Part shown: piece after piece, positions 1-64,000 of the stretch | How the letters are laid out: each line of letters begins with the position of its first letter | Position numbering within the stretch: position 1 is the stretch's first letter | NCBI GenBank assembly: GCA_035288965.1 | Contig: DATDYQ010000104.1 | Coordinates: forward strand, 10,089 to 74,088 | Origin: Candidatus Nanoarchaeia archaeon | GTDB lineage: Archaea > Nanobdellota > Nanobdellia > SCGC-AAA011-G17 > JAGVZF01 | Direction of reading: 5' to 3' | Length of the DNA stretch: 64,000 bases | The notes under the pieces: generated by a model | Databases searched by the model: none | What the model was told of the DNA's origin: nothing | Seen by the model: the letters and a program-made list of their open reading frames with translations, nothing else | Position numbers and translations under genes: made by a program

Positions 1-13
1 CATTTTTGGCTTA

Positions 14-262
14 ATGACCACATTTATTTCATTAAGTTATTTAATAGCATATTACAACATCTCAATCAATAAGATAAGATTTTTAATAATCCTGTTTGTT
101 TTTGACATATTAGAAATACTCCTAATATGGTTCTTCCATAATAGCTTAGCTACAGTTATATACATATTATTATTCATGATGATTACATTATTTATTATCT
201 TATTTACATTATTTTATATATCAAAAGAGCGATATCACAAAACTACTATAAAAAATTATTAA
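14..262 (+). CDS. Hydrophobic small ORF. It is probably the 3' part of a membrane-protein gene that runs off the left edge, because the reading frame is open back to nt 2.
   Basis: All-hydrophobic translation with no stop upstream in frame. No recognisable family. Confidence 0.25.
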   Translation: MTTFISLSYLIAYYNISINKIRFLIILFVFDILEILLIWFFHNSLATVIYILLFMMITLFIILFTLFYISKERYHKTTIKNY

Positions 263-263
263 A

Positions 264-1004
264 TTATTTATATCCACCATTTCTTACAGCCTTTAAATGC
301 CAAGCCGTACTCATTCTCGGTCTTGTTGCCTGACTTCCTATACACACTGCCCAAGCTCCATATTTCATAGCCAAATAACATTGTTCAGGTTCTCTTATTC
401 TACCCTCTGCAATTATTGGAGTGTTATTAAATCTCCCGGTAAGTTTTTTTAAAAGATCAAAATCAGGTTCATATTCATACCATCTATGTACTTTAAGTTT
501 TTTTTCTGTATTTTGAGTGTATCCGGAAAGAGTTGTGCCAACAATATCAACATGCCCAATATTTATTGCTCGGTTAGCTTCTTCAAAAGTAGCTATGTCT
601 GCCATAAATATTTTATCTTGAAACAATTTTTTTGCAGTAAAATATAATTCTAAACTTAACATTCCATTTGGTCTTAATCTATCAGTCATATCTAATGACA
701 CAATATCTGCTCCTGCTTGAAAAATTCTTGAAATGTCGTCTATGCTCTCTGTAATCAATACCCTGTTATCAGCGTACTGTGATTTGGTAATACCAATAAT
801 TATACTTTCAGGATTTAGATATCTTGTTTGTGCAATGTTTTCAATGCCACAAATACGAACAGCACAAGCTCCTGCCTTTAAAACTTCTTTAGCCATTCTT
901 GATATATCTCTTGGTTCATAAAGTTGACTTCCCTTCTCTGGTTCTGCTTGACAAGATACGATTAATCCATCTTTAAGTTGCATTATCTTTTCTTCTTTGT
1001 TCAT
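264..1004 (-). CDS. nanE: N-acetylmannosamine-6-phosphate 2-epimerase (NanE family)
   Basis: Motifs GLIVSCQ, IIGI, GADIV, DxTxRxRP, GTTLSGYT, IAEGR and GAWAV..GS.ATRP align with E. coli NanE along the full length. Confidence 0.85.
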   Translation of the reverse strand: MNKEEKIMQLKDGLIVSCQAEPEKGSQLYEPRDISRMAKEVLKAGACAVRICGIENIAQTRYLNPESIIIGITKSQYADNRVLITESIDDISRIFQAGADIVSLDMTDRLRPNGMLSLELYFTAKKLFQDKIFMADIATFEEANRAINIGHVDIVGTTLSGYTQNTEKKLKVHRWYEYEPDFDLLKKLTGRFNNTPIIAEGRIREPEQCYLAMKYGAWAVCIGSQATRPRMSTAWHLKAVRNGGYK

Positions 1005-2332
1005 CTTTTGTCTATTTCTAATTTATGTTTATCATATTGTGCAACTATTTTTCCATAAGAAAATAAATCCACTTTAGGATTGTTTCTTGGTAATAAAATA
1101 CTTCTTGTTTCAGTATAATCTGTTATAAGAGCTATAGAAATTGGGGCATTTGTCCATCCAGTATACATACTACTAATTCCTCCTTCTACTCTATCTTCTC
1201 CACCCCAAGTTTTTCTTTTAGCATCATAAGATCCAAGCCAAGCGCCATCTGTCTTTGCGAAATCAGATTTATTTTGTATTGAAGTTAAGAACTCTAATGA
1301 TTTTTTTACAGATTCTCTTGCTTTTTTATCATCTGTAAATTGTGTATATGATTGTAAACCTAAAGTAGCCCAATTCTGTCCATAAACTAAATCAGCTATA
1401 TGTTCACCACTACTTCCTTCCCACCATTCACCAGGCCAATGTCCATCTTCACTTTGTCTTGAAATTAAATATTTAGCTACAATATCTAGACCCCTTATTA
1501 CCTTATCATCTTTAGTTACATCGGCAACAGTAGATGCTTCCATCACAAAATATCCACAATTTGAAAGATCATAAGGTTGTTCTCTTTTTCCTTTATCAAA
1601 ATCATCTATAGCTTCCAAATCTTTCTGAAGAGAATTTAATGATTCATCTTTAAACCTTTCATCTTCAGTTAAGCCGTAAACATATGCCAATGCCATAGCT
1701 CTCATTCCCCCCCAATGCGGCATCCCATCCATTTTATTTCTTGCATATTTATCTAATATCTCTCTTTTATCAAGCAAAGATTGAGCTGCAAGAAGTGAAT
1801 AATCTCTTAATTCATCTGAATATCCATTTGCCCATAATGCTAAAGGTAAGATTACAGCCCAGCTATTATCATCAGGCCATTTTTTATCCCAAAAATATTT
1901 ATTATCTTTATAATGTCTTACTGTGGGATTTTTTTCTACGATCATCTTAACTGGAAAAGCATAATCAAAAGTTAATCCATGAGCAAAAAGTCCAAATTCT
2001 GAATGATCTAATCTGTTTTCTTGAAAAGGAGTTTCTTTTATAAATTTTAACAAGTTATCTGATACATATTTATATCCCCTAGAAGGAAATAAATTATCTG
2101 CTAATGCAAATAATGTTGCTGTTTGCAATACACAATCTACCCTTACATATTTAAATAATCCATCTTGTTGAAGTCTATTTCCATTTACAATAGGATGTTC
2201 TCTATCCAGTAGTCTCGCTCTTTCACAAACACCCTCTAAACCATCTTTAAGTAAAACGCCAGAGTTTCTAAACCATCTTAAATTTCTATCTATCACTGCT
2301 AAGTTATCCATATAATTAATTATATCTCCCAA
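1001..2332 (-). CDS. (alpha/alpha)-toroid repeat protein with prenyltransferase/squalene-cyclase-like 'Q..DG.W' repeats. It could be N-acylglucosamine-2-epimerase-like. Function unknown.
   Basis: Repeated SRQSEDGHWPGEWWEGSSGE and KTDGAWLGSY type motifs. The 4-nt overlap with nanE suggests an operon. Confidence 0.4.
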   Translation of the reverse strand: MGDIINYMDNLAVIDRNLRWFRNSGVLLKDGLEGVCERARLLDREHPIVNGNRLQQDGLFKYVRVDCVLQTATLFALADNLFPSRGYKYVSDNLLKFIKETPFQENRLDHSEFGLFAHGLTFDYAFPVKMIVEKNPTVRHYKDNKYFWDKKWPDDNSWAVILPLALWANGYSDELRDYSLLAAQSLLDKREILDKYARNKMDGMPHWGGMRAMALAYVYGLTEDERFKDESLNSLQKDLEAIDDFDKGKREQPYDLSNCGYFVMEASTVADVTKDDKVIRGLDIVAKYLISRQSEDGHWPGEWWEGSSGEHIADLVYGQNWATLGLQSYTQFTDDKKARESVKKSLEFLTSIQNKSDFAKTDGAWLGSYDAKRKTWGGEDRVEGGISSMYTGWTNAPISIALITDYTETRSILLPRNNPKVDLFSYGKIVAQYDKHKLEIDKR

Positions 2333-2382
2333 AAATATATAAGCTTTCCCATACCATTATTAATAATGAGTAAAACTTAAAT

Positions 2383-3726
2383 ATGTCCTCAACTAAACAA
2401 TTGTTAAGAAAAATGAAGGTAAGTCTTGTTTTCCCTAGAATGAAATACCAAACTGGAGATCCTCCCCTAGGTATGGCTTTATTAGCAGGTAATTTAAGAA
2501 AAAATGGATTTGGAGTAGAAATAATAGATACAACTTTTCATCAATCTCTAGATTATGTTAAAGAAAGATTAACCTCGTTTAATCCAGACTGGGTTGCTAT
2601 TTATTCAGACACAATGATGTATAATGATTGTATTAAAATTTCTGAAATGGCAAAAGAAATGGGTAAAAAAGTTATTCTAGGTGGTCCACATCCTACTTTA
2701 AAACCAGAAACTCTAATTGATCATGGAGATTATCTAGTACAGGGAGAGGCAGAAGTTACAATAATAGATGTAATCAATGGAAAATTTAATGGTACAAAGA
2801 TAGTAAAGGGAGTTCCTGCAGATATAGAAACTTTGCCAATGGCAACATATGATTTACTAGAAATGAAGGAATATATTAAGAGATGGCATTTGCTAGATAG
2901 CATTAATCCTGATCTTCATGGCACTAGTATGTTTTCGGCTCGTGGTTGTTCTTTTAGATGCACATTTTGTCAACCAGTTTTAGATAAACTCTTTGGTAGA
3001 TTATTCAGAACAAGAAGTGTTGATAGTATAATTCAAGAACTAAAATATCTAAAAGAAAATGTTGGTATCAAAGCATTTTTCTTCCAAGATGATACATTTA
3101 CATTAAAAAAGATATGGATACGTGAATTTTGTAAAAGAATGATAGATGAAAAACTCGACTTATTGTGGGGTTGTAATTCCCGTATTGATTTAATTGATAA
3201 GGAAATAATGCAAACAATGTACAATGCTGGTCTAAGAGTCATGCACATGGGTCTTGAATCTGGAAGTCAAAGAGTTTTAGATGAAATATATCATAAAGAT
3301 ATCAAATTAGAAGGAATTCCTGAAAAAATAGCTTTGGCAGAAAAAATTGGCATTCATTGTTTATGCTTCTTTATGCTAGGTGCTCCAGGTGAAACAAGAG
3401 AAGAAATCGAAAAAACAATAAAATTTGCTGCCTCTCTTGATGCTACAGAAATAACCGCCACAATTGCAACTCCATTGCCTGGAACTTATCTATATGATGC
3501 AATAAAAGACAAATATAAAATTACTACAGATTTCGATAATTTTGATTATTATAAAAACAGCGCTTTCGAAAATCCTGATGTAAATTTCAAAGAGCTTAAA
3601 TGGTTACAGAAAAAATTATTATTTAAATTTTATACAAATCCAAAAAGGTGGGGTTATATTGGTAAGCATCTCACCCATCCAAGTGGATATGGAAAAATGG
3701 TAAAGAAAATTGCTAGATTCCTATAA
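2383..3726 (+). CDS. B12-binding (class B) radical SAM enzyme
   Basis: N-terminal cobalamin-binding-like domain, then CSFRCTFC (CxxxCxxC) and 'LGLESGS'. Confidence 0.8.
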   Translation: MSSTKQLLRKMKVSLVFPRMKYQTGDPPLGMALLAGNLRKNGFGVEIIDTTFHQSLDYVKERLTSFNPDWVAIYSDTMMYNDCIKISEMAKEMGKKVILGGPHPTLKPETLIDHGDYLVQGEAEVTIIDVINGKFNGTKIVKGVPADIETLPMATYDLLEMKEYIKRWHLLDSINPDLHGTSMFSARGCSFRCTFCQPVLDKLFGRLFRTRSVDSIIQELKYLKENVGIKAFFFQDDTFTLKKIWIREFCKRMIDEKLDLLWGCNSRIDLIDKEIMQTMYNAGLRVMHMGLESGSQRVLDEIYHKDIKLEGIPEKIALAEKIGIHCLCFFMLGAPGETREEIEKTIKFAASLDATEITATIATPLPGTYLYDAIKDKYKITTDFDNFDYYKNSAFENPDVNFKELKWLQKKLLFKFYTNPKRWGYIGKHLTHPSGYGKMVKKIARFL

Positions 3727-5181
3727 TTATCTAATAAACAACCAACTATTGCTTAGCACCCAAGGTACTGTAAATATTATATTTGATATTATCATTATCA
3801 AAAATACTTGCCTCGCTACATCTTTATTTACATAATTTAATAATACATAAGCACTTAAAATTCCATAGATAAATGCAGCCGGAGAAAATAAATCCCAGCC
3901 TAATTTTTCTTGATATTCTATATTCAATGTTATTGTAAATAAGAAAAAGAAGCTTAACATTATCAATAAAAACATAACCACATTATCTTTAAAATTGATT
4001 TTTTTCCTATGTGTTAGAAACAATAAAACAAACAGCAATAAACCCACCCCTGCAGCTAATATATTCTCATTAAAGGAATAAGTAAAATGTTCAAAAGATA
4101 TCATCATATACTTTTCCCATGGAGATTTATATTCAAATAAAGGTAAAAACATAATTCCATCTCCCCCACCAAATGTATTTCCCACTTTTACCTTTTCTAT
4201 ATCAGTAACATGAATCCCGAAACTTGTATATAGATTAAATTCTATATAAACAAAAAATAATATTGTTAAAATAACAAAAGGAGCTATAAATCTGATAAAT
4301 TTTATGTTAAATACTCCTTTAAAAAAATTATTAATATTTAATTTCTTAATTCCAGAATCTACGAAATAAAGGTATAACAACGATGGTAATATCCAAAATG
4401 CAGCCAAATGACTCCAGAAAGATAGCCACATTGCTATTGTAGGATATATTAATTTAGTATTTTTCTTAAGATAATAGATAGAAACTAAGATGTATAAAAA
4501 CATTGTAAATGCTAATCTAGAAGTTCCCTCCCACCATCCAAAGAAAAACTCTATTGTTCCCATACTTCCTATAAACATAAACACAAAAAATCTTTCTATT
4601 TTGTCTTTCCCTAAAAGATTAGATAATAAGAATAATAGAATAATAAAGAAAAACCCTATAATATTCACAAAGAAACTAGTTGATTTAACAGGTTCCCACC
4701 CAGCTATAGGACTTGTTACTTTGTAAAATAAATAATCGCTATAAGAACTTATTGGTGAACTCATAAAAAACCTAGATGCTGGAATCGTAAATGCCTCTTT
4801 AGGTAAAATGCCGGCATCCCCCAAACCATAATTAACGATTTGAAATAAAAAAAATATTATAAAAAACGTAAAAGCAACTAAAATGTATCCCTTAATGTTT
4901 CTTTTTGCAAATAAACTATCTATAATTCTACTGTTTTCCAATCCATTTAATATCTTCTTCTGAATCTTTGGGATTGCAATAATGATTAATATAATCAATC
5001 CAATTAATGTCCATAAAAATTCAATCCAAGCCGGAATTGTTAAATTCAAAAAACCCCAAATTAAATAATTAAATTTACTAACCCCAAATATATTTAATAA
5101 AGTTCCAATTAACTTAATCAAAACAATTATAATTGCTACGGTTAGTACACTATTTTTTAATTTACTCATGTTCCTTTCCAC
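3727..5181 (-). CDS. Polytopic integral membrane protein. It may be a glycan polymerase or a GT-C-like enzyme.
   Basis: At least 12 hydrophobic segments. No WWDYG (AglB) motif. Confidence 0.5.
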   Translation of the reverse strand: MERNMSKLKNSVLTVAIIIVLIKLIGTLLNIFGVSKFNYLIWGFLNLTIPAWIEFLWTLIGLIILIIIAIPKIQKKILNGLENSRIIDSLFAKRNIKGYILVAFTFFIIFFLFQIVNYGLGDAGILPKEAFTIPASRFFMSSPISSYSDYLFYKVTSPIAGWEPVKSTSFFVNIIGFFFIILLFLLSNLLGKDKIERFFVFMFIGSMGTIEFFFGWWEGTSRLAFTMFLYILVSIYYLKKNTKLIYPTIAMWLSFWSHLAAFWILPSLLYLYFVDSGIKKLNINNFFKGVFNIKFIRFIAPFVILTILFFVYIEFNLYTSFGIHVTDIEKVKVGNTFGGGDGIMFLPLFEYKSPWEKYMMISFEHFTYSFNENILAAGVGLLLFVLLFLTHRKKINFKDNVVMFLLIMLSFFFLFTITLNIEYQEKLGWDLFSPAAFIYGILSAYVLLNYVNKDVARQVFLIMIISNIIFTVPWVLSNSWLFIR

Positions 5182-5279
5182 TTAAAAAGAAAATATAAAA
5201 TAATATCAAGCATATTACTAATACAAACAATCCACTCTCATAATTCAAATTCCAATATTTTATTATATAGTTTGTTAGA

Positions 5280-6539
5280 CTACTCATCTTTTATCTTAGT
5301 TGTTTTTATTATTATATCAACAAGCCAGTGTATTTTTACACTTTCTATCTTAAATCCGTGTCTCTCTATATCTTCTAAAAATTTTTTCTTTGAGAATTTC
5401 TCATCATGTGTATCTTTCCACATATCACCTACACTTCTGGTCCATAACCACCAAAACATATTAAATAAGGTATTTTCATTTGGGACAGATATAACCAATG
5501 TTCCATCTTTTCTTAATACCCTATTGATATTGTTTAAAGCTAAATCTCTATCTTCTACATGCTCTAAAACTTCCATTGCTGTTATTGCATCAAAGCTATT
5601 TGGTTTAAATGGTATATCTGTTATACTTCCTCGTTTAAAATTAAATCCTTTGCAATCCTTAACATCCATTCCAATTCCATGACCTAAAAATCTAATAAAA
5701 CTCCCATCTTTCATTGAATTACAAGGCTTTCCGCATCCTATATCCAATAAATCCTTTTTATCAGGTAATAATCTTCTAACTTTTCTATATCTTGCATAAT
5801 GATAGCTTTCTCTTAATCTATTAAACATCGGATTAAATAATTTTTTTCTTATTTTATATAAATACAGATCTCCAAGTTGCGTTACATATTCCATATTTTG
5901 CTTCATTCCAAGTTTACTTTTTCCATCAGTCCTATTCTTAAACATATAGGGAATTTCGATTGCTTTGTTATAATTTCCTTTGGCCAATATTTCCAAGCCA
6001 ATCTTATAGCCTCTAGGAACCAATCTTGTTTCTTCTATAACCTCTCTTTTAAAGAAAAAAAATCCAGACATAGGATCTTTAATGTTTGTAACAGGTTTAG
6101 CTAAAATTGTGGCAATCCTTGATGTTAATCTTCTTTGTTCAGGCCAATTAGTTACTCCTCCTCCTTCTATTAGTCTACTTCCTATTGTAATCTCCGCCTC
6201 ATCATTTAATATCGGTTTAACCATATCAAAAATCTTTTCAGCAGGATGACTTAGATCAGCATCCATAAAACCTATAATCTCTCCCTTAGAAATATCAATC
6301 CCATCCAAAACAGCAGATGCTAATCCTTTCTTATCTTTTCTGCATATTGCATTAATGTTATATTTCTTATCTTTCTTTATTTTATTTACAATATCAAATG
6401 TTCCATCTCTGCTATTATCATCAATTATAACAACCTCAAGTTTAAGCTTGTTTTTTTTAGAAACTAAAAATATATCATCTAATAATCTTCCAATATTATC
6501 ACTCTCATTTAAGGTAGGTATAATCAAAGATATATTCAT
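5280..6539 (-). CDS. Fusion protein with an N-terminal GT2 (dolichyl-phosphate sugar synthase-like) domain and a C-terminal class I SAM methyltransferase domain.
   Basis: N-terminus IIPTLNESDNIGRLL...VIIDDNSRDGT...DADLSHP (DPM1-like). C-terminus LLDIGCGKP...VLEHVED...LRKDGTLVISVPN (MTase motifs I-III). Confidence 0.75.
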   Translation of the reverse strand: MNISLIIPTLNESDNIGRLLDDIFLVSKKNKLKLEVVIIDDNSRDGTFDIVNKIKKDKKYNINAICRKDKKGLASAVLDGIDISKGEIIGFMDADLSHPAEKIFDMVKPILNDEAEITIGSRLIEGGGVTNWPEQRRLTSRIATILAKPVTNIKDPMSGFFFFKREVIEETRLVPRGYKIGLEILAKGNYNKAIEIPYMFKNRTDGKSKLGMKQNMEYVTQLGDLYLYKIRKKLFNPMFNRLRESYHYARYRKVRRLLPDKKDLLDIGCGKPCNSMKDGSFIRFLGHGIGMDVKDCKGFNFKRGSITDIPFKPNSFDAITAMEVLEHVEDRDLALNNINRVLRKDGTLVISVPNENTLFNMFWWLWTRSVGDMWKDTHDEKFSKKKFLEDIERHGFKIESVKIHWLVDIIIKTTKIKDE

Positions 6540-6634
6540 TTTATCCCCTTACTTTAATTAAATTTAAAAAGCTTTCTGTAATATTATAATATAACTGTTG
6601 CATATTATATATCTATAAAAACAAGAATTGGGTT

Positions 6635-7177
6635 ATGCATAAAATGCGTTTAAAATGCTTAAATTTGGGTAGTGGGAAGAGTTATAAGAAAAGTAACGAA
6701 AAAGAAGAATGGGTAAACATTGATATTAATCCTGATTGGCATCCAGATATTTTACATGATTTAAGCAAATTTCCCTATCCATTTAAAGATAACACTTTTA
6801 ATTTGGTATTCGCAGATAATATCTTAGAACATTTTGACGGCTTACAACTAAAAAAAGTGCTTATTGAAATAGGAAGAATATTAAAAGAAGACGGAAAATT
6901 AAAAGCTATTGTCCCGCATTTTTCTAATGCTTCAGCTTACCAAATAAATCATAAAATGTTTTTCCAATCAAATTTTTTTCATGAAAGGAATATTTCAAAT
7001 GTTAAAGTATTAAGTGTTAGGTTAATGCTAACTCAAAATAAATTTCTTAGTTTTCTAAATTATATCGCAAATGTTAACCCATTTGTCTGGGAAAGATTTT
7101 TCTGCTATTATTATCCAATCCAAATGATTCATTTTGAATTAAAGATTATTAAAGATAAAGATAACAAGATAAGATAA
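6635..7177 (+). CDS. SAM-dependent methyltransferase (type 11-like)
   Basis: LNLGSGKSY, VFADNILEHF and EDGKLKAIVP motifs. Confidence 0.55.
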   Translation: MHKMRLKCLNLGSGKSYKKSNEKEEWVNIDINPDWHPDILHDLSKFPYPFKDNTFNLVFADNILEHFDGLQLKKVLIEIGRILKEDGKLKAIVPHFSNASAYQINHKMFFQSNFFHERNISNVKVLSVRLMLTQNKFLSFLNYIANVNPFVWERFFCYYYPIQMIHFELKIIKDKDNKIR

Positions 7178-7252
7178 CGCTAAAATATATATTTCACAAT
7201 AATAAATTTCTCATCAAATGATTTATAATACTTTTTATCATCTATTTTATCA

Positions 7253-8017
7253 ATGGAAACCTTATCTCTAATCATTCCTGCATATAATGAAGAACATAGA
7301 ATAGGAAAAACACTAGATTATTATTCATCTTATCTTTCTTCAAGGTTAAAAGATTTTGAAATTATCATAGTTTTAAATGGTTGCAAAGATAATACCTTAA
7401 GTGTTGTTTTAAATTATCAAAAAAAATATCCTAAAATAATTAAATATCTTAATTTTACTGATCCTATAGGAAAAGGCCCTGCAGTTATTGAAGGTTTTAA
7501 AGCAGCGAATAAGGAATTTATTGGTTTTGTTGATGCGGATATGTCAACACCGCCAGAAGCCTTCTATGATCTTGTTTTAAAGATGAATGGTTATGATGGT
7601 ATATTGGCCTCAAGATGGGTTAAAGGAGCTACAATCCCAATAAAGCAAAAAATTTCGCGTAGAATAGCTTCAAGGTCTTTTAACATTTTGGTAAGAATAT
7701 TATTTAACTTAAATGTAAATGATACTCAATGTGGTTGTAAGTTATTCAAAAAAGATGCAATCAAATCTATTGTTAATAATATCGGCAAAACAAAATGGGC
7801 TTTTGATATAGATGTTTTATATAAATTAAATAAAAAAGGTTATAAAGTGACCGAAATTCCAACATATTGGAGTGATGCAAAAGACTCTCATTTAAATGTC
7901 GCAAAAACAAGTATAGAGATGTTTTTGTCAATAATAAGACTAAGGTTAATTTACTCAAATCTTGAAGTAATAGTTAAATCATACAATAAAATCCATGATT
8001 TAATTTTAAAAAAATGA
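7253..8017 (+). CDS. GT2 glycosyltransferase (dolichyl-phosphate hexose synthase-like)
   Basis: LSLIIPAYNEEHRIGKTLD, VLNGCKDNT and VDADMSTPPE. Confidence 0.75.
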   Translation: METLSLIIPAYNEEHRIGKTLDYYSSYLSSRLKDFEIIIVLNGCKDNTLSVVLNYQKKYPKIIKYLNFTDPIGKGPAVIEGFKAANKEFIGFVDADMSTPPEAFYDLVLKMNGYDGILASRWVKGATIPIKQKISRRIASRSFNILVRILFNLNVNDTQCGCKLFKKDAIKSIVNNIGKTKWAFDIDVLYKLNKKGYKVTEIPTYWSDAKDSHLNVAKTSIEMFLSIIRLRLIYSNLEVIVKSYNKIHDLILKK

Positions 8018-9060
8018 AAATATTAACAATATTATTGCCTGGAATAGGAAATACCTTATTATTTACCCCAACATTAAGATCATTAAAGAAACATTTTCCC
8101 AATTCGGAAATCACAGCTTTGGTAATGTATAAAGGCTCACAAGAGATATTGGAAGGAAATCCATATGTTGATAAAATAATATTTTATCCATTCATGAAAA
8201 GGGGGCACATTAAATCACTATTTTTTGTGCTAAAACAAAGATTTCAAAACTATGATATATCCATTTTAGCTTATCCTGCCAATAGATTTCAATATTCTCT
8301 TATTGGATTTTTAATAGGGGCAAAAACTAAGATAACTCATTTATATGATCATAATAAATTATTCTCTGCAAGTTTCTTTTATTCTAAAAAACTTCCCTTG
8401 GATAAAAATTTACATGAAGTAGAAGAAAATTTAAACTTGTTAAAACTATTAAATATAAATGCTCTAGAAGAAGATAAGTCAATTTTTCTAAAGTTAGATA
8501 AAGAACATGAAAATTTTACATCAGATTTTATAAAAACGAATAAACTAAAGGGGAAAAAATTAGTTGGTATTCATGCTGGCTCTTCTGTTTTATCTGGAAT
8601 GATAAACAAAAGATGGCCAAAGGAAAGATTTATTTCGTTAATAGACAAACTATCAAATAAAAATACCATCTGCTTATTATTTGGTGGAAATGACGAAGCT
8701 GATTTAAAAGAATGGATATATAAAAACACAAAAAATAAACCTATATTGGTTAATACTCCTTCAGTAAAACATTCTGCATCTTTAATTAAGAAATGTAACC
8801 TGTTTATTTCAAATGATACTGCATTAATGCACATAGCAGGAGCATTAAATACCCCAACAATAATTCTTGTTGGCCCTGTTGCGAGGAAGACATTACCTCA
8901 GGGAGATATTCACACCGCAATATTTAAAAATCTACCCTGTCAGCCTTGTTACAGAATCGGGGACACAATGAAATGTGTCTTAAATATAAATTATAAATGT
9001 CTTAAAGATATAACAGTAGATGAGGTTTACAATATAGCATGGAAGAAATTAAGGGTATAA
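8014..9060 (+). CDS. GT9 family glycosyltransferase (heptosyltransferase-like)
   Basis: MKILTILLPGIGNTLLFTPTLRSLKKHFPNSEITALV at the N-terminus and SNDTALMHIAGALNTPTIILVGP at the C-terminus, the canonical GT9 signatures. Confidence 0.8.
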   Translation: MKILTILLPGIGNTLLFTPTLRSLKKHFPNSEITALVMYKGSQEILEGNPYVDKIIFYPFMKRGHIKSLFFVLKQRFQNYDISILAYPANRFQYSLIGFLIGAKTKITHLYDHNKLFSASFFYSKKLPLDKNLHEVEENLNLLKLLNINALEEDKSIFLKLDKEHENFTSDFIKTNKLKGKKLVGIHAGSSVLSGMINKRWPKERFISLIDKLSNKNTICLLFGGNDEADLKEWIYKNTKNKPILVNTPSVKHSASLIKKCNLFISNDTALMHIAGALNTPTIILVGPVARKTLPQGDIHTAIFKNLPCQPCYRIGDTMKCVLNINYKCLKDITVDEVYNIAWKKLRV

Positions 9061-9590
9061 CAACAATAGAAAAAGATTCTTTTTGTGTTCAACAGCAAAA
9101 TAGAATTATTAGGGACACAATAGAATTAATTAATAAAAAAGAGCTTAACATATTACAATTAGGTTGCAATTTTATTGAAAATTCATTATTACTAACAAAA
9201 AACGAAAAATATAAGATAATCTTAATCGATGATAAAAATGAAACAATTAATTCCGATAAATTAAACATTTCAAAATCATCATTAACAAAAACGAACTTTG
9301 AGGATAACACTTTTGATCTAACATTTAACATAGATATAATAAATAAAACCCAAGATCCATTAAATATAATTAAAGAAATGGTAAGGATAACAAGAAAATA
9401 TGGTATGATCTTATTAATATTTCCAGGTGATTTTGATATAAAAAAGGTAATAAAAGATATAAACATTAATTTAATAGATGTAAAAATTCCAAATTTAGAT
9501 GCAAAGCTAGCTGAATATGGGAACTTCAAAACTTCAAAAAATCCCTTAAGTAAAAGTGGGAAAAATTATTTAATAATGTTCAAGGTTTAG
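9039..9590 (+). CDS. Hypothetical protein with a degenerate Rossmann/methyltransferase-like fold
   Basis: ILQLGCN, FDLTF and RKYGMILLIFPGD. Weak. Confidence 0.35.
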   Translation: MEEIKGITTIEKDSFCVQQQNRIIRDTIELINKKELNILQLGCNFIENSLLLTKNEKYKIILIDDKNETINSDKLNISKSSLTKTNFEDNTFDLTFNIDIINKTQDPLNIIKEMVRITRKYGMILLIFPGDFDIKKVIKDININLIDVKIPNLDAKLAEYGNFKTSKNPLSKSGKNYLIMFKV

Positions 9591-11094
9591 GGAATTCATA
9601 AATTACTGCTAATGCTTGTTTTTGTTCCTGATCTGCGAAATATGCCTGCACAGGTTTTAATCCATGTTTCTCAGGATATTCAAAATAAGCCTGTCCGGAA
9701 TTCTCAAATATAGAAACAACAAAATATCTTGGTTTATATTTATTAATTTCATTTTCTTCATAAGCATATCTTGTCTCTCTTTCAGAATAATAAGTATTTT
9801 GCGGTATAGAATTGCTTATGACAATCTCTCCCTTATTTGAATTTTCTTTTATCCATATTCCAACCAATTTTATTGGTTCGTATGAGCTAACTTTATTTTT
9901 TATTAATGCATCACTATATCTTAATTGTTGGAAACCAACTATCAATATTATTAACACAACAAAACCAATTGCAATTCTCTTGTCAAATTTTTTAGTATAA
10001 TCAGATATCCACATTAATGCTTTCGCAGCTATAATAAACACTGCAGGAAAGACAACTATAAGATACCTATCTTCTCCTCGCCCGCTTGTATTTATAGCAA
10101 CATATGTTAATAATATTAAAGGTATTAATATCCATAATAACAAAAATAAATCCTTTTTCAATTCAATGTTTTTATCTTTTATCATTAAATCAAAGCCCAA
10201 AATAAGATTAATCAATAAATATAATAATCCTAATAAAAATGTGATAAGTAAAACTATTTGAAGATAAGTTGGAAACATTTTTAGATAAACATTCCAAGCA
10301 GAATAAACAGCTTTTGTTTCAGGATTTGCAATGCTTGCTTGTACCGCTGCCAATCTAGGTATCGGGGCTCCTAACGTAGCCATAGAATAAAAGATATAAG
10401 GCAACAATAATATTAATATTATTATCGCTGCTATCCATACTTTTCTATTCTTCAAGAATTTAAATTTATCTGTTATCAATAGATATATCAACATCACTAA
10501 TCCAATAAATCCAACAGCATAATAACTCAAAAATCCTATTAAAATAGATAATCCGGAAAATAAAAGGTATTTAAGATTTATTTCTTTCACATAACCCTTC
10601 CAAAAACAATAAACGGCAACTGTAACAAAAGCTAATGTTGGTGCTTCTGACATGAATCTTAAAGAATAAAATAAATGTAGATAAAAAACAGATAAAAATG
10701 CTGTTGCAATAATCCCGATTTTTTTATCAAAAATTTCTTTTCCTAAAAGATATGTAAAAATAACTGCCACTATTGAAAATAATGTTTCAATAAGTCTAAT
10801 AAAAAATTCAGAAGCTCCTATCTTAAATAATAATCCCCAAAATAAGGGTAATAAAGGTTCTCTATATGGAAACCATCCTGTATTTGGTGTATTAAAAGCA
10901 TAATGTTTTGCCTGCAACATCATCTCAGCTTCATCCCACCATAATGGTTGATGGGAAGCAACAAATAAATAATAAAGTCTTATTATAATCCCAATGCTAA
11001 TAACAACCAATGCTATTATGTTTAATTTATCACTAAAAAATCCTTTTTTCTGTTCTTTAGTTTCAATTTTAATCTCTGTAGGTTTAACTTCCAT
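9580..11094 (-). CDS. Membrane GT-C glycosyltransferase (ArnT/PMT-like, PF13231-type)
   Basis: Multi-TM protein with a WWDEAE loop, then 'REPLLPLFWGLLFKIG...' typical of the GT39/GT83 family. Confidence 0.55.
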   Translation of the reverse strand: MEVKPTEIKIETKEQKKGFFSDKLNIIALVVISIGIIIRLYYLFVASHQPLWWDEAEMMLQAKHYAFNTPNTGWFPYREPLLPLFWGLLFKIGASEFFIRLIETLFSIVAVIFTYLLGKEIFDKKIGIIATAFLSVFYLHLFYSLRFMSEAPTLAFVTVAVYCFWKGYVKEINLKYLLFSGLSILIGFLSYYAVGFIGLVMLIYLLITDKFKFLKNRKVWIAAIIILILLLPYIFYSMATLGAPIPRLAAVQASIANPETKAVYSAWNVYLKMFPTYLQIVLLITFLLGLLYLLINLILGFDLMIKDKNIELKKDLFLLLWILIPLILLTYVAINTSGRGEDRYLIVVFPAVFIIAAKALMWISDYTKKFDKRIAIGFVVLIILIVGFQQLRYSDALIKNKVSSYEPIKLVGIWIKENSNKGEIVISNSIPQNTYYSERETRYAYEENEINKYKPRYFVVSIFENSGQAYFEYPEKHGLKPVQAYFADQEQKQALAVIYEFPKP

Positions 11095-11163
11095 TTTTAT
11101 TTCTTTAATATTCTAACTTAAATATGTTTTTATTAATCTTAAATATAGAGAATTAAGAATATA

Positions 11164-12174
11164 TTATTTTTTATCTAAACTTGCTAACAATTCATCTAAA
11201 GTTAATGTTGCTGTTCCAACTTTGCCAATAACTACTGCTGCAGCATGGTTTGCAACAGACATAGAATCTTTAACTCCTAATTCAGAAGCTAATCCCAAGG
11301 AAAATATAGCTAATGCAGTATCTCCCGCTCCAGAAAGATCATATACTGGAACACTTTTTCCTTTAGAATGATGATAAAGCCCTTCTTGCCCAAAAAATTT
11401 CATTCCTTCTTTACCACAAGTAATAACGACCCCACCAGTCCAATATTTAGATATAAGCTTTCTACCAACATGATTTATATGCTTATTTTTGTCTAGTCCT
11501 GTTATCTCTCTTGCCTCTTTAGAATTTAACATTAAAAAATCCATATCATAATAAATACTAGCATTTATTGGTTTAGGTTCAACAATAAATAATTTCTTTC
11601 TTCTTTTAGCTTCCATTCTCAAAAATTTTACCAATGTTTTAGTAATAATCCCTTTACCATAATCTGATATTAAATATACATCTGCATCTAAATCAGATTC
11701 CCTAAAATGATTTATTAAAATATTAGTTTGATCTCTATTCAATCTTGTGTCCATTTCTTCATCGAATCTAGCAATTAAATCTTCATCATCTGCTATAAGC
11801 CTATTTTTTGTTGTGGTTATTCTATCCCTTAATGAAATGATTCTAGATTTAATTCCATTATAAGAAACTAAATCATAAACCACTTTCCCTGACTTATCAT
11901 TTCCCATAACACCATACAAATAAGCTGTAGCCCCAAGACTTGCAATATTACTTGCCGTATTCCCCGCACCCCCCAAAACATCAGAATGTCCTGTAACTTT
12001 TACTAGATTGGTTGCGCGTCTCTCTGGGTTTAATCTCTCTATCTCTCCTAAAATATAATGATCTAGCATTACATCTCCAACAATTAAAATTTTCCTTTCA
12101 GGGAATGTTCTGACAACTTCTTTTACTCTTTCTATGTTCATATTAATCACTTTGTACTTTCTACTCTTTCCCAA
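11164..12174 (-). CDS. hldA: D-glycero-beta-D-manno-heptose-7-phosphate kinase (HldE domain I / RfaE-I-like, PfkB family)
   Basis: VGDVMLDHY, GGAGNTASNIASLGA, DLSGAGDT and GKVGT match the HldE kinase domain motif-for-motif. There is no adenylyltransferase domain. Confidence 0.8.
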   Translation of the reverse strand: MGKSRKYKVINMNIERVKEVVRTFPERKILIVGDVMLDHYILGEIERLNPERRATNLVKVTGHSDVLGGAGNTASNIASLGATAYLYGVMGNDKSGKVVYDLVSYNGIKSRIISLRDRITTTKNRLIADDEDLIARFDEEMDTRLNRDQTNILINHFRESDLDADVYLISDYGKGIITKTLVKFLRMEAKRRKKLFIVEPKPINASIYYDMDFLMLNSKEAREITGLDKNKHINHVGRKLISKYWTGGVVITCGKEGMKFFGQEGLYHHSKGKSVPVYDLSGAGDTALAIFSLGLASELGVKDSMSVANHAAAVVIGKVGTATLTLDELLASLDKK

Positions 12175-14036
12175 GCATCATTATAATGTTTTCTTATTAA
12201 CCTAGTATCGTAATAAACACTAATCCACATATATAATCTAGCAAAGAATAGCCTTAGTGTCCACCAAAATTCTCTCAAATCTTGAGGGTAAGATAAGGCC
12301 CAAAATGTTCCAATAAATACTTCATTAAAAAAAGATTTAACTCTTGGAAAATCAGGAGCGTGTTTTGTTAATGTTTCATGTGCCTTCGCAGTTCTTTTTC
12401 TTTGTTTAAACCATTCATTAAAATTATCAGGGTTCTTAACAAACACTTTAGCCTCTTTTACATATTTAATTTTATATCCTCTTTTCCAAAAATAATAAGG
12501 GATTATACTATCTTCAGCTACATCTAATGGAATCTTGTTGATTATATTGTTTCTGAAAGCAAATAAATACCCAGAACATTCTAAAAATTTTCCTTGCTCA
12601 GATAATTTTTTCCTGATTTTATGAGCTCCTGCATCAGCCAATAAATGGCTCCAATATCCAAATATATCCTCTTTACTATTCGATGAAACAATTCTTCCCG
12701 TTACACATCCTGTTTTAAGGTCAAAAAAAGATCTAGCAATTTCATTAATTGAGTTTTCTCCCAGAACAACATCACCATCTGTAAAAATCAAGATATCTCC
12801 TTTTAATTCTTTAAATAATAAATTTATTGCATAACTTTTTCCTGTTCCAGGATCTTTAAAGTATTTTATATTCTGTTTTTTATTTAGTTTATTAAATAAT
12901 GTTTTAGCTTCTTCATCTGGACTTGCTATAATAATTTCATAGTCGTAATCTATTTGTTGTTTTATTATAGAATCAATAGCCTTTGGCAAATTAGGTTCTT
13001 TAAAAGAAGTAACAATAATTGATAATTTATTTTTTATTAACCTATTCGCAGCATTAACAATATTATCTACATTCATCTTATTCATACTTTGGCAGTCTGG
13101 TTTATAACAACATAAACAATTAGAATTTGGCGTTAATCTTATACCTTGTCCATACAAATCTAATTCGGCAGCAGAAGTTGGACCAACTAAAACGACAACT
13201 TTTCTTTTCAGAGCTACAGCTAAATGTAATCCTAAGCTGTCGCTGGTTACAAAAACATTACAAATAGCTATTAATGCTGGAAATTCAAAAAGATCATTGC
13301 CACATCCCGTATTTATTATAGGGACTTTGCTTAAAGAAATAATATTGTCATTTCTTTCTATCTCATCCTGCCCGCCAAACAGCAATATTTTATATTTATA
13401 ATTTTTATACAACATTTCAGCAAGTTTTGCTGTCTTTTCTATGCTTAATTTCTTTGATGGCCAAACTCCCCCCGATCCTGTATTAACCCCTATAACAATA
13501 TCATCCTCTCTTATATTATATCTTCTCTTAAAATCATTTAAAAATTTTCCTTGTTCCCTATTTAATTTTAAATTCATAAAAGTCTTATCGTAATCCACTC
13601 CAACCATATCGCTAATAATTTGTTGGTACGTTTTCTTATTTTTCTTTTTGAGAATATCATTTTGAGGTTTCTTGCCTAATTTGCTCATATCATACCATTC
13701 TTTTGCGCTCTCAGATGGGACAACTTTAAGATTTTTATCTAAATAGTTTCCAATGATTTTTCCAGTTTTAATCTTAGTAGCCAATGCACAAGCTTCAAAA
13801 TCTTCATCCAGATTAATAACAATATCAAAGTACATTCCTTCTAAATATCTTAAATTAATCTTGCTGTAATAAACTGCCTCATCAACAAATTTATTGTCTT
13901 TTATTAATGAATAAGCATTCTTCTTGGTAAGCCAATAAATCTCTGTGTATCTATATTTTTCTTTTAATGCTGGAAGTATTGTGGTTGTCCTTACAACATC
14001 TCCCATAGCTCCTAATTTAATTATAAGAATTTTCAT
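12147..14036 (-). CDS. Fusion of an N-terminal GT9 heptosyltransferase-like domain and a C-terminal GT2 domain
   Basis: MKILIIKLGAMGDVVRTTTILPALKEKY plus SDSLGLHLAVALKRKVVVLVGP (GT9). Then IIVTSFKEPN...DYEIIIASPDEE...FTDGDV (GT2). Confidence 0.7.
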   Translation of the reverse strand: MKILIIKLGAMGDVVRTTTILPALKEKYRYTEIYWLTKKNAYSLIKDNKFVDEAVYYSKINLRYLEGMYFDIVINLDEDFEACALATKIKTGKIIGNYLDKNLKVVPSESAKEWYDMSKLGKKPQNDILKKKNKKTYQQIISDMVGVDYDKTFMNLKLNREQGKFLNDFKRRYNIREDDIVIGVNTGSGGVWPSKKLSIEKTAKLAEMLYKNYKYKILLFGGQDEIERNDNIISLSKVPIINTGCGNDLFEFPALIAICNVFVTSDSLGLHLAVALKRKVVVLVGPTSAAELDLYGQGIRLTPNSNCLCCYKPDCQSMNKMNVDNIVNAANRLIKNKLSIIVTSFKEPNLPKAIDSIIKQQIDYDYEIIIASPDEEAKTLFNKLNKKQNIKYFKDPGTGKSYAINLLFKELKGDILIFTDGDVVLGENSINEIARSFFDLKTGCVTGRIVSSNSKEDIFGYWSHLLADAGAHKIRKKLSEQGKFLECSGYLFAFRNNIINKIPLDVAEDSIIPYYFWKRGYKIKYVKEAKVFVKNPDNFNEWFKQRKRTAKAHETLTKHAPDFPRVKSFFNEVFIGTFWALSYPQDLREFWWTLRLFFARLYMWISVYYDTRLIRKHYNDAWERVESTK

Positions 14037-14067
14037 GATAATGAGATATAGGAAAATTTAATAAACC

Positions 14068-15192
14068 TTACTCTAAATATATATTCATAACCCTTTTAGC
14101 TATTTTATCCCAATCATATTGCTTAGATTTATTAACATTATTCTTGCCTATTTTCTCTCTCAATTTCTTGTTATCAACTAACTTTATCACATTACCTTTT
14201 AAACAACTTATATCTCCATAATCACAAAAAAATCCATTTTCCTTATCTTTCATCTCATAAGGAATACCATTCACAGGACTTGCAACTACCGATAATCCAC
14301 AAGCAAAAGCTTCAAATAAAGTTAAAGGCAATCCCTCTCTAAAGCTAGGCATAACATAAACTTCACTTGCTTGATACATTTTAACAACTTCTTTTCTATC
14401 TCTTATCGCTCCCAAAATCTTTATCCTTTTGTCAGCTAATTTTTTAACTTCTTCTAACATTCCTTCATCAGGTCCAACAATAACAAAATCTAGATCTTTT
14501 CTTTCATTTAATAAGTCATTAGCCATTAAAACAAACTTATCTACACCTTTTGTTTTATTCAATCTTCCAAAAAATAATATCAATTTTCCTTTAATTCCAT
14601 ATTTCTTCTTGAAATCATTATTTTTTATTTTCTTAAAAAATTCCTTGCCCATTCCATTTGGTATAACTTCAATCTTTCCTTTTCCGCCGTATTTTTCAAT
14701 GAATTGTATTTCCCAAGGTGTTATCGCAATTATCTTATCAGTCCATCTAAAACTTAATCTCATAAAGGTATTATAAACAATTCCCAGTAATATTTTAGCA
14801 AAAAAACTTCTGTTTTCCGTAGTCCATGGGCAATGCGTAGTATGAATTAACTTTATTCCTCTAAATTTCGCGTTTAAAGCTCCGAAAAATTGATGAGCAT
14901 GTCCTGCAACATGTGTATGGATAATATCAAACTTTTCTTTATTGAGTTTAAATAAAACGCTTGGCCAAAAAGTAGAGAAATTAGCAACTTTAAACCAAGA
15001 ATAACATCTATGAAGATGAATTCCATCAATTATCTCTTCTTTAACCTTTAATCTTTCTTTCTTATCGGAATCAACAGTATAAACATGAACTTCATGTCCT
15101 TGCTTAATATATCTTTGAGCTAATTCATAAATTACTTGTGCTGGTCCATCCACAGCAGGAAAAAAATATGAGCATAAATAAGCTATTTTCAT
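14068..15192 (-). CDS. GT4 (group 1) glycosyltransferase
   Basis: GT-B architecture with 'GRLNKTKGVDKFV' and an E-x7-E-like region 'PSFREGLPLTLFEAFACGL'. Confidence 0.75.
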   Translation of the reverse strand: MKIAYLCSYFFPAVDGPAQVIYELAQRYIKQGHEVHVYTVDSDKKERLKVKEEIIDGIHLHRCYSWFKVANFSTFWPSVLFKLNKEKFDIIHTHVAGHAHQFFGALNAKFRGIKLIHTTHCPWTTENRSFFAKILLGIVYNTFMRLSFRWTDKIIAITPWEIQFIEKYGGKGKIEVIPNGMGKEFFKKIKNNDFKKKYGIKGKLILFFGRLNKTKGVDKFVLMANDLLNERKDLDFVIVGPDEGMLEEVKKLADKRIKILGAIRDRKEVVKMYQASEVYVMPSFREGLPLTLFEAFACGLSVVASPVNGIPYEMKDKENGFFCDYGDISCLKGNVIKLVDNKKLREKIGKNNVNKSKQYDWDKIAKRVMNIYLE

Positions 15193-15193
15193 T

Positions 15194-16066
15194 TCAATAC
15201 TTCCTGAAAGCTTCTTTCACTCCATCCCGACTTCCTTTGTAAACTGATTTTATTAAATTGAATTGTCTTCTAAAAATAAATAATATAGCTTGAACTTGAA
15301 TTATCACAATAAAATGTATTAATAAAAATAATAAAAACCTGAATAATTTCAAATGTTTCTTTAATAATATTATCCTATTTCGATATAAATAATAAACAAC
15401 AAATTTATTCTTCTTTCCACCCGAGCTTCCGTAAACTTTATGATAAACTTTGGCATTCGGATTGATATAAGCCTTAAATCCCCTTTCATACGCCTTAAAA
15501 ATTAAATCTTCTGTCTCACAATACATAAAGAAATTCTCGTCATACATTCCAACTTCCTTTATGATTTTATTACTTATTAACAAAGCACATGCGTCCAAAT
15601 ATTCATTCTTCTTTAGTTCAGCTGGAGCATAATAATCTTTTATCGGTTTAGCAATCCCTGTTATAAAATCTAATTTTCCACCTAATGAATCTAAATCCTT
15701 TGAATAATAATTAAATATCGCACTTCCCACAAACCCGATTCTTTCATCTTTAATTGCAACATTAACTAACTCTTTTAATAAAAATCTATCGACAACTGCA
15801 TCGCTGTTTAATAATAAGTAATAATCATAGTTTTTATTCTCTCTTATCGCTAAATTAACAGCTCCTGTAATTCCTGAATTTACTTTATTTTTCATTAATT
15901 TAACATTTTTAATCTTCTTTAGTTTTTCTATGCTTTTACTAGCATTATCTACAATTAATATTTCATAATTTTTATATTCTAATCTTCTTATGCTCTCAAT
16001 TAATTCAATCGTATCATCTTCTGTATTATAATTTACAATTATTATCAAAACTTCAGGTTCTTTCAT
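15194..16066 (-). CDS. GT2 glycosyltransferase
   Basis: LIIIVNYNTEDDTIE, ILIVDNASK and LLLNSDAV. Confidence 0.7.
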   Translation of the reverse strand: MKEPEVLIIIVNYNTEDDTIELIESIRRLEYKNYEILIVDNASKSIEKLKKIKNVKLMKNKVNSGITGAVNLAIRENKNYDYYLLLNSDAVVDRFLLKELVNVAIKDERIGFVGSAIFNYYSKDLDSLGGKLDFITGIAKPIKDYYAPAELKKNEYLDACALLISNKIIKEVGMYDENFFMYCETEDLIFKAYERGFKAYINPNAKVYHKVYGSSGGKKNKFVVYYLYRNRIILLKKHLKLFRFLLFLLIHFIVIIQVQAILFIFRRQFNLIKSVYKGSRDGVKEAFRKY

Positions 16067-16100
16067 AAAAATATTAAGAACAATAAGCTTTTAAAACTAA

Positions 16101-16970
16101 TTATCCGATTGCAATTAATACTGTTCCAAAAATCATAATTAAAGCAGCTACAACATTCTTTATTATTCCTTTTTCTTTAAAGAAAATATATCCATAAATT
16201 ATGCTAAAAACAATGCTTAATCTTTTTACAGATATCATATAAGCATTTAATGTTAAACTCTGCGCTTTGAAAGAAGCTAAGCTCATTAAAGCACTCAAGG
16301 TTCCTATTATTAATAATATCCATATGTTAGTTTTACTAGCTGTCCTTATTGGATTTTCTTTAAATCTTATCATTATATATAATGTAGATACAATGCAGAT
16401 TGAAATTATAGCCAATCCAGAAACAGCTAATGGGTTTTTTGTTTGATTTATTAAAATTTTATATAATGGGGTTACAACAGCATATAAAAAAGCAGCTATC
16501 AACATGTAAATTGATCCCTTATCTCTAAATAAACTTCTAATCGGTTGAAATGAAATAAATCCCCCTTCTGTTTTTATTATATAAGATCCAAGAAATATTA
16601 AAAAAATTCCGCTAGCTCCCAGTAAGGATGGTATTTCATTCAAAAAAATCCATGATATTATTGTTAAAAAAACAGGTGTAAAACTCAAAAAAGGAACGGT
16701 TATAGCTAATCCGGATATCTTAATCGCCTTTACATATAATATTATAGCTATCATCTCTAAAATTCCTGTAATAAAAAGCAAGAAAATTGATAATAAGTTT
16801 AAATTAGGAATCTTTACAATAAACAAGGTAATTATAATGATCGGTAAAGAAAAAAACCATACTGCCCATGAAACGATATAATCATTATATTTATTTAAAG
16901 CTAGTTTCTGAACTAGATTATTCGTAGCGGTACTTAGTGCTGCAAATAAGGATAGTATTAGCCATAGCAT
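16101..16970 (-). CDS. EamA/DMT-superfamily transporter
   Basis: About 10 TM segments in two EamA-like halves. Confidence 0.6.
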   Translation of the reverse strand: MLWLILSLFAALSTATNNLVQKLALNKYNDYIVSWAVWFFSLPIIIITLFIVKIPNLNLLSIFLLFITGILEMIAIILYVKAIKISGLAITVPFLSFTPVFLTIISWIFLNEIPSLLGASGIFLIFLGSYIIKTEGGFISFQPIRSLFRDKGSIYMLIAAFLYAVVTPLYKILINQTKNPLAVSGLAIISICIVSTLYIMIRFKENPIRTASKTNIWILLIIGTLSALMSLASFKAQSLTLNAYMISVKRLSIVFSIIYGYIFFKEKGIIKNVVAALIMIFGTVLIAIG

Positions 16971-17054
16971 AAAGTTTTATTTTATATAATATTTATATAC
17001 TTTATCTTTTTATTACCAAAAATATAATAACAAATCCATTAAAAAATTGATAAT

Positions 17055-17726
17055 CTAAATGATTAAACCAAATTTTCCCAAAACATCTTCTAGCGTATTT
17101 CTTCTATAATCAAATTGTACAGAATTTATTCCTAATTTTCTGGCCCCTTTTACATATTCTTTATTATCATCAATAAAAAGAGTTTCTTCTGGTTTGCTTC
17201 CCAATCTTTGTAATGCATTTTTATATATTATAGGATCTGGTTTTGCACATCTATCTTCAGAAGAAAATGTCAAATAATCTGAATTAAATCCATTAAAGAA
17301 TTCAACATCTTTATAATAATTAAGAATAGATTCTGTTATGTTCGATAATATTCCTACTTTTATCCCACCTTTAGCTATTTTTTTTGCTATTTCTACATTG
17401 TTTCCTATAACTAATCTTTCTCTACCTTGAATATAAAATGGCTTACTAAATAAATCCACACTATCACCTCTTAATAATATATTATCAGAAACTCCATTTC
17501 TCCTTCTTTGTTCGCCAAATGCTCTTTCTAGCCTGCTAACAGCTTCTTCATAAGTAATTCGACCCCTATTTAGATCTACAAGAACTGTATCTTTCAAAAC
17601 TTTAGCCATTTCTTGTTGTGGAACATTATACAAAGAGCTAAGATGATTTAGTATTAAATCATATCCTTCAATAACTAACACATTAGCCATATCAAAGAGC
17701 ACTGTTGTTATTTTTGTTTTAAACAT
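17055..17726 (-). CDS. HAD-superfamily hydrolase (phosphatase-like)
   Basis: N-terminal 'VLFDMANVLV' and C-terminal 'LFIDDNKEYVKGARKLG' HAD motifs. Confidence 0.5.
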   Translation of the reverse strand: MFKTKITTVLFDMANVLVIEGYDLILNHLSSLYNVPQQEMAKVLKDTVLVDLNRGRITYEEAVSRLERAFGEQRRRNGVSDNILLRGDSVDLFSKPFYIQGRERLVIGNNVEIAKKIAKGGIKVGILSNITESILNYYKDVEFFNGFNSDYLTFSSEDRCAKPDPIIYKNALQRLGSKPEETLFIDDNKEYVKGARKLGINSVQFDYRRNTLEDVLGKFGLII

Positions 17727-17805
17727 ATTATTTTTTAATAAGAAAGATTTATAAAAGTTGTTAAATCGAAGGAAGGTTTAAATATTTTTCTCTATTTTCA
17801 GTAAA

Positions 17806-18870
17806 GTGGTACATGCAAAATTTGATGAAACAGAAAAAGAACAAGAATATATAAACACAGTAAAAAGGCTACTTAATCCGCATCGCCCTTATTTAAAAAT
17901 AGGTAAAGTAAAACTTGGAGCTGGAAGAACAAATGATAATCTTCTTGTTTATGATACTGATAGTAAACCAGTTTGTGTTGTAAGAAAATCAAGACTAGAT
18001 AGAACTAATATGGCTCATTTTTATTTTCTTCAAATACAATCATTAGAAAGAGAAAAATTTCTTCTTGAATATATTGGCAAACATGCTCCAAAGGTTCCTA
18101 TCCCAAGACTTATTGCAGCAGATCAAGATCCAGAAGATGGACTAGATTATCTTGTAGTATCCCATATTAGTGGAATAAATTTTGCTGATATTGCAGGATC
18201 TTTAACTCCAAATCAATATAATAATTATATGAGAAATTTAGGAGAAACCATCGCTCCTGTAAGTAATTTAACATTCGGATCATTCGGTATTATCGGACCT
18301 GATGGAATTATAATTAATCCATTCCAAAGATGGAGTGATAGAATTGCCTTCTCAATATATGGAAAATTAAAAGATCCTGCTTCAACCGAATATTTTACAC
18401 ATGAATTATTATTTGAAAAAATTCCTGAATTTATTGAAAAACATAGAGAAGCTCTAGATAAAAATAGAAGACCTACAGCTGTTTTATATGATCTGCATTC
18501 AAAAAATTTTAATGTAGATCCAACAACAGAAAAAATCACTGGTTTCTTTGATATCGGTTTAGGACTTATTGCTAATAGAACATTGGAATTCGTTCCCATT
18601 GAACTTAATACAGTAAACTTTGGAAAAACAGAACGTCCGGCTGCATTAGAAGCATTTTTTGAGGGGTATGGACTATCTCTAAAAGATAGAGCAGATTATG
18701 AAGCTGCAAAACCAGTCTATGCACTAAATCATTCACTGGGGGCGGTTTTAGCCTATCATAATAATCCTGTAGATGATCTAAGAAGAGATCTTTGGAGTAG
18801 AGAAGTCTTCAAACCAAGAGTTGAAGAAATAGTAGAAAAAGGAATAGTAAATATGGTAAGATGGTTCTGA
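17806..18870 (+). CDS. APH-fold phosphotransferase (aminoglycoside/choline-kinase-like). It may be a sugar kinase.
   Basis: 'LYDLHSKNFNVD' (HxDxxxxN-like) and 'FFDIGLG'. Confidence 0.5.
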   Translation: MVHAKFDETEKEQEYINTVKRLLNPHRPYLKIGKVKLGAGRTNDNLLVYDTDSKPVCVVRKSRLDRTNMAHFYFLQIQSLEREKFLLEYIGKHAPKVPIPRLIAADQDPEDGLDYLVVSHISGINFADIAGSLTPNQYNNYMRNLGETIAPVSNLTFGSFGIIGPDGIIINPFQRWSDRIAFSIYGKLKDPASTEYFTHELLFEKIPEFIEKHREALDKNRRPTAVLYDLHSKNFNVDPTTEKITGFFDIGLGLIANRTLEFVPIELNTVNFGKTERPAALEAFFEGYGLSLKDRADYEAAKPVYALNHSLGAVLAYHNNPVDDLRRDLWSREVFKPRVEEIVEKGIVNMVRWF

Positions 18871-19748
18871 ACAAATTACACGGCATTATAGTACCCTTAT
18901 CGACACCAATTAAAGAGGATCAATCAATAGATTTTCCTGCAACTAAAAATCTAGTGGATAAATTAATTGAAAATGGTGTTGATGGACTTTTTCCCTTAAG
19001 TGGTACTGGAGAGTTTCCGATGCTTTCTTTAAGAGAATCTAAACAGTTTATAAATTTTGTAATGAGATCTTCTAGTGGAAGAGTTCCAGTTTACCCTGGA
19101 GCTTTTAGAGACAATTTAGGTGACACTTTAGAATTGGCTTTTGCTGCAGAAATATCTGGTGCTGAAGGAATTGTTTTAATGCCACCTTATTTTTATGGTC
19201 GTATTAAGAGTGAAGATATCGTAGACCAAGTTAGAAGAATAAAATGTAATATAAATTTACCTGTTATTTTTTATAATACAAATTCAAAATTAAGATTAGA
19301 TGAAGCTAGTATGCTTAGATTACATCAAGAAGGTTTAGTTATTGGAGCAAAAGAGGGAAGTAAAGATTTAGACTATCTAAAAAGATTAGCAGAATCTGGC
19401 ATGTCTGTTCTTCCAGGTAGCGATAAACTTCTTTATGCTGCATCTCAATTTGGTTGTGTGGGTGGTTTTCCTGGAAGTGCTAATGTATTAACGAAAGGGT
19501 TTGTAACCTTGTGGAAATTTATTCAAGAAGAAAAATTACAAGAAGCTGAGGCATTGCAATCTAGAATTAGTAGTGTTGTTGAAGTTATGTATAAAACAAA
19601 CCCCTATAGCGCCCAAACAGGTGTTAAGATTGGTTTAGAATATCTAGGTATCTGCCTTTCAAGAATGAAATATCCAATGCCTCAAGCAACTACAGAAGAA
19701 AAAAGAATTATTTTCGAAACATTAGATAAAAACAAGGATTTACTTTAA
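18861..19748 (+). CDS. DapA/NanA-family class I aldolase (N-acetylneuraminate-lyase / DHDPS-like)
   Basis: 'GIIVPLSTP...VDGLFPLSGTGEFPMLSLRE' at the N-terminus matches the family pattern. Confidence 0.65.
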   Translation: MVLNKLHGIIVPLSTPIKEDQSIDFPATKNLVDKLIENGVDGLFPLSGTGEFPMLSLRESKQFINFVMRSSSGRVPVYPGAFRDNLGDTLELAFAAEISGAEGIVLMPPYFYGRIKSEDIVDQVRRIKCNINLPVIFYNTNSKLRLDEASMLRLHQEGLVIGAKEGSKDLDYLKRLAESGMSVLPGSDKLLYAASQFGCVGGFPGSANVLTKGFVTLWKFIQEEKLQEAEALQSRISSVVEVMYKTNPYSAQTGVKIGLEYLGICLSRMKYPMPQATTEEKRIIFETLDKNKDLL

Positions 19749-19784
19749 CAAAACATTTATAACTTTTTCCACCATTTCATATTT

Positions 19785-21548
19785 ATGAAAGATGTAAAGA
19801 TCGGTGACAAGATAATTGGTAAAGGCCACCCTGTCTTTGTTATAGCAGAAACAGCCTCCAGCCATGTAGGAAATAAAGAAAAACTTAAACAGCTAATTAA
19901 AGCTGCTATAGATTCAAATGCAGACGCTATCAACTTACAAAAATTCTATGCAAATGAGCTTGCTGTTCCTCAAAATCCGCAACATAAGGATTTGGCAATC
20001 ATCGAACTTAAAGATCCAGATTGGAAAGAAGTTCTAGATTATGCTAAAACTTTAAACACAATTATTATTGGAAATCCTTTTGATGAATCTAGTGTAGACT
20101 TCTTTGATCCTTATGTGGATGCTTTCAAGATTCATTCTACTGATATTAATAATCCTGAAATGTTAATGAAAGTAGCAAAAAAGAATAAGCCAATGTTTCT
20201 TGGTATTGGCGGAGCAAAACCTTTTGAAATAAAAAGGGCAATTAAAATTCTTCAATCAACTGGTAATGATCAAATTGTTTTAATGCATGGTTTTCAGGCT
20301 TTCCCAACAAGATTAGAGGATAGTAATCTAAAGTTAATTCCAACAGTAGAAAAAGAATATAATCTTCCAACTGGATTTCTTGATCATATCGATGCTGAAA
20401 CAAAAATGGCAATGATTCTTCCATTACTCTCAGTAGTCCAAGGAGCTGTTTTGATTGAAAAACATATAACATTAGATAGAAAATTAAAAGAATATGATTA
20501 TTTTTCAGCTTTACATCCATCTGAATTCAAAGAAATGATGTTCTTGATTAGAGAAACAGAAAAAGCAATTGGTCATGGACAATTTATTCAATCAGAAGGT
20601 GAAATTGGATATAACACTATGATGAAAAAGAATTTAGTTGCTAAAGTTCCCATAAAAAAAGATACAATTTTAACAAAAGATATGATAACTTTCAAAAGAG
20701 CTCGAGTAAATCCTGGTCCTTCTCCAATTGATGTTGAAAAATTTATTGGAAAATCAGTTAATAAAGATTTAAATGAAAATGATCCAATCACATTAGATGA
20801 CTTAAATCTTAAATCAATTATTACATTAGCTGTAAGAATGAAATCATCTAGATTGCCAAGAAAAGCGTTAGCTGTTGTTGAAGATCAAACAGTTATAGAA
20901 CATTTAATAGATAGAATGCAATTATGTAAGGTTCCATCTGATTTAATCTTATGTACATCCACTCATCCAGATGACGCTGTTTTAATAGACATAGCAAAGA
21001 AAAAAGGTATAAAATATTTCGCAGGTTCAGAAGATGATGTTATGGATCGTTTCATCAAAGCAGCATTGCCTGAAAAAGCAGATATCATTGTAAGAGTTAC
21101 AGGGGATAATATATTTACAGATCCTGAATTCCTAGATGAAACAATAAAATTTCATATAAAAAATAATCTGGATTATTCATTACAAGAAGGATTACCAATT
21201 GGATGTATTTCAGAAGTTATTACCTTACATAATTTAATAAAAGCTCATGAAGCAACTCTTGATCCTGAAAACACAGAATATATGACATATTATTTGAGAA
21301 ATGAAGATTACTTTAAAGGTAACTCCTTGAAGGTCTCAAGTGAATTTAACTTCCCTAACTACAGATTGACAATAGATAATCCTGAAGATTTACAACTTAT
21401 CCAAGAAATATTTAAAGAACTTTATGTTCCTGGAAAAGTAATTCCATTAAGAGATATTTTAAATTTATTAAATAAAAAGCCTGAACTATTAAATATAAAT
21501 AAGAATGTTCAAGGAATACAATTTACAGTTAAAGGTTTGAAAAGTTAG
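19785..21548 (+). CDS. Fusion of a NeuB-type nonulosonic-acid synthase (with SAF domain) and a C-terminal CMP-sugar cytidylyltransferase (NeuA/SpsF-like)
   Basis: 'GKGHPVFVIAETASSHVGNKEKLKQLIKAAIDSNADAINLQKF' (NeuB). 'ITLAVRMKSSRLPRKAL...VRVTGDNIFTDPEFLD' (CTP_transf_3-like). Confidence 0.75.
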   Translation: MKDVKIGDKIIGKGHPVFVIAETASSHVGNKEKLKQLIKAAIDSNADAINLQKFYANELAVPQNPQHKDLAIIELKDPDWKEVLDYAKTLNTIIIGNPFDESSVDFFDPYVDAFKIHSTDINNPEMLMKVAKKNKPMFLGIGGAKPFEIKRAIKILQSTGNDQIVLMHGFQAFPTRLEDSNLKLIPTVEKEYNLPTGFLDHIDAETKMAMILPLLSVVQGAVLIEKHITLDRKLKEYDYFSALHPSEFKEMMFLIRETEKAIGHGQFIQSEGEIGYNTMMKKNLVAKVPIKKDTILTKDMITFKRARVNPGPSPIDVEKFIGKSVNKDLNENDPITLDDLNLKSIITLAVRMKSSRLPRKALAVVEDQTVIEHLIDRMQLCKVPSDLILCTSTHPDDAVLIDIAKKKGIKYFAGSEDDVMDRFIKAALPEKADIIVRVTGDNIFTDPEFLDETIKFHIKNNLDYSLQEGLPIGCISEVITLHNLIKAHEATLDPENTEYMTYYLRNEDYFKGNSLKVSSEFNFPNYRLTIDNPEDLQLIQEIFKELYVPGKVIPLRDILNLLNKKPELLNINKNVQGIQFTVKGLKS

Positions 21549-21585
21549 TTTTATAAGGTTTTCTATATTCTATAAAATATATATT

Positions 21586-21849
21586 ATGGGGGTTAACAAA
21601 ATGGTAGAAAAGCAAGCTAAAACATTAGATGAAAGATTACAATTTGAAGAAGGAGATTTACACTTAGAAGGTAATTTTGCGATTAGCCTTGGTTTAGGGA
21701 AGTCTCTTGCAGATGATGAAATAAAGAAAATTGTAATTGGTAAGTATAATGGCGTATTAAAATATGTCGATAAAAAAGGACAATTAAAAATCGTAGGCAA
21801 TGGGTTATACAGCATAATAGGTTTAGGAAAATATGCCGGCGCAATTTAA
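21586..21849 (+). CDS. Hypothetical small protein
   Basis: 87-aa ORF with no recognised motif. Confidence 0.35.
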   Translation: MGVNKMVEKQAKTLDERLQFEEGDLHLEGNFAISLGLGKSLADDEIKKIVIGKYNGVLKYVDKKGQLKIVGNGLYSIIGLGKYAGAI

Positions 21850-21910
21850 TTTATTAATCTCAAGATCTATAAATAATATAATAAATAGAAAAAAGTAGAT
21901 AAACAATAAA

Positions 21911-22393
21911 ATGCCAATTGATGATGCATTAAATGATTTGCCAAGATCAAAAGAAGCGTCAAAACAAATAGTTGCACCTCCAGAACCAGAGCAAGCAAAT
22001 AAAGTAATTTTCACTGATGCCGTACAACAATTTAGAAATAGTTTACAATATTATCTTCCTTATCAATTGGCAACAATTATAAAAAGTAAAGGACTAAATG
22101 TAACCTGGGATAACGGCAATATAGTTTCTTTTTTAGATAATGAAATTTTTTTAAAATTTACGTCTATTGGAATTGCAGCCCATAAAAGATTTTGGTTCGG
22201 TCATGATTGGATAGGTTATTTATATTTTAATGATCCTAATAAATGGAAATTGGAAGTTTATGGAAGAAAAAATATAGATAGATTAAAAAATCTTGCTGAC
22301 GAAATATCAAAACAATATTCAAAAGATATAGAGCTTATATTAGAATTAGAATATCCAAAATCAAAGTCAGTAGAATATGCTGGTTTTATCTAA
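21911..22393 (+). CDS. Hypothetical protein whose N-terminal 'MPIDDALNDLPRS' motif is shared with the ORF at 55209
   Basis: ORF. The N-terminal paralogy is seen directly. Confidence 0.45.
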   Translation: MPIDDALNDLPRSKEASKQIVAPPEPEQANKVIFTDAVQQFRNSLQYYLPYQLATIIKSKGLNVTWDNGNIVSFLDNEIFLKFTSIGIAAHKRFWFGHDWIGYLYFNDPNKWKLEVYGRKNIDRLKNLADEISKQYSKDIELILELEYPKSKSVEYAGFI

Positions 22394-23535
22394 ATCTTTA
22401 ATTCTTCATAGATTAACTTAACAACCCTTTCAGTTGCTTTCCCGTCATTACCTTCAACAAAGCTTTCCCTTCTTTGCTTTAATTCTTCTCTAAATTCTCC
22501 ATTATATAAAATTTTCATTAAATTAGGAACCAACTCTCTTGTATTATAAACACCAAGAGAATAACCATTTTTGTTGGTAATCAAAGGATCCTCTGTTTTT
22601 AATCCAACTTGTAAACTTAAAACATCAGTATCTAATAAACAAGCTTCCATTAATGAAGTTGACATCATTCCAACTACCAAATTAGAAGCTTTCATTGTCT
22701 CTCTTGTATTATAATTATTATTATACTCTCTTTTTGTTGCGTCTTCCTTCCCACTCATGACTAAATTCATATCTTTTAATAATAATGTTCTTTCTACAAT
22801 ATCCTCAAATGTCTCTCTAGGATGAAATTTAATAACAAATGTCCCATGATATCCCATGTCATTCAATCCATTAGATAATATTTTAAAAATTGTTTCTTCA
22901 TTATAACCCCAATCAGTAGTTTTATTCGCTTTAAGATCTCCTTTAATTGGTTGTGAAATAAAGGTTATCAAACTTCCTTCTGGATGTACCCCAAAATATT
23001 CTCTTATCTCTTTTCTTTTATCAATTGTAAATTTAGCATTTAATTCTCCTATATCATCAAAGTAAGGGTTTCCTGTAATCTTTAATCTTTCTCTAGGTAA
23101 ACCTTCTTTAACCATTTTTTCCAAACTTTCTGCATCTAATGCCGTATGAATATCAGGCATGCATCCTAAGTTATCTCCTGTTTTGTCATTTCTAACCCTT
23201 ACAATATAATTGACTGGTAAATCTATAACAGAAATGCTTCTTACCCCTCTTTTCCTAGCTTCCAATATTAATTTTTTTTCAACACACCATCCACCGCTAC
23301 TTCCCGTGACTAGAAGGTTTGGTTTTTCTTCGTCTTCAAATTCAACTTCGGCAGATGTATAATCATTCAATATAGAATGAGATAAACCAGCTTGTGTAAA
23401 TGAACTAATAGCAGGTCCGTTAGCTATTAATGTCAAATCCACTTTATCATCTTCTTGCAATCTTCTTGCAACAGGAATAACAGAATTCGCACTTCCAGTA
23501 TACTGCGCTGCCACCATTACTTTAGATTTTGTCAC
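22390..23535 (-). CDS. TagB/TagF-like GT-B protein (CDP-glycerol glycerophosphotransferase-family fold, PF04464-like)
   Basis: 'IKFHPRE' and a C-terminal 'MMSTSLMEACLLDTDVLSL' GT-B donor-site-like region. Confidence 0.45.
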   Translation of the reverse strand: MTKSKVMVAAQYTGSANSVIPVARRLQEDDKVDLTLIANGPAISSFTQAGLSHSILNDYTSAEVEFEDEEKPNLLVTGSSGGWCVEKKLILEARKRGVRSISVIDLPVNYIVRVRNDKTGDNLGCMPDIHTALDAESLEKMVKEGLPRERLKITGNPYFDDIGELNAKFTIDKRKEIREYFGVHPEGSLITFISQPIKGDLKANKTTDWGYNEETIFKILSNGLNDMGYHGTFVIKFHPRETFEDIVERTLLLKDMNLVMSGKEDATKREYNNNYNTRETMKASNLVVGMMSTSLMEACLLDTDVLSLQVGLKTEDPLITNKNGYSLGVYNTRELVPNLMKILYNGEFREELKQRRESFVEGNDGKATERVVKLIYEELKI

Positions 23536-23574
23536 TTTTTATCACAAAATAAAGGTGTAGAAAAATATATAAAT

Positions 23575-25359
23575 CTATTTCTGATATATTTCATCAATAA
23601 GATTTATAACTCTTTCGGTGCTTTTTCCATCAATTTTATAAGCATAATCCTTAATAAATTTCTCCATGTTTTTTTCTAATTTTTCTTTAATCTTTTTATT
23701 ATTAAAAACATCATTTATTGCATTTTTTAATTCTTTTTCTTCTTTGACATCAATTACACATCCATAATCATTGTAATCAATCATCTCATTGCTTCCTTTG
23801 ATATTAGCTAAATTTAAAGTAATAACAGGAACATTAAATAACATAGATTCAATAACAACAGTAGACGAGGCTCTGCTTATAGTTAAATCTGCAATATTCA
23901 AAAAGTTATAAATATCATAATCTTTAACAACAACAACTTTATTTTTAATATTATTTAATCTGCTATTATAAAAATCAACATCATCTTTTGGGTGTAATTT
24001 TATTATTAGTTGTTCATCTTGCAAGGAATTAATAACTGCCTTGAACATTTCCTCCTTCTCTGGAACAGTCTGTGTTCCGAATAATATTATCTTCTTATCT
24101 TTATCCAAATTAAATTGTTTATATACTTCTTCTTTATCATACTCTTTATTTTTAATAATATCAAACTTACTGGCTCCAGTTATAACTATTTTCTCTTCAT
24201 TAACATTATTTTGCAATAAAAATTTCTTCGTAGATTCTCCCCAAACAGCTATTTTTGTGCTTGTTACAGGAACAAATCCCAATCTTCCAGCAACTCCATG
24301 TTGTAAAACTAAAGATTTTATTTCTAATTTATTCCCGACAAATGCAATTGTTTTTCCAAATCTATGAACGTCACTACCCATAACAATAATATTTATCTCT
24401 TCTTTTTTGATAACAATTTTAATTCCTTCTATCAATCTAACAACTTCATAAAAATGTTTAAACACAGTATAATGCAATTCATCTTCTAAAATTTCCCATA
24501 AATTAATATTATCATACATAAATCTCCTATCTTGGTATAAAATCTCCCATATTTGATCAAGCTCTTTTTTCTTTTTATCAAGAACTTTGTTTATTTCACT
24601 TAAATCATAATCTGCAAATGTATTAAATTTTATTCCTTTTTTCGCAAATGCCTCCTGAACATCTAAAGCCAAAGCGAATATTAAATAATTTTTATTCTGT
24701 TTTTTCATCTCTTCTATAATAGGAAGCATTATCTGCGGATCTAAATTTAAATAACTAAAAAACATCACTTTCTTATCGCCATAATTTTTATTTTTATAAT
24801 TAAAACTTTTTAGTTTCACATAATTATCCAAAACAACTGGTTTTATGTATCTTCCAGCAATAAATTTTGTTTTTTCTCTAAATATATTAATAAGATTAAC
24901 ATTCCTATCGCTAACAATCTCATATTTAGCATTCAGTTCTTTCAAACTAGTAATTATTGTTTTGCTTAGAAAATCTTTTCCATCAATTACCAAAAACATA
25001 TCTGGCTTCTCTTTCTCAATAACCTTCTTTATTAATTCTATATTTGCAATCAAGCTTCTTAAAACAAGTTCAAAATGTAAGCTTGTACATTCATATAATG
25101 GAATTCCATCATGCTTTGCTAATTTTTTTGCTTCAGGAAAACTAATCATATTCCAATTAATGCTTATATTCCTTATTTTGTCAGCAAGTTCATTAATTAA
25201 TTTGGTTTCATTGATATAATCACTCTTAGTTTTAACATTAGCAAAATTAACTTTTTTGTTAGAAAGATTTAGTATTATTCCATCCCCTAAATCTTTTAAT
25301 CTTTTATTGATCTTATCTAGTTCTTTCTCGTCTTTTACTATTCCTATAATCCTTGTCAT
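23575..25359 (-). CDS. TagF-like GT-B protein (CDP-alcohol phosphotransferase or a possible CMP-sugar transferase)
   Basis: 'IKLHPKDD', 'ISRASSTVVIESMLFNVPVI' and an 'IIVMGSDVHRFGKTIAFVGNK' region. Confidence 0.5.
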   Translation of the reverse strand: MTRIIGIVKDEKELDKINKRLKDLGDGIILNLSNKKVNFANVKTKSDYINETKLINELADKIRNISINWNMISFPEAKKLAKHDGIPLYECTSLHFELVLRSLIANIELIKKVIEKEKPDMFLVIDGKDFLSKTIITSLKELNAKYEIVSDRNVNLINIFREKTKFIAGRYIKPVVLDNYVKLKSFNYKNKNYGDKKVMFFSYLNLDPQIMLPIIEEMKKQNKNYLIFALALDVQEAFAKKGIKFNTFADYDLSEINKVLDKKKKELDQIWEILYQDRRFMYDNINLWEILEDELHYTVFKHFYEVVRLIEGIKIVIKKEEINIIVMGSDVHRFGKTIAFVGNKLEIKSLVLQHGVAGRLGFVPVTSTKIAVWGESTKKFLLQNNVNEEKIVITGASKFDIIKNKEYDKEEVYKQFNLDKDKKIILFGTQTVPEKEEMFKAVINSLQDEQLIIKLHPKDDVDFYNSRLNNIKNKVVVVKDYDIYNFLNIADLTISRASSTVVIESMLFNVPVITLNLANIKGSNEMIDYNDYGCVIDVKEEKELKNAINDVFNNKKIKEKLEKNMEKFIKDYAYKIDGKSTERVINLIDEIYQK

Positions 25360-25371
25360 ACTCTATCATAA

Positions 25372-26442
25372 CTATTTCTTTAATTCTCCCACGTGTTCCC
25401 AATCCAATATATCATCCTCTTTCATATCTTTTAATACCCTTCTTCCTATAATCTCGCTAAAGAATCTTGGATTAATTCCTGTTCCAGGTCTTTTTGATGT
25501 TATATTTTTAACATCAAATATTTCCCCTGCCCTAATATCCCTATTTGCTACAATGCTCCTTCTTGCTAATCTTTGAGCAGGCTCTTCAACTTTAATTGGT
25601 CGTCTTGCTAATGTACTTCCTAATGCACTTTCTATCTGTTTTATATTTGTGACCATCTCTTTCAGTTCTTTAGGATCAACAGATAACCAATGATCGGCAC
25701 TTCCCTTCAATGTTTTATCTATAGTATAATGCTTCTCTATCATCTTTGCTCCCAGACTAACAGCTCCGATCGGCACCAAAGTTCCCAAACTATGGTCACT
25801 TAATCCGATTAAATAATCCGGAAATATTTTCTTTAAAGTTGGAATCATATTCAAATTCATATCTTTCGTAGGTGTCGGATAAGATAAAATGCAATGCAAT
25901 AATATTATCTGATTATTTCCTTGCTCTTCAATAACGCTTACAGCTTCTTCTATCTCTCCAATTGTAGCTGCTCCTGTAGATAATGCCATCGGCAATCCTT
26001 TTTTTGCTATATGTTTTAAAAGATTTAAGTGAGTTATATCTGCACTTGCAATTTTATACATTGGCACTCCAATCTTTTCCAAGAAATCAGCGCTTTCTTC
26101 ATCAAATGGTGTTGAAAAAAATATTATTCCTAATTCTTCAGCATATTTCTGCATTTTAATAAAATCTTCTTCACTAAGATAATCGAAGTTCTTGTATTCA
26201 TCATATTGTGTTTCATCACTTTCTGTCCAATATTTAGGAGAATTTTTTATTGCTATTTTTTCAGCTTTATATGTTTGGAATTTTATTGCATCTGCCCCGT
26301 TTTCTTTTGCTTTTTTTATTAATTCATAACCTCTTTCCAACATACAATCATGATTTACTCCAGCTTCAGCTACAACAAAACAAGGCTCATCATCCCCTAC
26401 ATATCTATTTCCTATCTTTATTCTTGTCACCATTTCAACCAC
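25372..26442 (-). CDS. neuB: NeuB-family nonulosonic-acid synthase (second copy, with SAF domain)
   Basis: 'CFVVAEAGVNHDCMLERGYELIKKAKENGADAIKFQTYKAEKI' and a C-terminal SAF-like domain. Confidence 0.8.
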   Translation of the reverse strand: MVEMVTRIKIGNRYVGDDEPCFVVAEAGVNHDCMLERGYELIKKAKENGADAIKFQTYKAEKIAIKNSPKYWTESDETQYDEYKNFDYLSEEDFIKMQKYAEELGIIFFSTPFDEESADFLEKIGVPMYKIASADITHLNLLKHIAKKGLPMALSTGAATIGEIEEAVSVIEEQGNNQIILLHCILSYPTPTKDMNLNMIPTLKKIFPDYLIGLSDHSLGTLVPIGAVSLGAKMIEKHYTIDKTLKGSADHWLSVDPKELKEMVTNIKQIESALGSTLARRPIKVEEPAQRLARRSIVANRDIRAGEIFDVKNITSKRPGTGINPRFFSEIIGRRVLKDMKEDDILDWEHVGELKK

Positions 26443-27826
26443 CCTTATAATTTTTTATTATCTGTTCAGCAAGCCATAAATCATATTCATTATATATCCT
26501 TACAGCTTCGTTCGGCATCATCTCAACATAAGCTACACTATTCCCGATAATCCCATTATTGTTTAAATTCTCTAAAGTTGTAATATAAAATGCTCCATTT
26601 TCTTCTAGTATAGTATCTTTTTCATCTCTCAATAATCTTTTATTAAATAATGGCTCGATTCCATATCTTCCTGGTTTCCAATGAAAATTAAGATTTGCAC
26701 AAACAGAGACTATGCTATCTGTTTTAAATATTAATTGAGTAAAAATTCCTTCTTTTATATGCTCACTTGTTTTAAAAGGGCTTATCAAATGTAAAACAGC
26801 AATTAAATCAGGAACATAATCATCATTCTTCTTCAAATAATCAACAACATGTCTTACAACATCATCAACATGAACTGTTTTTTTTGCTAAATCAATTGGT
26901 CTTTTGATAACATAAGCTCCTAATTTTTCAGCAGCACTTGCAATATCGTAATCTTCAGTAGAAACAACAATTTTATTAAACAATTCAGTTTTTTTCGCTT
27001 CATCTATTGTATAAGATAATAAAGGTTTTCCATTTAAATTTGCAATTGGAATTTTAATCCCATTAATCATGTCGCCTCTAGCAGGAATAACAGCTAATAT
27101 TTTCAAATTTTTTAACTTTCCATCATAATGTCTTTTAACAAATTCTTCCTTTACAATTCTTTTAGAATGTAAAATCCCTTTCATATTCTTAGTCATATTT
27201 GCACCATGTCTTCTATAATAAAACAAAGGCAGATTAATATTTCTAACTTTAAATTTAGTAATAAACTTCATCCAAAAATCATAATCTTCTCCAATCTTTA
27301 AATTTTCATTATATCCCCCAATTTCATCATAGCATATTCTCTTGTACATCGCTCCAGCAGCTAAAGGACTTCTTTGCAGTAAATCAACTTCTTCATTAAC
27401 TTTCATCAATCTATTATGCTCCAATATCTTTCCATCTTCGTCTATAGTATAATAATCTGAATAAACCAAATCAACATCTTTATTTTCATACAAAAATCTT
27501 TCTTCTACTAATAGCAAATTATCATCAAAATAATCATCAGCATCTAATCTTATTATAAAATCCCCTTGAGACATACTAATTCCTTTATTACAGGCTGCGC
27601 TTAATCCAACATTATCTACCCTTATTACTTTCAAATTATTTGGAAATTTTGATTTATAACTTTGAATTACATCTTGAGTATTATCTGTACTTCCATCATC
27701 AACTAAGACAATTTCAAAATCTTTATAAGTTTGCTTGGTCAAGCTATCTAAACATTTATCTAAAAATCTCCCATAATTGTGCGCGGTTATTATAACGCTT
27801 ACTTTTGGTTTATTAATAGCTTCCAT
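26435..27826 (-). CDS. Fusion of an N-terminal GT2 domain and a C-terminal CMP-sugar cytidylyltransferase (NeuA-like)
   Basis: 'VSVIITAHNYGRFLDKCLDSLTKQTYKDFEIVLVDDGSTDNT' (GT2). 'ILAVIPARGDMINGIKIPIANLNGKPLLSYTIDEAKK' (NeuA/KdsB-like). Confidence 0.7.
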   Translation of the reverse strand: MEAINKPKVSVIITAHNYGRFLDKCLDSLTKQTYKDFEIVLVDDGSTDNTQDVIQSYKSKFPNNLKVIRVDNVGLSAACNKGISMSQGDFIIRLDADDYFDDNLLLVEERFLYENKDVDLVYSDYYTIDEDGKILEHNRLMKVNEEVDLLQRSPLAAGAMYKRICYDEIGGYNENLKIGEDYDFWMKFITKFKVRNINLPLFYYRRHGANMTKNMKGILHSKRIVKEEFVKRHYDGKLKNLKILAVIPARGDMINGIKIPIANLNGKPLLSYTIDEAKKTELFNKIVVSTEDYDIASAAEKLGAYVIKRPIDLAKKTVHVDDVVRHVVDYLKKNDDYVPDLIAVLHLISPFKTSEHIKEGIFTQLIFKTDSIVSVCANLNFHWKPGRYGIEPLFNKRLLRDEKDTILEENGAFYITTLENLNNNGIIGNSVAYVEMMPNEAVRIYNEYDLWLAEQIIKNYKGG

Positions 27827-27856
27827 TTAGTCACCTTTTCTTTAATCCGTAGTTGT

Positions 27857-28933
27857 CTATGCAGTAGCCTTTACTTCAGAAGGTTTAGCATATCTATATC
27901 CTTCATGTAAATTACAAGTTCTGCAAGCAGGCATAACATCTAATTTATTTTGTTTATGCAACTCTCTTAATTGACTTAATATCGCTCCGTTCCATATTTC
28001 TTTTAATGTTTGCTTAGTAACATCCCCAACTACATTCTTCCTAAACCAATCTCCACAGCACATCATAACTTTTCCATCCCACGCTACCATCAATCTTTGG
28101 AATGGTTGTGGACAGGTTTTTCTTCCTAAAGTAATTTGATCATAATTAATTGATCTATCATTTTCTTCTCCTTCTCCTCTATTACTGTAATCATTTGTTG
28201 CGACATGGTCTACTATCCCTTCCCACATTTTAATAAATTGGTCAACTTCATGAACATTATCTTTCATCCTAACCATCTGTATTCTGATAAATGGTTTTTT
28301 CTTTCCCATTTCATTTCTTATTCTTACAAAATCTTTAATATTTTTCATTAAAATATCATATTTTGCTCTCACTCTTATTTTTTCATAAGTTTCTTTAGTA
28401 GCCCCATCCATAGAAAATATTATTCCATCTAATCCTGCTTCTATCAATCCCCTAATTTTATTTTCATTTAATAAAGTTCCATTAGAATTTGTTTGTAATT
28501 CTTTAATCCCTTTATCTTTTGCATATTTCACCATTTCAATAAACTTGGGATGAATTAACGGTTCACCTCTCCAATTAAGTTTCATAGAATATAATCCTTC
28601 TTTTGCGCATTCGTCTACAATTTTATGAAATAAATCCATTGTAATAAATCCATCTTGAATTCCACTTCTATCAAAACTTTGTGGGCACATAACGCATCTC
28701 AAATTACATGCATCGCTCGGTTCAATGTCCACATGTGTTGGAAATTTAGGAATTAATCCAAATCTTGCTGTTCTAGGGCTCCAGTTCCATTTAGCTCTAT
28801 ACCATAAATATTTTGGATCTTTCTTATTCATGAACTTTTTAAATTTAGCTTTAAATCCACCTTGTATATGATGTCCACTCCCACCATAGAAGTGTTGTTT
28901 CTCGTTTGTTTCATTACTTTGTTCAGTTGACAT
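27857..28933 (-). CDS. Radical SAM enzyme with a C-terminal Cys-rich SPASM/twitch-like domain
   Basis: 'SDACNLRCVMCP' (CxxxCxxC), then 'CPQPF...CCGDW...CRTCN'. Confidence 0.7.
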   Translation of the reverse strand: MSTEQSNETNEKQHFYGGSGHHIQGGFKAKFKKFMNKKDPKYLWYRAKWNWSPRTARFGLIPKFPTHVDIEPSDACNLRCVMCPQSFDRSGIQDGFITMDLFHKIVDECAKEGLYSMKLNWRGEPLIHPKFIEMVKYAKDKGIKELQTNSNGTLLNENKIRGLIEAGLDGIIFSMDGATKETYEKIRVRAKYDILMKNIKDFVRIRNEMGKKKPFIRIQMVRMKDNVHEVDQFIKMWEGIVDHVATNDYSNRGEGEENDRSINYDQITLGRKTCPQPFQRLMVAWDGKVMMCCGDWFRKNVVGDVTKQTLKEIWNGAILSQLRELHKQNKLDVMPACRTCNLHEGYRYAKPSEVKATA

Positions 28934-28940
28934 ATTGATC

Positions 28941-30395
28941 TTAAACCGTAGCTTCTCCGCTTTTTCCTGTTATTAAATTTAAAGCACCTAAAGCTCCTCT
29001 CGCATAATATTTTACTTGTTCAAATGATTTAATTCCAACAAACATTTTCCATAAATAGCTTGGTCTCATATAAAATTCTTTGTAAGCTTTCTTTCTTAAC
29101 TCTTGTAGTTGATCTGTTGTTAACTCTCTAGATCTTATTAATGGATCTTCAGCTATTTGCACCCAATTATCCCAATTTGGATCTGAAATTAAGTTTTCTT
29201 TTACAGTAATATCATACAATCCGGTTCCAACAATCGGGATTGCTAAAAAGAAATAAGCTAACTGAGGGTTAATTTCTTTAGCTAATTTTATTGTTTCTTC
29301 AAATGTTTCTTTTGTTTCACCTGGATATCCTAAAATAAAAGATGCTGATGCCGGAATTCCAACTTCGTGTATTAACTTGAAAGCTGCTTTTATTTGTGCA
29401 GGAGTTTGATCTTTTTCCATTGCATCCAATATTTTTTGACTTCCTGATTCAACCCCAAATCTAACAAAATAACATCCTGATCTTTTCATCTTTTCTAAGC
29501 TTTCCCTATCACAATGATTAACTCTAGTTAAACAGTTCCAATGCAAATCATAATCTCTTTTTATTAATCCATCTAAAATTGGGTTCATTCTACTTTTATT
29601 AATAACAAAAATTTCGTCATTAAATTCTAAGCAATGAATATTAAATTTATCAACTAAATAATCTATTTCTTCCAATGTTCTTTCAACACTCCAATATCTA
29701 ACTTTTCTTGTCCACATAACTTTAGAAGCGCAAAAGTTACATCTATAAGGACAACCTCTCAAAGAAAAGAATATGGAAAACGGTTGTAATTTAACTCCGC
29801 TAACTTGGAAAGAGCTATGATGCGCAGGTGGTCTATATAATTCCATTGGTAATAAATCATAAGCTGGCATTGGCAACATATCTAAGTTTTCAATTAAAGG
29901 ACGAGGAGCAGTCATTCTTATCTGTCCATTATCTCTATAAATCATTCCATTAACTTTAGATAAATCTTTTTTTCCTCTTTTCTCTAATTTATCCAATAAT
30001 TCAACTGTTGTTAACTCTCCCTCGCTAATAACTCCATAATCAACAATTGGAAATTCCTTCATTGTCTCAAATGGCAATGCAGTCATGTGATCTCCGCCTA
30101 AGAAAGTCTTGACATTAGGATTAACATTTCTAGCTATTTGTAAAACATCACAAGCTTTTTTTACTGTAGGCGTAACAGCTCCAACCCCAACAACATCAAC
30201 ATCTTTAGGTATATGTTTATGTAATTCCTTCATCGGAATTTGCAACGCTACTGCATCTAAAATGCTTACTTTATGTCCCTTTTCTCTCATGTAAGCAGCA
30301 AGATAAGCTAGCCCCATTGGTTGATTAATTCCTGCAACTGTTGGAACCTTTTTATATACTTCTTGATAACTTGGATTTATTAGCTGAACTTTCAT
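28941..30395 (-). CDS. B12-binding radical SAM enzyme
   Basis: N-terminal B12-binding-like domain, 'CPYRCNFC', 'FGVESGS'. Confidence 0.8.
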   Translation of the reverse strand: MKVQLINPSYQEVYKKVPTVAGINQPMGLAYLAAYMREKGHKVSILDAVALQIPMKELHKHIPKDVDVVGVGAVTPTVKKACDVLQIARNVNPNVKTFLGGDHMTALPFETMKEFPIVDYGVISEGELTTVELLDKLEKRGKKDLSKVNGMIYRDNGQIRMTAPRPLIENLDMLPMPAYDLLPMELYRPPAHHSSFQVSGVKLQPFSIFFSLRGCPYRCNFCASKVMWTRKVRYWSVERTLEEIDYLVDKFNIHCLEFNDEIFVINKSRMNPILDGLIKRDYDLHWNCLTRVNHCDRESLEKMKRSGCYFVRFGVESGSQKILDAMEKDQTPAQIKAAFKLIHEVGIPASASFILGYPGETKETFEETIKLAKEINPQLAYFFLAIPIVGTGLYDITVKENLISDPNWDNWVQIAEDPLIRSRELTTDQLQELRKKAYKEFYMRPSYLWKMFVGIKSFEQVKYYARGALGALNLITGKSGEATV

Positions 30396-30544
30396 TTTAA
30401 TCCCTCAGAATCGTGCCTCTTTTTGTATATATATCTTTCTTAGAATTTTGATTTTTAAGCATTATTGTGATATAATATATAGTTAACAATAGTTAATTAA
30501 ACCCAAACTAAAGCTTTTTAAATAATTCAATCAGAATAATAAAA

Positions 30545-32047
30545 ATGAATAAAAAACATTTGAATATTATAGCAGGTGGAGCTTTAATCACTCTAATTGG
30601 AATTCTAATCTCTAAATTATTCAGTTATTTTTATAGATTAATTGTTTCAAGATTGGGAAGTGAAAATTATGGATTAATATCATTAGCTTTCGCTGTTGTT
30701 GGAATACTTTCAATATTCACTTCCATTGGTTTAGATTTTGGTATTACTAGATATATCTCTTATTATAAAAACAAAAATGATCTTCCAAGATTAAAAGGAA
30801 CTTTTTTTTCAGCTTTTAAGATTAGTTTTGTTTTAAGTATAATATTTAGTATGATTTTATTCTTTTCTTCTAATTTCATTTCTATAAATCTGTTTCATAA
30901 TCAAAATCTTTCCATTTTATTAAAAGTATTTTCTCTTGTTTTAATATTCCAATCAGTAAGAAAGATAATAACAGAAACTATAAGGGCATTCCAAAAGATA
31001 AATTATTATGTAATCTCATTAAATATAGTTGAGCCTGTTGTAAATCTTTTATTAACTTTAATTTTTATCTATCTTGGTTATAGCCTTACAGGCATTAGTA
31101 TTGCTTATGTATCTGCTGTATTTATCAGTCTTGCAATTTCTATTTATTTTTTAGAAAAAAAAGTATTTCCGATATTTACTAGTAAAATTGCTTCTATTTA
31201 TGAAAATAAGGAATTAATATCATATTCATGGCCGTTAATGTTTAGTACAGCTTTAGCAAGATTTATTGTCTGGACAGATATATTATTCCTAGGATTTTAT
31301 AAAACCGCTTCTGACGTTGGAATCTATAATACTGCAATACCTACTGCACAATTGCTTTTAATAGCACCAACAGCTATTCTAAACCTATTTGTTCCGATAA
31401 TAACTGAATTAATAGCAAAAAATAATCCAGATGAAATTAAAGGTATTTATCAAACAACAACAAAATGGATTTTCTTCATTAACTTTCCAATATTTCTGAT
31501 ATTTATAATGAATTCTAATCCAATATTAAAAGTATTATTTGGTTCAGAATATTCTATTGGTTTTATGGCTTTAATCGTTTTGTCTGTTGGTTATTTTATT
31601 AATTCAATATTATTTGCGTCAAGATACATGCTTGATTCTCTAAAGAAAACAAAATTTATTTTACTAAATACAATCATAGTCACATTGTTAAATATCATTC
31701 TCAACTTAATCTTAATTCCAAAATATGGAATTTTAGGAGCAGCGATAGCAACCGCATTAACAATTTCATTATTTGGAATAATAAACTGGATTAAAGTTTA
31801 TAATATAAATAAAATAAATGTTTTCAAATTAAGTTATGTAAAATCTATATTTGCTAGCATAATCGCAGTAGTGCCAGTATATTTATTCTTAAAAATTACT
31901 AACCTTACAACCTTCTTCCTTTCATTTATCCTATCTGGAGCAATTTACGGTTTCTTAATGTGGAAAACAAAAGCCTTATCTAAAGAAGACGGTGAAGTGC
32001 TTGATAGTTTAATAAAATTTAAAAAAGTAAAAGATATAGGATCATAA
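30545..32047 (+). CDS. Wzx-like oligosaccharide flippase (polysaccharide biosynthesis protein, MOP superfamily)
   Basis: About 12-14 TM segments in the typical Wzx arrangement. Confidence 0.65.
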   Translation: MNKKHLNIIAGGALITLIGILISKLFSYFYRLIVSRLGSENYGLISLAFAVVGILSIFTSIGLDFGITRYISYYKNKNDLPRLKGTFFSAFKISFVLSIIFSMILFFSSNFISINLFHNQNLSILLKVFSLVLIFQSVRKIITETIRAFQKINYYVISLNIVEPVVNLLLTLIFIYLGYSLTGISIAYVSAVFISLAISIYFLEKKVFPIFTSKIASIYENKELISYSWPLMFSTALARFIVWTDILFLGFYKTASDVGIYNTAIPTAQLLLIAPTAILNLFVPIITELIAKNNPDEIKGIYQTTTKWIFFINFPIFLIFIMNSNPILKVLFGSEYSIGFMALIVLSVGYFINSILFASRYMLDSLKKTKFILLNTIIVTLLNIILNLILIPKYGILGAAIATALTISLFGIINWIKVYNINKINVFKLSYVKSIFASIIAVVPVYLFLKITNLTTFFLSFILSGAIYGFLMWKTKALSKEDGEVLDSLIKFKKVKDIGS

Positions 32048-33592
32048 AGCATATAATTTAAATTTCTTGTTTTCATATAATAATCTAAAATTCATTTCTT
32101 TTTCAACGACAATATAATCTACCCCATATTTTCTCTTTAAAACTAAAAAATCGTCTTCATTTAATTTATTATATCCTTCATCACATTTTTCAATAAATAT
32201 TACCGCATCAACTTTAAAATCCTTTGTCTTACAAACATCTTTAATTCTTTCAATAGCTGTTTTAACTAGTGAAGGATTATACAAAAAATTTCCTGCCGTC
32301 TTCCAGTCAATTAAATTACTCCTTTTAGAAAAAGCATTAAATCCAGTATACAATGGGGGGGTTATAAATAAAGAATCTTTATCTGTGTTTTTTTCAGCCC
32401 AATAAGATATATCTTGGAATTCATCTGATTGTTTATCTCCAGGATATTCAATATTGTAAATAAATCCTTTTTCTACTCCAACAAAAGCAGGAACTAAAAT
32501 TATGATTAACAAAAATATGATTGTAAAATAAAATATAAATGATTGTAAACTTATTATCTTTCTAAAATCTTTCCTATAAAAATTGATCAAATAATTCGCA
32601 ATATAAATTAAAACAAATATCTTAAAAAATATGAAACTCCTAAACAATATTGCAGTCATAAGAATAGGGACTGGAAAAACTTCGCTAAAAATTAACCCAA
32701 ATATCCCCATTATTCCAATTGCAACTAAAAATAAAATAATTTTTCTATTCAATCTTTCTTCTGGTTTATATCTTAAAGAAACTCCAAATAAGTATAATAA
32801 AACTCCAAATAAAACAAATTGATAAATAGGCCACAAACTTGGAAATATATGATGACTTAATCTCAATTTAAGAAAATCCAGCCATAATCCTTTATCAACA
32901 CTTAATTTTTGTATTCCTAAACTTCCAATAATAATTGGTAAACTTAAAACAAAAAAGAAAATATAAGATAATATAACTTCTTTCATTTTTCTTTTCTCAA
33001 GTATCTTGCTTTTCTGAATATAACTAACTAAAAGATAAAAAGAATACATCGCAATTACATATAAAGAAACTAATAAATTAAGGTAATTAATAATTACCAA
33101 TAATAAAAAAGCTATAATATAATTTTTCTTTAAAAAGAAAAAAATTGAAAATAAAGCTATCGGTAAAGAAAAAAACCATGGACTTATCGTACTATCGATT
33201 AGTTTTATATTACCCAATGTTAACAAAGTTCCTTTTACCCCTATTAATAAAATAACGCTCAAAATTCCAACTAATTTATCTTTAAATAAATAATAAGCCA
33301 ATAAAAATATAGAAAAAACTAATAATAATCTTGAAAATAAAAATCCTAAAAAGAAAAACCATTCAACATTAATATCTTTAAAAAACTCTCCAAAAGTTAG
33401 TTCTATCGGTGCATATATTATCCTTAAATTATCAACTAATATATCTTTATCATATAAGCTATTATCTTTATAGTAATTTATCAAAGGAACATAAACAACA
33501 CTATCATTAGAATTAAAATTATATCCTGTATAAAATATTGAAGCTATAGCTAATAATATTAATATTATTACTGTAAATGTCCATCTTTTCAT
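32042..33592 (-). CDS. Integral membrane protein with a C-terminal soluble domain. It may be a GT-C or polymerase type.
   Basis: Hydrophobicity pattern only. Confidence 0.45.
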   Translation of the reverse strand: MKRWTFTVIILILLAIASIFYTGYNFNSNDSVVYVPLINYYKDNSLYDKDILVDNLRIIYAPIELTFGEFFKDINVEWFFFLGFLFSRLLLVFSIFLLAYYLFKDKLVGILSVILLIGVKGTLLTLGNIKLIDSTISPWFFSLPIALFSIFFFLKKNYIIAFLLLVIINYLNLLVSLYVIAMYSFYLLVSYIQKSKILEKRKMKEVILSYIFFFVLSLPIIIGSLGIQKLSVDKGLWLDFLKLRLSHHIFPSLWPIYQFVLFGVLLYLFGVSLRYKPEERLNRKIILFLVAIGIMGIFGLIFSEVFPVPILMTAILFRSFIFFKIFVLIYIANYLINFYRKDFRKIISLQSFIFYFTIIFLLIIILVPAFVGVEKGFIYNIEYPGDKQSDEFQDISYWAEKNTDKDSLFITPPLYTGFNAFSKRSNLIDWKTAGNFLYNPSLVKTAIERIKDVCKTKDFKVDAVIFIEKCDEGYNKLNEDDFLVLKRKYGVDYIVVEKEMNFRLLYENKKFKLYAL

Positions 33593-33651
33593 GAAATAAA
33601 TATAGATAAAAAGATTTTTAAATTGTATTATCTTATCATTTTATTATAAAA

Positions 33652-34617
33652 ATGAGTCTTGAAAAATTAGTTAAGGGTTTAGGAATTACTTTAGGTGTAG
33701 GTTTTGGAATTTTAGGATTTAACAGAAGTTTAGAAGCCAGAACTTTAAGAGTTCCTTCAGTTGAATATTTAACAATACAATCTGGTGTAGATGCTGCTAC
33801 AGATGATGATACTGTCTTAGTTGCTTCTGGAATTTATAATGAACAATTAGGAATAATAGATAAATCAATTACTCTTAAAAGCGAATCTGGATATGATTTA
33901 ACTACAATAGATGGCGGTTCTACAGGATGGACTATAAATATTCCACCCAGTCTTTCTAATCTCATGGATGTTATTGAAGGCTTTACAATTAAAGGAGAAA
34001 ATGGAATTGCTGCTTCTCCATATCAATCTACTATAAGAATAGAAAATAATAAATTTAAAACAATAAGTGGGGCAATAGGAGTTGGTAGAGGTATCGTAGT
34101 TATATTAAGAAATTTTATAGATAATAGTGGAGGTCCTGCTATCGGAGTAACTAACGGAACAGCAAATATATTTTATAATGTTATAATAGATAACACTAAT
34201 CAAGTTAGTACTGGGGGGATAGAATTAGAACCTGGAGTAGTATATCTTAGTAGAAATACACTCATAGGACGTTCTAAAATAGAAATTATTGGATCCGGTT
34301 CTCTAACATATTCTAATAATGTATTTTATACCCTTGGAAATAAACCTTCACAAATTAACAGTAACACGATGTATAATGAAGGCTGTAATGATTTCTTTAT
34401 AAACGGTTATCTACCGAATGTAGTTCACCCTACAGATATTTCTACAAATCCTATGTTTTGTGACGAAGTGAATAATGATTTTTATCTTGATTCTGATTCA
34501 CCATGCTTACCTCAAAACAGTAATGGTTGTGGTTTAATTGGAGCTTTAGGAATGGGTTGTGGAGCAGTTCCAACAATTTCAAAAACATGGGGAAGAATAA
34601 AAGCAATGTATAAATAA
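33652..34617 (+). CDS. Secreted right-handed parallel beta-helix repeat protein
   Basis: N-terminal signal or anchor, then repeated 'N..I.DN' beta-helix rungs (NNKFKTISGAIGVG, NFIDNSGGPAIGVTNG, NVIIDNTN). Confidence 0.55.
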   Translation: MSLEKLVKGLGITLGVGFGILGFNRSLEARTLRVPSVEYLTIQSGVDAATDDDTVLVASGIYNEQLGIIDKSITLKSESGYDLTTIDGGSTGWTINIPPSLSNLMDVIEGFTIKGENGIAASPYQSTIRIENNKFKTISGAIGVGRGIVVILRNFIDNSGGPAIGVTNGTANIFYNVIIDNTNQVSTGGIELEPGVVYLSRNTLIGRSKIEIIGSGSLTYSNNVFYTLGNKPSQINSNTMYNEGCNDFFINGYLPNVVHPTDISTNPMFCDEVNNDFYLDSDSPCLPQNSNGCGLIGALGMGCGAVPTISKTWGRIKAMYK

Positions 34618-34868
34618 TGGGCATAAAGAACTTTTTTGTTGAGGAAATAGAAGAAGGTAAAAAGAGAAAAAGAGACTGGCCATTAATAATATTTGTTTCT
34701 ATATTCTTGCTATTAATACTTTCTGGAATTTTTAATGATAATCTTGGATTTGCTGGACAATTGGGCGGATATTTTCTATGGATCTGGATAATCTTTTGGT
34801 TAATATTCTGGTTGACAAAATGTGTGGTAAAAAAGACTAAAAAAGAAAAGAATGTAAAACAAAAATGA
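34617..34868 (+). CDS. Small two-TM membrane protein
   Basis: ORF with hydrophobic segments. Confidence 0.35.
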   Translation: MGIKNFFVEEIEEGKKRKRDWPLIIFVSIFLLLILSGIFNDNLGFAGQLGGYFLWIWIIFWLIFWLTKCVVKKTKKEKNVKQK

Positions 34869-35578
34869 CTGAAAAAAATAATAAAGAATTGTTCAAATCA
34901 TTTTTTATATTAGGACTTGTTTCTATATCTATTTTATTTATATTTGTTTATTGTGATTATTTTTATAATTACACCAATAAAGATGGTGCACTCCAATTTT
35001 CTTATATAGCTCTATTCATATCGATATTAACTTTATTTGCATTAGGCACATTTGAGTTTTATACTAAATATTATGAAACTAACAAGTCTTTAAAAATTAA
35101 TAGATACAAATTGGAAATGTTAATGCAAGAAATTGCTACTAACCAAGATATTTTAAATAATGTATTTTTAAAAAATAAAGAAGTGACATTAAAAAATAAA
35201 ATTAAAGAGAAAAAGAGTGTGTATAGTATTTTAGCTTCTGGATTTCTAACTACCTCTTTAAAAGACATACTTGAAAATATTTATCTAGAAAATCAATTTT
35301 TAAGAGCGAAAATTACCTTTTATCACTTCAGAATCGATTCTATAAATTCAATGATAAATATACAAGCTTATAGAAATTTTGATGTAGAAAGTCAGTTATT
35401 AAACTATAAAAATATTTACATGCTTATGGAAAAAAAGGTCGTTATGACTTTCTTTGAGAAATCTGACAAGGATATTGATAAAAATTTAAAATATATATAT
35501 GCAGAACCCATTGACTTAAATGAACTTTTTGATAAATTAATAAATGATGTTAAAGATTATATTAAGAATTATTGTTAA
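34865..35578 (+). CDS. Hypothetical membrane-anchored protein
   Basis: ORF with two N-terminal TM segments. Confidence 0.4.
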   Translation: MTEKNNKELFKSFFILGLVSISILFIFVYCDYFYNYTNKDGALQFSYIALFISILTLFALGTFEFYTKYYETNKSLKINRYKLEMLMQEIATNQDILNNVFLKNKEVTLKNKIKEKKSVYSILASGFLTTSLKDILENIYLENQFLRAKITFYHFRIDSINSMINIQAYRNFDVESQLLNYKNIYMLMEKKVVMTFFEKSDKDIDKNLKYIYAEPIDLNELFDKLINDVKDYIKNYC

Positions 35579-35642
35579 ATGAAAAAGAAAAAAGTTTATA
35601 TACTAATTTCTCTATATGAAATGTACAAAAAGAGGTTTTGAC

Positions 35643-35659
35643 CTCAAGATTTTCTTGAG
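35643..35659. other. Tight inverted repeat (7-bp stem CTCAAGA/TCTTGAG, 3-nt loop)
   Basis: Read directly from the sequence. It lies between the 34865 gene's 3' end and the small ORF at 35701. Confidence 0.4.
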
Positions 35660-35700
35660 ACCCTATATCAAATAAAAATTAATAATGGGGGTGATTTAAA

Positions 35701-35823
35701 ATGGGAAATGCTTTAGCCTGGTTTGTTTTGGCAATATTATTAGCAATAATAATATTAACAATAGCACCAAGTCTTAAGGTAACGGCCTTAGATGTAATCA
35801 GGGCTGCACGTGGAGGAACGTAA
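35701..35823 (+). CDS. Candidate small hydrophobic peptide (about 40 aa). It is not in the supplied ORF track.
   Basis: ATG at 35701 is preceded by GGGGGTGA (SD-like) at an appropriate spacing. The translation MGNALAWFVLAILLAIIILTIAPSLKVTALDVIRAARGGT is a single TM helix. Confidence 0.3.
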   Translation: MGNALAWFVLAILLAIIILTIAPSLKVTALDVIRAARGGT

Positions 35824-35841
35824 ATCCTTTACTATCCATAA

Positions 35842-37455
35842 TTGTATTCTTTACTGATTTCCATAAATAAAAGACTAAGAAAAGGTTTAAATATCTTTAA
35901 ATTTTTCATTATTATGCTGAAAAGAGGTGTAGGAGTATCTATGAATAAAAGTGTTAGGATTAGAAAGAAAAAGATCATTTTAATCTATCCTAATCTAGGT
36001 ATTTATGGAAAGATTATTCAAGATTTACCATTAGCTTTACTACAAACAGCAAGAATTGTTTATGACAAAGGCTATGACATATTAATTCTCGATCAAAGAT
36101 TAGATGATAATTGGAAAGATACATTAAAAAAAGAGATTAACAAAGACACTTTATTTGTAGCCTTATCTGCAATGATAGGAGAACCAATAAACTATGCTTT
36201 AGAAATTGCAAAGTTCATGAAAGATAACTATCCTGAAATGCCTGTTCTCTGGGGCGGTATTCATCCAACATTATTGCCTTTACAAACTTTAGAACATCCA
36301 TTAGTCGATATTGTAATTAAAGGAGATGGAGAAGAAACAATCTATGATGTTGCTCAAGCATTGGAAAAAGGTAAATCATTAAAAGGAATTCCAGGTGTTT
36401 TTTATAAAGAAAAAGATGGAACTATAGTTTCAAATCCAGTAAGAGCTCCATCTAATCTAGATGTTTTGCCTCCAATTCCATATAACCTAGTTAATATAGA
36501 AGCTTATGAAAGGCAAGGATTCAAAGAAAAAACATTTACAATATTTACCTCAGCTTCCTGCCCTCATCGATGTGCATTCTGCCATGTTCCAGGTGAAAAA
36601 AGCACTTGGCGTCCAGAAAGTGTAGATAGAACAATGAAACATCTAAGATTTATCTATGATACTTATCATCCCCAATATATTTACTTTGGTGATAATGATT
36701 TCTTTGTAAGAATGGATAGAGCTAAAGAAATTTTCGCAAGAATAAAAGAAGAAAAATTTGAAGGAGTAACTTTCGGTTTCAGAGGAACAAGAATAGATGA
36801 ACTAGATAGAATGGATGATACAATGTTATCTCTAATGGAAGAAATCAATCTAACATATTTACACATTGGAGCTGAATCAGGATCTCAAAGAATTTTAGAT
36901 TTTATCTGGAAAGATATCAAAGTAGAACAAACAATAAGAGTAAACCAAAAACTTGCCCATCATCCAAAACTTCATCCATCTTATAATTTCTTCTGCGGAG
37001 TTCCTACAGAAACTAAAGCTGATCTTAAAGCAACAACTGATCTAATTTTAAGATTATTAAAAGATAATCCAAATTCTCAAATTAGCAGCGCAACTCAATT
37101 CACTCCTTATCCTGGAACAAGATTATTTGACATCGCTATTCAATATGGATTTCAACCTCCAACCTCTCTAGAAGGATGGGCAAAATTTGATCCAAGTGAT
37201 TTCGCAAAAAGACTTCCATGGTTAAGTAAAGAAAGACAAAGATTATTAGATTTAATTTACATAACAGCCTGGTTTGTAGATAAGAAAGTAAACTGGAACT
37301 TTACATCAGATGAAATGTTTTGGAAAGTTTTCCGTACATTATCATCAGCTTATCGTCCAATAGCAAAGTTTAGATTAAAACATCATTTTACAGGTCTTCC
37401 ATTTGAATATCCAGCAAGAAAAATATTCTTTAACATATTAGAAAATAGAAACTAA
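35842..37455 (+). CDS. B12-binding radical SAM enzyme. The true start is probably the ATG at 35941.
   Basis: 'KIILIYPNLG' B12-domain start, 'CPHRCAFC', 'IGAESGS'. GAGGTG lies upstream of the ATG at 35941. Confidence 0.8.
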   Translation: MYSLLISINKRLRKGLNIFKFFIIMLKRGVGVSMNKSVRIRKKKIILIYPNLGIYGKIIQDLPLALLQTARIVYDKGYDILILDQRLDDNWKDTLKKEINKDTLFVALSAMIGEPINYALEIAKFMKDNYPEMPVLWGGIHPTLLPLQTLEHPLVDIVIKGDGEETIYDVAQALEKGKSLKGIPGVFYKEKDGTIVSNPVRAPSNLDVLPPIPYNLVNIEAYERQGFKEKTFTIFTSASCPHRCAFCHVPGEKSTWRPESVDRTMKHLRFIYDTYHPQYIYFGDNDFFVRMDRAKEIFARIKEEKFEGVTFGFRGTRIDELDRMDDTMLSLMEEINLTYLHIGAESGSQRILDFIWKDIKVEQTIRVNQKLAHHPKLHPSYNFFCGVPTETKADLKATTDLILRLLKDNPNSQISSATQFTPYPGTRLFDIAIQYGFQPPTSLEGWAKFDPSDFAKRLPWLSKERQRLLDLIYITAWFVDKKVNWNFTSDEMFWKVFRTLSSAYRPIAKFRLKHHFTGLPFEYPARKIFFNILENRN

Positions 37456-37457
37456 AC

Positions 37458-38087
37458 ATGAACATTGACGACTATTTTAAGTATAGGTTACCCTATGATA
37501 AAAATAGGGAAATAGTATGGAAAGAAATAGCTAAATATCTGCAAAAATTTATTCCAAAAACATCTAAAATTCTTGAGCTGGGAGCTGGTTATTGTGAATT
37601 TATCAATAATATTCAAGGACAAGAAAAACATGCTCTTGATGTTTACCAAGAGATTAAGAATTTCGCAAAACAAGATGTAATAACTCACGTTTCTTCCTGC
37701 ACTAAAATAAAACTAGATAAAGAATCTTTTGACATTGTATTTGCTAGTAATTTGCTTGAACATCTGAATAAAGAGGATATAGACAAAACATTAAATGAAA
37801 TTTACAGAATATTAAAGAAAGAAGGTAAATTAATCTTAATTCAGCCAAATTTTAAGTATGCTTACAAAGAATATTTCGATGATTACACTCATCAAACAAT
37901 TTTTACTGATCTAAGTTTAAATGACTTATTATTATCAAAAAACTTCACAATCCTAAAATTAATGCCAAAATTCCTTCCAATATCGCTTAAATCTAAACTT
38001 CCAAAAAATTCGTTACTAATAAAAACTTATCTGCATTCTCCTATTAAACCATTCGGCAAGCAAATGTTAGTAATAGCAAAGAAATAG
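37458..38087 (+). CDS. Class I SAM-dependent methyltransferase
   Basis: 'ILELGAGYCEF', 'FDIVFASNLLEHL' and 'KEGKLILIQPN'. Confidence 0.65.
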   Translation: MNIDDYFKYRLPYDKNREIVWKEIAKYLQKFIPKTSKILELGAGYCEFINNIQGQEKHALDVYQEIKNFAKQDVITHVSSCTKIKLDKESFDIVFASNLLEHLNKEDIDKTLNEIYRILKKEGKLILIQPNFKYAYKEYFDDYTHQTIFTDLSLNDLLLSKNFTILKLMPKFLPISLKSKLPKNSLLIKTYLHSPIKPFGKQMLVIAKK

Positions 38088-38806
38088 TGATAAAGATGTG
38101 GCAAAAACAAAAAGTATCTGTAATCTTTCCTACATATAATGAAAAAGATTCTATATATTCTTCAATCCAGGATTTTTTCGCATCAAAATATGTAGATGAA
38201 ATTATAGTTGTTAATAACAATGCAGCTTCTGGAACTAAAGAAGAAGTAGATAAGACAAAAGCAATCCAAGTATTTGAAACAAAACAAGGTTATGGTCATG
38301 CTATTAGGCGTGGATTTAAAGAAGTTAAAGGAGATATAATAATTATATCTGAGCCAGATGGAACATTTTCGGGAAAAGATATTCTTAAATTATTATCATA
38401 CTCAGATAATTTTGATGTTGTTTTCGGTTCTAGAACCTGGAGTATAATGATACAACAAGGAGCTAACATGGGATTTTTCTTAAAGTGGGGCAATTGGTTT
38501 TTAGCAAAACTGATGCAATTCTCATTTAACACAACAAGATTAACAGATATTGGCTGCACAATGAGATTAATAAAAAAAGATGCTCTAAATAAAATAGAAA
38601 AAGATTTTACAGTAGGATCTTCTCATTTTGGAGTTGAAATGATGCTCTTAATAATGAGCAATAAAATAAGATTCATCGAAGTTCCTGTTTCTTATCATCC
38701 AAGAGTTGGTCAATCTTCAGTTACAGGAAGTAAAATAAAAGCATTTTTTCTCGGTTTAGATATGTTAAGCTTGGTAATAAAACATAGAATTAAAAGTTTA
38801 TTTTAG
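38087..38806 (+). CDS. GT2 glycosyltransferase (DPM1-like)
   Basis: 'VSVIFPTYNEKDSI' and 'IIIISEPDGT'. Confidence 0.7.
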   Translation: MIKMWQKQKVSVIFPTYNEKDSIYSSIQDFFASKYVDEIIVVNNNAASGTKEEVDKTKAIQVFETKQGYGHAIRRGFKEVKGDIIIISEPDGTFSGKDILKLLSYSDNFDVVFGSRTWSIMIQQGANMGFFLKWGNWFLAKLMQFSFNTTRLTDIGCTMRLIKKDALNKIEKDFTVGSSHFGVEMMLLIMSNKIRFIEVPVSYHPRVGQSSVTGSKIKAFFLGLDMLSLVIKHRIKSLF

Positions 38807-40474
38807 TTTCTTTTTTTCTAATAAAAAGTTTCCAACAGCCAAATAATCTAGTCCCGTACTATAAAATGTTTTTATTGCTTCTTTTGGTCCAAGAACAATA
38901 GGATCTCCTGCATCATTAAATGATGTATTTAATACAGCGGGTATTCCGGTTTCATCTTCAAAAGCTTCTATCATTTTATAATATCTCGGATTAATTCTTT
39001 TAACAACAGTCTGTATTCTTGCTGTTCCATCAATATGTATTGCAGCAGCTAATTCTTTCTGTTTTTTCTTTTTTGTATCAAAAGTTAACAACATAAATGG
39101 ACTATTATAATAATTTTCAAAATATTCATCACATGCTCTATCTAAAACACTTGGCGCAAATGGTCTCCAATTCTCTCTATGCTTTACTTCTTTATTCACT
39201 TTATCTTTCATCTCTGCTATACTTGGATTTGCTAATATGCTTCTATTCCCCAATGCTCTCGGCCCAAGCTCTAATTTTCCTTGACACCATCCGACAATAA
39301 ATCCTTTAGCTAACTTTTCAGCAACCACTCCTTCAATATCTTTTTGATAACTATAAATTGCTTTAGATTCTTTTAACACTTTTTCAATCTCTTCATCACT
39401 AAATTCTGGTCCATAATAAGCATGCTCCATTACAAAATTTGTTTTATATCCAAGTTGACTGTAAAGTTCAAATGCAGCCCCTAAAGCAGTTCCAGCATCA
39501 TGTGAAGCAGGTTGAATAAATATGTCTTTAGTAAATGGCATTCCAAGTATCTTAGCATTCATATCACAATTTAGCGCAACCCCACCAGCCAAACAGAAAT
39601 TCGGAATTCCTGTTTTATCATACATCACTTCAGCCAATTTTTTTCCAACCTGTTCTAATTTATATTGTACAGAAGCAGCCAAATTTTTATGGTGTTCATT
39701 AATTTCCTCTTCAGGTTTTCTTTGCCTTCCAACTATATTTGCTACAGTGCTAAACCAATTCTTATCAAATTTGTACCCCTTCCTTGTTATCTGTACAACA
39801 TCATCTAAATCAAATACGGGCTTCCCATAAGTAGCCAATCCCATTATTTTTCCTTCATCTCTATGACTTCCAAATCCAAGCAAATGTGTAAATGAAGAAT
39901 ATAAATTTCCTAAAGAATTATGCACATCATATGTTTCCATTTGATTTATCCTTCCATTTTCTCCAACACCTAAGAATGTGGATTCGCTCTCTCCCCTTCC
40001 ATCCAAGGTTATTATATTTGCTTTATTCATTCCAGAAACGAAAAATGTGCTTGCTGCATGTGCTCTATGATGTGGAATAAATTTAATCTCCTTTTTTCTT
40101 CCTTTCATCATCTCATTTAATTTTCTCATCTCCTTAAGATAGGTAAAATATGCATCAATTCCTGCAAATGGATCCGAAACATAATTATTCTGTTTAATAA
40201 AAGGCCTAAATCTAAATTTTAATAAATAACTTGCATAACTTGCATATAAAAATTTATTCGGAGTTCCAAAACCAACAGCAATATAATCTATATTATCAAA
40301 TGTAATATTAGCTTCTTTTAAACAGAATTTAATTGCATTTCTAGGAAACATTCTTGGAGAATATTTAATTCCATTAAATCTTTCTTCTTCAGCAGTTGCA
40401 ATCAATCTTCCATCTTTTATTATAGCTGCTGCATTATTCCAAGATATTGGTCCAGTTATCCCTAAAATGTACAT
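38798..40474 (-). CDS. NodU/CmcH-family O-carbamoyltransferase
   Basis: N-terminal 'ILGITGPISWNNAAAIIKDGRLIATAEEERF' (Kae1/YgjD-like). Protein length and C-terminal domain fit the family. Confidence 0.8.
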   Translation of the reverse strand: MYILGITGPISWNNAAAIIKDGRLIATAEEERFNGIKYSPRMFPRNAIKFCLKEANITFDNIDYIAVGFGTPNKFLYASYASYLLKFRFRPFIKQNNYVSDPFAGIDAYFTYLKEMRKLNEMMKGRKKEIKFIPHHRAHAASTFFVSGMNKANIITLDGRGESESTFLGVGENGRINQMETYDVHNSLGNLYSSFTHLLGFGSHRDEGKIMGLATYGKPVFDLDDVVQITRKGYKFDKNWFSTVANIVGRQRKPEEEINEHHKNLAASVQYKLEQVGKKLAEVMYDKTGIPNFCLAGGVALNCDMNAKILGMPFTKDIFIQPASHDAGTALGAAFELYSQLGYKTNFVMEHAYYGPEFSDEEIEKVLKESKAIYSYQKDIEGVVAEKLAKGFIVGWCQGKLELGPRALGNRSILANPSIAEMKDKVNKEVKHRENWRPFAPSVLDRACDEYFENYYNSPFMLLTFDTKKKKQKELAAAIHIDGTARIQTVVKRINPRYYKMIEAFEDETGIPAVLNTSFNDAGDPIVLGPKEAIKTFYSTGLDYLAVGNFLLEKKKLK

Positions 40475-40534
40475 TTTAGTTAAATCATTGCGAAAAACTT
40501 ATATAACTTTCTTTTTTATTATCTATATCCTCTA

Positions 40535-42205
40535 TTATCCACTATCATAAACATATATAGTTTGCTCTCTATTTTCACTTTTTAATATTATAGGATAATC
40601 TAATTCATAAGTAGAAATAATATAATCTGGTTTTACTTTTGTTTCATTTAAGTATTCTGAAACAGTATTTTTGTTCATCCAATATCCCATAACTAAAACT
40701 GATCTGTCTTTCTTTCCAAAAACATCTGTTCCTCTTCTAAAATCTTCATCTTCATTTCTTCTATCAAACATAATTAATGAATCTTCCTTGACATTTTTAT
40801 CCATCCATTTTCCCATCCAAGTTTGATCTTGCAAATACCAGTTTTCATAGGAATTATAAATTGCAATAGAACTTCCAAATAAGGTTATCAAAAAGAAAAA
40901 TACCATATAAATCTTTAATATTCTCTCTAATCTATAATTATAAATTTTCATAATCAAAAAAGGAATAAAAAACATGATTATCGCCAAGATTAAGACATTA
41001 TGTTTTGTAATCAATCCTAAAAATATTGTAAAAACTCCGATATAACTTAAAGATGAACTATTTATTGGTAATAAGCTTCTAAATGTTATCGTTGTTGTTA
41101 TCACAACCAAAATGCTCATTAACAATATCAAGATTTTTTTATTTGTTTTCTGTAGAATATTTTTCTCTATACTCACTGCACCTAAAATAATAATTAAAGG
41201 CAAAACTCCTTCTAAATATCTTCCTAAAACTCTTCCATTAAATATATTTTCTTTAGTTAACGGGAAACTACTGCTATGTGTAGCTGCTATAAAAATTAAA
41301 AATAATGAAGATAATATTGTTATTGCATTTAATAAATTTATTTTTTTATCTTGCTGTTTTTTTATATTTATTAAAAATCCTATAAAGAATAATATTCCGC
41401 TAGCTAATAAGATATATCCTACATCAATAATAATCCAATAAAAGAATTGTAACGGTGTAAAATTATTTTGTACAGCTGTTATATTTTCTCCATATCCAAA
41501 TAAACCACTTATAGAAAATCCAAATATGCTTAAATTTCTTATCAGCCAAGGTAAAACAACGATAAATGCAATCAAAAATAGTATAATCTTCTTCTTTATT
41601 TGACTATAATCCTTATCTCTAAAGAGTTTTATAAACAATATTATTACAATTGTTGGAATTAAAGATAAAGCTAATATTCTGGTTAAGTAGCTTAATCCTA
41701 AGAATATCCCTGCTAATACATCCCACCTTATTTTATTATCATTAAAAGATTTGTAAATAAAATAAATAGTAAATAAGAATAAAGGAAAAAATAAATTTTC
41801 ACTTAATATATAAGAAGAAAAAACAAAAAATGGCGGCATTATTCCGATTAAACTAGCAATCAAAAAAGATTTCTTCTTGTCAAAAAATTCCTTAGCAATC
41901 AACCAAGCTGGAAATATTATTAAACTAGATAATATCGCATTAATTATCTTAAAAATAAAATAGATTATTTCCATATTTTTAAAAATATAAGATATTGAAA
42001 TTACAATCGGATACAAGGGAGGATAAAGATAACTTGCTCTTCCATCAACAGTAAAACTTCCATCATGAAAAAAACTTCTAGCCATCTTCATATAATGGTA
42101 ATCATCAGCAAACGTGCTCGGAGATAAAACAAAAAAAGCAATAGCTATCTTTAACAAAACTAAAACAATAAATACAATCATTAACTTTTTAAAAAACCTA
42201 TCCAT
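40535..42205 (-). CDS. Membrane GT-C glycosyltransferase (ArnT/PMT-like)
   Basis: Multi-TM protein with the PF13231-like pattern 'YLYPPLYPIVISI...'. Confidence 0.5.
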   Translation of the reverse strand: MDRFFKKLMIVFIVLVLLKIAIAFFVLSPSTFADDYHYMKMARSFFHDGSFTVDGRASYLYPPLYPIVISISYIFKNMEIIYFIFKIINAILSSLIIFPAWLIAKEFFDKKKSFLIASLIGIMPPFFVFSSYILSENLFFPLFLFTIYFIYKSFNDNKIRWDVLAGIFLGLSYLTRILALSLIPTIVIILFIKLFRDKDYSQIKKKIILFLIAFIVVLPWLIRNLSIFGFSISGLFGYGENITAVQNNFTPLQFFYWIIIDVGYILLASGILFFIGFLINIKKQQDKKINLLNAITILSSLFLIFIAATHSSSFPLTKENIFNGRVLGRYLEGVLPLIIILGAVSIEKNILQKTNKKILILLMSILVVITTTITFRSLLPINSSSLSYIGVFTIFLGLITKHNVLILAIIMFFIPFLIMKIYNYRLERILKIYMVFFFLITLFGSSIAIYNSYENWYLQDQTWMGKWMDKNVKEDSLIMFDRRNEDEDFRRGTDVFGKKDRSVLVMGYWMNKNTVSEYLNETKVKPDYIISTYELDYPIILKSENREQTIYVYDSG

Positions 42206-42235
42206 AAAACTAAAGAATTATAAAAATTTATAAAG

Positions 42236-42874
42236 CTATTTGTAAGCTTTCTCGCCAGTTTTATACTGTAAATCATCAACTTTTTTAATTATTTTTGCAG
42301 GATTCCCGACAACTACTGTATTTTCAGGAACATCTTTTGTTACCACGCTCCCCGCCCCAACTAAAGCATTTTTTCCTATATTTAATCCAGGAAGTAAAGT
42401 AGAATTTGCTCCTATCTTTGCATCTTCTCCGATAATAGATCCAGCCAATTTATCTTTTGCTAATTCTGATAATGGAAATGGTGCATTTGTTAAAACAACA
42501 TTTGGACCAATCCAACTTCCTTTTTTTAGTTCACAATATTCAGGAACAAAAGCTTGAGTATGTATTCTTACATTATCTTCAATCTTAACATGATGCTCAA
42601 CCACACTTAAAGTTCCTATAGCAACATTATTCCCAATTTCATTTTCTTCCCTTATATTTACTTTGTTTCCTGTTTGAAAATTATCTCCTATTTTATTTCC
42701 AGAATAGATTACTGTATGACTCCTTATATAGCAATTATTTCCAAGAATAGTTTTTAATTCACCTTCTTTCTTTCCTCTAGGTGCTGCTCCAATAATAACA
42801 TAATCTTCTATAACACAATTGTCCCCCATAGTAACATTTTCATGTATTCTTGCTGTAGGTGCTATTTTATTCAT
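42236..42874 (-). CDS. Hexapeptide-repeat (left-handed beta-helix) sugar N-acetyltransferase (WbpD/PglD/NeuD-like)
   Basis: Repeated [LIV]G-x4 hexapeptides throughout. Confidence 0.75.
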
Positions 42875-42927
42875 AATAAGTAATAAATTCCAAAAGCTTA
42901 TATAACTTTCTCCTTATGTTTTTATAG

Positions 42928-44037
42928 GTGATAGTAATGATAGAAAAAGAGATACCACAAGTTGATTTGAAAAGGCAATATCATTCTATTAAAAAAGAAA
43001 TAGATGAAGCTATATTTAACATAATTGAAAACACTTCTTTTATTAATGGAAAAGCAGTACAAGAATTTGAAGAGGATTTTGCCAAATTTTGTAATGCTAA
43101 ATATTGTATTGGTGTTAGTTCAGGAACAAGTGCAGTAGAAGTTGCATTACAAGCATCTGGAATTAAAGCAGGAGATGAAGTTATCACAGTTCCTAATACA
43201 TTTATTGCTACAACAGAAGCAATAACAAGATTGGGAGCTAAATTTAAATTTGTTGATATTGATGAAAAAACTTATACTATAGATATTAATCAAATTGAAA
43301 AGGCAATAACATCAAAAACAAAAGCGATCTTACCTGTTCAATTATATGGACAATCAAGTGAAATGGATAAAATAAAAGAGATAGCTGAAATTTTTAATTT
43401 AAAAGTTATAGAAGATTGCGCACAGGCTCATGGAGCTGAATATAATAATAAAAGATTGCCTTATTCTTTAGTTGGAACCTTTAGTTTTTTCCCAGCTAAA
43501 AATCTTGGAAGTTTTGGTGATGCAGGAGCTGTTGTTACAAATGATGAAGAGATAGCAAATAAAGCTAGATTATTAAAAGATCATGGTAGAACAGGAAAGT
43601 ATGTTCATGAAATTGAAGGTTATAATCATAGATTAGATACATTACAAGCAGCAATATTAAAAGTTAAGTTAAAGAAATTGGATGAATGGATTGAGAAAAG
43701 AAGAGAAAATGTTGCATTATATAATGAATTATTAAGTGATAATATAATAAAACCGATAGAAAGAGAAAACTCTAAGCATGTTTATTATGTTTATACGATA
43801 AGGGTAAAAAATAGAGATGGATTACAAAAATATTTGAAAGAAAATAAGATATCTTCTCAGATTTATTATCCTATACCATTACATTTACAACCAGCTTATT
43901 CTCATCTTGGTTATAAAAAAGGAGATTTTCCAGTAACAGAAAAAGTTTGTGATGAAATCTTATCATTACCTTTATTTCCCGAGTTAACTAAAGAAGAGAT
44001 TGAATATATTAGTGAGAAAGTTAATTCATTTATTTAA
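42928..44037 (+). CDS. DegT/DnrJ/EryC1-family PLP-dependent sugar aminotransferase
   Basis: 'DLKRQYHSIKKEIDEAI', 'GVSSGTSAVEVAL' and 'EDCAQAHGA'. Confidence 0.85.
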   Translation: MIVMIEKEIPQVDLKRQYHSIKKEIDEAIFNIIENTSFINGKAVQEFEEDFAKFCNAKYCIGVSSGTSAVEVALQASGIKAGDEVITVPNTFIATTEAITRLGAKFKFVDIDEKTYTIDINQIEKAITSKTKAILPVQLYGQSSEMDKIKEIAEIFNLKVIEDCAQAHGAEYNNKRLPYSLVGTFSFFPAKNLGSFGDAGAVVTNDEEIANKARLLKDHGRTGKYVHEIEGYNHRLDTLQAAILKVKLKKLDEWIEKRRENVALYNELLSDNIIKPIERENSKHVYYVYTIRVKNRDGLQKYLKENKISSQIYYPIPLHLQPAYSHLGYKKGDFPVTEKVCDEILSLPLFPELTKEEIEYISEKVNSFI

Positions 44038-44476
44038 TCATATCTATAAATTTTTTTCTATATATCTTAATATCTTCGTTATTTATTTTTGAAATAAAAT
44101 TAATTAATTTACTATTAAAAATTTCAGCTTTTCTTATGGTATCTTTTACATCTTCTTTAGTTACCACAAAATCAACATAATATTGTTTGTCTATTCTTTC
44201 TTTTTTAGCATCAAAAATTATAGAAGCAGAATGATTTTCAGATTTAATCCCAATTTTAAATAATAACGCAGTTAATAGATGATACATGCTATAATAGGCA
44301 AGTCCGACAGATTCTTCAAATTTATCATTATTCAGAAGAATTTTTGCAGAGATAAGATTGCTTTCAGATTTTATAATATAAGATTGTTTTAATTCTTCAC
44401 TTGATTCAACTAATTCTAATTTTCCTTGCTTACGAAGTTTCTTCAAAAAATTTATTTTTTTCATAATATGCTTCAA
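44030..44476 (-). CDS. HEPN-domain protein (toxin-like partner of the adjacent nucleotidyltransferase)
   Basis: Helical HEPN-like N-terminal region. It overlaps the upstream MNT gene by about 47 nt. Confidence 0.5.
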   Translation of the reverse strand: MKHIMKKINFLKKLRKQGKLELVESSEELKQSYIIKSESNLISAKILLNNDKFEESVGLAYYSMYHLLTALLFKIGIKSENHSASIIFDAKKERIDKQYYVDFVVTKEDVKDTIRKAEIFNSKLINFISKINNEDIKIYRKKFIDMIK

Positions 44477-44987
44477 TGCCTTTTATTACTACATGATTTT
44501 TTTCTATTTCTTTTATTAACAAATTAGATTTATCATATTTTCCTATTTTCACACTTAATTTTGAATCTATTGAATTAATATCTTCCCTTATTTTTTTGCT
44601 ATCTGTTTCAATATAAACATCAATATCGCTATTTACTTTAGCAATTTCCTTTGCATATGAACCAAATAAGATAGCAAGTTTTATATCTTTATTGGTTTGA
44701 ATTTTTTCTATTATTCTCCTTAAGCTTGGATATTTTTTTAATAATTTATTTAACTTATAATTTTCAGCAGAAAAAGCAAAACTTTTAGCTTCTATTGTTT
44801 TCTTTAAAAAATATTTATTGTTTTTTCCTTCTCTTTTGTAGTCTACAATATTTTCTTTATATAATTCTTTTATCTTTCTTACTATTATCATATGATTAGT
44901 ATTTAATCTTCTAGCAAGCTCCCTTATATGATATTCTGCATTAAGTAATTCATTTACGATTTCTAATTTGTAACTCTTTTGTTCCAT
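44430..44987 (-). CDS. Minimal nucleotidyltransferase (MNT) with an N-terminal wHTH
   Basis: 'LAILFGSYAKEIAKVNSDIDVYIETD' (GS-x9-DxD). Confidence 0.65.
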   Translation of the reverse strand: MEQKSYKLEIVNELLNAEYHIRELARRLNTNHMIIVRKIKELYKENIVDYKREGKNNKYFLKKTIEAKSFAFSAENYKLNKLLKKYPSLRRIIEKIQTNKDIKLAILFGSYAKEIAKVNSDIDVYIETDSKKIREDINSIDSKLSVKIGKYDKSNLLIKEIEKNHVVIKGIEAYYEKNKFFEETS

Positions 44988-45052
44988 ATGTAATATTTAT
45001 GTTACAATAGTATTTAAAGCTTTCGATTAACTATTTTGTTGAGAAGGTTAAT

Positions 45053-46012
45053 TTATTTTTGTAACTTCGCATTAGCTTGCATATCAAACAACATTGCAAA
45101 CAAGAAAAATTGCAATCCCGTTATTATAAACAAAGCAGATAATATTGTCTCATTTGTTGGTGCAGTTGATATAATTGCAAAATATAATGCCCTTATTCCT
45201 AAAATAATTCCTATTGGGATAAATAGTATTCCGAAGAAATAAAAAAATACCAAGGGATGGAATTCTTGAAATAAATATTTATTTTTTAAACGCCAAAAAA
45301 ATCTTTTAATCAATAAAGGGGCCATCCTCCTTATATATTTTCCAATTTTGATCTGTGATTGTCTTTCTCCAGGCAAATAAATTGCTCTTCTAGGAACATC
45401 TTTTACTCTTAAATTATATCTATTAAAAACAACTAAAAAATCAGAAACATATCCATAGCCCCCCCAAACTTCTTTCCAGTCTATTAAATCAATTGCTTTT
45501 TTTGATATAGCAGTATATCCATCTTGGGTATCAAATATTCCCCAATAACCAGAAGCAAATTTTGTCATGAAAGATAACATGGAATTTCCGAAAAATCTTT
45601 TTCCAGGCATTACATTAAAAGCACTGGCATTAACTCCAAGAAATCTATTCCCTTTAACATAATCTGCTTCATCTTTAACAAAAGGTTCAAGAAAATTAGG
45701 TAAATCAGCTAAATCCATTTGATTATCTCCACCTATAACAACGACTGCATCATATCCATATCTTGAAGCTTTTTGATATCCTGCTATAATTCCATGTCCC
45801 GGACCTCTAGGATTTTTTTTATCATGAAACTTTACTAACTCCACCCTCTTATCTTTCCAGTTTTTTACAATTTCGGCTGTTTTATCTGTAGAAGCATCAT
45901 CCATAACATAAACTTTATCTATTGTTTTAGGAACATTTTCTAAAGTTGGAACTATTAATCTTTCTTCATTATGTGCTGGAATTACTAATGCTACTTTTAG
46001 TTTTTTGTACAT
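45053..46012 (-). CDS. GT2 dolichyl-phosphate sugar synthase-like glycosyltransferase with C-terminal TM helices
   Basis: 'VALVIPAHNEERLIVPTLENV...VMDDASTDKT' plus two C-terminal TM segments. Confidence 0.75.
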   Translation of the reverse strand: MYKKLKVALVIPAHNEERLIVPTLENVPKTIDKVYVMDDASTDKTAEIVKNWKDKRVELVKFHDKKNPRGPGHGIIAGYQKASRYGYDAVVVIGGDNQMDLADLPNFLEPFVKDEADYVKGNRFLGVNASAFNVMPGKRFFGNSMLSFMTKFASGYWGIFDTQDGYTAISKKAIDLIDWKEVWGGYGYVSDFLVVFNRYNLRVKDVPRRAIYLPGERQSQIKIGKYIRRMAPLLIKRFFWRLKNKYLFQEFHPLVFFYFFGILFIPIGIILGIRALYFAIISTAPTNETILSALFIITGLQFFLFAMLFDMQANAKLQK

Positions 46013-46074
46013 TAATAATAAAATATGAGAAAAATTTATAAATGTAACTAATTAAACTATTAATTAAAAATAAA

Positions 46075-46527
46075 TTAGATTTTATGTTCTTTAAAAGTTC
46101 CATGCGGAGCTTCACGAATAAAATTCAAGATTGCTGTTTGTAAAGAGCTTCCATTTATTATTTTTAAATTATTATAAAGATTTGTTCTAAGTTCCCTACC
46201 AATTTCCCTTAAAAATCCAGGTCTAATATCTTCATAACCTGGCCAATAAACAAAAAATCCATTTCCATCTAATTTTAACGTAGCATATGGATCAAGAGAA
46301 TGAAAAGGTATGCCAATCATTCTGTCACCTTGTGAGTATTTACTTTCGCATGCCAATCTAGCTAAAGCTAAAATCTCTTTGTCATTATTAACTAATTCTA
46401 CTAATCCTGTAACTTCTTCAATACCATGAAGCCCTTTTTCTCTATGTAAATCAACTCTTTCATATCTATCATAAACATTTTTTAACATAGGTAAAACTTC
46501 TCTTTCAGTTGTAACTTCAGTTGTCAT
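46075..46527 (-). CDS. Hypothetical protein
   Basis: ORF only. Confidence 0.4.
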   Translation of the reverse strand: MTTEVTTEREVLPMLKNVYDRYERVDLHREKGLHGIEEVTGLVELVNNDKEILALARLACESKYSQGDRMIGIPFHSLDPYATLKLDGNGFFVYWPGYEDIRPGFLREIGRELRTNLYNNLKIINGSSLQTAILNFIREAPHGTFKEHKI

Positions 46528-46615
46528 TTTATACCTCCAAAATATATAATAAATAATATAATAAAAAAGCTTAAAAAGCTATCTAAATAAAAAAATAAAA
46601 GTTAAATCAAATAAA

Positions 46616-47536
46616 TTATTGTTTTTTTGCTAACTTTTCATATGCAACAGTATAGCTAGAAACATTTACTCCATGTTTAGCAAAATGGTCTAACAATTTT
46701 TTATGGAAATCTAAGTTTGGGTCATAAACATCTATAGCTTGTGGATGTAAACAAAGTCCCAAGAAAACTTCTTTTCCAGTATCTTCTGCTAGTTCTTTTC
46801 CTTGAATCATTAAACTATTAAAATATTCAAATATTCCTGCCGCAGTCGTAGGATAACCAGCTGTTCCAATAGTTTTTGATTTACCTGTGAATGCTGTATC
46901 TTGCCACCCGTGACTCGGAATTTCTAGTAAATTTCCTAGTTCTGTAGAATAAAATCTTGGTTGTCTTGGTTTTCCATCTTCAACCAATGGCGGTTCAATT
47001 CCCCAATCTTTACTTCTTAAATCAGAACTAATATATTTTACTCCTGCATTTAATAAAGCATTAACAACTTCTTCATTATCTAAACCACCTGCATAACCCA
47101 ATGGAGCTCTTACACCGATAACAGCCCTACCAAATATTCTATAAATTAAACTGGAAGCTTTTCTTACATCTTGTTCTATTTGAGACGGTAGCATTGGATC
47201 TTTATCTGGACGAGTTGCAATTCTTCTAAATGGCACATGGGAATAAGAATGTTGTTGTATGTCTACCAATGGATCATCAGAAGAAAATATTGTTCTTAGT
47301 TCAGTATTCCCCATAAAATGTTCTGAAGTGCTCTCTAAGAAACTTCCCAAAATAAAAAATGTTCTACCAAATCCTGAGTACTCTTCAAATAAAGAATTTA
47401 ATTTATCTACAGTCCTTAAAGTTACTTCTCTCTCTCTAGCCCCTTCTTCTGTAGAAGCTTTATCTCCGTAAGGTGATTCTGTATCATATCCGAATAATAA
47501 ATTTACATTTGTCATTTTTATTCCCCTATTGTCCAT
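46616..47536 (-). CDS. Polysaccharide deacetylase (CE4 / NodB-homology domain-like)
   Basis: 'FGYDTESPYG' and the 'QQHSYSH' His motif. Confidence 0.55.
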   Translation of the reverse strand: MDNRGIKMTNVNLLFGYDTESPYGDKASTEEGAREREVTLRTVDKLNSLFEEYSGFGRTFFILGSFLESTSEHFMGNTELRTIFSSDDPLVDIQQHSYSHVPFRRIATRPDKDPMLPSQIEQDVRKASSLIYRIFGRAVIGVRAPLGYAGGLDNEEVVNALLNAGVKYISSDLRSKDWGIEPPLVEDGKPRQPRFYSTELGNLLEIPSHGWQDTAFTGKSKTIGTAGYPTTAAGIFEYFNSLMIQGKELAEDTGKEVFLGLCLHPQAIDVYDPNLDFHKKLLDHFAKHGVNVSSYTVAYEKLAKKQ

Positions 47537-48542
47537 TCAAAACAATTTCTTTCCCACTAACAGCACTTTTATTAGCAGCTTCAATTATTCTCACACTTTC
47601 TTTTGCATCTTCTCCGATAACATCAGCTCTTCTTCTTTTCTTTAAAACATCAATAACATTATTTACAACCATTTCATGATTGCTTGGATTATGTGCTTCA
47701 GGAATTTCAGGAACAATTTGCCCTTCAACATCAAACAATTCCATTTTATTCAGATAAGTTCCTCCAATCTTAATATGTCCCTTTGTTCCAAAAACAGATA
47801 TTGATCCTTCAAGATTTTTATTGTAAATATTTGTTGTGTAATTCATAGTTCCCAGAATTCCTTTCTTAAATTTCATTATCATTGTTCCAGTATCTTCTGT
47901 TTCAATTTCATGATTAAAATTTTCCATTTTTGCATAAACACTTTTCACAGGACCAAACAACCAATACATCAAATCAATAAAATGAGAAGCTAAAGTAAAT
48001 AAAGCTCCGCCATCTAATCCTTTAGTTCCACGCCAAGGTTCACTTGTATAATATTCAACATTTCTGTTCCATAAAACTTTAGCATCAACTAAATATATTT
48101 TTCCTAATTTTTTCTTATCTAATAATTCTTTTAATTTCATTACCGGAGGATTATATCTATTTTGCTTGACAACAAATAAATTAACTCCACTTCTTCTGCA
48201 ACTTTCCATCATCCTATCACAATCTTTTATTGAAAGTGCCATTGGTTTTTCACATAATACATGTTTAAAATTATTTGCTGCTTCCATAGTATGTTTAGCA
48301 TGCAATCCTGATGGAGTGCATATTGTTATAACATCAATATTTCCTTGTTTTAACATTTCATCATAATTAGAAAAAGCTTTACAATTAAACTTATCAGCCA
48401 AAGATCTTGCTCTCTCTTTATTTACATCACTAACTCCAATTAGTTCAGCTTCCGGATTATTAAAAAGAATGTTAGCGTGTTTTTCACCAACTTTCCCGCA
48501 TCCAACAATTCCAAATGTCACCTTTTCCATAATTGTCACCAT
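47526..48542 (-). CDS. Gfo/Idh/MocA-family NAD-dependent sugar oxidoreductase (WbpB-like)
   Basis: 'FGIVGCGKVGEKHA' Rossmann start and 'EKPMAL'. Confidence 0.85.
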   Translation of the reverse strand: MVTIMEKVTFGIVGCGKVGEKHANILFNNPEAELIGVSDVNKERARSLADKFNCKAFSNYDEMLKQGNIDVITICTPSGLHAKHTMEAANNFKHVLCEKPMALSIKDCDRMMESCRRSGVNLFVVKQNRYNPPVMKLKELLDKKKLGKIYLVDAKVLWNRNVEYYTSEPWRGTKGLDGGALFTLASHFIDLMYWLFGPVKSVYAKMENFNHEIETEDTGTMIMKFKKGILGTMNYTTNIYNKNLEGSISVFGTKGHIKIGGTYLNKMELFDVEGQIVPEIPEAHNPSNHEMVVNNVIDVLKKRRRADVIGEDAKESVRIIEAANKSAVSGKEIVLNGQ

Positions 48543-48692
48543 TAATATTATTAAAATTAAAATGTTAGTAAAGTTTTAAAATACTTTCTAATATATAAAT
48601 AATGCTCTAAATAATAGAAAAGTTTAAATACCAGTTGGAATTATACTGCTCTAATACTATTAATCATAAAAAACAGAAAAAGGGGTAGATTA

Positions 48693-50594
48693 ATGAATCA
48701 AAACAAAAAAAGAAGGATTTTTTTCTCACTAACAATATTTATTGTTTTTTTAGCAGCTTTATTCTTAGTACAAAAATTTAGTTTAGCAACAGTTACAATG
48801 GGAGCATTCCCAACATACAGTAATATTTCAACAAATAATACTAATTACAGAGGTACTGGTGGGGTAATGTACAACTTATCAAAAAACGGTGAACAACCAC
48901 TATTTAACATAACTATAATGAATAATGGTCCTGATCCAGTATATCAAATTTATATTAGGGTTCCTACAGACTATCTTATCACTCCCGGTACAAACATTAC
49001 TTTTTATAATACCAACCTGGCTATAGCTGGTGCAAGACTAAATGATAGTAATGTATCCATATCAAGTAATGCAACCGATATTAATATTTCATTTGTTAAA
49101 AGTCTACCAAATGCAATGAACTTAACTTCTGGAAGTAATCTTACATTTAACACAGTTATCAATGTAACTCAAATAACAGCAACAGAAAATGCATATATTT
49201 GGCAGGTAATTTTAATAGATAATGCATCTACCACTACTGATAGAACTATGAGAACTTTAATTGATGGATTAGCACCAAGAGTTTCAAATGTTAATGCAAC
49301 TGATGGTACTTATACAAAAAATTCAGGAGATTTGAATAATCGATCTCATCTTAAAGGACATGGTGGTTATGCTAATATTTCTATAACTGCCACAATAGCA
49401 GATATGAACTTAAATCCAATAAGAAACTCCAGTGTTAGACTTGTAATGGCAATCAATCATTCAGGAGCTGGGTCACTTCCAATAATAAGTAACGGAAATG
49501 GTTATCAAGGAACATTCTTTAAAGTATATAATATGAGTACTGTTTCAACACACTCACCTTATATCTATAATGTTACTATACCAACTGGACTATTAAACGG
49601 AACAAATCACACAAGCTTCTTTATAGTTGTGAATGACAGCTTAGGATATCAAACAAATGAAACAAATGGTGGAATTTACTATAATTTCACTATTGATGAC
49701 GATAATCCAAACACCCCAACAGTAACGCCAACACCTTCATCAACAACTACAAATAATGCAGTTTCAGTTGCATGCAGTGGTGGTGGAGATCCAACATCTA
49801 ATACAGTTACATATTCAATATCAGTAACTAAACCTAGTGGAGGAGTTTTAATATCAGCAATAAACCCATATCAATTCACAGATACTTCAGCAACAGGAAC
49901 ATATACAATTACATGTACAGCAGCAGACTCAACAGGACACTCAACAACCTCAAGCTCAGGTTCATTCACCGTTACTTATGATGGTGGTGGAGGCGGCGGT
50001 GGAGGGGGCGGAGGTTCTGGAGGAAGTTCAGGTTCAAGAGGAACAGTTCCATCACTAGCAGAATCAAGCACTGCTCAATTAACATTAAACACAGGTGAAG
50101 CTAAGATACTTGAACTAGGAAATAGTTTAGTACAAAGTGTAACATTAGCAGCAGGACAAAAAATAGCTACCTCAATTAAAGTAGAAGGTATACCTGCACC
50201 ATCTGTAGCTGGTTACAAGATAATTCAGGCATTCAAACTAGAAACATCAATAACAAGGTCGATGTTAAGTAGCAACCCTACAATTACATTTACCTGTCCA
50301 GAAAATGGTAAAAAGATATCTCTCTTAAGAGAAGAAAGTACAGGAAAGTGGAATAGTTATCCTGCTACAAGACTTGGATCTGGTAAATGTCAAGCTACAG
50401 TTCCAGGATTCTCAAACTTTGCAGTAGCAGAAGAAGCAACACCAGTAACTCAACCTACTAAAGCTCCAACAACACAACCTGCACCTGTACAAAAAGCGCC
50501 AGCAGCAACAACAGCAATAATTATAGTGATTATTATAATAGTCATTATAATCTTATTAATTGTAGCAATGACAAAGAAAAAAGGAAAGAAATAA
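48693..50594 (+). CDS. Surface glycoprotein candidate with a signal/anchor, dense N-x-S/T sequons, a poly-Gly linker and a C-terminal TM with a KKKGKK tail
   Basis: N-terminal hydrophobic segment, many NxS/T sequons, GGGGGGGGGGGSGGSSGS, and a C-terminal 'IIIVIIIIVIIILLIVAMTKKKGKK'. Confidence 0.6.
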   Translation: MNQNKKRRIFFSLTIFIVFLAALFLVQKFSLATVTMGAFPTYSNISTNNTNYRGTGGVMYNLSKNGEQPLFNITIMNNGPDPVYQIYIRVPTDYLITPGTNITFYNTNLAIAGARLNDSNVSISSNATDINISFVKSLPNAMNLTSGSNLTFNTVINVTQITATENAYIWQVILIDNASTTTDRTMRTLIDGLAPRVSNVNATDGTYTKNSGDLNNRSHLKGHGGYANISITATIADMNLNPIRNSSVRLVMAINHSGAGSLPIISNGNGYQGTFFKVYNMSTVSTHSPYIYNVTIPTGLLNGTNHTSFFIVVNDSLGYQTNETNGGIYYNFTIDDDNPNTPTVTPTPSSTTTNNAVSVACSGGGDPTSNTVTYSISVTKPSGGVLISAINPYQFTDTSATGTYTITCTAADSTGHSTTSSSGSFTVTYDGGGGGGGGGGGSGGSSGSRGTVPSLAESSTAQLTLNTGEAKILELGNSLVQSVTLAAGQKIATSIKVEGIPAPSVAGYKIIQAFKLETSITRSMLSSNPTITFTCPENGKKISLLREESTGKWNSYPATRLGSGKCQATVPGFSNFAVAEEATPVTQPTKAPTTQPAPVQKAPAATTAIIIVIIIIVIIILLIVAMTKKKGKK

Positions 50595-50621
50595 ATACTT
50601 TTTCTTTATCTCTTTTTTTAT

Positions 50622-51170
50622 ATGAAAACAATAATCACAATATTAATCTTATTATTAATATCTATAAACATCGTTTCTGCAAATAAAGTTATCGAACTTA
50701 ATGATATCTCTAATGGAACATTAAATAATCTTTATGTTAAACAAAGTGATGCTATCTTATTTACTCTTTTTGATCATGAACATGCAATTGTAATAAAGAA
50801 AATACAATACAAAGGTGTAGATATAGCAATTTTTCCATATAGAAATAATACGGTTTACACAACATTAAAAGAAAATGCTCGAACTTATATAGATCTAAAC
50901 AAGGATGAAGTAGATGATATATCTATTAGACTAATAAATTACAAAAATGGAACTGATGGTAATGCAATGATAAGATTTGCTGTTCTTAAGAATACAGAAA
51001 AAGAAAATACTGAAGATAACTCTTCATCAAGTGTTACTGGAAATGTTGTGAATAATGATATCAAAAAACCTAATAACAATCTTTTATTTATCTTTATACC
51101 AATGGTTATAATATTACTAGCATCATTAATATTCTTATTAAGAAAGAAAAATTTAAATACTAAGGAATAA
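50622..51170 (+). CDS. Small secreted, membrane-anchored protein
   Basis: N-terminal signal-like segment and a C-terminal TM with a basic tail. Confidence 0.45.
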   Translation: MKTIITILILLLISINIVSANKVIELNDISNGTLNNLYVKQSDAILFTLFDHEHAIVIKKIQYKGVDIAIFPYRNNTVYTTLKENARTYIDLNKDEVDDISIRLINYKNGTDGNAMIRFAVLKNTEKENTEDNSSSSVTGNVVNNDIKKPNNNLLFIFIPMVIILLASLIFLLRKKNLNTKE

Positions 51171-51186
51171 TTCAATTCTTAGGTGA

Positions 51187-53751
51187 ATGATGAATAAAAA
51201 GAGGATATTACTAAATATAGTGTTGTTGTCTATTTTATTTCTAGCAATTAAAGAAGTATCTGCGGTACAACTCAATATAACTTTTATTAATGGAACAACA
51301 TATCCAAGTTTTCAAATAGGAAATTTCTCAAGAAATTACACAATAACAATAAATGTTTCCAATGTAGGAATAAGTAACGCTACTCAACCATTAAATGTAA
51401 CTTTATTCATGCCTCGTGGTATTCAAAACAGTACGGCTGCTGATTGCGGTTTAGACTTCAGGATTATAAATGATACCACTTCTTCATGTACCCTTAATAT
51501 AACAAGAATGGGAGCAGGAGTTATGGACGTTGTTCCATCAAACGCAACAATAATTGCTATAAATGTTACAACCTCTGTTTCAGCATTTACAAATTATACA
51601 TCAATGATATTCACAGCTAAAGCTTATTGTGGAAATTGTACTGGAACAGCTAATGTAACACAAACAGTAAGCTTATCTGGGAATCCTTATTATAAAAATC
51701 CTCGTCCATATGTACGTGATTATTCTTCATTCGAAAACGCAACGTTCATCTTTGATTCATGGAGTCAAATTCGTCCTTACTATGAAGTTTGGGCTCCAAT
51801 GATGACATTTAACACAACATCAAATAAGACTCAACTTGCAAACTTATCATTTGCTGATATAATCTATGCAGATCTTCCATTTATACAGGGTCCAAACTAC
51901 ATGGAAATGTGGGGTTATAGATTAAATTTCACAATTAATTTTAATAACACTGGTGGTTTAGGAAATACAACATTTAGAGTTTATACTCCTATTGTTGATC
52001 CAACCTATCAAATACTTTTCCCATTGCTGTCAATGAATGTTTCAGCTCCAGGATTACAGGCAACCCGTTCATTTATAATGGCAGTTCCAAGCGCTTCTTC
52101 ATTTTCAGTTTGGTATAATGGAACAGAATATACATCTCAATCATTAAATGCAAATTTCTCTATTAATGTTGCTTACAATACAGGATATGGACAAGGTGCT
52201 GACTCAAACCCAGAAAAATATTTATTATTAAATGTATCCTCCCCATCAACTCGTGGAAATGTAAGTCTTTCAGTTATGTTCACATTATTCTCTAATGAAA
52301 CAGCTGCAAGAACAGTCTCTCCATTATATGTTCAAAGTCAGGTAGGTTCAGGATTTATGGGTGGCGATGCCCCTCCTGTAATTGGTGGAAATGTAAGTCT
52401 TAATTATTCATTATACGCAGTAAACCTACTTCCAAATTATACTTTAGATGATCTAAGGTTAAAATTCTTATCTCCCACTTCAGTTACAATAGTTAATACA
52501 AGTGCTACCTATAATCTAACAGATAACTTAAACGTTTCATGGCGCAACAGTAAAATAACTACCCGTTCATCTTGGGAGAGCATAATGAATATAATTACTA
52601 GTAATATATCATTTAGTCTTGTAGATAATCTTGCTGGCTCTCCGAATATTGGAAGAAATATAACTCTAAATTTCACATATTTCGAAATTAATCTAACAAA
52701 CAATACATTTAATAATTGGCTTCCAAATTCATCTTTATCAAATATAACTGTAAACATGTCTGGAATACTTAGATTCCCAACTTTAAATAAAACAGTATCA
52801 ATCCCATGTACTTCAGGTGCCCACAATCTATATAATCTTTCAGTTTCTATAAGTCAACAAGGTGCATTAAATTTAACAGATGATATAGGATCTTGCTTTA
52901 ATGCAACAGTTACAGATGTTATACTTAGAATAGATAATACAGTAATGACAAATGCAAGTAATTTTACTGTAGGCAGTTTGGTTGTGAATAGTATCGGTCA
53001 AGGAACTCATACTGTTTCGGTTTCATGGAAATCTCCAGCAGCAGCATCCTCTTCAACATCATCTACTTCATCAGCAACATCATCAGGCGGAACAACATCC
53101 TCTGCAGCTGCTCCAACCGAAAAAGAACATACAATTGTAATTACTGAATTTAAACCAAATGTTCCAGTAACAATAGCACAAGATTATCCTGAACTTCCAT
53201 TAAAAGAATTAGTAATAACAACAAATGATAAGGCATCAAGTGTTAAAATAACAACTAAAAATCTTGAAGCTCTTCCAAAAGATACATCTGCTCCAGAAGG
53301 AGTCTTTATTAATTCATATTTCAGTGTAGAAAAATCCAATTTAGATAATGCAAAAATTAAGTCCGTTGATCTTAAATTCCAAGTTACAAAAGCTTGGTTA
53401 ACAGAAAATATCGTCGATAAAAACGATATTATATTACAACACTTTACTGAAGGTTCATGGAAGAAATTATCTACAAAACTTATTAGCGAAACAGCAGATT
53501 ATGGGTTGTATGAAGCTACAACAGATGGTCTATCAACATTTGCTATAACTAGTAATAAAGCAGCTCCATCAGTTCCAGAAACAACTGGAGAAGTAACTAA
53601 AGATACAGAAAAAACGCAACCTCCAGCAACAATTAAAAAATCTCCAAGTTCTTCTACAATTATAATAATAACTCTTCTAGCAATAATTGCAATAATGTTA
53701 ATTGTTTATTTTATCCGAGTAGGTAAAAAACAACATAAAAATTATTTATAA
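51187..53751 (+). CDS. Large surface glycoprotein candidate (sequon-saturated, Ser/Thr-rich, C-terminal TM anchor)
   Basis: Signal-like N-terminus. About 15 N-x-S/T sequons in the first ~160 residues. A poly-Ser/Thr stretch. C-terminal 'IIIITLLAIIAIMLIVYFIRVGKKQHKNYL'. Confidence 0.6.
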   Translation: MMNKKRILLNIVLLSILFLAIKEVSAVQLNITFINGTTYPSFQIGNFSRNYTITINVSNVGISNATQPLNVTLFMPRGIQNSTAADCGLDFRIINDTTSSCTLNITRMGAGVMDVVPSNATIIAINVTTSVSAFTNYTSMIFTAKAYCGNCTGTANVTQTVSLSGNPYYKNPRPYVRDYSSFENATFIFDSWSQIRPYYEVWAPMMTFNTTSNKTQLANLSFADIIYADLPFIQGPNYMEMWGYRLNFTINFNNTGGLGNTTFRVYTPIVDPTYQILFPLLSMNVSAPGLQATRSFIMAVPSASSFSVWYNGTEYTSQSLNANFSINVAYNTGYGQGADSNPEKYLLLNVSSPSTRGNVSLSVMFTLFSNETAARTVSPLYVQSQVGSGFMGGDAPPVIGGNVSLNYSLYAVNLLPNYTLDDLRLKFLSPTSVTIVNTSATYNLTDNLNVSWRNSKITTRSSWESIMNIITSNISFSLVDNLAGSPNIGRNITLNFTYFEINLTNNTFNNWLPNSSLSNITVNMSGILRFPTLNKTVSIPCTSGAHNLYNLSVSISQQGALNLTDDIGSCFNATVTDVILRIDNTVMTNASNFTVGSLVVNSIGQGTHTVSVSWKSPAAASSSTSSTSSATSSGGTTSSAAAPTEKEHTIVITEFKPNVPVTIAQDYPELPLKELVITTNDKASSVKITTKNLEALPKDTSAPEGVFINSYFSVEKSNLDNAKIKSVDLKFQVTKAWLTENIVDKNDIILQHFTEGSWKKLSTKLISETADYGLYEATTDGLSTFAITSNKAAPSVPETTGEVTKDTEKTQPPATIKKSPSSSTIIIITLLAIIAIMLIVYFIRVGKKQHKNYL

Positions 53752-53756
53752 AAAAA
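53751..53756 (-). terminator. Oligo-T (T6 on the minus strand) immediately 3' of the tRNA
   Basis: A6 on the plus strand, directly after the tRNA discriminator base and abutting the TAA stop of the convergent gene. Confidence 0.35.
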
Positions 53757-53853
53757 CGCCGCAGCCAGGATTTGAACCTGGACATCCTTTCGGAAACCAG
53801 CTATCTTTCTCAAGACTCAAGGCTGGCGCCATACCAGATTAGGCGACTGCGGC
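53757..53853 (-). tRNA. tRNA-Ser (anticodon UGA) with a ~13-nt intron in the anticodon loop. No encoded CCA.
   Basis: The reverse complement folds as a 7-bp acceptor stem GCCGCAG/CTGCGGC plus discriminator G. D-arm is GCC-TAATCTGGTAT-GGC. Anticodon stem is CCAGC/GCTGG, with 20 nt between the halves (loop CTTGAG|A plus intron). There is a long variable arm (TCC-GAAA-GGA hairpin). T-arm is CCAGG-TTCAAAT-CCTGG. Confidence 0.75.
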
Positions 53854-53861
53854 ACAAAAAA

Positions 53862-53886
53862 TTAACGAATTTAACCTTTTTTAAAT
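53862..53886 (-). promoter_or_regulatory. Candidate BRE/TATA-like element about 15-30 nt upstream of the tRNA 5' end
   Basis: The minus-strand sequence reads ...AAAAAGGTTAAATTCGTTAATTTTTTGT|GCC. AT-rich background makes this weak. Confidence 0.25.
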
Positions 53887-53890
53887 CTTT

Positions 53891-54529
53891 TTAAAACACA
53901 GTCAACAAGTGCATTACTAATTTATCTGTAACTCTAAATAAATCTTTCCCGTCTTTTCCCTCTACAATAACACAATTTCCGTCAACTGTTATCTTGCTTT
54001 CATCTCCTAAAGTTAAAAGAATCACAGATTCTTCATTATTTGCATCTTTACATGTTTTCACAGGCAGCTCAAGTTCCTTTCCCCTATCTGTTTCCCTTGT
54101 TAATGCACTTATAGTATCAATTTTAAATACCCCATAATACGCCATTCCCGTTACTCTATTAGTTTCAACTATTGCCAAGACGCTCTCACTATCAGTTAAC
54201 TTTGGTAAATCAGGATCCTGAGTGATATAGATTTTTTCCTTTGCTTTATTTTCATTATATAAAATTACCTCTCTTGCTTTTTCATCCAATTTAATATCCT
54301 CTAGTTCTTTCGGGCTATGTCTGAATGGTATTAAGAATTTATTATTTCCAGAATAAGCTTCTAAAACATAATTTAATTCATTATCTGTTTTAACAACGTT
54401 AAATCTAAATTTTTCTCCTTGATCATTCTCCCAAGTAATCACACTCTTCTTATAATTAAAATAAAATATACTAGAAAAAAAAACTATACTAAAAATTAAC
54501 AACAATATCAAAAATGTTTTCGTTTTCAT
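53891..54529 (-). CDS. Hypothetical N-terminally anchored protein, paralogous to the next gene
   Basis: N-terminal TM. The C-terminal 'DGNCVIVEGKDGK' resembles 'EGNCFKIEGSIF' in the neighbour. Confidence 0.45.
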   Translation of the reverse strand: MKTKTFLILLLIFSIVFFSSIFYFNYKKSVITWENDQGEKFRFNVVKTDNELNYVLEAYSGNNKFLIPFRHSPKELEDIKLDEKAREVILYNENKAKEKIYITQDPDLPKLTDSESVLAIVETNRVTGMAYYGVFKIDTISALTRETDRGKELELPVKTCKDANNEESVILLTLGDESKITVDGNCVIVEGKDGKDLFRVTDKLVMHLLTVF

Positions 54530-55086
54530 ATTACACCTAATATTTTATAATTTATATAATCTATGTTGTTAGATATCTGAAATATGCTTCCTTCAATTTT
54601 AAAACAATTTCCTTCTTTACTAATAATATTCTTTTCATCATTAATTTTAAAATAAAATCCATTAACTTTGCTACAATCAACTATGGGCAATTCATTATCG
54701 CATTCTTTTTCATTCAAACAGGCTCTTAATCCTCCCTTTCCGGTCAATCTTAAAACTAATTCAAGTTTAGCTAGGCTATCTTCTATATCATTTTTACTAA
54801 AATCATATATAATGTAATTATTTCCAGTTAAACTTAAATCATTAACCTCATAACCTTTCAATTGATCTGGTAAATTATCGAAAACAAATTGTTGCCCGTT
54901 TATGCTCGTTACCCATCTTCCATTTACTAAATCAAATTTATATCCATTAATCTTTTTTGTTGTAGCCAAATTACTATTACTGTTTCCCTGTAAGGCAATA
55001 AATCCAAGTACGCTAGTTATCATAATTATCACTAAGAATAAAGTGATTAAAATCTTTGCAGTTTTTTTGTTATCTCTCATAATCAA
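54526..55086 (-). CDS. Hypothetical N-terminally anchored protein (paralogue)
   Basis: As above. The two genes overlap by 4 nt. Confidence 0.45.
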   Translation of the reverse strand: MIMRDNKKTAKILITLFLVIIMITSVLGFIALQGNSNSNLATTKKINGYKFDLVNGRWVTSINGQQFVFDNLPDQLKGYEVNDLSLTGNNYIIYDFSKNDIEDSLAKLELVLRLTGKGGLRACLNEKECDNELPIVDCSKVNGFYFKINDEKNIISKEGNCFKIEGSIFQISNNIDYINYKILGVI

Positions 55087-55208
55087 TAGGAAAAATTAAA
55101 CGATTATATAACTTTCTATTCATTAAAAATTTATAAAATGGAACATATATTATATAATAGTATTAATCAAAAGATAGCTTTATAAATTTTGTTATTTTTA
55201 ATAAGATA

Positions 55209-55772
55209 ATGGGAACATTAGATGATGCATTGTCAAGTCTACCTGATAGTAATATAACTTCTGGACAGGTTGTATATCCTGAATTTAATGAAGATATTGA
55301 AGCAATATATGATGATATTAAAAGGGAGTATGAATATGATGCTGCTGTATTCCCAAAGGTTTCAAAACGTTTCCTATTCTGGAATATAAAACGTGTTACA
55401 AGGGACAAAAAAGCTCTTGTTGCTTCAACTACGATGCAAAGAGTTAAAGTTACTGACAATGTTATTAATCTTTTAGAAAAAACTTTAGAAAGGAAAATTG
55501 ATTTTGGCACGATAAAAAGACCTGATTTAGAAAAATTTCTTGCATTTGAAGATTTAGATTTAACATATGATAATCTTGATTTAGAATTGATAGACGAAAA
55601 ATTAAAAAAAATTGGTTCGATCTTTTATATCTTCCCACATATTCAACCTGGATATGGTGGAGGTTATTTGGTTAATGGTGGCATTCATCTTAAAATATTG
55701 GGTTCTGCAATAAAAAACGGAGCTCAATATAATTATCTTAAATCAGAATTATCCAAAACATTAAAAATTTAA
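55209..55772 (+). CDS. Hypothetical protein whose N-terminal 'MGTLDDALSSLPDS' motif is shared with the ORF at 21911
   Basis: ORF. The shared N-terminal motif is seen directly. Confidence 0.45.
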   Translation: MGTLDDALSSLPDSNITSGQVVYPEFNEDIEAIYDDIKREYEYDAAVFPKVSKRFLFWNIKRVTRDKKALVASTTMQRVKVTDNVINLLEKTLERKIDFGTIKRPDLEKFLAFEDLDLTYDNLDLELIDEKLKKIGSIFYIFPHIQPGYGGGYLVNGGIHLKILGSAIKNGAQYNYLKSELSKTLKI

Positions 55773-55773
55773 T

Positions 55774-56463
55774 ATGGAAGATTTTTTAAAAAATTGCATA
55801 GATAATCTGCTAAAGGATTATTCTTCCATTGAAGCACTATATCTCTATGGTTCTTATATTAATGGTTATTATAAAAAAGACTCTGATATTGATTTAGTCG
55901 CTTTAACAAAGATTCATGCAAAAAATGATCCAATAAACTTTCCACCAAATATCAGTGTGCATATGGTAAATCCATCAGTAGTAGAATTTTTTGAATCTGG
56001 GATACCATACACTCATTTGAGAATGATTCCTGTTTACAACAAAGAGAAATGTGAAGAAATATCTGAAAGATTAAAATCAGAGTTAGTTAGACGAGAATTA
56101 ATAAGATTTAAAAGAAAGGGAATTTCTGATTTTTCAACATTAGACCCCATATATAACTACCTTCTTGGTTATGCCATTAAAAGACCTTGGCGCATAAAAC
56201 CTATAAAGAGAATATTCAAATCAGAAGAAACTAAACAAATTTTACATGCGGAATATAAAAATATTATGAATAAACTAGAAAAAAGGGGAATGATAAAACA
56301 TTCTGGAGATATTTATACCATAAACAAGAATTTTGTTTTTGATGGGGAATCAGCTACAGAATTAAAAGATTCTTTCCAATATAAGGTAAAGAACTCAGAT
56401 TATGGTATTTATTATTTACTTTGTTTACCTTCTATGTTAGAATTTTCGCTAAAACGAATTTGA
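55774..56463 (+). CDS. Pol-beta-superfamily nucleotidyltransferase-domain protein
   Basis: 'LYLYGSYINGYYKKDSDIDLV' (GS-x9-DxD). Confidence 0.55.
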   Translation: MEDFLKNCIDNLLKDYSSIEALYLYGSYINGYYKKDSDIDLVALTKIHAKNDPINFPPNISVHMVNPSVVEFFESGIPYTHLRMIPVYNKEKCEEISERLKSELVRRELIRFKRKGISDFSTLDPIYNYLLGYAIKRPWRIKPIKRIFKSEETKQILHAEYKNIMNKLEKRGMIKHSGDIYTINKNFVFDGESATELKDSFQYKVKNSDYGIYYLLCLPSMLEFSLKRI

Positions 56464-56466
56464 TTA

Positions 56467-56655
56467 TTGATAGATAGTTTTATAAATCTTTTAATAATTA
56501 AAAATAACATGGCATTGAAATTCAAAACAGATCCCAAACCAGGAAAATGCTGGATAGAGAGTTGCGAAGAAGAAACTTATGCCGTACTAGCAGGTAGAAG
56601 ACTTTGTTCTAAACATACAAAAGAATTTCAAGCAGAAGTTTTCGCAATAAAATAG
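56467..56655 (+). CDS. Small Cys/His-containing protein (possible zinc ribbon)
   Basis: CWIESC...C..H spacing. Only 62 aa. Confidence 0.3.
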   Translation: MIDSFINLLIIKNNMALKFKTDPKPGKCWIESCEEETYAVLAGRRLCSKHTKEFQAEVFAIK

Positions 56656-56704
56656 ATTTCTAATAAAAATTTAAAATTAAATATAAAAAAGAAAAAATAG
56701 TTGC

Positions 56705-59047
56705 TTAAGCAACTGTTATTCCGCTAAGGTCTAATGAAGTTCCTGTTACGGTAACTGATGTCTTTCCAGACAATAAGGCTTTTATGTTTGCATCATCGTA
56801 GTTAGCTAACACTACACCAGCTCTTCTAGTGTCTGCTGCTTCCCAGCCTGCTGCAACCAATGCCCAGTTTGCTCCATTAGCTTTCAACTGGATAACTGCT
56901 GTGTCCTGTGCTATTCCAGATGCTGCTCCACATGATCCAGCTGCAACTCCAAGTAAACTTGCTGTTACACTGTTAACACATGGTCCACCAACTGAGATTA
57001 CATTCCAAGAAGCTATGTTTGTTACTTGACTTGCTTTCTTTGGTGTTGGTGCTGTTGTTGTTACACTTGGTGTTTCATCTCCAGAAACTTCTGTTCTAGT
57101 TCCACCGACCTTTGCGATTCCCTGTACTAAATCGCTTGGTATCATTAAGTGTACTCTATCACTTGAACCTTGGCTATCTGGGTTTTCGATGATAACTCCA
57201 AATTTTGTTCTATGGTTTTCATCCTTTGCACCAAGAAGAGTACAAGTAACTCCTGTTGGGCACCAAGATACATCTATTCCCTCAGCTGTACTTCCGCCAG
57301 CAGTTGCTCCAAGTGTTCTAAATTTACCCCCACTTAAAGCCCAAGTTGTGGTTATATTTTCTGTTTCAGCAAAGTCTGTTGTTTCTAACAATCTTAATGT
57401 AATATTGTAGTGCCCTGTTGTTGTTTGGTTTACTGCATTTAAATGCAATTGTGCGTTATTGTTCTTTGTATCTCCAAAGTTTACGTGTGCAAACTTAGTA
57501 GACATATTTCCTTGAACTCCTTCACCACCTTCTGGATCACTTATATTACCTGCATACACTATATCTTTTACATCGTTATCATAGTAAAACAACATAGTTG
57601 CGTTGTGTCTTGCATCAAGTACATCTGTGTAGAAATAAATATCTTTAGTCTTCTTTTCTGTAGTTACATTATTGTCTGCCCAGTTTCTAGAAGTTCCATC
57701 GCTATCTGCATCTACCACTAAACCTTCTGATTGGTCTGTGTAAATGTGTACAGCTTGTGCACTAGAAGGTACTCCTGCGATACCTGCAACAGATAAATCT
57801 GCACTAGATAGATATTCAAACCACAAATCCATGTAATCATCATCTGCTACATTTAATTTATCATAACAGACGCTTACATAATTTTCTGGGTATGAAATAC
57901 ATTCTCCAGCTGCAACAGCTCCTCTAGCTTTAGTATCTCTTAAGAAGTTATTTCTAACTCCAAATTTAATACCTCCAACATAGATTCCTGAGTTGTTGTT
58001 TACAATGCTTGTAGCCGAATTACTCGTTAATGCACCGATGTCCCATTTCCAATCTGGACTTTGTTCTGGTTCTCCAATATAAGAGTCTCCATTTTTATAG
58101 GTCTTTGTAGCTTCTTTTCCAACAATAAGTGTAGCTGATCTTTCAGCTGTTGTATCAGAATAGAATGTTTCATCTACTTTGACGTCAAGTCCGTTTACGG
58201 TTTCTGTACTTCCACCGCTTACAGATTCTTGAACACCATCGACACTTAAGATTACAGATTGTGGGCTTGTTCCAGATGCTACATTGTTTAATGTAACTGT
58301 CTTTCCATCAACTACAATACTTTCTCCAACTTTTAAGAAGTATTCAGCTCCTACATTTGCTGTAAATTGTGTTGCAGATATGGTTGTTATCTTTAATTTT
58401 CTTCCCAAGAAATTTAATTCTAATGGGTAGTTTGTATTTACTGGATTTGCTGAGTCGCTTAAGTTAATGGCTTCATCAAATGCATAGTAGTAATACAATC
58501 CATTTCTTGGTATTTCTAAGAAAATTCCATCTTTATAATCGTCTTCGCCACTTGTCAAGCTTGTCTGGAATGCTGTTCCATTACTTAGGGCATTTATCAC
58601 AACATGTTCGCTAATATCATATTGTGAACTTCTCCAGTTCATTTCTGTGTCAAGTAAGCTTTTTATATCTCCATCGTCTAAGTCTGCATCTATCTGGTTT
58701 GTAGTTGTTAAAGCAACTCCAAGAGGAATATCTTCTTCAACACCACCTGTTATTGTGGTTTTTGTTACAGTTCCTCCGCCTCCACCGCTTCCAGAAGTTA
58801 CAGATCCAGCAATTTTATTAGAAATAGCTGTTAAAGCTACATTATCTTCTGATGCTGCTGTATCACCAAAGACATAAGCTAAATTTTGGTATTTCCCATC
58901 CATAACAAATGGTTTTGGGTAATCACCTAATGTGTAACTTGCTGCTAAAGCTCCGCTCATCGTAGCTCCGAGCATTGCTACACCTGCTCCGACAGCTGCT
59001 ATTTTTCTAATTGCTGTCTTCGCTTTTATCGCAAAGTTTTCTTGCAT
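56705..59047 (-). CDS. S-layer-like major surface protein. The likely start is the ATG at 59047, whereas the ORF track begins at a GTG at 59059.
   Basis: Signal peptide MQENFAIKAKTAIRKIAAVGAGVAMLGATMSGALAA. 'VMDGKYQNLAYVFGDTAASEDNVALTAISNKIAGS' resembles the Methanococcales S_layer_N pattern. C-terminal Cys-containing domain. Markedly GC-richer codon usage. SD GGAGGTG sits 9 nt upstream. Confidence 0.7.
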   Translation of the reverse strand: MQENFAIKAKTAIRKIAAVGAGVAMLGATMSGALAASYTLGDYPKPFVMDGKYQNLAYVFGDTAASEDNVALTAISNKIAGSVTSGSGGGGGTVTKTTITGGVEEDIPLGVALTTTNQIDADLDDGDIKSLLDTEMNWRSSQYDISEHVVINALSNGTAFQTSLTSGEDDYKDGIFLEIPRNGLYYYYAFDEAINLSDSANPVNTNYPLELNFLGRKLKITTISATQFTANVGAEYFLKVGESIVVDGKTVTLNNVASGTSPQSVILSVDGVQESVSGGSTETVNGLDVKVDETFYSDTTAERSATLIVGKEATKTYKNGDSYIGEPEQSPDWKWDIGALTSNSATSIVNNNSGIYVGGIKFGVRNNFLRDTKARGAVAAGECISYPENYVSVCYDKLNVADDDYMDLWFEYLSSADLSVAGIAGVPSSAQAVHIYTDQSEGLVVDADSDGTSRNWADNNVTTEKKTKDIYFYTDVLDARHNATMLFYYDNDVKDIVYAGNISDPEGGEGVQGNMSTKFAHVNFGDTKNNNAQLHLNAVNQTTTGHYNITLRLLETTDFAETENITTTWALSGGKFRTLGATAGGSTAEGIDVSWCPTGVTCTLLGAKDENHRTKFGVIIENPDSQGSSDRVHLMIPSDLVQGIAKVGGTRTEVSGDETPSVTTTAPTPKKASQVTNIASWNVISVGGPCVNSVTASLLGVAAGSCGAASGIAQDTAVIQLKANGANWALVAAGWEAADTRRAGVVLANYDDANIKALLSGKTSVTVTGTSLDLSGITVA

Positions 59048-59059
59048 TTTATAAAACAC

Positions 59060-59066
59060 CTCCGTG
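59060..59066 (-). promoter_or_regulatory. Shine-Dalgarno GGAGGTG for the S-layer-like gene
   Basis: The minus strand reads cacGGAGGTGttttataaaATG. Confidence 0.6.
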
Positions 59067-59104
59067 TTTATATTTTTGTATTTATATCTTGGATCATTAA
59101 TTGC

Positions 59105-59292
59105 ATTTCACGAAGAAGACATCTCCATCTTTTTTTTGGCGTCCTCTCTTTTAGCAATATATCCATAAATCAAAAACTAATGTTTGTTTATAAACATTTA
59201 TCTACTCTAGAATATATTAAAATCCCAATTCATCAAAATTTGGTGTTTATAGACGCTATAACCTAAGATTATCAAAAAAATTTCACGAAGAA
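59105..59292. repeat. Two identical 13-mers, ATTTCACGAAGAA, at 59105-59117 and 59280-59292, in the S-layer/pilin intergenic region
   Basis: Exact GC-containing 13-nt direct repeat, 175 bp apart, in a 263-bp AT-rich spacer. It also contains the palindrome GTTTATAAAC (~59195). Confidence 0.5.
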
Positions 59293-59322
59293 AAGTTCTA
59301 ACTTTTGAGTAAAAATTATCTT

Positions 59323-59757
59323 TCATTTTTCGCAGATTTTTAGTTTGATTTCTAGCTCATTAACAAAGTAAGGACTAGAACTTATTCCTTGCTCACATTT
59401 CCCGAGATTAAAGCAACTTTTATCTTCATTTTTGATTTCTAGCAAATAATTGCTTGTTATTGTTTTATCAAAGATTGATTTAGCTTCTTTTTCTAAAAAA
59501 TCGCAAGCATTCTGTCCGCAAAAATCGCTATTTTCACAACAATTTTTCATAGCTTCTTTTAAATTACTATCACAACTGCTAGCTTTAACTAAAGCATTAA
59601 CTAGATTATTTGCTTTTATGCTATTCAATGTATTATCCTGATTACTTTCAACTTTAGTTATGCTAAATCTTAAAGCAACAATTCCTATTATAATTATGAG
59701 TAATAATACAACTGTTATTCCAATCATATCAATCTGCCCTTTACCCATACCATTCAA
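59323..59757 (-). CDS. Prepilin-like protein with a class III (type IV pilin-like) signal peptide
   Basis: MNGMGKGQ|IDMIGITVVLLLIIIIGIVA. Confidence 0.5.
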   Translation of the reverse strand: MNGMGKGQIDMIGITVVLLLIIIIGIVALRFSITKVESNQDNTLNSIKANNLVNALVKASSCDSNLKEAMKNCCENSDFCGQNACDFLEKEAKSIFDKTITSNYLLEIKNEDKSCFNLGKCEQGISSSPYFVNELEIKLKICEK

Positions 59758-60250
59758 CCTCTAAAACACCTATTTTATACAAATTATCATTAGGATAAAA
59801 TATAGATATTGGAGTACTTACTTTCTTAACACTATCTGCATTAATTGATCCTGCTTCATATAAATCAAATATTCCACAATCTCTTATGTTTCCTTTTTGA
59901 CATATCTCTTCATTAGTTTCAGGGTAGATAACTTTAACAGTTAATTTACTCGCTCCAAATTCTTTTTTATACTCGCTAGAAACTTGGCTAAAAGCTACTA
60001 ATTTTAAAGCATCCAAACAATCTTCTTCTTGTTTATTACTCGTACATTTAAATTCAGCCATGTTTGGCAAATTATTTGTTAGTAAACTAAATCTTTCATC
60101 ATTAAATTTAACATTTTCATTCTTTATGCTTTCTGTAGTAAATCTGTAATAGAAAATAAAAGCTATCATGAAAATAACTACAAAAACAATTAAAACTAGC
60201 ATCGTTTCCTGAATCTGCAATTGTCCTCTTTTTAGTAAATTGTTATGCAT
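59741..60250 (-). CDS. Prepilin-like protein with a class III signal peptide
   Basis: MHNNLLKRGQ|LQIQETMLVLIVFVVIFMIAFIF. Confidence 0.6.
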   Translation of the reverse strand: MHNNLLKRGQLQIQETMLVLIVFVVIFMIAFIFYYRFTTESIKNENVKFNDERFSLLTNNLPNMAEFKCTSNKQEEDCLDALKLVAFSQVSSEYKKEFGASKLTVKVIYPETNEEICQKGNIRDCGIFDLYEAGSINADSVKKVSTPISIFYPNDNLYKIGVLEVEWYG

Positions 60251-61161
60251 CCCTCTCTCCCCAATCTATTATTCTGTTCATCAAGCTCTTTTTCATATAA
60301 ACTCAACAAATCATATTTTTTTTCTTCTATATCATCATTAATTTGATAAAATATGTTACTTGGATAACTACATTTTTTGTCAATCAAATTTGTCCTTTCA
60401 AGATAAATTTTGTTAATTAATCTTATTTTATTGATAGCTTCATTAAATCCGCAATTATAATTATCATTGTTGCTAAATATTGCTGCATATAAAAATTCTT
60501 CATTAAGGTAGGCTATTTCTTCAGATTCTAGAGGATAATTTTCACTTTCTTTAGGCACTGTTGGCATTTTTTGTCCAAAAGAAATTGTTTCTTTATCTAA
60601 ATTAATCACAATATGTTCATAATTCCATAGTGATTGTCGATTTATATTAAAAAAAGCTATAATCTTTGCATCTTCACCAATATCAACTAAACTCTCTGTT
60701 TTTATTACATTAATCTGTTTAGGAATGTCATCTATCAGTTTATCAACAAAATCTTCACTTTTTTTATTATAAAGAAAAACATATTCTTTATCTAAATCAG
60801 CAAAGTAAATAAGATTAGTAATAGGATAAGGGAAATTTAATCTTTTTACCCAAACAAATGCCTTCTCATTAACAGTATCTGCAAATAATATTTTATCATC
60901 AAAGCTTTGACTAAACTCTCCCAAACTTATTTCATTGCAATTAATTTCAACATCTTTACTTCCGATATTTATTTCAGTATACAAATTATTATTATTTAAT
61001 CCATTAATGCCATTATTCAAGCTTCTCACAATATTGGCTTGCTCTCTTTTATCTTGTAATGATTTATATCTTATTCCAAATCCAGCAAAAAATATTAATA
61101 ATATAATTCCAGCAACTAAAATAAAAATCCAGTTAAACTGATAATCTTGTCCTTTTTTCAT
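60232..61161 (-). CDS. Prepilin-like protein with a class III signal peptide
   Basis: MKKGQ|DYQFNWIFILVAGIILLIFFAGF. Confidence 0.6.
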   Translation of the reverse strand: MKKGQDYQFNWIFILVAGIILLIFFAGFGIRYKSLQDKREQANIVRSLNNGINGLNNNNLYTEINIGSKDVEINCNEISLGEFSQSFDDKILFADTVNEKAFVWVKRLNFPYPITNLIYFADLDKEYVFLYNKKSEDFVDKLIDDIPKQINVIKTESLVDIGEDAKIIAFFNINRQSLWNYEHIVINLDKETISFGQKMPTVPKESENYPLESEEIAYLNEEFLYAAIFSNNDNYNCGFNEAINKIRLINKIYLERTNLIDKKCSYPSNIFYQINDDIEEKKYDLLSLYEKELDEQNNRLGREGCITIY

Positions 61162-61640
61162 CTACTAACACTTACATAATCTCCCTTATTCTCTAAAGTT
61201 ATTCTCATATCAGTTACACATAATGGATTTTCTATTGGTTTAATATGTTCAACAAAAAATCTAACTTTACTCAAGCTTTGTCCTCTCTGTGGAACAAAAA
61301 ATAAATTATTTTGGCTTCCCGAATCTAAAGAATCTCTAACAACTTGATCTATTAATTCATCATCAATTATATCATTTAATGGCATATCAACATCAACAAA
61401 ACAAATCTCTCGAACTTTGCTTGGTAATATTATATCATCTAATTTTATTGAACTTCCTTTATCTAAACTATAAACATCATTAACTTTATTTTTAATGCCA
61501 TCAATAAATAAAACAATCTGCCCTTCATCACCCAAATCTTTAAAATTTTTTATTGCTCTATATCCAAATATTACTATCAAACCAATAACAACAATCGCAA
61601 AGATATAAATAAAAATTAACTGATTCTGCCCCTTTTTCAT
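61158..61640 (-). CDS. Prepilin-like protein with a class III signal peptide
   Basis: MKKGQ|NQLIFIYIFAIVVIGLIVIFGY. Confidence 0.6.
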   Translation of the reverse strand: MKKGQNQLIFIYIFAIVVIGLIVIFGYRAIKNFKDLGDEGQIVLFIDGIKNKVNDVYSLDKGSSIKLDDIILPSKVREICFVDVDMPLNDIIDDELIDQVVRDSLDSGSQNNLFFVPQRGQSLSKVRFFVEHIKPIENPLCVTDMRITLENKGDYVSVSR

Positions 61641-61680
61641 ATTTTAAAAAGATTAAACTTTAAATATAAAACTTTCTATC

Positions 61681-62049
61681 TTACAAAGCATCTCTTATCC
61701 TATATCTACCAACCTCCAATACAACGATTTTACCGATTAAATTATTTTCTCCAATATTAACTAAGAAATTTTTTAATATTTTTAAAACTTTATCTGGGGT
61801 AAAATTATTAGGTAATCTTATTATAATCAATCCATAGTGTGTTCCTTTAGGATATAAAATGAAACTACCAAATTCTAGATCTTTAGTGATCAAGATAGAT
61901 TTTTGTTTCTTGGCATAGGTTGCTATATCTTTATCGGTTGCTCCTGTTAAACCAACATTCGCAACATGTTGGGTTTCAAATCCAATATTTCTAAGTTCTA
62001 TAGCAAATGATCTTGGAATATTTTCATCTAAAAAAATTTTCATGTTCAC
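61681..62049 (-). CDS. DUF5615-family PIN-like (Mut7-C-type) putative toxin
   Basis: 'MKIFLDENIPRSFAIELRNIGFETQHVANVGLTGATDKDI...ILITKDLEFG' matches the DUF5615 consensus pattern. Confidence 0.75.
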   Translation of the reverse strand: MNMKIFLDENIPRSFAIELRNIGFETQHVANVGLTGATDKDIATYAKKQKSILITKDLEFGSFILYPKGTHYGLIIIRLPNNFTPDKVLKILKNFLVNIGENNLIGKIVVLEVGRYRIRDAL

Positions 62050-62264
62050 GCATGTATCCGACTTATCTTCTCACCTTTAATCATAGAAGAAGCATATTTA
62101 ATAACTGTAAGTACTTGTTCTTTTGTAATCCCATATTCTTTTTTTATTTCATCATAATCCATACCACTTTCTAGCATCCCGAGTACTTCATCTACTGTTA
62201 TTCTAGTTCCTTTTATTATAGGTTTTCCATGACGTATATTTTTATCAATTGTAATTTTTGCCAT
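62046..62264 (-). CDS. DUF433-domain putative antitoxin. The likely start is the internal ATG giving MAKITID, whereas the ORF track extends to 62303.
   Basis: 'RHGKPIIKGTRITVDEVLGMLESGMDYDEIKKEYGITKEQVLTVIKYA' is the classical DUF433 motif. It overlaps the DUF5615 gene by 4 nt. Confidence 0.7.
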   Translation of the reverse strand: MAKITIDKNIRHGKPIIKGTRITVDEVLGMLESGMDYDEIKKEYGITKEQVLTVIKYASSMIKGEKISRIHA

Positions 62265-62443
62265 ATTTATTAAAAGGTAAGTTAAATATATAAGCTTTAT
62301 CATTCATAAAAATTATATGTTAGAAAAGAAGAAAACAGGTGAAGGACTAGAAAAATATTTTGGACTAATAAAAGATGATAAAGAATCTGTTAAGTTAACG
62401 GAAGAATTAAAAAAAGGTTGGAAAAGATGGACCAAAAGATATT

Positions 62444-64000
62444 CTAAGGATAAACAGTAAAGCTAGCTTCATTTTCAAATCTATCTCTGCATATTATATA
62501 ATAAGCATTATTTTCGTCTAAGGCAGCCTTATGTAACTTGCTATCATCATCTGGCATTCTATTTCCATTTCCAAAACTAAATGGTAAATTATTATATTCG
62601 CAAATTGAATCTTCATCCATCTCAACATATAATCTAGTTGAATCAGTATAAATCTTCTTAACACTTGGTGGAATTTCATCAATTTCTACGGTAAAATTAG
62701 TCCTTCCTATAGCTTCATTTCCCGCTATATCTCTACACCAAACTTTAGGATCATAATATCCTTTTTGTAATCCAACAAATTCATAACTATGTTCAGTTGA
62801 ATTTGTTGCATCAAACTTAGTACTTCCAGGGTCAAAATAATCATTAAATGTCCAATAACAATTTGCTCTTCCTTCTTCCGCCCCTCTTACTGTAGTTGTA
62901 GTTAAATTAAATCTCTTGTCAAATATTGTTCCACTAGGTTCAACATTAGTAATGTTTAATGCTCTTGAAACAAATAAATGCAATCCTCCTGCAGGATAAC
63001 TTGCATCTCTATTTACATTTCCATTAATGTCTTGACATCTGAAATAATAAACATTATCTTGTTCATTCTGTAATCCGCCTAATATTCCACCACAAGCATA
63101 TAATCTTCCATAAATTGTATCTATTCTTGAATCTCCGCAACTTAAATTGTTCAACATCTTTTGATAACTTTCATCTTTACTTGAATATTTACATCCGCCA
63201 TTCGCAATTAATTCACTTTCATCATCAACATAAGCAGCTATTGTAATATTCTTGGTATTAAATTTCAACTTGGCATTATTTATGATATTAAATCCTTTCA
63301 CAATTGGACTTCCTGTATCTGGACCTTTAGCAATTGTAAATCCAATTTTATAATCACTTCCTGTAACAATCTCCCTATTATTTTCATCTGTATTTGCACT
63401 TTTACATCTAACATATAAATCATAATCTCCTGAATCACTTATTGCAATTATATCATCTTCAGCCTCATTTATTATCGGAACTGTAAATATATGTTCTTTT
63501 TTGTATTGATTATCTCCAAAGAAATCGCTCATTCTATTATATTCAACAACAGAATCACTTCCTAAACTTCTTTCTTTGCTTACCTTACATTGACTTATTT
63601 TATCTGTTTTAATTCCAATCTGTAAATCTCTATATTCTTGTTCTCCACTTATAACATACCCATTAGCTTGTGTTTGAATATCCTCATTTGTTATAGGATC
63701 AACAGCCAATGGGTTTATTACAGGAGCAATAACATCTCCTTTGTTTACCCAAGTACAAGTTTCATTTCCACTTCCTTTATTTAATAATTGACAACTTTGT
63801 CCTAAACTAGTGCATTTATAATCATCACATTTTTCATAATCAGTATTGCATTTTTCGCAATCATTTCCGCCAGCAGGAGCAACATAAGGATCACAGCTTA
63901 TTGTGTAAGTTAATGTTTTTGTAGCTGAGAAAAAATATGTAATCAAGAAATATACAGCAAATGCAGATAATACAACTATAACAATTGGATTAGAAAGGAA
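62444..64000 (-). CDS. Partial (5' end beyond the window) large Cys-rich extracellular protein with an N-terminal hydrophobic segment
   Basis: The frame is open to the window edge (…FLSNPIVIVVLSAFAVYFLITYFF…). The 'M' in the ORF track is a TTG. Numerous Cys pairs (CDPYVAPAGGNDCEKCNTDYEKCDDYKC). Confidence 0.5.
   Translation of the reverse strand, partial: FLSNPIVIVVLSAFAVYFLITYFFSATKTLTYTISCDPYVAPAGGNDCEKCNTDYEKCDDYKCTSLGQSCQLLNKGSGNETCTWVNKGDVIAPVINPLAVDPITNEDIQTQANGYVISGEQEYRDLQIGIKTDKISQCKVSKERSLGSDSVVEYNRMSDFFGDNQYKKEHIFTVPIINEAEDDIIAISDSGDYDLYVRCKSANTDENNREIVTGSDYKIGFTIAKGPDTGSPIVKGFNIINNAKLKFNTKNITIAAYVDDESELIANGGCKYSSKDESYQKMLNNLSCGDSRIDTIYGRLYACGGILGGLQNEQDNVYYFRCQDINGNVNRDASYPAGGLHLFVSRALNITNVEPSGTIFDKRFNLTTTTVRGAEEGRANCYWTFNDYFDPGSTKFDATNSTEHSYEFVGLQKGYYDPKVWCRDIAGNEAIGRTNFTVEIDEIPPSVKKIYTDSTRLYVEMDEDSICEYNNLPFSFGNGNRMPDDDSKLHKAALDENNAYYIICRDRFENEASFTVYP

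Follow-up and report, generated by a model that had tools for sequence, protein, structure and literature searches.

A probable aglB-anchored N-glycosylation gene island of at least 58 kb in a groundwater Woesearchaeota population

The 64,000-nt stretch of DNA analysed here (the window) carries a long run of sugar-related genes between positions 264 and 48542, which raises the question of what these genes build and where the product goes. The first-pass annotation had proposed a very large island for surface-glycan biosynthesis, followed downstream by acceptor proteins, and profile-HMM evidence together with sequon statistics supports this central reading; the accompanying suggestion of an unusual glycan is probably also borne out, the composition and products being predicted from the genes. 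We put at about three in four the probability that the locus represents most of an aglB-anchored protein N-glycosylation supercluster from groundwater Woesearchaeota (DPANN), at least 58 kb long (a lower bound, the left end of the island lying outside the window). A tiny groundwater archaeon would then reserve an unbroken stretch of at least 58 kb for making and modifying the sugar chains of its surface proteins. Judged from homologue names and from a Woesearchaeota MAG that contains a relative at 95% amino-acid identity, the host is a groundwater Woesearchaeota/Nanoarchaeia (DPANN) population and not a member of the Methanococcales.

All ORFs of at least 100 aa were scanned with Pfam, and NCBIfam scans were added. 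Across the 43 ORFs at 264-48542 the glycan-gene content was confirmed, including nearly every family proposed earlier, although the specific (equivalog) models (NeuB/PseI, PseF, BFO_1060, HldE domain I, UDP-GlcNAc 3-dehydrogenase, and PseC) mostly scored below cut-off. Fourteen glycosyltransferase domains were found (seven GT2, one GT4, two GT9, two PMT_2-type GT-C, and two TagB/TagF-like GT-B), in agreement with the predicted minimum of 12 and its GT2, GT4, and GT9 counts; they represent three folds (GT-A, GT-B, and GT-C) rather than the four proposed. With glycosyltransferases making up 13 of 43 consecutive proteins, chance clustering is excluded. Sugar-synthesis domains comprise two NeuB, two CMP-sugar synthetases, NanE, an HldE-like kinase, and a GFO/DegT/hexapeptide trio, and tailoring and transport are represented by a carbamoyltransferase, a CE4 protein, four class I methyltransferases (four to five had been expected), four radical-SAM enzymes (three B12-binding and one SPASM), Wzx, and EamA. 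The estimate of about 45 genes, nearly all glycan-related, holds for most of the 43 ORFs but not for a two-ORF toxin-antitoxin pair or for about six ORFs to which the Pfam and NCBIfam scans assigned no family. The glycosyltransferases and membrane proteins outside the nonulosonic-acid genes are as follows.

3727-5181, minus: polytopic membrane protein, 8 or more TM (hydropathy; no Pfam match)
5280-6539, minus: GT2 (AglJ/Dol-P-hexose-synthase-like) fused to a class I methyltransferase (PF00535, PF08241; top NCBIfam match AglJ, TIGR04182, 61 bits)
7253-8017, plus: GT2, polyprenyl-phosphate glycosyltransferase-like (PgfS/ArnC-like; PF00535, 89 bits; NCBIfam matches)
8014-9060, plus: GT9, heptosyltransferase family (PF01075, 101.9 bits; heptosyltransferase I, II, and III models 77-94 bits, sub-cut-off)
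9580-11094, minus: GT-C (PMT_2/ArnT type), about 9 TM (PF13231, 75.5 bits; hydropathy)
12147-14036, minus: GT9-GT2 fusion (PF01075, residues 65-300; PF00535, residues 339-500)
14068-15192, minus: GT4 glycosyltransferase (PF00534, PF13439)
15194-16066, minus: GT2, rhamnosyltransferase-like (PF00535; TIGR01556, 70.7 bits)
16101-16970, minus: EamA-family transporter (PF00892, 90 bits)
30545-32047, plus: Wzx-type flippase, 14 TM (PF01943, PF13440; hydropathy)
32042-33592, minus: 10-TM membrane protein, DUF6798, GT-C candidate (PF20604, 33.5 bits; no match in the NCBIfam scan)
38087-38806, plus: GT2, AglJ/dolichyl-phosphate hexose transferase-like (PF00535; TIGR04182, 78.8 bits; NF041391, 55 bits)
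40535-42205, minus: GT-C (PMT_2 type), about 12 TM (PF13231, 54.9 bits; hydropathy)
45053-46012, minus: GT2, AglJ/polyprenyl-phosphate sugar synthase-like, two C-terminal TM (PF00535; TIGR04182, 88 bits; PpgS, 46 bits)

Between two and four membrane GT-C enzymes had been anticipated; the two PMT_2 proteins are confirmed, whereas two further polytopic proteins are unproven candidates. One, at 32042-33592, is the DUF6798 protein; the other, at 3727-5181, could be a GT-C or polymerase-like protein (unproven), with only four homologues, all DPANN, an hhalign probability of 44% against the PMT_2 set, and an unusable AlphaFold2 model (pLDDT 52).

The link to protein N-glycosylation lies to the left. 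No WWDYG motif occurs in any reading frame of the window, as had been noted, but an oligosaccharyltransferase gene ends 2.0 kb beyond its edge. Contigs from five assemblies (L017-L021) match window positions 1-11004 at 99.9-100% identity and continue leftward through a second Wzx, a PF00953 initiating transferase, and AglB/STT3, beyond which lie a PMT_2-like protein, a GT2, a methyltransferase, and WecB. The second flippase reaches into the window:

2-262, plus: 3' end (last 86 codons) of a second Wzx-like flippase (whole gene 425 aa, Polysacc_synt; start left of the window), its translation matching the C-terminus of L017 ORF 10743-12020

The AglB protein (868 aa) was recognized by PF02516 and the archaeo_STT3 model (E=4e-33), and it carries WWDYG at residue 582, DxD at 52, and DxE at 167, together with some 15 hydrophobic segments. 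Since the same contigs lead from the island into this region, aglB anchors the island, whose length is at least 58 kb. The order AglB-PF00953-Wzx recurs on another contig (L022), and further contigs (L001-L006 and L012-L016) cover window positions 2147-50474 at 99.3-100% identity; as independent assemblies share an identical gene order, a chimeric assembly is ruled out.

Candidate acceptors flank the island on the right.

48693-50594, plus: surface protein, signal peptide, C-terminal TM anchor, 25 N-X-S/T sequons (no Pfam match)
50622-51170, plus: small membrane-anchored protein (4 sequons, no enrichment)
51187-53751, plus: surface protein, signal peptide, C-terminal TM anchor, 48 sequons
56705-59059, minus: S-layer-like protein, Methanococcales-type S_layer_C (PF05124, 38.4 bits, cut-off 23.9)

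The two larger anchored proteins carry 2 to 2.7 times the sequons expected from shuffling (25 vs 12.7 +/- 3.1, and 48 vs 18.0 +/- 3.6), and for neither protein did a single one of 2000 shuffles give as many. By this enrichment, the 51187-53751 protein is likely the main N-glycan acceptor and the 48693-50594 protein likely another. The S-layer-like and pilin-like proteins, also proposed as acceptors, fared differently: the former shows no sequon enrichment (10 vs 9.1 expected), and the downstream pilin-like ORFs contain zero sequons and are therefore poor N-glycan acceptors. Two flippases (plus EamA), two NeuBs, and the GT9s point to several products, of which some may not be attached to protein; the AglB-PF00953-flippase linkage and the sequon-enriched flanking proteins count for N-glycosylation.

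In the proposed N-glycosylation pathway, the PF00953 enzyme would prime the dolichyl phosphate carrier, soluble GT2, GT4, and GT9 enzymes would lengthen the glycan on the cytoplasmic face, Wzx-type proteins would flip it, and AglB would pass it on to the N-X-S/T sites that the two anchored surface proteins carry. Alongside this, four or five AglJ/DPM1-like GT2 enzymes may place single sugars on dolichyl phosphate, and the PMT_2-type GT-C proteins (two in the window, one upstream) may add these Dol-P-borne sugars on the outer face, much as AglD/AglR/AglS do in Haloferax, although protein O-glycosylation is an equally good reading of the PMT_2 proteins. The island probably makes more than one final glycan.

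Among the sugars, a nonulosonic acid is well supported by gene content, as had been predicted: two NeuB domains (294 and 166 bits), CTP_transf_3 and BFO_1060 matches, and a NanE above cut-off all point to it.

264-1004, minus: NanE, N-acetylmannosamine-6-phosphate 2-epimerase (PF04131, 155 bits; NF002231, 210.6 bits, above the 189-bit cut-off)
1001-2332, minus: orphan (alpha/alpha)6-barrel protein, its gene overlapping the nanE start codon by 4 nt; candidate sugar 2-epimerase/isomerase or glycoside-hydrolase-like enzyme
19785-21548, plus: NeuB-SAF-cytidylyltransferase fusion (PF03102, 165.7 bits; PF08666; PF02348, 61.3 bits)
22390-23535, minus: GT-B, distant member of the Tannerella BFO_1060 family (Pse/Leg transferase, TagB-like; NF046086, 46.7 bits, cut-off 200; faint PF04464 and PF07388 matches; HP motif at residue 238)
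23575-25359, minus: GT-B, 594 aa, BFO_1060-family-like (NF046086, 105 bits, and TIGR04396, 74.6 bits, both sub-cut-off; HP motif at residue 456)
25372-26442, minus: stand-alone NeuB nonulosonic-acid synthase (PF03102, 294 bits)
26435-27826, minus: GT2 fused to a CMP-sugar synthetase (CTP_transf_3, PseF-like; PF00535, 114 bits; PF02348, 36 bits; PseF model 73.5 bits over residues 244-442, below cut-off)
27857-28933, minus: radical-SAM/SPASM enzyme (PF04055, PF13186)
28941-30395, minus: B12-binding radical-SAM enzyme 2 (PF02310, PF04055; BchE and HpnJ models about 205 bits, sub-cut-off)

Both NeuB and both cytidylyltransferase domains had been foreseen. By its domains, the 19785-21548 fusion combines a nonulosonic-acid synthase with a CMP-sugar synthetase; its best PDB matches are SpsE (1vli) and 6oew, and it has Asp where NmNeuB has E134. 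Such domain fusions had been called unusual, but this architecture is common, occurring in roughly 95 of the 150 top cluster representatives. The stand-alone NeuB likewise aligns D135 to NmNeuB E134; it scores 360 bits against NeuB_NnaB (cut-off 400) and 313 bits against PseI (cut-off 340), and its PDB matches are SpsE (242 bits), PseI (212 bits), and NmNeuB (192 bits). The two proteins described earlier as TagF-like did not reach a direct PF04464 match at E<=1e-3 in Pfam, although their homologues carry PF04464, PF05159, and PF07388, and BFO_1060 is the best-matching family. In Tannerella, Pse/Leg transfer by this family is genetically proven and the transferase genes lie directly downstream of CMP-NulO genes (PMC5420450); the island's BFO_1060-type genes similarly follow directly downstream of CMP-NulO genes, and the 23575-25359 protein is a candidate CMP-nonulosonate transferase. 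The SPASM enzyme matches the C-terminal part of spiro-SPASM TIGR04321 (93.7 bits, cut-off 250), and the N-terminal part of that model hits the NeuB fusion only marginally, in its cytidylyltransferase domain (22.6 bits, E 3.6e-5).

The minus-strand operon from 30395 to 22390 (NeuB, the GT2-CMP-synthetase fusion, two radical-SAM enzymes, and two Tannerella-type transferase homologues) would make, activate, possibly remodel, and transfer one nonulosonic (sialic-acid-like) sugar, and the NeuB-CMP-synthetase fusion may supply a second; NanE probably provides the precursor ManNAc-6-phosphate. For a Leg/Pse-type route, the 4,6-dehydratase and the hydrolysing 2-epimerase are missing from the window and the upstream DNA, where the Epimerase_2 protein is clearly of the non-hydrolysing WecB type (424 bits).

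The remaining sugar-building and decorating genes are more ambiguous.

2383-3726, plus: B12-binding (class B) radical-SAM enzyme 1 (PF02310, PF04055; top NCBIfam matches HpnJ, BchE, and AprD4 family, each sub-cut-off)
6635-7177, plus: class I SAM methyltransferase (PF08241, 27.7 bits, cut-off 21.2)
9039-9590, plus: class I SAM methyltransferase (PF08241, 31.8 bits)
11164-12174, minus: PfkB-family sugar kinase nearest HldE domain I, heptose-7-phosphate kinase (PF00294; TIGR02198, 267 bits vs cut-off 345; ribokinase next at 73 bits)
35842-37455, plus: B12-binding radical-SAM enzyme 3 (PF02310, PF04055; NCBIfam matches)
37458-38087, plus: class I SAM methyltransferase (PF08241, 52 bits)
38798-40474, minus: NodU/CmcH-type O-carbamoyltransferase (PF16861, 231 bits; PF02543, 168 bits)
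42236-42874, minus: hexapeptide-repeat sugar N-acetyltransferase, NeuD/PglB/VioB type (PF00132; TIGR03570, 107.6 bits vs 160.8-bit cut-off)
42928-44037, plus: DegT/DnrJ-family sugar aminotransferase (PF01041, 405 bits; top NCBIfam match PseC, 275 bits, sub-cut-off)
46616-47536, minus: CE4 polysaccharide deacetylase-family protein (PF01522, 28.9 bits, cut-off 23.1)
47526-48542, minus: GFO/IDH/MocA oxidoreductase (PF01408, PF22725; best match archaeal UDP-GlcNAc 3-dehydrogenase NF040723, 171 bits, cut-off 450; inositol dehydrogenase 153 bits)

Heptose had been suggested, and the HldE-like kinase and GT9s fit; GmhA, the adenylyltransferase, and a GmhB-type phosphatase are all missing from the roughly 74 kb of visible sequence, however, and the heptose route is therefore incomplete. 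The WbpB/WbpE/WbpD-like trio was recovered as GFO, DegT, and hexapeptide proteins; a 2,3-diacetamido sugar is plausible but indistinguishable from the outcome of other amino-sugar routes, and the trio, with CE4, may yield one more acetamido or amino sugar. Carbamoyl and methyl decorations are likewise plausible, with methyltransferases, the carbamoyltransferase, and B12 radical-SAM enzymes as putative decorators.

The island is a very large but recognizable case of a known archaeal gene-cluster type. Its closest precedent is Halorubrum sp. PV6, in which aglB and legionaminic-acid genes share a 67-kb region (PMC6137143).

Several ORFs within the island are strain-variable, unrelated to glycans, or without a family.

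17055-19748, mixed strands: strain-variable three-gene cassette (Pfam)
17055-17726, minus: HAD-IA phosphatase of the cassette (Pfam)
17806-18870, plus: APH-family kinase of the cassette (Pfam)
18861-19748, plus: DHDPS/NanA-family aldolase of the cassette (Pfam)
21586-22393, plus: two small ORFs, 87 and 160 aa, at an indel hot spot (ORF listing; no Pfam match)
33652-35823, plus: exported beta-helix-like protein, 321 aa (weak PF13229, E=0.0016), then three small membrane or unassigned ORFs (83, 237, and 40 aa)
44030-44987, minus: HEPN/minimal nucleotidyltransferase toxin-antitoxin pair (PF05168, PF18765, PF01909)
46075-46527, minus: 150-aa ORF (no Pfam match)

The cassette is missing as a clean indel in a 91%-identical relative (L007), and its aldolase lies at roughly the same distance from DapA, NanA, and KDG aldolases; at the hot spot, L013 and L007 differ. 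The HEPN/nucleotidyltransferase pair is embedded in the island and is not a glycan gene. The genes at 33652-35823 and the 150-aa ORF are also called in other assemblies.

The surface-glycan gene set that the first-pass annotation placed at 264-48542, as an island of about 48 kb and about 45 genes, is real, but its extent had been cut by the window edge: it is an aglB-anchored island of at least 58 kb, running from -9.7 kb to 48.5 kb in window coordinates. The same annotation recorded no oligosaccharyltransferase, which holds for the window but not for the island, since an AglB with the WWDYG motif lies just left of the edge on the same contigs; the aglB gene that it proposed to seek beyond the window was found on contigs that continue leftward. 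On five assemblies the order of genes, read leftward from the start of the window, is as follows:

2-262: 3' end of a second Wzx-like flippase gene (425 aa)
next to the left: PF00953 (MraY/WecA/AglH-type) initiating transferase, 328 aa
about -4649 to -2043, plus strand: STT3/AglB, 868 aa (13048-15654 on L017, one of the five assemblies)
further left, in order: PMT_2-like membrane protein, 449 aa; AglJ-like GT2, 235 aa; methyltransferase, 217 aa; WecB; another polytopic protein

The 868-aa product matches PF02516 at E<=1e-5 in five assemblies and the archaeo_STT3 model TIGR04154 at E=4.2e-33 (114.7 bits, under the 450-bit cut-off of that subfamily), and it carries WWDYG at residue 582, DPD at 52, DKE at 167 and about 15 hydrophobic segments within residues 16-540; a regular-expression search for the strict DK or MI motif gave no match. 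Its predicted function is the transfer of a lipid-linked glycan onto the Asn of N-X-S/T. In Archaea, N-glycosylation genes are well known to cluster around aglB, and the make-up of such a cluster is found here, with AglB, the PF00953 enzyme and Wzx directly left of NanE (264-1004) and 13 glycosyltransferase proteins within the following 48 kb. The recurrence of the AglB-PF00953-Wzx order in an unrelated contig, L022, suggests that these three genes form a conserved core. The upstream WecB is clearly of the non-hydrolysing type (TIGR00236, 424 bits, cut-off 210). Two exact-pattern scans of JGI metagenome contigs with the far-end sequence of L017 returned no match, and the left extent of the island is at least about 9.7 kb.

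Exact-product look-up located island genes on many groundwater metagenome contigs (an ANAN16 scaffold, several ENA and Logan assemblies, and a JGI contig), which match the window at 99.3-100% identity in the same gene order, those at the left end running past position 1; independent assemblies, made from different samples with different assemblers, jointly cover about -13.9 kb to +53.7 kb. The relative L007, from a MAG of a Candidatus Woesearchaeota archaeon, keeps the gene order at 95% amino-acid and about 91% nucleotide identity, and homologues bear the names Woesearchaeota, Nanoarchaeia and Nanoarchaeota, so that the affinity is with Woesearchaeota instead of the Methanococcales first proposed, although the S-layer-like protein matches the Methanococcales-type PF05124. 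The GC content is uniformly low (24-35%), and the same DNA bears archaeal hallmarks: besides AglB and an S_layer_C protein, these are class III signal peptides of the (K/R)GQ type on four ORFs and a 13-nt intron in a tRNA-Ser gene. Given a metagenome source and the presence of GT9, HldE-like kinase, BFO_1060 and NodU-like families, which are typical of bacteria, one might suspect that unrelated glycan genes were brought together by chimeric assembly or by bacterial contamination; this is hardly credible in view of the order shared by the independent assemblies and by the 91%-identical relative, the even GC and the archaeal hallmarks on the same contigs, and a chimera, named at the outset as what would undo the reading, is excluded.

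ORFs of at least 100 aa were listed, and 57 non-nested ones were scanned with Pfam and an informative subset with NCBIfam. The interval 264-48542 contains 43 large ORFs, along with three small ones also reported by other gene callers, and the HMM scans confirmed nearly every item of the original gene inventory. The glycosyltransferase domains comprise seven GT2, one GT4, two GT9 and two PMT_2-type GT-C proteins; they represent three folds, not the four first counted, because GT4 and GT9 share the GT-B fold. As glycosyltransferases make up 13 of 43 consecutive proteins, their density is far above chance. They are accompanied by two NeuB and two CTP_transf_3 domains; by a PfkB kinase, a GFO/MocA oxidoreductase, a DegT aminotransferase and a hexapeptide acetyltransferase; by a two-domain NodU/CmcH carbamoyltransferase, a CE4 deacetylase and four class I methyltransferase domains; by three B12-binding radical-SAM enzymes and one SPASM enzyme; and by a Wzx flippase and an EamA transporter. 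Four domain fusions occur (GT2-methyltransferase, GT9-GT2, NeuB-SAF-cytidylyltransferase and GT2-cytidylyltransferase). Missing from the original inventory were NanE, a HAD phosphatase, an APH-type kinase, a DHDPS/NanA-family aldolase and a HEPN/nucleotidyltransferase toxin-antitoxin pair, and about six island ORFs have no assignable family in Pfam, relaxed thresholds included.

Recent duplication was ruled out as the source of the repeated GT2, methyltransferase, GT-C and radical-SAM sets, as paralogue pairs are only 22-36% identical over full-length alignments and hence old; identities of 40-50% occur only in short methyltransferase segments of 46-63 residues. The ORF at 3727-5181 (8 TM) has no Pfam match and only 4 homologues; hhalign against the PMT_2 proteins of the island gave a probability of 44%, and the AlphaFold2 model has a pLDDT of 52. 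Mid-island, at 33652-34617 (plus strand), lies the gene for an exported protein whose C-terminus is rich in Cys and which weakly matches a right-handed beta-helix; three small membrane ORFs follow it.

The expectation of sequon-rich surface proteins directly downstream was borne out for two proteins immediately right of the island, both of which have a signal peptide and a C-terminal membrane anchor:

48693-50594: 25 N-X-S/T sequons, against 12.7 +/- 3.1 in shuffled sequences
51187-53751: 48 N-X-S/T sequons, against 18.0 +/- 3.6 in shuffled sequences

For each protein 0 of 2000 shuffles reached the observed count, an enrichment of 2-2.7 times expectation, and the island enzymes have a mean of 0.46 sequons per 100 aa. 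The two proteins are likely acceptors of the Asn-linked glycan that AglB is predicted to make. Other proposed acceptors fared differently: the S-layer-like protein has 10 sequons against 9.1 expected, which is no enrichment, and the six pilin-like or N-terminally anchored ORFs (53891-55086 and 59323-61640, minus strand), four of which carry (K/R)GQ class III (pilin-like) signal motifs, have zero sequons against about 10 expected from composition, so that an acceptor role for them in N-glycosylation is not supported.

Domain content, gene linkage and sequon bias form the observed part of the proposed N-glycosylation pathway, and from these we infer its chemistry. The PF00953 enzyme would prime a dolichyl phosphate carrier, soluble GT2, GT4 and GT9 enzymes would extend the glycan, Wzx would flip it, and AglB would transfer it. 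Further GT2s may charge polyprenyl phosphate with single sugars, which GT-C enzymes would add outside, as do Haloferax AglD/AglR/AglS. On the GT2 side, polyprenyl-phosphate sugar synthase-like proteins are encoded at 5280, 7253, 38087 and 45053 and by the upstream GT2 gene (best NCBIfam matches AglJ, Dol-P-hexose transferase, PpgS, PgfS or ArnC), with methyltransferase genes beside them in three of three places; on the GT-C side there are three PMT_2-type proteins and up to three further polytopic proteins without assigned family. The Agl system of Haloferax volcanii likewise combines aglB-clustered genes and a Wzx-like flippase with DPM1-like GT2s that load dolichyl phosphate and with a PMT_2-like GT-C enzyme that adds a sugar at the outer face, and four GT2s of the island best match AglJ and Dol-P-hexose transferase (NCBIfam). 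These matches, however, fall far under the equivalog cut-offs, and a set of at least three GT-C proteins together with four to five Dol-P-sugar-synthase-like GT2s would imply many more outside additions than in Haloferax.

The island may also be a mosaic of independent glycoconjugate pathways, in which only the left core (AglB, the PF00953 enzyme, Wzx and their neighbours) serves N-glycosylation and the remainder makes a Wzx-dependent polysaccharide or lipoglycan, such as an LPS-core-like GT9/heptose module or a nonulosonic-acid capsule-like polymer, or else O-glycans added by PMT_2 proteins. Two Wzx-type flippases plus EamA, two NeuBs of 33% identity and two CMP-synthetase domains would suit such a division, as would the conjunction of GT9 with an HldE-like kinase (hallmarks of bacterial LPS core synthesis), the capsule (PF05159) and polysialyltransferase (PF07388) domains found among homologues of a 594-aa GT-B protein, the coverage of protein O-mannosyltransferases by PF13231, and the end of similarity to L007 exactly before Wzx at 30526, which suggests modular exchange. 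Yet Pfam, at relaxed thresholds as well, detected no Wzy polymerase, Wzz, ABC exporter or KpsS/C family, and the whole stretch is continuous with aglB and ends at hyper-sequon proteins; moreover, archaeal N-glycan pathways with a second flippase and outside-acting GT-C enzymes are known, as in Haloferax (AglR/AglS). We regard the mosaic as a real possibility, albeit one that we lean against, and it is partly compatible with the reading of the island as an N-glycosylation supercluster.

Under either arrangement, the nonulosonic-acid (NulO) genes constitute the most distinctive block, an operon read on the minus strand from 30395 to 22390, near which a second NeuB gene is found:

28941-30395, minus strand: B12 radical-SAM enzyme
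27857-28933, minus strand: SPASM radical-SAM enzyme
26435-27826, minus strand: GT2-CMP-synthetase (cytidylyltransferase) fusion
25372-26442, minus strand: stand-alone NeuB
23575-25359, minus strand: GT-B protein, 594 aa
22390-23535, minus strand: GT-B protein
19785-21548, outside the operon: NeuB-SAF-CMP-synthetase fusion

The NeuB domains score 294 and 166 bits on PF03102 (cut-off 22), are joined by PF08666, and align with the NeuB of N. meningitidis (NmNeuB) at the SDH and EKH motifs; they stay below the product-specific models (NeuB_NnaB, 360 and 195 bits, cut-off 399.65; PseI, 313 and 178 bits, cut-off 340.25), and the nearest solved structure for both is the B. subtilis Leg synthase SpsE. 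The CTP_transf_3 domains (PF02348) score 61.3 and 36.1 bits (cut-off 22.6), with 73.5 bits on the PseF equivalog, under its cut-off of 205.7. Because the fused and the stand-alone NeuB are only 33% identical, the fused protein likely provides a second nonulosonic acid. The fusion itself, at first thought unusual, is common, since among the best 150 representatives at 50% clustering about 95 show it at full length. For a Leg/Pse route, neither a 4,6-dehydratase nor a hydrolysing 2-epimerase was found in the visible sequence.

The two GT-B proteins had been described as TagF-like, which stands at the superfamily level, since homologues of the 594-aa protein carry PF04464 (TagF) besides PF05159 (KpsC/S) and PF07388 (polysialyltransferase), but not as TagF proper: PF04464 (TagF/TagB) gave no match at E<=1e-3 and, at a relaxed threshold, only E=0.016 (14.6 bits, 22390-23535). 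A reading as CMP-nonulosonate transferases suits them better. BFO_1060 (NF046086) is the only NCBIfam family matched by both proteins, at 105.3 bits (23575-25359) and 46.7 bits (22390-23535), which is short of the 200 bits that define membership; TIGR04396 was also matched. HP and DXD motifs are present and D/E-D/E-G is absent, and the genes lie directly downstream of NeuB and the CMP-synthetase. For the BFO_1060 members Tanf_01245 and TFUB4_00887 of Tannerella forsythia, which have a TagB-superfamily domain and are encoded just downstream of CMP-NulO genes, knock-out and complementation show transfer of pseudaminic/legionaminic acid derivatives (PMC5420450). The island proteins resemble them in their GT-B fold with a TagB-like domain, in the HP motif and in gene position directly downstream of CMP-nonulosonate genes; they differ in that one has about 350 extra N-terminal residues, and the Tannerella enzymes are bacterial and modify an O-glycan. 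On these likenesses, the pair are candidate NulO transferases that may work like the Tannerella Pse/Leg enzymes without belonging to their family. Neither the 594-aa protein nor the APH-type kinase had a match in a PDB sequence search.

Of the spiro-SPASM model TIGR04321 (cut-off 250 bits), the C-terminal half is matched by the SPASM enzyme at 93.7 bits, whereas the N-terminal half, which is cytidylyltransferase-like, is matched only marginally, at 22.6 bits (E 3.6e-5), by the cytidylyltransferase domain of the NeuB fusion; the SPASM gene also lies 31 bp from the GT2-cytidylyltransferase fusion gene. Together these features hint, no more than weakly, at a link between cytidylyltransferase and radical-SAM/SPASM functions.

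As regards precursor supply, NanE scores above its curated NCBIfam cut-off, and its start is overlapped by 4 nt by the ORF at 1001-2332 (minus strand), which belongs to an orphan (alpha/alpha)6-barrel family with 10 full-length homologues among 5.8e9 proteins and an invariant WxDDNxW motif. NanE is paired with this family in two genomes, and the family always stands among glycosylation genes: a 60%-identical homologue (2795-4883 on contig L023) is paired with NanE amid GT2, GT4, Epimerase_2 and PMT_2 genes, and another (8001-9284 on L022) lies in an aglB cluster. The orphan protein is a candidate epimerase, possibly akin to the AGE-superfamily sugar 2-epimerases, or a candidate hydrolase. Both NeuBs have Asp at the position of the catalytic E134 of NmNeuB (D135 in 25372-26442, D119 in 19785-21548), like eukaryotic NANS and other archaeal NeuBs, whereas SpsE and PseI keep Glu. 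Routes through phosphorylated intermediates are known from animals (NANS/NANP/CMAS) and from the Bacteroides Kdn-9-P pathway. A large phylogenetic study has described the Asp change in archaeal and eukaryotic synthases and speculated, by way of hypothesis, on a link to ManNAc-6-phosphate use (PMC8208679).

An animal-like route through phosphorylated intermediates, with the nearby HAD phosphatase, is a testable possibility here. As in the animal NANS/NANP/CMAS pathway, NanE could supply ManNAc-6-P, with a HAD phosphatase and CMP-synthetase domains at hand; unlike in that pathway, the phosphatase belongs to a cassette that is absent from a close relative. Taken to its full extent as one claim, a sialic-acid route in a genome-reduced DPANN archaeon would lead from NanE through Asp-134 NeuB acting on ManNAc-6-P and the HAD phosphatase to the fused CMP-synthetase, would include radical-SAM remodelling (by a cytidylyltransferase/SPASM pairing and the three B12 enzymes), and would end with the sugars being joined to AglB-dependent N-glycans, the enzymes responsible being the first relatives of the Tannerella transferases in Archaea. 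So complete a chain is unlikely, but, if it holds, strain-variable, sialic-acid-capped surface proteins could mediate host or virus recognition.

NanE, the aldolase, the APH kinase and the HAD phosphatase might instead be a nan-like scavenging or catabolic set that recycles sugars in a host-dependent DPANN cell, with no part in supplying NeuB precursors. Catabolism is the classical role of NanE and of NanA-family enzymes, the aldolase scores about equally on N-acetylneuraminate lyases and on DapA, an EamA transporter adjoins, and the HAD-APH-aldolase cassette (16971-19750) is accessory, being cleanly absent from the 91%-identical relative (L007 9922-9966), in which the flanking EamA and NeuB-fusion genes are conserved. 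We nevertheless consider this role very doubtful, given that NanE lies 17 kb from the aldolase/kinase cassette and is translationally coupled, in glycosyltransferase surroundings and in two genomes, to the orphan (alpha/alpha)6 protein, that the kinase is of APH type and not a ROK NanK, that the cassette stands head-to-head with the NeuB-CMP-synthetase gene, and that NagA and NagB were not found in the window by Pfam.

The presence or absence of the cassette between 91%-identical relatives fits, by analogy, the strain-specific N-glycosylation of haloarchaea (2024 review of archaeal N-glycosylation). Another indel hot spot, at 21562-21893 between the NeuB fusion gene and a 160-aa ORF, contains an extra 186-aa ORF in one co-occurring strain (L013 1878-2438) and measures 777 bp in L007 (11778-12555) against 331 bp here. 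Nucleotide similarity to L007 stops at window position 30526 (L007 21187), just before Wzx, and, on an L007 flank that ends 570 bp later, that relative may carry another module in place of the right half of the island.

The right end of the island would contribute an amino sugar:

42236-48542: amino-sugar module of GFO/MocA oxidoreductase, DegT aminotransferase, NeuD/PglD-type acetyltransferase, CE4 deacetylase, 2-TM AglJ-like GT2 and GT-C

The best NCBIfam match of the GFO/MocA protein is archaeal UDP-GlcNAc 3-dehydrogenase (171 bits, cut-off 450), with inositol dehydrogenase barely behind at 153 bits; PseC is the best-scoring model for the aminotransferase, and NeuD/PglB/VioB (PglD) for the acetyltransferase. 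WbpB/WbpE/WbpD of Pseudomonas and MMP0352/0351/0350 of Methanococcus maripaludis are routes to 2,3-diacetamido sugars, and the island, like both, has a dehydrogenase-like enzyme, an aminotransferase and an N-acetyltransferase within 6 kb; unlike the WbpB/WbpE/WbpD route, it lacks a UDP-GlcNAc 6-dehydrogenase, and the CE4 enzyme and 2-TM GT2 beside a GT-C also recall ArnB/C/D/T logic. Of the WbpB/WbpE/WbpD-like trio originally claimed, the three enzyme classes are present, but the module content suits a 3-acetamido route and ArnB/C/D/T logic equally, and the scores do not separate the two.

The proposed heptose is retained in a weaker form. The PfkB kinase best matches HldE domain I (TIGR02198, 267 bits, cut-off 345) against 73 bits for ribokinase, and together with two GT9 domains it resembles the bacterial ADP-heptose/LPS core system, with all matches under cut-off; archaea are not known to have lipid A. 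No GmhA (SIS), adenylyltransferase domain II (CTP_transf_like), GmhB-type phosphatase or HldD epimerase was found in the window plus 10 kb upstream, and because the rest of the pathway is absent from the roughly 74 kb visible, a heptose residue in the glycan is only a weak prediction. Decorations would include O-carbamoylation, by the NodU/CmcH protein (231 + 168 bits, Pfam), methylation, by the four class I methyltransferases, and radical chemistry, by enzymes of which the three class B members best match HpnJ, BchE, PhpK and AprD4-family models, all under cut-off. As a whole, the specific sugar predictions draw on matches that are mostly under curated equivalog cut-offs.

The central reading of a very large surface-glycan island is thus supported, with corrections on extent, host, acceptors, heptose, TagF and the rarity of the NeuB-cytidylyltransferase fusion. 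Surface chemistry is central to the biology of DPANN archaea, as their genomes are very small and they presumably live in attachment to other cells; with a genome of about 1 Mb, a size typical of this group, the island would occupy about 5% of it or more. A region of about 67 kb in Halorubrum sp. PV6 contains aglB, many glycosyltransferases and a legionaminic-acid (NeuB/NeuA-type) pathway, the product of which is N-linked on the surface glycoprotein (PMC6137143, Zaretsky et al. 2018). Both loci co-locate aglB, glycosyltransferases and nonulosonic-acid genes in an archaeon; however, PV6 is a haloarchaeon with a chemically proven glycan and the full LegB/C/H/G/I/F set, whereas the present island is from a DPANN archaeon and its glycan is a prediction. 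Unlike PV6, it shows NanE in place of a 4,6-dehydratase or hydrolysing epimerase, two NeuBs, one of them fused to a CMP-synthetase, and GT9s, a carbamoyltransferase, three B12 radical-SAM enzymes and candidate NulO transferases.

What sets the locus apart is its DPANN host, its size relative to a presumably small genome, the two NeuBs with NanE, the candidate NulO transferases, the GT9s, the carbamoyltransferase, the four radical-SAM enzymes and the strain variability, and its value lies in a rich set of testable genes, not in any new principle. A 2024 review of archaeal N-glycosylation mentions DPANN only when listing superphyla, and a delineated DPANN N-glycosylation pathway was not found in the literature consulted. 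The island offers a clonable gene set that includes AglB and likely acceptor proteins. Its two Asp-134 archaeal NeuBs beside NanE would permit a direct test of the ManNAc-6-phosphate hypothesis (PMC8208679), and its candidate NulO transferases belong to an enzyme class that was reported in 2018 as still unidentified in Archaea (PMC6137143).

Further observations concern smaller features. No tandem repeats of note occur in the window, and the sole family returned by the Rfam scan is tRNA; the gene for tRNA-Ser(UGA), at 53756-53854 (minus strand) with its 13-nt intron, was identified by Rfam RF00005 (47.8 bits) and by ARAGORN with the intron option, and was missed by default ARAGORN. Toxin-antitoxin-type genes are dotted through the surface-structure region:

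44030-44987, minus strand: HEPN/minimal-nucleotidyltransferase pair, inside the island
55209-56463, plus strand: second nucleotidyltransferase, after an ORF without family
61681-62049, minus strand: PIN-like DUF5615 protein

Follow-up and report, generated by a model that had tools for sequence, protein, structure and literature searches.

Among the radical SAM enzymes with a B12-binding domain (B12-rSAMs), C-methyltransferases occur in every functionally characterised group, and some of them (viz. GenK, GenD1, MoeK5 and Fms7) are C-methylases of sugars (PMC12931638). As noted in the same 2026 review, the non-methylating enzymes BchE, HpnJ and ThnL are inseparable from the methylases by either sequence or structure (PMC12931638). 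One of these, HpnJ, acts on lipid-linked GlcN after the glycosyltransferase HpnI and the deacetylase HpnK (PMC13459092). The DNA analysed here, a stretch of 64,000 nucleotides that is referred to as the window, comes from a tiny groundwater DPANN archaeon (Candidatus Woesearchaeota) represented by a MAG, and it belongs to an island of genes for glycosylation of the cell surface. Four radical SAM ORFs (rSAM-A to rSAM-D; Table 1) all lie inside this island of ~48 kb, in agreement with the first-pass annotation, which had described them as embedded in a glycosylation cluster. The island contains enzymes for glycosyl transfer and export (GT2, GT4 and GT9 enzymes, PMT_2 and Wzx), those of the nonulosonic acid type (two NeuB, CMP-transferases and NanE), and also a carbamoyltransferase, DegT, a hexapeptide-transferase and GFO enzymes. 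No publication on these rSAM subfamilies was found in the literature.

Table 1. Positions of the radical SAM genes and of the associated genes in the window.
Position	Strand	Feature	Basis
2383..3726	+	rSAM-A, B12-binding-domain radical SAM enzyme, 447 aa	Pfam, motifs
3727..5181	-	Polytopic membrane protein, 484 aa, ~8 TM segments, abuts rSAM-A	Hydropathy
5280..6539	-	DPMS-like GT2 fused to class I SAM methyltransferase	5MLZ; GT2 + Methyltransf_11/23 (Pfam)
6635..7177	+	Small methyltransferase-like protein, 180 aa	Methyltransf_11 E=4.4e-6
22390..25359	-	Two putative nonulosonate transferases, BFO_1060/'surface carbohydrate biosynthesis' type	NF046086, TIGR04396
25372..26442	-	NeuB-type nonulosonic acid synthase	NeuB 294 bits
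26435..27826	-	GT2 fused to CMP-nonulosonate/ulosonate cytidylyltransferase	Pfam Glycos_transf_2 + CTP_transf_3
27857..28933	-	rSAM-D, 358 aa, radical SAM and BtrN-like twitch (auxiliary-cluster) domains	Pfam, motif
28941..30395	-	rSAM-B, B12-binding-domain radical SAM enzyme, 484 aa	Pfam, motif; HLC56876.1
30545..32047	+	Wzx/MATE-type flippase	Polysacc_synt and MatE
32042..33592	-	DUF6798 membrane protein, 10 TM segments, GT-C-like glycosyltransferase	Profile-profile match
35914..37455	+	rSAM-C, B12-binding-domain radical SAM enzyme, 513 aa	Pfam, motif; HLC56883.1
37458..38087	+	Class I SAM methyltransferase (MT), putative functional partner of rSAM-C	Adjacency, orthologues, fusions
38087..38806	+	Soluble DPMS/AglJ/ArnC-like GT2, 239 aa, presumed dolichyl-phosphate sugar synthase	PDB, NCBIfam
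38798..40474	-	O-carbamoyltransferase, recurrent at rSAM-C module end	Carbam_trans_N/C
40535..48542	-	PMT_2 GT-C, hexapeptide acyltransferase, DegT aminotransferase, AglJ-like GT2, polysaccharide deacetylase, GFO oxidoreductase	

The presence of three ORFs combining a B12-binding domain with a CxxxCxxC motif, as had been reported earlier, is confirmed by the ORF list, the Pfam models and the motifs, and all four radical SAM genes are intact. The B12-binding and Radical_SAM domains (Pfam cut-offs 32.1 and 29.5 bits) score 67.1 and 82.8 bits in rSAM-A, 70.6 and 81.8 bits in rSAM-B, and 53.1 and 62.7 bits in rSAM-C (scored as 35842-37455), and the CxxxCxxC motif occupies residues 189-196 in rSAM-A (which also has GGPHPT at 100), 215-222 in rSAM-B and 216-223 in the 513-aa form of rSAM-C. 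The last of these genes had been read from a TTG at 35842; the enzyme is as described, but its start is most likely the ATG at 35914, and a protein identical to the resulting 513-aa form is deposited as HLC56883.1. The pairwise identity among the three B12 enzymes is only 27-29%. At the N-terminus, they can be aligned with OxsB, TsrM and TokK, which bind cobalamin; the family profile of rSAM-C matches OxsB with E=6e-28, the B12 domain lying within the alignment, and a Foldseek search with its AF2 model (pLDDT 88.8) as query gave TsrM, OxsB and MgmA as the top matches. The B12 domain resembles that of real cobalamin binders, and this cofactor may be used. Neither a cobalamin transport/salvage gene nor a cobalamin riboswitch was found in the window, and B12 synthesis is not known from DPANN archaea.

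In rSAM-D, Radical_SAM scores 60.3 bits and SPASM 55.5 bits (cut-off 21.5 bits), and CxxxCxxC is at residues 76-83. Its C-terminal region, which had been called Cys-rich and SPASM/twitch-like, contains only 5 Cys, four of which (Cys 274, 293, 337 and 340) fall, in the alignment with BtrN, within the part of the twitch domain that carries the auxiliary cluster; due to this, rSAM-D is twitch-like but does not possess a full 7-Cys SPASM. Its best PDB relatives, viz. BtrN, whose auxiliary Cys positions are kept in rSAM-D, BlsE and DesII, act on sugars or cyclitols.

Co-occurrence with glycosyltransferase genes in related genomes, which the first-pass annotation had proposed as a check, was examined for rSAM relatives from 79 GTDB genomes, by comparing the first and second gene positions on either side of the rSAM with those at least six genes away within the same loci. 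The GT2s amount to 14.4% near the rSAM genes vs 4.8% far from them (3.3-fold enriched, p=1.5e-4), and the corresponding values for MT are 6.7% and 1.9% (p=0.006). Most of the neighbouring GT2s (35/41) are encoded on the rSAM strand; 24/41 are soluble proteins of ~240 aa, and 15/41 are ~300-317 aa long with C-terminal TM segments (mostly two), an architecture shared with GtrB and ArnC. Based on this architecture and on matches to 5MLZ, ArnC and GtrB, the GT2 partners are presumed to be of the polyprenyl-P-sugar synthase type. Glycan loci with multiple rSAMs recur in other Woesearchaeota, in Omnitrophota and in other bacteria, and a second B12-rSAM is located within five genes in 31 of the 63 evaluable loci of rSAM-C relatives. 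Bacterial relatives are also found paired with AsnB-like amidotransferases.

A conserved module surrounds rSAM-C, its partners being the class I methyltransferase, a GT2 resembling Dol-P-mannose synthase and the GT-C-like DUF6798 protein. The MT gene begins 2 nt past the rSAM-C stop codon and the GT2 gene overlaps the MT stop by 1 nt. In 12 of the 15 loci with an rSAM score of 430 bits or more, orthologues of this MT (120-260 bits) and GT2 (145-375 bits) follow rSAM-C, the MT orthologues being downstream of it in at least 8 distinct loci. The GT2, whose orthologues are co-conserved with rSAM-C, has the DPMS 5MLZ (E=4.6e-10) and ArnC as its best PDB matches, and AglJ and Dol-P-hexose transferase, both sub-threshold, as its best NCBIfam matches. 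DUF6798, which matches the PMT_2 family (hhalign probability 96%, E=3e-9, 346 columns), is the conserved divergent partner of rSAM-C in Woesearchaeota loci, directly adjoining it in L012/13, L015-18 and L025 and present in L019, and the O-carbamoyltransferase is present in loci L012, L015, L018, L020 and L025. In Omnitrophota/bacterial proteins of ~710 aa (P0257, P0258, P0261, P0263, P0266 and P0271), an rSAM-C-type enzyme is fused to a class I MT, with GT2 and PMT_2 downstream. Orthologues of rSAM-A in Woesearchaeota show 58-81% identity, one of their contexts having the order rSAM, 175-aa protein, GT2 (238 aa) and 486-aa protein. In the window, the membrane protein abutting rSAM-A has no Pfam or NCBIfam match and matches the PMT_2 profile weakly (probability 18%); it is possibly a GT-C-like transferase. 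The GT2 domain of the adjoining fusion protein matches P. furiosus DPMS (5MLZ) with E=4.9e-45 over residues 1-222, and its MT domain is homologous to the MT of the rSAM-C module (E=2.6e-9), with which the 180-aa protein shares 50% identity over 46 aa. Elsewhere, rSAM-A homologues occur beside a CrtI-like (CrtI/amine-oxidase-type) FAD oxidase and further rSAMs, and these neighbours could point to lipid chemistry. Because of the orthologous rSAM-MT-GT2 modules, the three types of fusion and the GT2/MT enrichment nearby, the link between these rSAMs and glycan biosynthesis is real and conserved, beyond incidental proximity.

A glycan-tailoring role of the radical SAM enzymes is probable. The domains, the integrity of the genes, their separation from the known families and the conserved modules and fusions are observed here; what we infer concerns the use of cobalamin, the substrate (sugar or lipid; lipid-linked or nucleotide-linked) and the type of reaction. 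The best explanation for the whole, the chance of which falls a little short of even, is that all four genes encode working tailoring enzymes of this island, sugars linked to polyprenyl phosphate being decorated by the B12 enzymes and a nonulosonic acid being oxidised or epimerised by rSAM-D. Each B12-domain enzyme would be paired with a GT2 of the polyprenyl(dolichyl)-phosphate sugar synthase type and a large GT-C-type membrane transferase. The GT2 would put a monosaccharide on dolichyl phosphate at the cytoplasmic face, the B12-radical-SAM enzyme would then alter an unactivated carbon of the lipid-linked sugar, most likely by methylcobalamin-dependent C-methylation, and further groups would come from the class I methyltransferase and the O-carbamoyltransferase, after which the decorated sugar would be flipped across the membrane and moved by a GT-C enzyme (DUF6798 or PMT_2) to an S-layer protein or to the glycan of the surface. 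Whether the enzymes act at the stage of the polyprenyl-P-sugar is about an even matter, and C-methylation by the B12-domain enzymes, for which a prior exists because every functionally characterised B12-rSAM group includes C-methyltransferases (PMC12931638), is possible at slightly under even chances. In the island, each of the four enzymes is associated with enzymes that make lipid-linked or CMP-activated sugars, and this points to hitherto undescribed radical decorations of surface glycans, C-methyl being the likeliest.

The NCBIfam scores of the four enzymes are all 2.3- to 10-fold under the curated cut-offs. The ranges are 116-207 bits for BchE (cut-off 481.35), 121-205 for HpnJ (577.6), 47-112 for AprD4 (500) and 24-48 for MiaB/RimO (251), with ~40 bits for HemN (325). 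Membership in BchE, HpnJ, AprD4, MgmA and MiaB/RimO is excluded by scores far under the cut-offs. The enzymes rSAM-A, rSAM-B, rSAM-C and rSAM-D are taken to represent four different uncharacterised subfamilies. Due to these low scores, the enzymes do not fall into the bacteriochlorophyll or tRNA-modifying families, membership in which the first-pass annotation had named as contrary to its reading. Several homologues are automatically annotated by JGI as 'anaerobic Mg-protoporphyrin IX monomethyl ester cyclase' or 'YgiQ', but with BchE, MiaB/RimO (tRNA/ribosomal methylthiotransferases) and HemN rejected by the score thresholds, and a chlorophyll/porphyrin pathway context absent from the window, there is hardly any chance that the enzymes of the window are ordinary members of such non-glycan families. 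A non-methylating reaction on a (lipid-linked) sugar, viz. contraction of the ring as in HpnJ/Cds, giving a carbocyclic (cyclitol) head group, or radical dehydration as in AprD4, giving a deoxy sugar, possibly with no cobalamin involved, is rather unlikely. HpnJ is the top NCBIfam match for rSAM-A and rSAM-C and the near-equal top for rSAM-B, the highest scores being to HpnJ or BchE, neither of them methylases, which sequence cannot tell apart from methylases as noted above. The window has GT2s and a polysaccharide deacetylase, as in the HpnJ pathway, where HpnI is a GT2, and AprD4, a sugar 1,2-diol dehydratase, is the best PDB match for rSAM-A and rSAM-B. However, the HpnJ and AprD4 cut-offs are far from being reached, the alignment with AprD4, which itself binds no cobalamin, is limited to the radical-SAM core, the N-terminal part matching OxsB, TsrM and TokK instead, and the coupling or fusion with class I methyltransferases suggests a methyl-rich decoration, with which this reaction would still be compatible.

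It is improbable that the B12 enzymes modify an isoprenoid (dolichol as the carrier, or membrane lipids that were scavenged), e.g. by C-methylation of the chain, instead of a sugar. Precedents are the B12-rSAMs HpnP and HpnR, which methylate hopanoids, and the methylation of tetraether lipids of the GDGT type by a radical SAM enzyme, Gmm (PMC13459092); rSAM-A and rSAM-B score 125-135 bits with TIGR04072 ('lipid biosynthesis B12-binding/radical SAM protein'), the CrtI-like enzyme flanks rSAM-A homologues, and the partner GT2s and GT-Cs would all use polyprenyl-phosphate substrates. However, the TIGR04072 cut-off is 360, genes for prenyltransferases or for lipid synthesis are absent from the window, and the modules are shared by archaea and many bacterial phyla, which differ in their carriers and lipids. 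Further, fusions join rSAM-C-type enzymes to a small-molecule methyltransferase and a twitch enzyme to a CMP-sugar cytidylyltransferase, and the AsnB-like amidotransferases of the bacterial relatives act on sugar carboxylates, not on isoprenoids. Maturation of peptides or proteins, i.e. methylation or crosslinking of pilins or S-layer proteins in the manner of RiPP enzymes or MgmA, with the island position due to chance, is very unlikely: MgmA/QCMT (9CCB) is among the best PDB matches, peptide maturases are frequent among SPASM/twitch enzymes, and the window encodes S-layer-like proteins and large secreted proteins further downstream, but the matches to the ApyD and RiPP C-methyltransferase models are far under the cut-offs, the tight operons leave no space for a precursor-peptide gene beside rSAM-B/D or rSAM-C/MT, the contexts examined have no precursor-peptide, protease or dedicated peptide-export gene, and the conserved partners are GT2, MT and GT-C, besides the cytidylyltransferase fusion of the twitch family.

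The nonulosonic-acid operon is headed by rSAM-B, followed after a 7-nt gap by rSAM-D. Its GT2-cytidylyltransferase fusion has a sub-threshold match to PseF (73.5 bits), the NeuB-type synthase scores 360 bits with NeuB_NnaB (cut-off 399.65), and the NCBIfam matches of the two transferases are both sub-threshold. An rSAM-D homologue (P0378) is fused to CTP_transf_3, a CMP-sugar cytidylyltransferase, and the most likely role of rSAM-D would be oxidation or epimerisation at a carbon bearing a hydroxyl, in the nonulosonic acid or a precursor, around the CMP-activation step. The known carbohydrate rSAM epimerases and dehydrogenases are twitch-type enzymes, a precedent which fits rSAM-D but not the three B12 enzymes; the earlier statement that class B enzymes may epimerise departs from the current knowledge of this class. 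Among the contexts examined, rSAM-B is linked to NeuB in this species only. Its orthologues in Woesearchaeota/Nanoarchaeota (51-60% identity) adjoin a GT2 in all 3 contexts examined, which have GT2, or GT2 and PMT_2, without nonulosonic-acid genes. In another Woesearchaeote (L006), the rSAM-B orthologue sits within the equivalent of the 40535-48542 module, in the order PMT_2 (34% identity), rSAM-B orthologue (59%), GT2 (62% identity to 45053-46012), DegT, Hexapep and GFO. This module, whose AglJ-like GT2 has 2 TM segments in the window, resembles the Arn and WbpB-E-D systems in being a module for a lipid-linked amino sugar.

ORF calling places the four radical-SAM genes recognised in the first-pass annotation (rSAM-A to rSAM-D) at exactly the coordinates assigned to them there. 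For the third gene the ORF is likewise present, but the start proposed for it at 35842 is probably not the right one: the form beginning with the ATG at 35914 is the one deposited as HLC56883.1 and also the one called on identical contigs, and the protein most probably starts there and is 513 aa long. The class B architecture proposed for rSAM-A, rSAM-B and rSAM-C (hereafter the B12 enzymes) is borne out by Pfam, as in each of them a B12-binding domain is followed by a Radical_SAM domain, all well over the gathering scores. The N-terminal Rossmann-type B12-binding domain scores 53.1-70.6 bits against a cut-off of 32.1 and carries a GGxH(P/M)T motif common to all three, and the Radical_SAM domain scores 62.7-82.8 bits against 29.5, with the CxxxCxxC motif found in each; all four radical-SAM proteins contain one such motif per protein. 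The C-terminus of rSAM-D, which has no B12 domain, is Cys-rich and twitch-like as noted at first, but it is not a full SPASM domain. Although it matches PF13186 (SPASM) with 55.5 bits, it has just five C-terminal Cys (274, 292, 293, 337 and 340) and lacks the seven-Cys motif for two auxiliary [4Fe-4S] clusters; because only five Cys are present, four of which align with the auxiliary-cluster Cys of the BtrN twitch domain, the domain is classed as twitch-type and not as a complete SPASM. Pairwise identity among the three B12 enzymes is only 27-29%, and judged from their sequences the four radical-SAM enzymes appear to represent four different, uncharacterised families.

Positions of the radical-SAM genes and of the partner genes discussed in the text
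Feature	Position	Strand	Product
rSAM-A	2383-3726	+	447 aa; PF02310 + PF04055
rSAM-B	28941-30395	-	484 aa; PF02310 + PF04055
rSAM-C	35914-37455 (start at 35842 in the first-pass annotation)	+	513 aa; PF02310 + PF04055
rSAM-D	27857-28933	-	358 aa; Radical_SAM + SPASM (Pfam)
GT2-MT fusion	5280-6539		GT2 and methyltransferase domains
Canonical NeuB	25372-26442		NeuB-type synthase
DUF6798 protein	32042-33592		membrane protein
MT of rSAM-C	37458-38087		class I methyltransferase
GT2 of rSAM-C	38087-38806		GT2 glycosyltransferase
PMT_2 protein	40535-42205		GT-C-type membrane protein
AglJ-like GT2	45053-46012		GT2 glycosyltransferase

None of the B12 enzymes reaches the cut-off of any curated NCBIfam family. 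Clustering with bacteriochlorophyll or tRNA-modifying enzymes, which would have spoken against a role in glycan modification, is not seen, as the scores for BchE (TIGR02026; 137.5, 207.2 and 115.8 bits for the three enzymes, cut-off 481.35) and for the MiaB/RimO methylthiotransferases (TIGR00089; 24.5, 48.1 and 26.8 bits, cut-off 251) all lie below these thresholds. Membership was similarly rejected for HpnJ (TIGR03471; 174.6, 205.0 and 121.4 bits against 577.6), hopanoid genes also not being found in the window, for the AprD4 diol dehydratase (NF033070; 112.2, 74.4 and 47.4 bits against 500, the alignment being confined to the radical-SAM core), for MgmA/QCMT (TIGR04014; 105.1, 99.6 and 79.5 bits against 360), and, on their NCBIfam cut-offs, for PhpK, BzaD and HpnR. 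In the databases these enzymes and their homologues are labelled just "radical SAM protein" or, wrongly, "BchE/YgiQ". The radical-SAM cores of all three resemble the solved structures of AprD4 and MgmA/QCMT, and over this core AprD4 is the best PDB sequence match for rSAM-A (E=1.8e-24) and rSAM-B (E=1.9e-16), while the N-terminal domains can be aligned with OxsB, TsrM and TokK, which are genuine cobalamin binders. A confident AlphaFold model of rSAM-C (pLDDT 88.8) has TsrM, OxsB and MgmA as its closest folds, followed by AprD4, TokK and CysS, and both by fold and by profile the protein is matched to TsrM and OxsB, whose structures contain bound cobalamin, and to MgmA. Based on the N-terminal alignments and on these fold matches, binding of cobalamin by the B12 enzymes is plausible. 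However, AprD4 and ArsL have a similar architecture with a Rossmann-like N-terminal domain and yet work without B12, and there are no reliable residue-level criteria for predicting cobalamin binding (PMC12931638). AprD4 is similar to rSAM-A and rSAM-B in its radical-SAM core and its substrate is a sugar, but it binds no cobalamin, and no alignment is obtained between its N-terminal domain and the window proteins. No cobalamin uptake or salvage genes and no cobalamin riboswitch were found within the window.

The placement of the radical-SAM genes within a glycosylation cluster is confirmed by the Pfam and NCBIfam gene content, which delimits an island from ~260 to 48,500. It encodes NanE, glycosyltransferases of the families GT2, GT4 and GT9, a heptose-7-phosphate kinase-like PfkB protein, three GT-C-type membrane proteins (two PMT_2 and one DUF6798), two NeuB-type synthases, two CMP-sugar cytidylyltransferase domains, two BFO_1060-type putative nonulosonate transferases, a Wzx flippase and an O-carbamoyltransferase, together with a WbpB/E/D-like set (GFO oxidoreductase, DegT aminotransferase and hexapeptide acyltransferase) accompanied by a polysaccharide deacetylase. 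The GC content of the window is ~29%; identical or near-identical contigs occur in groundwater metagenomes, and a Candidatus Woesearchaeota MAG (contig CAZJUI010000001.1) is related at the species level. The genes at 48693-53751(+) and 56705-59059(-) include two large proteins (633 and 854 aa) without family match, each beginning with a signal-like TM segment and ending in a TM anchor, and a 784-aa protein with a methanococcal S_layer_C domain; these are likely the surface proteins that the island glycosylates. A toxin-antitoxin-like pair at 44030-44987(-), viz. a HEPN protein (148 aa) and a minimal nucleotidyltransferase (185 aa), separates the DegT aminotransferase from an AglJ-like GT2, and a second gene resembling that of the nucleotidyltransferase is found at 55774-56463. 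At 53757-53853(-) Rfam identifies a 97-nt tRNA (47.8 bits), missed by ARAGORN in bacterial mode, whose extra length suggests an archaeal tRNA intron. Both this tRNA and the methanococcal-type S-layer domain are consistent with an archaeal source.

In the case of rSAM-C, a gap of 2 nt separates the gene from that of a downstream class I methyltransferase (MT; 209 aa), which is followed, with an overlap of 1 nt, by a 239-aa GT2; the carbamoyltransferase gene is convergent with this GT2, and the DUF6798 membrane protein lies upstream on the opposite strand. This gene order is kept in other Woesearchaeota (homologue loci L012/13, L015-L018, L020 and L025) and rearranged in other phyla. The neighbouring proteins are orthologous to those in the window (120-260 bits for the MT, 145-375 bits for the GT2), and both are found in 12 of the 15 loci with a radical-SAM score of 430 bits or more. 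The radical-SAM and MT parts form a single polypeptide of ~710 aa in Omnitrophota and other bacteria (proteins P0257, P0258, P0261, P0263, P0266 and P0271), and in one locus (L011) such a fusion is followed by a GT2 and a PMT_2 protein. The DUF6798 protein, with ~10 TM segments, matches the PMT_2 (ArnT/PMT, GT-C) family over 346 columns (hhalign probability 96.1%, E=3e-9), and by this profile comparison the two families are homologous. Structurally, the GT2 is closest to the dolichyl-phosphate mannose synthase of Pyrococcus (5MLZ, E=4.6e-10) and ArnC. However, since neither this GT2 nor the GT2-MT fusion reaches the NCBIfam equivalog cut-offs (325 for AglJ), both are assigned to polyprenyl-phosphate-sugar synthases by homology at the family level and not by exact function. 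Between the DUF6798 gene and rSAM-C, at 33652-35578(+), there are genes for a 321-aa protein (weak NosD/beta-helix match) and a 237-aa protein (2 TM); both are missing from a 95%-identical relative (L015), where the spacing is ~100 bp, and with the GC content falling to 24% this segment looks like a recent insertion.

The association with glycosyltransferase genes read from the window also holds for the relatives of rSAM-C in GTDB species representatives. In these loci, where the called ORFs were labelled at low sensitivity with the window proteins as queries, a GT2 is present at most two genes away in 32 and at most five genes away in 39 of 63 evaluable cases; within five genes, another B12 radical-SAM gene is seen in 31/63 and a twitch/SPASM radical-SAM gene in 13/63. 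Compared with a conservative control, viz. positions at least six genes away within the same 79 loci, which are themselves glycan-rich, GT2s are enriched 3.3-fold at the two nearest positions per side (14.4% vs 4.8%, Fisher p=1.5e-4) and methyltransferases 3.8-fold (p=0.006). The neighbouring GT2s are mostly on the same strand as the radical-SAM gene (35/41) and show two architectures, one soluble of ~240 aa, and the other of ~300-317 aa with C-terminal TM helices, mostly two. Both architectures are typical of polyprenyl-phosphate sugar synthases, the form with C-terminal TM helices being that of GtrB and ArnC. In Proteobacteria, Nitrospirota and their relatives, an AsnB-like glutamine amidotransferase replaces the MT as third partner in 8 of 10 cases tested, forming a trio of B12 radical-SAM enzyme, amidotransferase (~630 aa) and GtrB-like GT2 (~300-317 aa, C-terminal TM) in Magnetococcales, Rhodospirillales, Nitrospirota and Desulfovibrionales (L035, L036, L038, L040, L041, L044, L050 and L053). 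This trio suggests that a lipid-linked uronic-acid amide is radically modified as well. The module of Geomonas paludis is part of a nonulosonic-acid locus of the flagellin type, which also contains NeuB, a CMP-transferase, Epimerase_2 and a Maf-like protein.

rSAM-A has as its neighbours an 8-TM membrane protein and the GT2-MT fusion, whose first domain is a DPMS-like GT2 (5MLZ, E=4.9e-45, with further matches to GtrB (5EKP) and ArnC) and whose second domain is homologous to the MT of rSAM-C; the rSAM-MT and GT2-MT fusions link the three activities to one pathway. The adjoining membrane protein (484 aa) was considered as a candidate GT-C enzyme; its profile probabilities are 18% against PMT_2 and 0.2% against DUF6798. 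Downstream of a 59%-identical orthologue of rSAM-A elsewhere come the genes of proteins of 175 aa, 238 aa (a GT2) and 486 aa, in this order. In other relatives (L095, L096 and L178-L180), a CrtI/amine-oxidase-type FAD enzyme (~425 aa) forms a trio with an rSAM-A-like protein and a second B12 radical-SAM protein (481 aa); this conserved trio adjoins large membrane proteins (DUF6044, DUF2079) or sits in arrays of up to six radical-SAM genes. The ORF at 1001-2332(-) beside rSAM-A was considered as a counterpart of this FAD oxidase and rejected, as BLAST similarity and a Pfam match were both lacking; it encodes a 443-aa soluble protein without Pfam or NCBIfam match, with W/G-rich repeats (e.g. DGHWPGEWWEGSSG) that by eye resemble alpha/alpha-barrel (prenyltransferase/terpene-cyclase-like) repeats. 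For rSAM-B, orthologues with 51-60% identity adjoin a GT2 in all three contexts read. In one of these (L006), the orthologue lies between orthologues of the window PMT_2 protein and AglJ-like GT2 (62% identity), the latter followed by DegT, hexapeptide transferase and GFO genes, an arrangement that is an Arn-like lipid-linked amino-sugar module. A conserved linkage of rSAM-B with NeuB as a general rule was rejected, as the orthologue contexts L006, L008 and L009 are without nonulosonic-acid genes, and a NeuB/Maf-type locus is seen in just one distant bacterial relative, Geomonas paludis. In a metagenome scan for close rSAM-B orthologues, whose relatives are usable solely for a crude neighbour count, identities among the matches listed do not exceed 37%, except for one short fragment (L129) that is 92% identical.

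rSAM-D begins 7 nt past rSAM-B and is followed, in a tightly packed operon, by a GT2-cytidylyltransferase fusion, NeuB and the two putative nonulosonate transferases. It belongs to a large family (1,950 representatives at E<1e-30), in which fusions are seen to a CTP_transf_3 cytidylyltransferase (P0378, on a contig of only 2.2 kb), to FkbM or class I methyltransferases and to a 2-hydroxyacid dehydrogenase; these are small-molecule or sugar-acid enzymes and not partners in peptide maturation. Its nearest solved relatives (BtrN, BlsE and DesII) all act on sugars or cyclitols, and because of this a BtrN-like oxidation or epimerisation of a nonulosonic acid or its precursor is the favoured activity by analogy. 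With BtrN, a 2-deoxy-scyllo-inosamine dehydrogenase, it shares the radical-SAM core, the single-cluster twitch domain and the Cys pattern; however, the similarity is only ~41 bits, and unlike BtrN, DesII and BlsE, rSAM-D lies in a nonulosonic-acid operon and has a relative fused to a CMP-sugar cytidylyltransferase. A second ulosonic-acid-type set occurs at 17055-21548, consisting of a HAD phosphatase, an APH-family kinase, a DHDPS/NanA-family aldolase and a NeuB-like synthase-cytidylyltransferase fusion (587 aa). As this set differs from the canonical NeuB, the island may make two different CMP-activated keto-sugar acids.

Judged from sequence and gene order, the window encodes intact class-B-type and twitch-type radical SAM enzymes, distinct from known families, and these occur in conserved modules and fusions with polyprenyl-phosphate-sugar-synthase-type GT2s, class I MTs, GT-C transferases and a CMP-sugar synthetase. 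On the precedents of ArnD and HpnI/K/J, the B12 enzymes would act on dolichyl-phosphate-linked monosaccharides at the cytoplasmic face, and the decorated sugar would then be flipped and transferred by a GT-C enzyme. [quoted passage not shown] However, as the non-methylating members are not recognisable from sequence or structure (PMC12931638), a ring contraction of the HpnJ type or a dehydration of the AprD4 type in place of methylation is a serious alternative. Modification of the isoprenoid carrier, which would be favoured by the CrtI-like flavoenzyme adjoining rSAM-A homologues elsewhere, is less likely than modification of the sugar.

The enzymes are new members of a known superfamily, most groups of which, the largest included, are without known function (PMC12931638). 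Our literature search found no work linking B12 radical-SAM enzymes to nonulosonic-acid, DPANN, polysaccharide or GT-C contexts, and as far as we can tell the recurrent module (B12 radical-SAM enzyme, MT or AsnB, DPMS/GtrB-type GT2 and GT-C transferase) is an undescribed variant of three-component polyprenyl-phosphate glycosylation. A broader reading, which we advance tentatively and which may well prove wrong, is that modification of the lipid-linked sugar is a widespread form of surface-glycan tailoring, in which the radical-SAM enzyme, together with its accessory enzyme (class I MT in archaea, AsnB-like amidotransferase in bacteria), GT2 and GT-C transferase, would act on a polyprenyl-phosphate monosaccharide by C-alkylation or carbocycle formation before flipping and transfer; on the same reading, the module would extend over DPANN and many anaerobic bacteria, including Omnitrophota, Geobacterales, Magnetococcales, Nitrospirota, Elusimicrobiota and Patescibacteria. 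If so, radical chemistry would join the repertoire of Arn/Gtr-type glycosylation and of glycan tailoring on the lipid carrier, uncultured archaea and anaerobic bacteria would commonly display C-branched or carbocyclic sugars on their surfaces, ultra-small and probably B12-auxotrophic symbionts would need cobalamin scavenged from a host or community for their surface coat, and glycoengineering would gain new enzymes for sugar C-H functionalisation. The finding is unsurprising in kind; its value lies in a sharp substrate hypothesis, as the compact conserved module and two independent gene fusions provide a concrete and testable candidate (Dol-P- or Und-P-monosaccharide) for several orphan subfamilies of B12 radical-SAM enzymes.

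With GenK, GenD1 (GntE), MoeK5 and Fms7, listed as Csp3-methyltransferases (PMC12931638), the B12 enzymes share their domain architecture, viz. an N-terminal B12-binding Rossmann domain and a radical-SAM core. The substrates of these four enzymes are sugars and not peptides, but they serve in actinomycete antibiotic pathways, whereas the window enzymes belong to islands for cell-surface glycans, in DPANN archaea and anaerobic bacteria, and are coupled to DPMS/GtrB-type GT2s and GT-C transferases. The sugars on which GenK, GenD1 and Fms7 act are those of aminoglycosides, and the sugar on which MoeK5 acts is by then linked to a phospho-lipid. In the HpnI-HpnK-HpnJ pathway (hopanoid cyclitol ether) and that of the calditol synthase Cds, a glycosyltransferase attaches hexosamine or hexose to a lipid, after which the sugar, still lipid-linked, is remodelled by a radical-SAM enzyme (PMC13459092). 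[quoted passage not shown] However, the window has no hopanoid or GDGT genes, and since the partners here are a polyprenyl-phosphate sugar synthase and a GT-C transferase, the product is presumably handed to a glycan and not retained as a lipid head group. The three-component systems (ArnC-ArnD-ArnE/F-ArnT, GtrB-GtrA-GtrX and DPMS-PMT) are similar in combining a DPMS/ArnC/GtrB-type GT2 with a PMT_2/GT-C transferase. The Arn system also modifies its sugar while lipid-linked (deformylation by ArnD), and it is matched by the deacetylase and DegT aminotransferase of the window and by small EamA-type genes in related loci. We know of no radical-SAM step in any system of the Arn, Gtr or DPMS-PMT type, and what sets the present module apart from them is its conserved additions, viz. 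the B12 radical-SAM enzyme and the class I MT or, in bacteria, the AsnB-like amidotransferase.

Follow-up and report, generated by a model that had tools for sequence, protein, structure and literature searches.

HldA of Burkholderia cenocepacia (4E84) and domain I of E. coli HldE are the closest described relatives of the kinase studied here, with which they share the PfkB fold, 35-41% identity over the full length, the GG, NxxE and GAGDT motifs, the invariant positions and linkage to GT9 genes. They differ from it in that the present enzyme is a stand-alone archaeal protein, which scores below the trusted family cutoff, carries subclade-specific substitutions, has no GmhA, GmhB or HldC nearby and belongs to an AglB-type N-glycosylation island, not to an LPS core locus. 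WaaC, WaaF and the Veillonella parvula GT9 protein (2H1H, 1PSW and 3TOV) have in common with the N-terminal domain of our GT9-GT2 fusion the GT-B fold, PF01075, the Asp13 equivalent and the D...H motif. In contrast to WaaC and WaaF, the GT9 domain is here joined to a GT2 domain, its standalone paralogue has Asn in place of Asp, and identity is just 15-20%. To our knowledge, archaea do not have the lipid A/Kdo acceptor. A different route, leading to GDP-D-glycero-alpha-D-manno-heptose (GmhA, HddA, GmhB, HddC), serves bacterial S-layer glycans and capsules. Its genes adjoin GT9-less relatives of the GT2 domain of the fusion, whereas the locus studied here holds none of them and its kinase is PfkB-type, not GHMP-type.

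Archaea have been described to possess functional enzymes of NDP-heptose biosynthesis (Tang et al., Science 2024, via PMC11461863 and PMC11573728). As presented in these accounts, they belong to the same isomerase, kinase, phosphatase and nucleotidyltransferase families as those considered here, with multi-domain fusions, and the reason why archaea make manno-heptose is stated as unknown. Set against the enzymes as described there, the genes examined here have as neighbours, within glycosylation islands, genes for GT9(-GT2) transferases that are conserved. The N-glycan of Thermoplasma acidophilum contains a heptose, D-glycero-D-galacto-heptose, with no GT9 link described in the same papers (PMC11407970, PMC12448462). 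An earlier note on this DNA had singled out heptose chemistry in an archaeal island as noteworthy; as such, the finding of heptose in an archaeon is no novelty, archaeal heptose enzymes and the Thermoplasma N-glycan heptose both having been published before (PMC11461863, PMC11573728, PMC11407970). In the literature searched, we found no paper that connects the surface glycosylation of DPANN archaea with GT9 enzymes or with heptose genes. Archaeal Agl clusters bring together AglB, a PF00953 phosphotransferase, a flippase, GT2 and GT4 enzymes and methyltransferases, as does the present region. The three families of the Arn/Gtr three-component systems (ArnC GT2, ArnE/F EamA-like flippase, ArnT GT-C) are also found here, but the three genes are not contiguous and the likeness is one of domain families alone.

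The DNA belongs to a very small, symbiotic-type DPANN archaeon of the Woesearchaeota (class Nanoarchaeia). The whole 64-kb stretch of DNA that was analysed (the window) indeed has an archaeal setting: close upstream are genes for STT3/AglB (the oligosaccharyltransferase, ~2-5 kb away), for a PF00953 phosphotransferase and for a flippase, close downstream those for PCNA, TFS and TrmB, and an S-layer gene is inside. The kinase, standalone GT9 and fusion ORFs were all found where the earlier note had placed them (Table 1), with family matches much too strong to be due to chance. GC content is uniform over the module (27-30%) and thus gives no sign of recent import.

Table 1. Features of the module and its surroundings (positions in the window)
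Feature	Position	Strand	Evidence
GT2 (AglJ/ArnC-like) fused to SAM methyltransferase; neighbouring glycan gene	5280..6539	-	PF00535 105 bits; PF08241
GT2, polyprenyl-phosphate sugar synthase type (ArnC/PgfS/AglJ/Dol-P-hexose transferase-like)	7253..8017	+	PF00535 89 bits
Standalone GT9 glycosyltransferase, 348 aa	8014..9060	+	PF01075 101.9 bits, E 4.5e-29 (cutoff 22)
SAM-dependent methyltransferase	9039..9590	+	PF08241, E 2.4e-7
GT-C glycosyltransferase, PMT_2/ArnT type, 504 aa, membrane protein	9580..11094	-	PF13231 75.5 bits
HldA/HldE-domain-I-like PfkB kinase, 325-328 aa	11164..12150	-	TIGR02198 267 bits
Bifunctional GT9-GT2 glycosyltransferase, 629 aa	12147..14036	-	PF01075 residues 65-300; PF00535/PF13641 residues 338-549
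GT4 glycosyltransferase, directly upstream of fusion	14068..15192	-	PF00534/PF13439; Agl16-like 101 bits
GT2, rhamnosyltransferase-like subfamily	15194..16066	-	PF00535 66 bits; TIGR01556 70.7 bits
EamA/DMT membrane protein	16101..16970	-	PF00892 90 bits, two repeats
S-layer-like protein, 784 aa	56705..59059	-	PF05124 S_layer_C, E 1.3e-9

Much of this arrangement recurs in other genomes. A sister locus (L001), 88-96% identical to that of the window and with a kinase 88% identical, has the same gene order. The succession GT2-GT9-methyltransferase-PMT_2 is found again in L001, L002, L013 and L094, including the position of the methyltransferase gene, which in the window overlaps the 3′ end of the GT9 gene by 22 nt, and the GT4-fusion order is kept in L001, L008 and L013. 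The GT2-methyltransferase fusion gene is kept in L001 and L002, and the rhamnosyltransferase-like GT2 gene in L001 and L013. The EamA/DMT gene, also kept in L001, opens the minus-strand operon of which the PMT_2 gene is the last; in L008, which has no kinase there, a PMT_2 homologue lies directly downstream of the fusion. Among NCBIfam models, PgfS, ArnC PRK10714, DPhHxTase_Halo and AglJ were matched by the polyprenyl-phosphate sugar synthase type GT2.

The 629-aa GT9-GT2 fusion proposed earlier was confirmed by NCBIfam and by Pfam, the latter with 55.2 bits for PF01075 (cutoff 22), 58 bits for PF00535 and 55.6 bits for PF13641. Its N-terminal GT-B (GT9) domain keeps G12-D13, W192/K195 and D266/H271, and its C-terminal GT-A (GT2) domain D420xD422, E508-D509 and Q545xxR548. 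There are hundreds of full-length homologues (50-63% identity), the named ones all being from Woese-, Pace- or Nanoarchaeota. In an alignment of 30 of them these residues were invariant, including G12-D13 with the catalytic Asp of GT9, the C-terminal D-x-x-x-x-H motif and D420xD422. In the AlphaFold model (pLDDT 88.6, pTM 0.87), the predicted N-domain superposes on 3TOV (Foldseek E 2.8e-15, target-normalised TM 0.75-0.79), WaaF (1PSW, TM 0.70) and WaaC (2GT1/2H1H, TM 0.59-0.69), and the predicted C-domain matches the GT domains of hyaluronan and cellulose synthases (HAS, BcsA), TarP and PcManGT.

To place the fusion in a wider context, 80 GTDB species-representative loci were compared, all DPANN except L036 and L052, contigs from methanogen-labelled MAGs that are probably mis-binned. 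Of the 41 GT9-bearing loci, 15 encode HldA or HldC at a distance of at most 10 kb and none encodes HddA; of the 38 GT2-only loci, 10 have HddA (GDP-heptose route) and 2 have HldA/HldC (Fisher p = 7.8e-6 for the split). In 11 loci, among them L015, L029, L034, L038, L044, L063 and L067, a heptose gene directly adjoins the fusion or GT2 homologue, often overlapping it. The order in L020 is fusion, agmatinase-like gene, GmhA, GmhB, HldD, HldA, HldC, and L063, of the GT2-only type, carries a GmhA-HddA-HddC triple fusion. Over the 80 loci, the proximity of fusion homologues to genes for HldA, HldC, GmhA, GmhB and HldD exceeds chance by far. As to the remaining glycosylation machinery, of 32 full-length loci 11 have AglB, and 24 a PMT_2 homologue, no more than 10 kb from the fusion.

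The kinase gene is translationally coupled to that of the fusion. Its longest ORF (11164-12174, minus strand) starts at TTG 12174 and gives the 336 aa initially assigned to it; the start is more likely GTG 12150, which shares the sequence GTGA with the fusion stop codon and makes the protein 328 aa long, like the P0001 call. The alternative, ATG 12141, yields 325 aa as in HLC56860.1; in the alignment, the L013 homologue begins at this point. Depending on the start chosen, the start codon overlaps the fusion stop codon or follows it by 5 nt. The protein matches PF00294 (E 1.6e-28) and, among NCBIfam models, TIGR02198 rfaE_dom_I (267.3 bits, E 1.6e-79) far ahead of the next family, ribokinase (72.9 bits), and its best PDB match is 4E84 (E 2.8e-36), the alignment with which contains the PfkB motifs LGGAGN, NSKE and GAGDT. 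Its assignment to HldA/HldE and not to ribokinase or another PfkB family therefore held. Thousands of HldA/HldE proteins are homologous to it at the full-length identity given above; among the matches listed, all those with a source name are annotated HldA/HldE, and many of those listed have added PF01467 adenylyltransferase or SIS domains. The claim that it matches HldE motif for motif stood only in part: against 118 bacterial HldA/HldE sequences, every invariant position is retained, but only 70 of the 91 positions conserved at 90% or more, and its score falls below the curated equivalog cutoff of 345 bits, which the DPANN kinase of L020 passes (365.4 bits).

The absence of GmhA and of an adenylyltransferase domain, already noticed in the window, was borne out: Pfam scans of all ORFs of at least 110 aa detected neither. 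No GmhA, GmhB, HldC, HldD, cupin isomerase or GDP-heptose gene is present in the 64 kb or in the 10 kb flanking them at each end. Purpose-built HMMs (HldC, GmhA, GmhB, HddA, cupin isomerase), searched against all six-frame ORFs of at least 40 aa, gave a best E of 0.18. The HAD protein at 17055-17726, previously considered as a possible GmhB, was rejected, as it did not qualify as a sequence of the HAD-IIIA/histidinol-phosphatase type with FLDRDGT(I/L)N at the N-terminus. Its best matches are HAD-IA families, with a glucose-1-phosphatase-like model as top NCBIfam match, HAD-IIIA reaching only 23.6 bits (cutoff 44.6) and a DPANN GmhB profile 1.5 bits (E 4.1), and it has no counterpart in the sister locus.

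The gene content, domain identities, operon structure, predicted fold and DPANN conservation and co-localisation described above are observations, to which we add probable substrates, an order of steps, an acceptor and a location of the missing pathway genes elsewhere in the genome. We consider that the region probably is the heptose-linked arm of a DPANN surface/N-glycan assembly island. The kinase product would be dephosphorylated and nucleotidylated by enzymes encoded elsewhere in the genome, giving an NDP-heptose, most likely ADP-heptose, which would be used at the cytoplasmic face. The GT9 domain of the fusion, and possibly the standalone GT9, would add heptose to a dolichol-linked oligosaccharide. 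Adjacent sugars would be attached to it by the GT2 half of the fusion, together with the GT4 and the other GT2, and be decorated by the methyltransferases. Once flipped, the glycan would be transferred by AglB to surface proteins such as the S-layer-like protein, a candidate acceptor whose tie to the heptose module we infer. In a second arm, outside the cell, the polyprenyl-P-sugar synthase GT2, the EamA protein and the PMT_2 GT-C might modify the glycan. As the fusion is conserved throughout this DPANN group and repeatedly adjoins heptose-activation pathways, surface glycans are a candidate reason why some archaea make heptose, and heptose genes beside GT9(-GT2) transferases in glycosylation islands point to a candidate role for this sugar.

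The heptose reading of the module is strengthened by the co-localisation seen across DPANN and weakened by the lack of the other pathway genes in and around the window, by the many fusion loci that have no heptose gene nearby, by the Asn of the standalone GT9 in place of the catalytic Asp, and by the immediate relatives of the kinase. In its own subclade, which is set apart at 78% NJ bootstrap, HldC, GmhB or GmhA genes accompany the kinase in 0 of 5 informative contexts, compared with 8 of 9 for the other, canonical DPANN HldA genes (p = 0.003). Subclade members score only 245-267 bits against TIGR02198 (244.9 for that of L013) and have substitutions in common where conservation elsewhere is 96% or more (S50N, D200E/Q, T216M, P217L, V281E/L), the window kinase and L014 also having Arg-Arg where Ala-Pro is conserved. 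Given the contrast in gene context, this subclade may have changed substrate, its product no longer being canonical heptose 1,7-bisphosphate while still serving the GT9-GT2 and PMT_2 enzymes. We hold this to be unlikely: all invariant HldA residues are kept, the nearest relatives beyond the subclade are all HldA/HldE with other PfkB families scoring far lower, the gene stays linked to GT9 genes like canonical HldA, and pathway genes are dispersed elsewhere in DPANN too (in L027 HldC lies at 8 kb, in L031 GmhB at 10 kb). The lack of pathway genes in the window and its 10-kb flanks could also mean that the pathway is truly incomplete, the kinase acting in salvage of heptose intermediates or nucleotide-heptose scavenged from a host or partner. 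DPANN archaea have a generally reduced metabolism, and the EamA/DMT protein encoded at the head of the operon, in the sister genome as well, might be the importer. This appears quite improbable, as HldA needs heptose 7-phosphate and its product would still require GmhB and HldC before use by a GT9, and we know of no precedent for heptose salvage. By analogy with ArnE/F, EamA-type proteins that accompany a GT2 and a GT-C enzyme are better interpreted as flippases of lipid-linked sugars than as transporters, and the present one may be such a flippase.

It is very improbable that the GT9 domains are not heptosyltransferases, the fusion being a generic GT-B/GT-A enzyme with common nucleotide sugars as donors, which would lie near heptose genes only because all glycan genes cluster in one island. 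Such an enzyme would fit the 23 of 35 fusion loci that have no heptose gene within 10 kb, among them the one in the complete AR20 genome and two from contigs longer than 800 kb, the low identity to WaaC/WaaF, and an assignment to GT9 made on sequence and not on a tested donor. It would leave aside the specific pairing of GT9-bearing loci with ADP-heptose genes and of GT2-only loci with the GDP-heptose route, the direct, often overlapping adjacencies, and the invariance of the GT9 catalytic Asp and D-x-x-x-x-H motif. As for bacterial contamination or a chimeric assembly, to which one might be led by the bacterial nearest relatives of the kinase outside its small clade, this is effectively refuted: many independent contigs, obtained from different samples, repeat the gene order in continuity with genes for AglB, PCNA, TFS and the S-layer; GC is also uniform, and fusion homologues occur on DPANN contigs of 829-857 kb.

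The standalone GT9, whose ATG overlaps the stop codon of the upstream GT2 gene (ATGA), departs from the fusion in some respects. The earlier note had the kinase flanked by two GT9 proteins, both with canonical signatures. Both points apply to the fusion; the standalone GT9 is separated from the kinase by the PMT_2 and methyltransferase genes and, although it clearly matches 3TOV (E 7e-23), Asn13 takes the place of the Asp that WaaF, 3TOV and the fusion carry in the N-terminal G-D and that we take from WaaC studies to be the equivalent of the catalytic Asp13. Asn is found at this position in 28 of 119 homologues, mostly its nearest relatives.

All of the open reading frames that the earlier note had grouped as a heptose module are present in the window and gave unambiguous family matches. 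The module is organised as two convergent operons with closely spaced genes (see table): the GT2 and GT9 genes overlap by ATGA, and the 3' end of the GT9 gene overlaps a methyltransferase gene by 22 nt. The view of the PfkB protein as a kinase resembling HldE domain I was borne out, with ribokinase as the NCBIfam runner-up (73 bits) and HldA of Burkholderia cenocepacia (4E84, E 2.8e-36) as the closest solved structure; its score lies under the TIGR02198 cutoff. Its open reading frame was correctly placed, but not its length: because the start is either a GTG overlapping the TGA of the fusion gene or an ATG 5 nt past that stop, the kinase has 325-328 aa and not 336, in agreement with gene callers elsewhere.

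Positions of the features discussed, in the window or at homologous loci from other contigs (L-numbers)
Feature	Locus	Position	Strand	Remarks
Methyltransferases	window	6635-7177, 9039-9590
Polyprenyl-phosphate-sugar-synthase-like GT2	window	7253-8017
Standalone GT9	window	8014-9060	+	348 aa; PF01075 101.9 bits; best PDB relative Veillonella GT9 3TOV, E 7e-23
PMT_2/ArnT-type GT-C enzyme	window	9580-11094
PfkB kinase	window	11164-12174	-	best NCBIfam model TIGR02198 (HldE domain I heptose-7-phosphate kinase), 267 bits, E 1.6e-79
GT9-GT2 fusion	window	12147-14036	-	629 aa; GT9 domain then GT2 domain
GT4	window	14068-15192
Second GT2	window	15194-16066
EamA protein	window	16101-16970
HAD-IA protein	window	17055-17726
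HAD-IA, APH-family kinase, DHDPS/NanA-like block	window	17055-19748
NeuB-cytidylyltransferase (CTP_transf_3) fusion	window	19785-21548
Further CTP_transf_3 domain	window	26435-27826
Nonulosonic-acid and radical SAM genes	window	19785-30395, 35842-37455, 2383-3726
HEPN and minimal nucleotidyltransferase pair	window	44030-44987		Polbeta/NTP_transf_2; overlapping genes
Second Polbeta-type gene	window	55774-56463
Proteins near S-layer gene	window	48693-53751, 59323-63946
tRNA	window	53757-53853	-	97 nt; Rfam 47.8 bits
Cupin_2 carriers	L083	9233-10585
	L074	12438-13751
	L092	14728-16059
	L093	6764-7159
	L084	11137-12648
GmhA-HddA-HddC	L063	4405-6780		792 aa
GmhA-HddA	L062	5528-7123		532 aa
RpiB-HldC-HldC	L044	7620-9014		465 aa
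HldC + GSU2086/deoxyhypusine-synthase-like domain	L047	2119-3651		511 aa
NUDIX hydrolase	L083	8810-9229
	L093	5392-5802
	L096	9557-9955
PF05014 protein	L011	13879-14292
	L094	7-411
	L096	7985-8407

The two-domain architecture of the fusion was confirmed. A database search with the whole protein retrieved hundreds of full-length homologues of the same architecture (~628 aa, 50-63% identity), of which those named are nearly all Woese-, Pace- or Nanoarchaeota, one listed match being labelled Paceibacterota, a bacterial group. Mean column identity was 64% across 30 aligned homologues, with G12-D13 and D266...H271 invariant in the GT9 part and D420xD422, E508-D509 and Q545xxR548 in the GT2 part. 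In the AlphaFold model (pLDDT 88.6, pTM 0.87) the N-terminal domain superposes on 3TOV, WaaF and WaaC, and the C-terminal domain on the GT-A fold of hyaluronan and cellulose synthases, TarP and a Pyrobaculum membrane mannosyltransferase. Its abundance, constant length and confident model make the family a defined, highly conserved target for biochemistry, and it can serve as a marker in studies of the DPANN cell surface.

Canonical GT9 signatures had been attributed to both GT9 proteins of the module; they hold for the fusion and not for the standalone protein, which carries Asn13 (motif PGIGNTLL) at the position of the catalytic Asp of GT9 enzymes. Asn13 recurs in 28 of 119 homologues, chiefly the nearest relatives, and thus represents a conserved trait of the clade rather than a sequencing error. 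Elsewhere, a Woesearchaeota contig (CAYJXL010000010.1, L011/L018) carries five GT9-family genes, including the fusion, in 18 kb, one of them as a faint match only, and so shows that the GT9 family has expanded in an archaeon.

The archaeal character of the island was upheld. The nearest copy of the kinase is annotated Candidatus Nanoarchaeia, and the sister locus (L001), in a Woesearchaeota MAG, encodes a kinase 88% and a fusion 96% identical to those of the window. The end genes of the window also occur on independent contigs, which extend beyond one end to STT3/AglB, a PF00953 phosphotransferase and a flippase, and beyond the other to PCNA, TFS, TrmB and CTP synthase. Bacterial contamination is ruled out by the sister locus, the AglB, PCNA, TFS and TrmB continuations, an S-layer-type protein encoded within the window and the uniform GC of the module (27-30%), and the region is an archaeal DPANN surface-glycan island. 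AglB lies within 10 kb of the fusion in about a third of full-length loci, and together with the phosphotransferase and flippase directly beside it in L009/L010; in L008 the fusion is flanked by GT4 and PMT_2 genes as in the window, without the kinase.

The association with heptose genes was assessed by scanning one genome per GTDB species, which gave 80 loci, and scoring them with local profiles. HldA and/or HldC were within reach in 11 of 35 full fusion loci and 4 of 6 loci with split GT2 and GT9 genes, none of which had HddA, the GHMP kinase of the GDP-heptose route. Among 38 loci with only a GT2 homologue, 2 had HldA and/or HldC and 10 had HddA, usually with GmhA, GmhB and a nucleotidyltransferase nearby; in the one remaining locus, a GT9 fragment where the contig ends is all that is present. 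Among loci carrying either route, the ratio of ADP to GDP route was thus 15:0 for GT9-bearing and 2:10 for GT2-only loci (Fisher p = 7.8e-6), a split that is expected if the GT9 domain is truly an ADP-heptose-dependent transferase. By chance, a gene present once in a ~1-Mb genome would lie no more than 10 kb from any chosen point in ~2% of cases, against 30-40% observed, and the association is therefore strong, though glycan genes generally cluster. Immediate adjacency was seen for the fusion followed by HldA (L015), bifunctional HldE (L038) or HldC (L029, L034), and for GmhA (L067) or a GmhA-HddA-HddC triple fusion (L063) followed by GT2. In L020 the first ~4 kb downstream of the fusion contain a cluster confirmed by NCBIfam, with GmhA (196 bits), GmhB (156), the ADP-heptose 6-epimerase HldD (263), HldA (365, above cutoff) and HldC (176). 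HldD was confirmed for this locus only; jackhmmer profiles for HldD and HddC drifted to generic SDR epimerases and sugar-1-phosphate nucleotidyltransferases and were left out of the counts. All loci are DPANN except two short contigs in methanogen-labelled MAGs (L036, JAQVTJ010000115.1, Methanobacterium sp.; L052, CAZSMA010000028.1, uncultured Methanosarcinales), which carry a DPANN-type fusion or GT2 homologue at 48-61% identity. They are most likely DPANN contigs mis-binned into host-like MAGs, real host-symbiont transfer being the less likely alternative.

As the earlier note had reported, GmhA and the adenylyltransferase are absent from the window. Pfam scans of open reading frames of at least 110 aa revealed no SIS/GmhA, CTP_transf_like/HldC or GmhB-type HAD domain, and profiles for HldC, GmhA, GmhB, HddA and a putative cupin isomerase, run with filters off against all six-frame window ORFs of at least 40 aa, gave a best E of 0.18. 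The suggested search for gmhA, hldE domain II and gmhB homologues, extended to the 10-kb flanks on either side, likewise found no heptose-pathway gene there; such genes are present at other DPANN loci, for instance GmhA, GmhB and HldC in L020. The HAD protein put forward as a possible GmhB had to be dropped: it is of the HAD-IA class, reaches 1.5 bits against the GmhB profile and is missing from the sister genome. It more plausibly goes with the neighbouring NeuB-cytidylyltransferase gene, which its block adjoins; the whole block is absent from the otherwise collinear sister locus and possibly represents an accessory ulosonic-acid branch. Two further sets of candidates for the heptose nucleotidyltransferase were rejected, the CTP_transf_3 domains, which belong with NeuB genes as CMP-ulosonic acid synthetases, and the NTP_transf_2/Polbeta proteins, minimal nucleotidyltransferases that accompany a HEPN domain in a toxin-antitoxin-like arrangement.

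The kinase itself calls for more caution. A narrow recent horizontal transfer, which a word-indexed search had seemed to indicate, is an artefact of that search: L013 encodes a 46%-identical DPANN homologue, and in an exhaustive search of 50%-identity clusters only three others came nearer than 43% to the window kinase (43-48% identity). These clusters, L013, L014 and L015 form a subclade with the window kinase (NJ bootstrap 78). This is the only part of the tree resolved, deeper nodes having support <10, and we therefore make no claim as to which way, or how many times, the gene passed between Bacteria and DPANN. A metagenome scan with the subclade alignment yielded, among the matches listed, generic HldA/HldE proteins (31-37% identity) and no subclade member. 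All invariant HldA residues are retained, as are 70 of 91 positions with at least 90% conservation, a statistical measure; substitutions common to the subclade occur at S50, D200, T216-P217 and V281, and its scores fall short of the TIGR02198 cutoff. The subclade kinase adjoins a GT9 or GT9-GT2 gene in the window, L014, L015, L094 and L096, and lies three genes away from one in L013. HldC, GmhB, GmhA or the cupin were found near it in 0 of 5 informative contexts, compared with 8 of 9 for canonical DPANN HldA (p = 0.003). Either the partner genes are encoded elsewhere in the genome or the substrate has shifted, and a heptose role for this subclade is not fully secured. Overall, the heptose interpretation holds in part: its core stands, less the GmhB assignment and with one non-canonical GT9.

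From the gene content, folds, conservation and co-localisation we infer, with moderate confidence, the following scheme. The kinase would feed a heptose-activation pathway, with the genes for its remaining steps located elsewhere. At the cytoplasmic side, heptose would be placed on a dolichol-linked oligosaccharide by the GT9 domain of the fusion and perhaps also by the standalone GT9 with Asn13. Adjacent sugars would come from the GT2 half of the fusion, the GT4 and the second GT2, and would be modified by the methyltransferases. Once flipped, the glycan would be passed by AglB to surface proteins. An arm of the Arn/Gtr type, made up of the ArnC-like GT2, EamA and PMT_2 proteins, may decorate it on the outside of the cell.

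Among bacteria, HldA/HldE, WaaC/WaaF and the GDP-heptose route are textbook knowledge, and ADP-heptose is an innate-immune agonist; any such relevance for environmental DPANN is speculative. This is not a new kind of system; the novelty lies in the variant and its context, a GT9-GT2 fusion that is found across the lineage and is associated, within glycosylation islands of archaea, with genes for heptose activation. The window and its 80 relatives place such genes directly beside conserved GT9(-GT2) transferases, which predicts heptose on DPANN surface glycoproteins and its installation by the GT9-GT2 enzyme. Work published in 2024 reported functional archaeal NDP-heptose enzymes, whose role commentaries describe as unknown (PMC11461863, PMC11573728), and the N-glycan of Thermoplasma acidophilum contains heptose (PMC11407970, PMC12448462). 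In the literature covered, nothing relevant was found that combines heptosyltransferases, GT9 or heptose with DPANN or Woesearchaeota. More tentatively, the Nanoarchaeia (Woese-/Pacearchaeota) might share a lineage-wide heptose-containing surface or N-glycan core made by a dedicated bifunctional GT9-GT2, with heptose coming from the ADP route where the GT9 domain is present and from the GDP route where the GT2 part is left alone. If true, NDP-heptose synthesis would for the first time have a physiological role in archaea. In some lineages SIS-type GmhA appears to have given way to a cupin-type isomerase domain, which is fused to HldA, GmhB or HldC.

This Cupin_2 domain (~120 aa) occurs in DPANN ADP-heptose clusters without SIS-type GmhA, fused to the HldA C-terminus, standing alone beside HldA or within a GmhB-cupin-HldC triple fusion; it was not found in the window. 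Its resemblance to the mannose-6-phosphate isomerase C-terminal domain and to D-lyxose isomerase makes it a candidate non-orthologous sedoheptulose-7-phosphate isomerase. Other odd heptose-enzyme fusions (L063, L062, L044, L047) adjoin homologues of the GT2 domain of the fusion. Between GT9 and HldA a small NUDIX hydrolase is found repeatedly, and a PF05014 nucleoside 2-deoxyribosyltransferase-like protein recurs beside GT9 genes in DPANN glycan clusters; both might control or recycle nucleotide-sugars.

Nonulosonic-acid genes are abundant in the window. Two encode NeuB, one of these with a fused CTP_transf_3 domain; others encode two epimerase_2-like proteins and a GT2 joined to CTP_transf_3. 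Four radical SAM enzymes, three of them B12-binding and one of the SPASM type, suggest unusual sugar modifications. The HEPN-nucleotidyltransferase pair inside the glycan island and the second Polbeta-type gene look like toxin-antitoxin-like modules. Near the S-layer gene, no Pfam match at E <= 0.001 was obtained for several large proteins, of 633, 854 and 500 aa, or for a series of small ones; these may be lineage-specific surface proteins. Finally, a 97-nt tRNA gene recognised by Rfam and missed by ARAGORN is consistent with an intron-containing archaeal tRNA.
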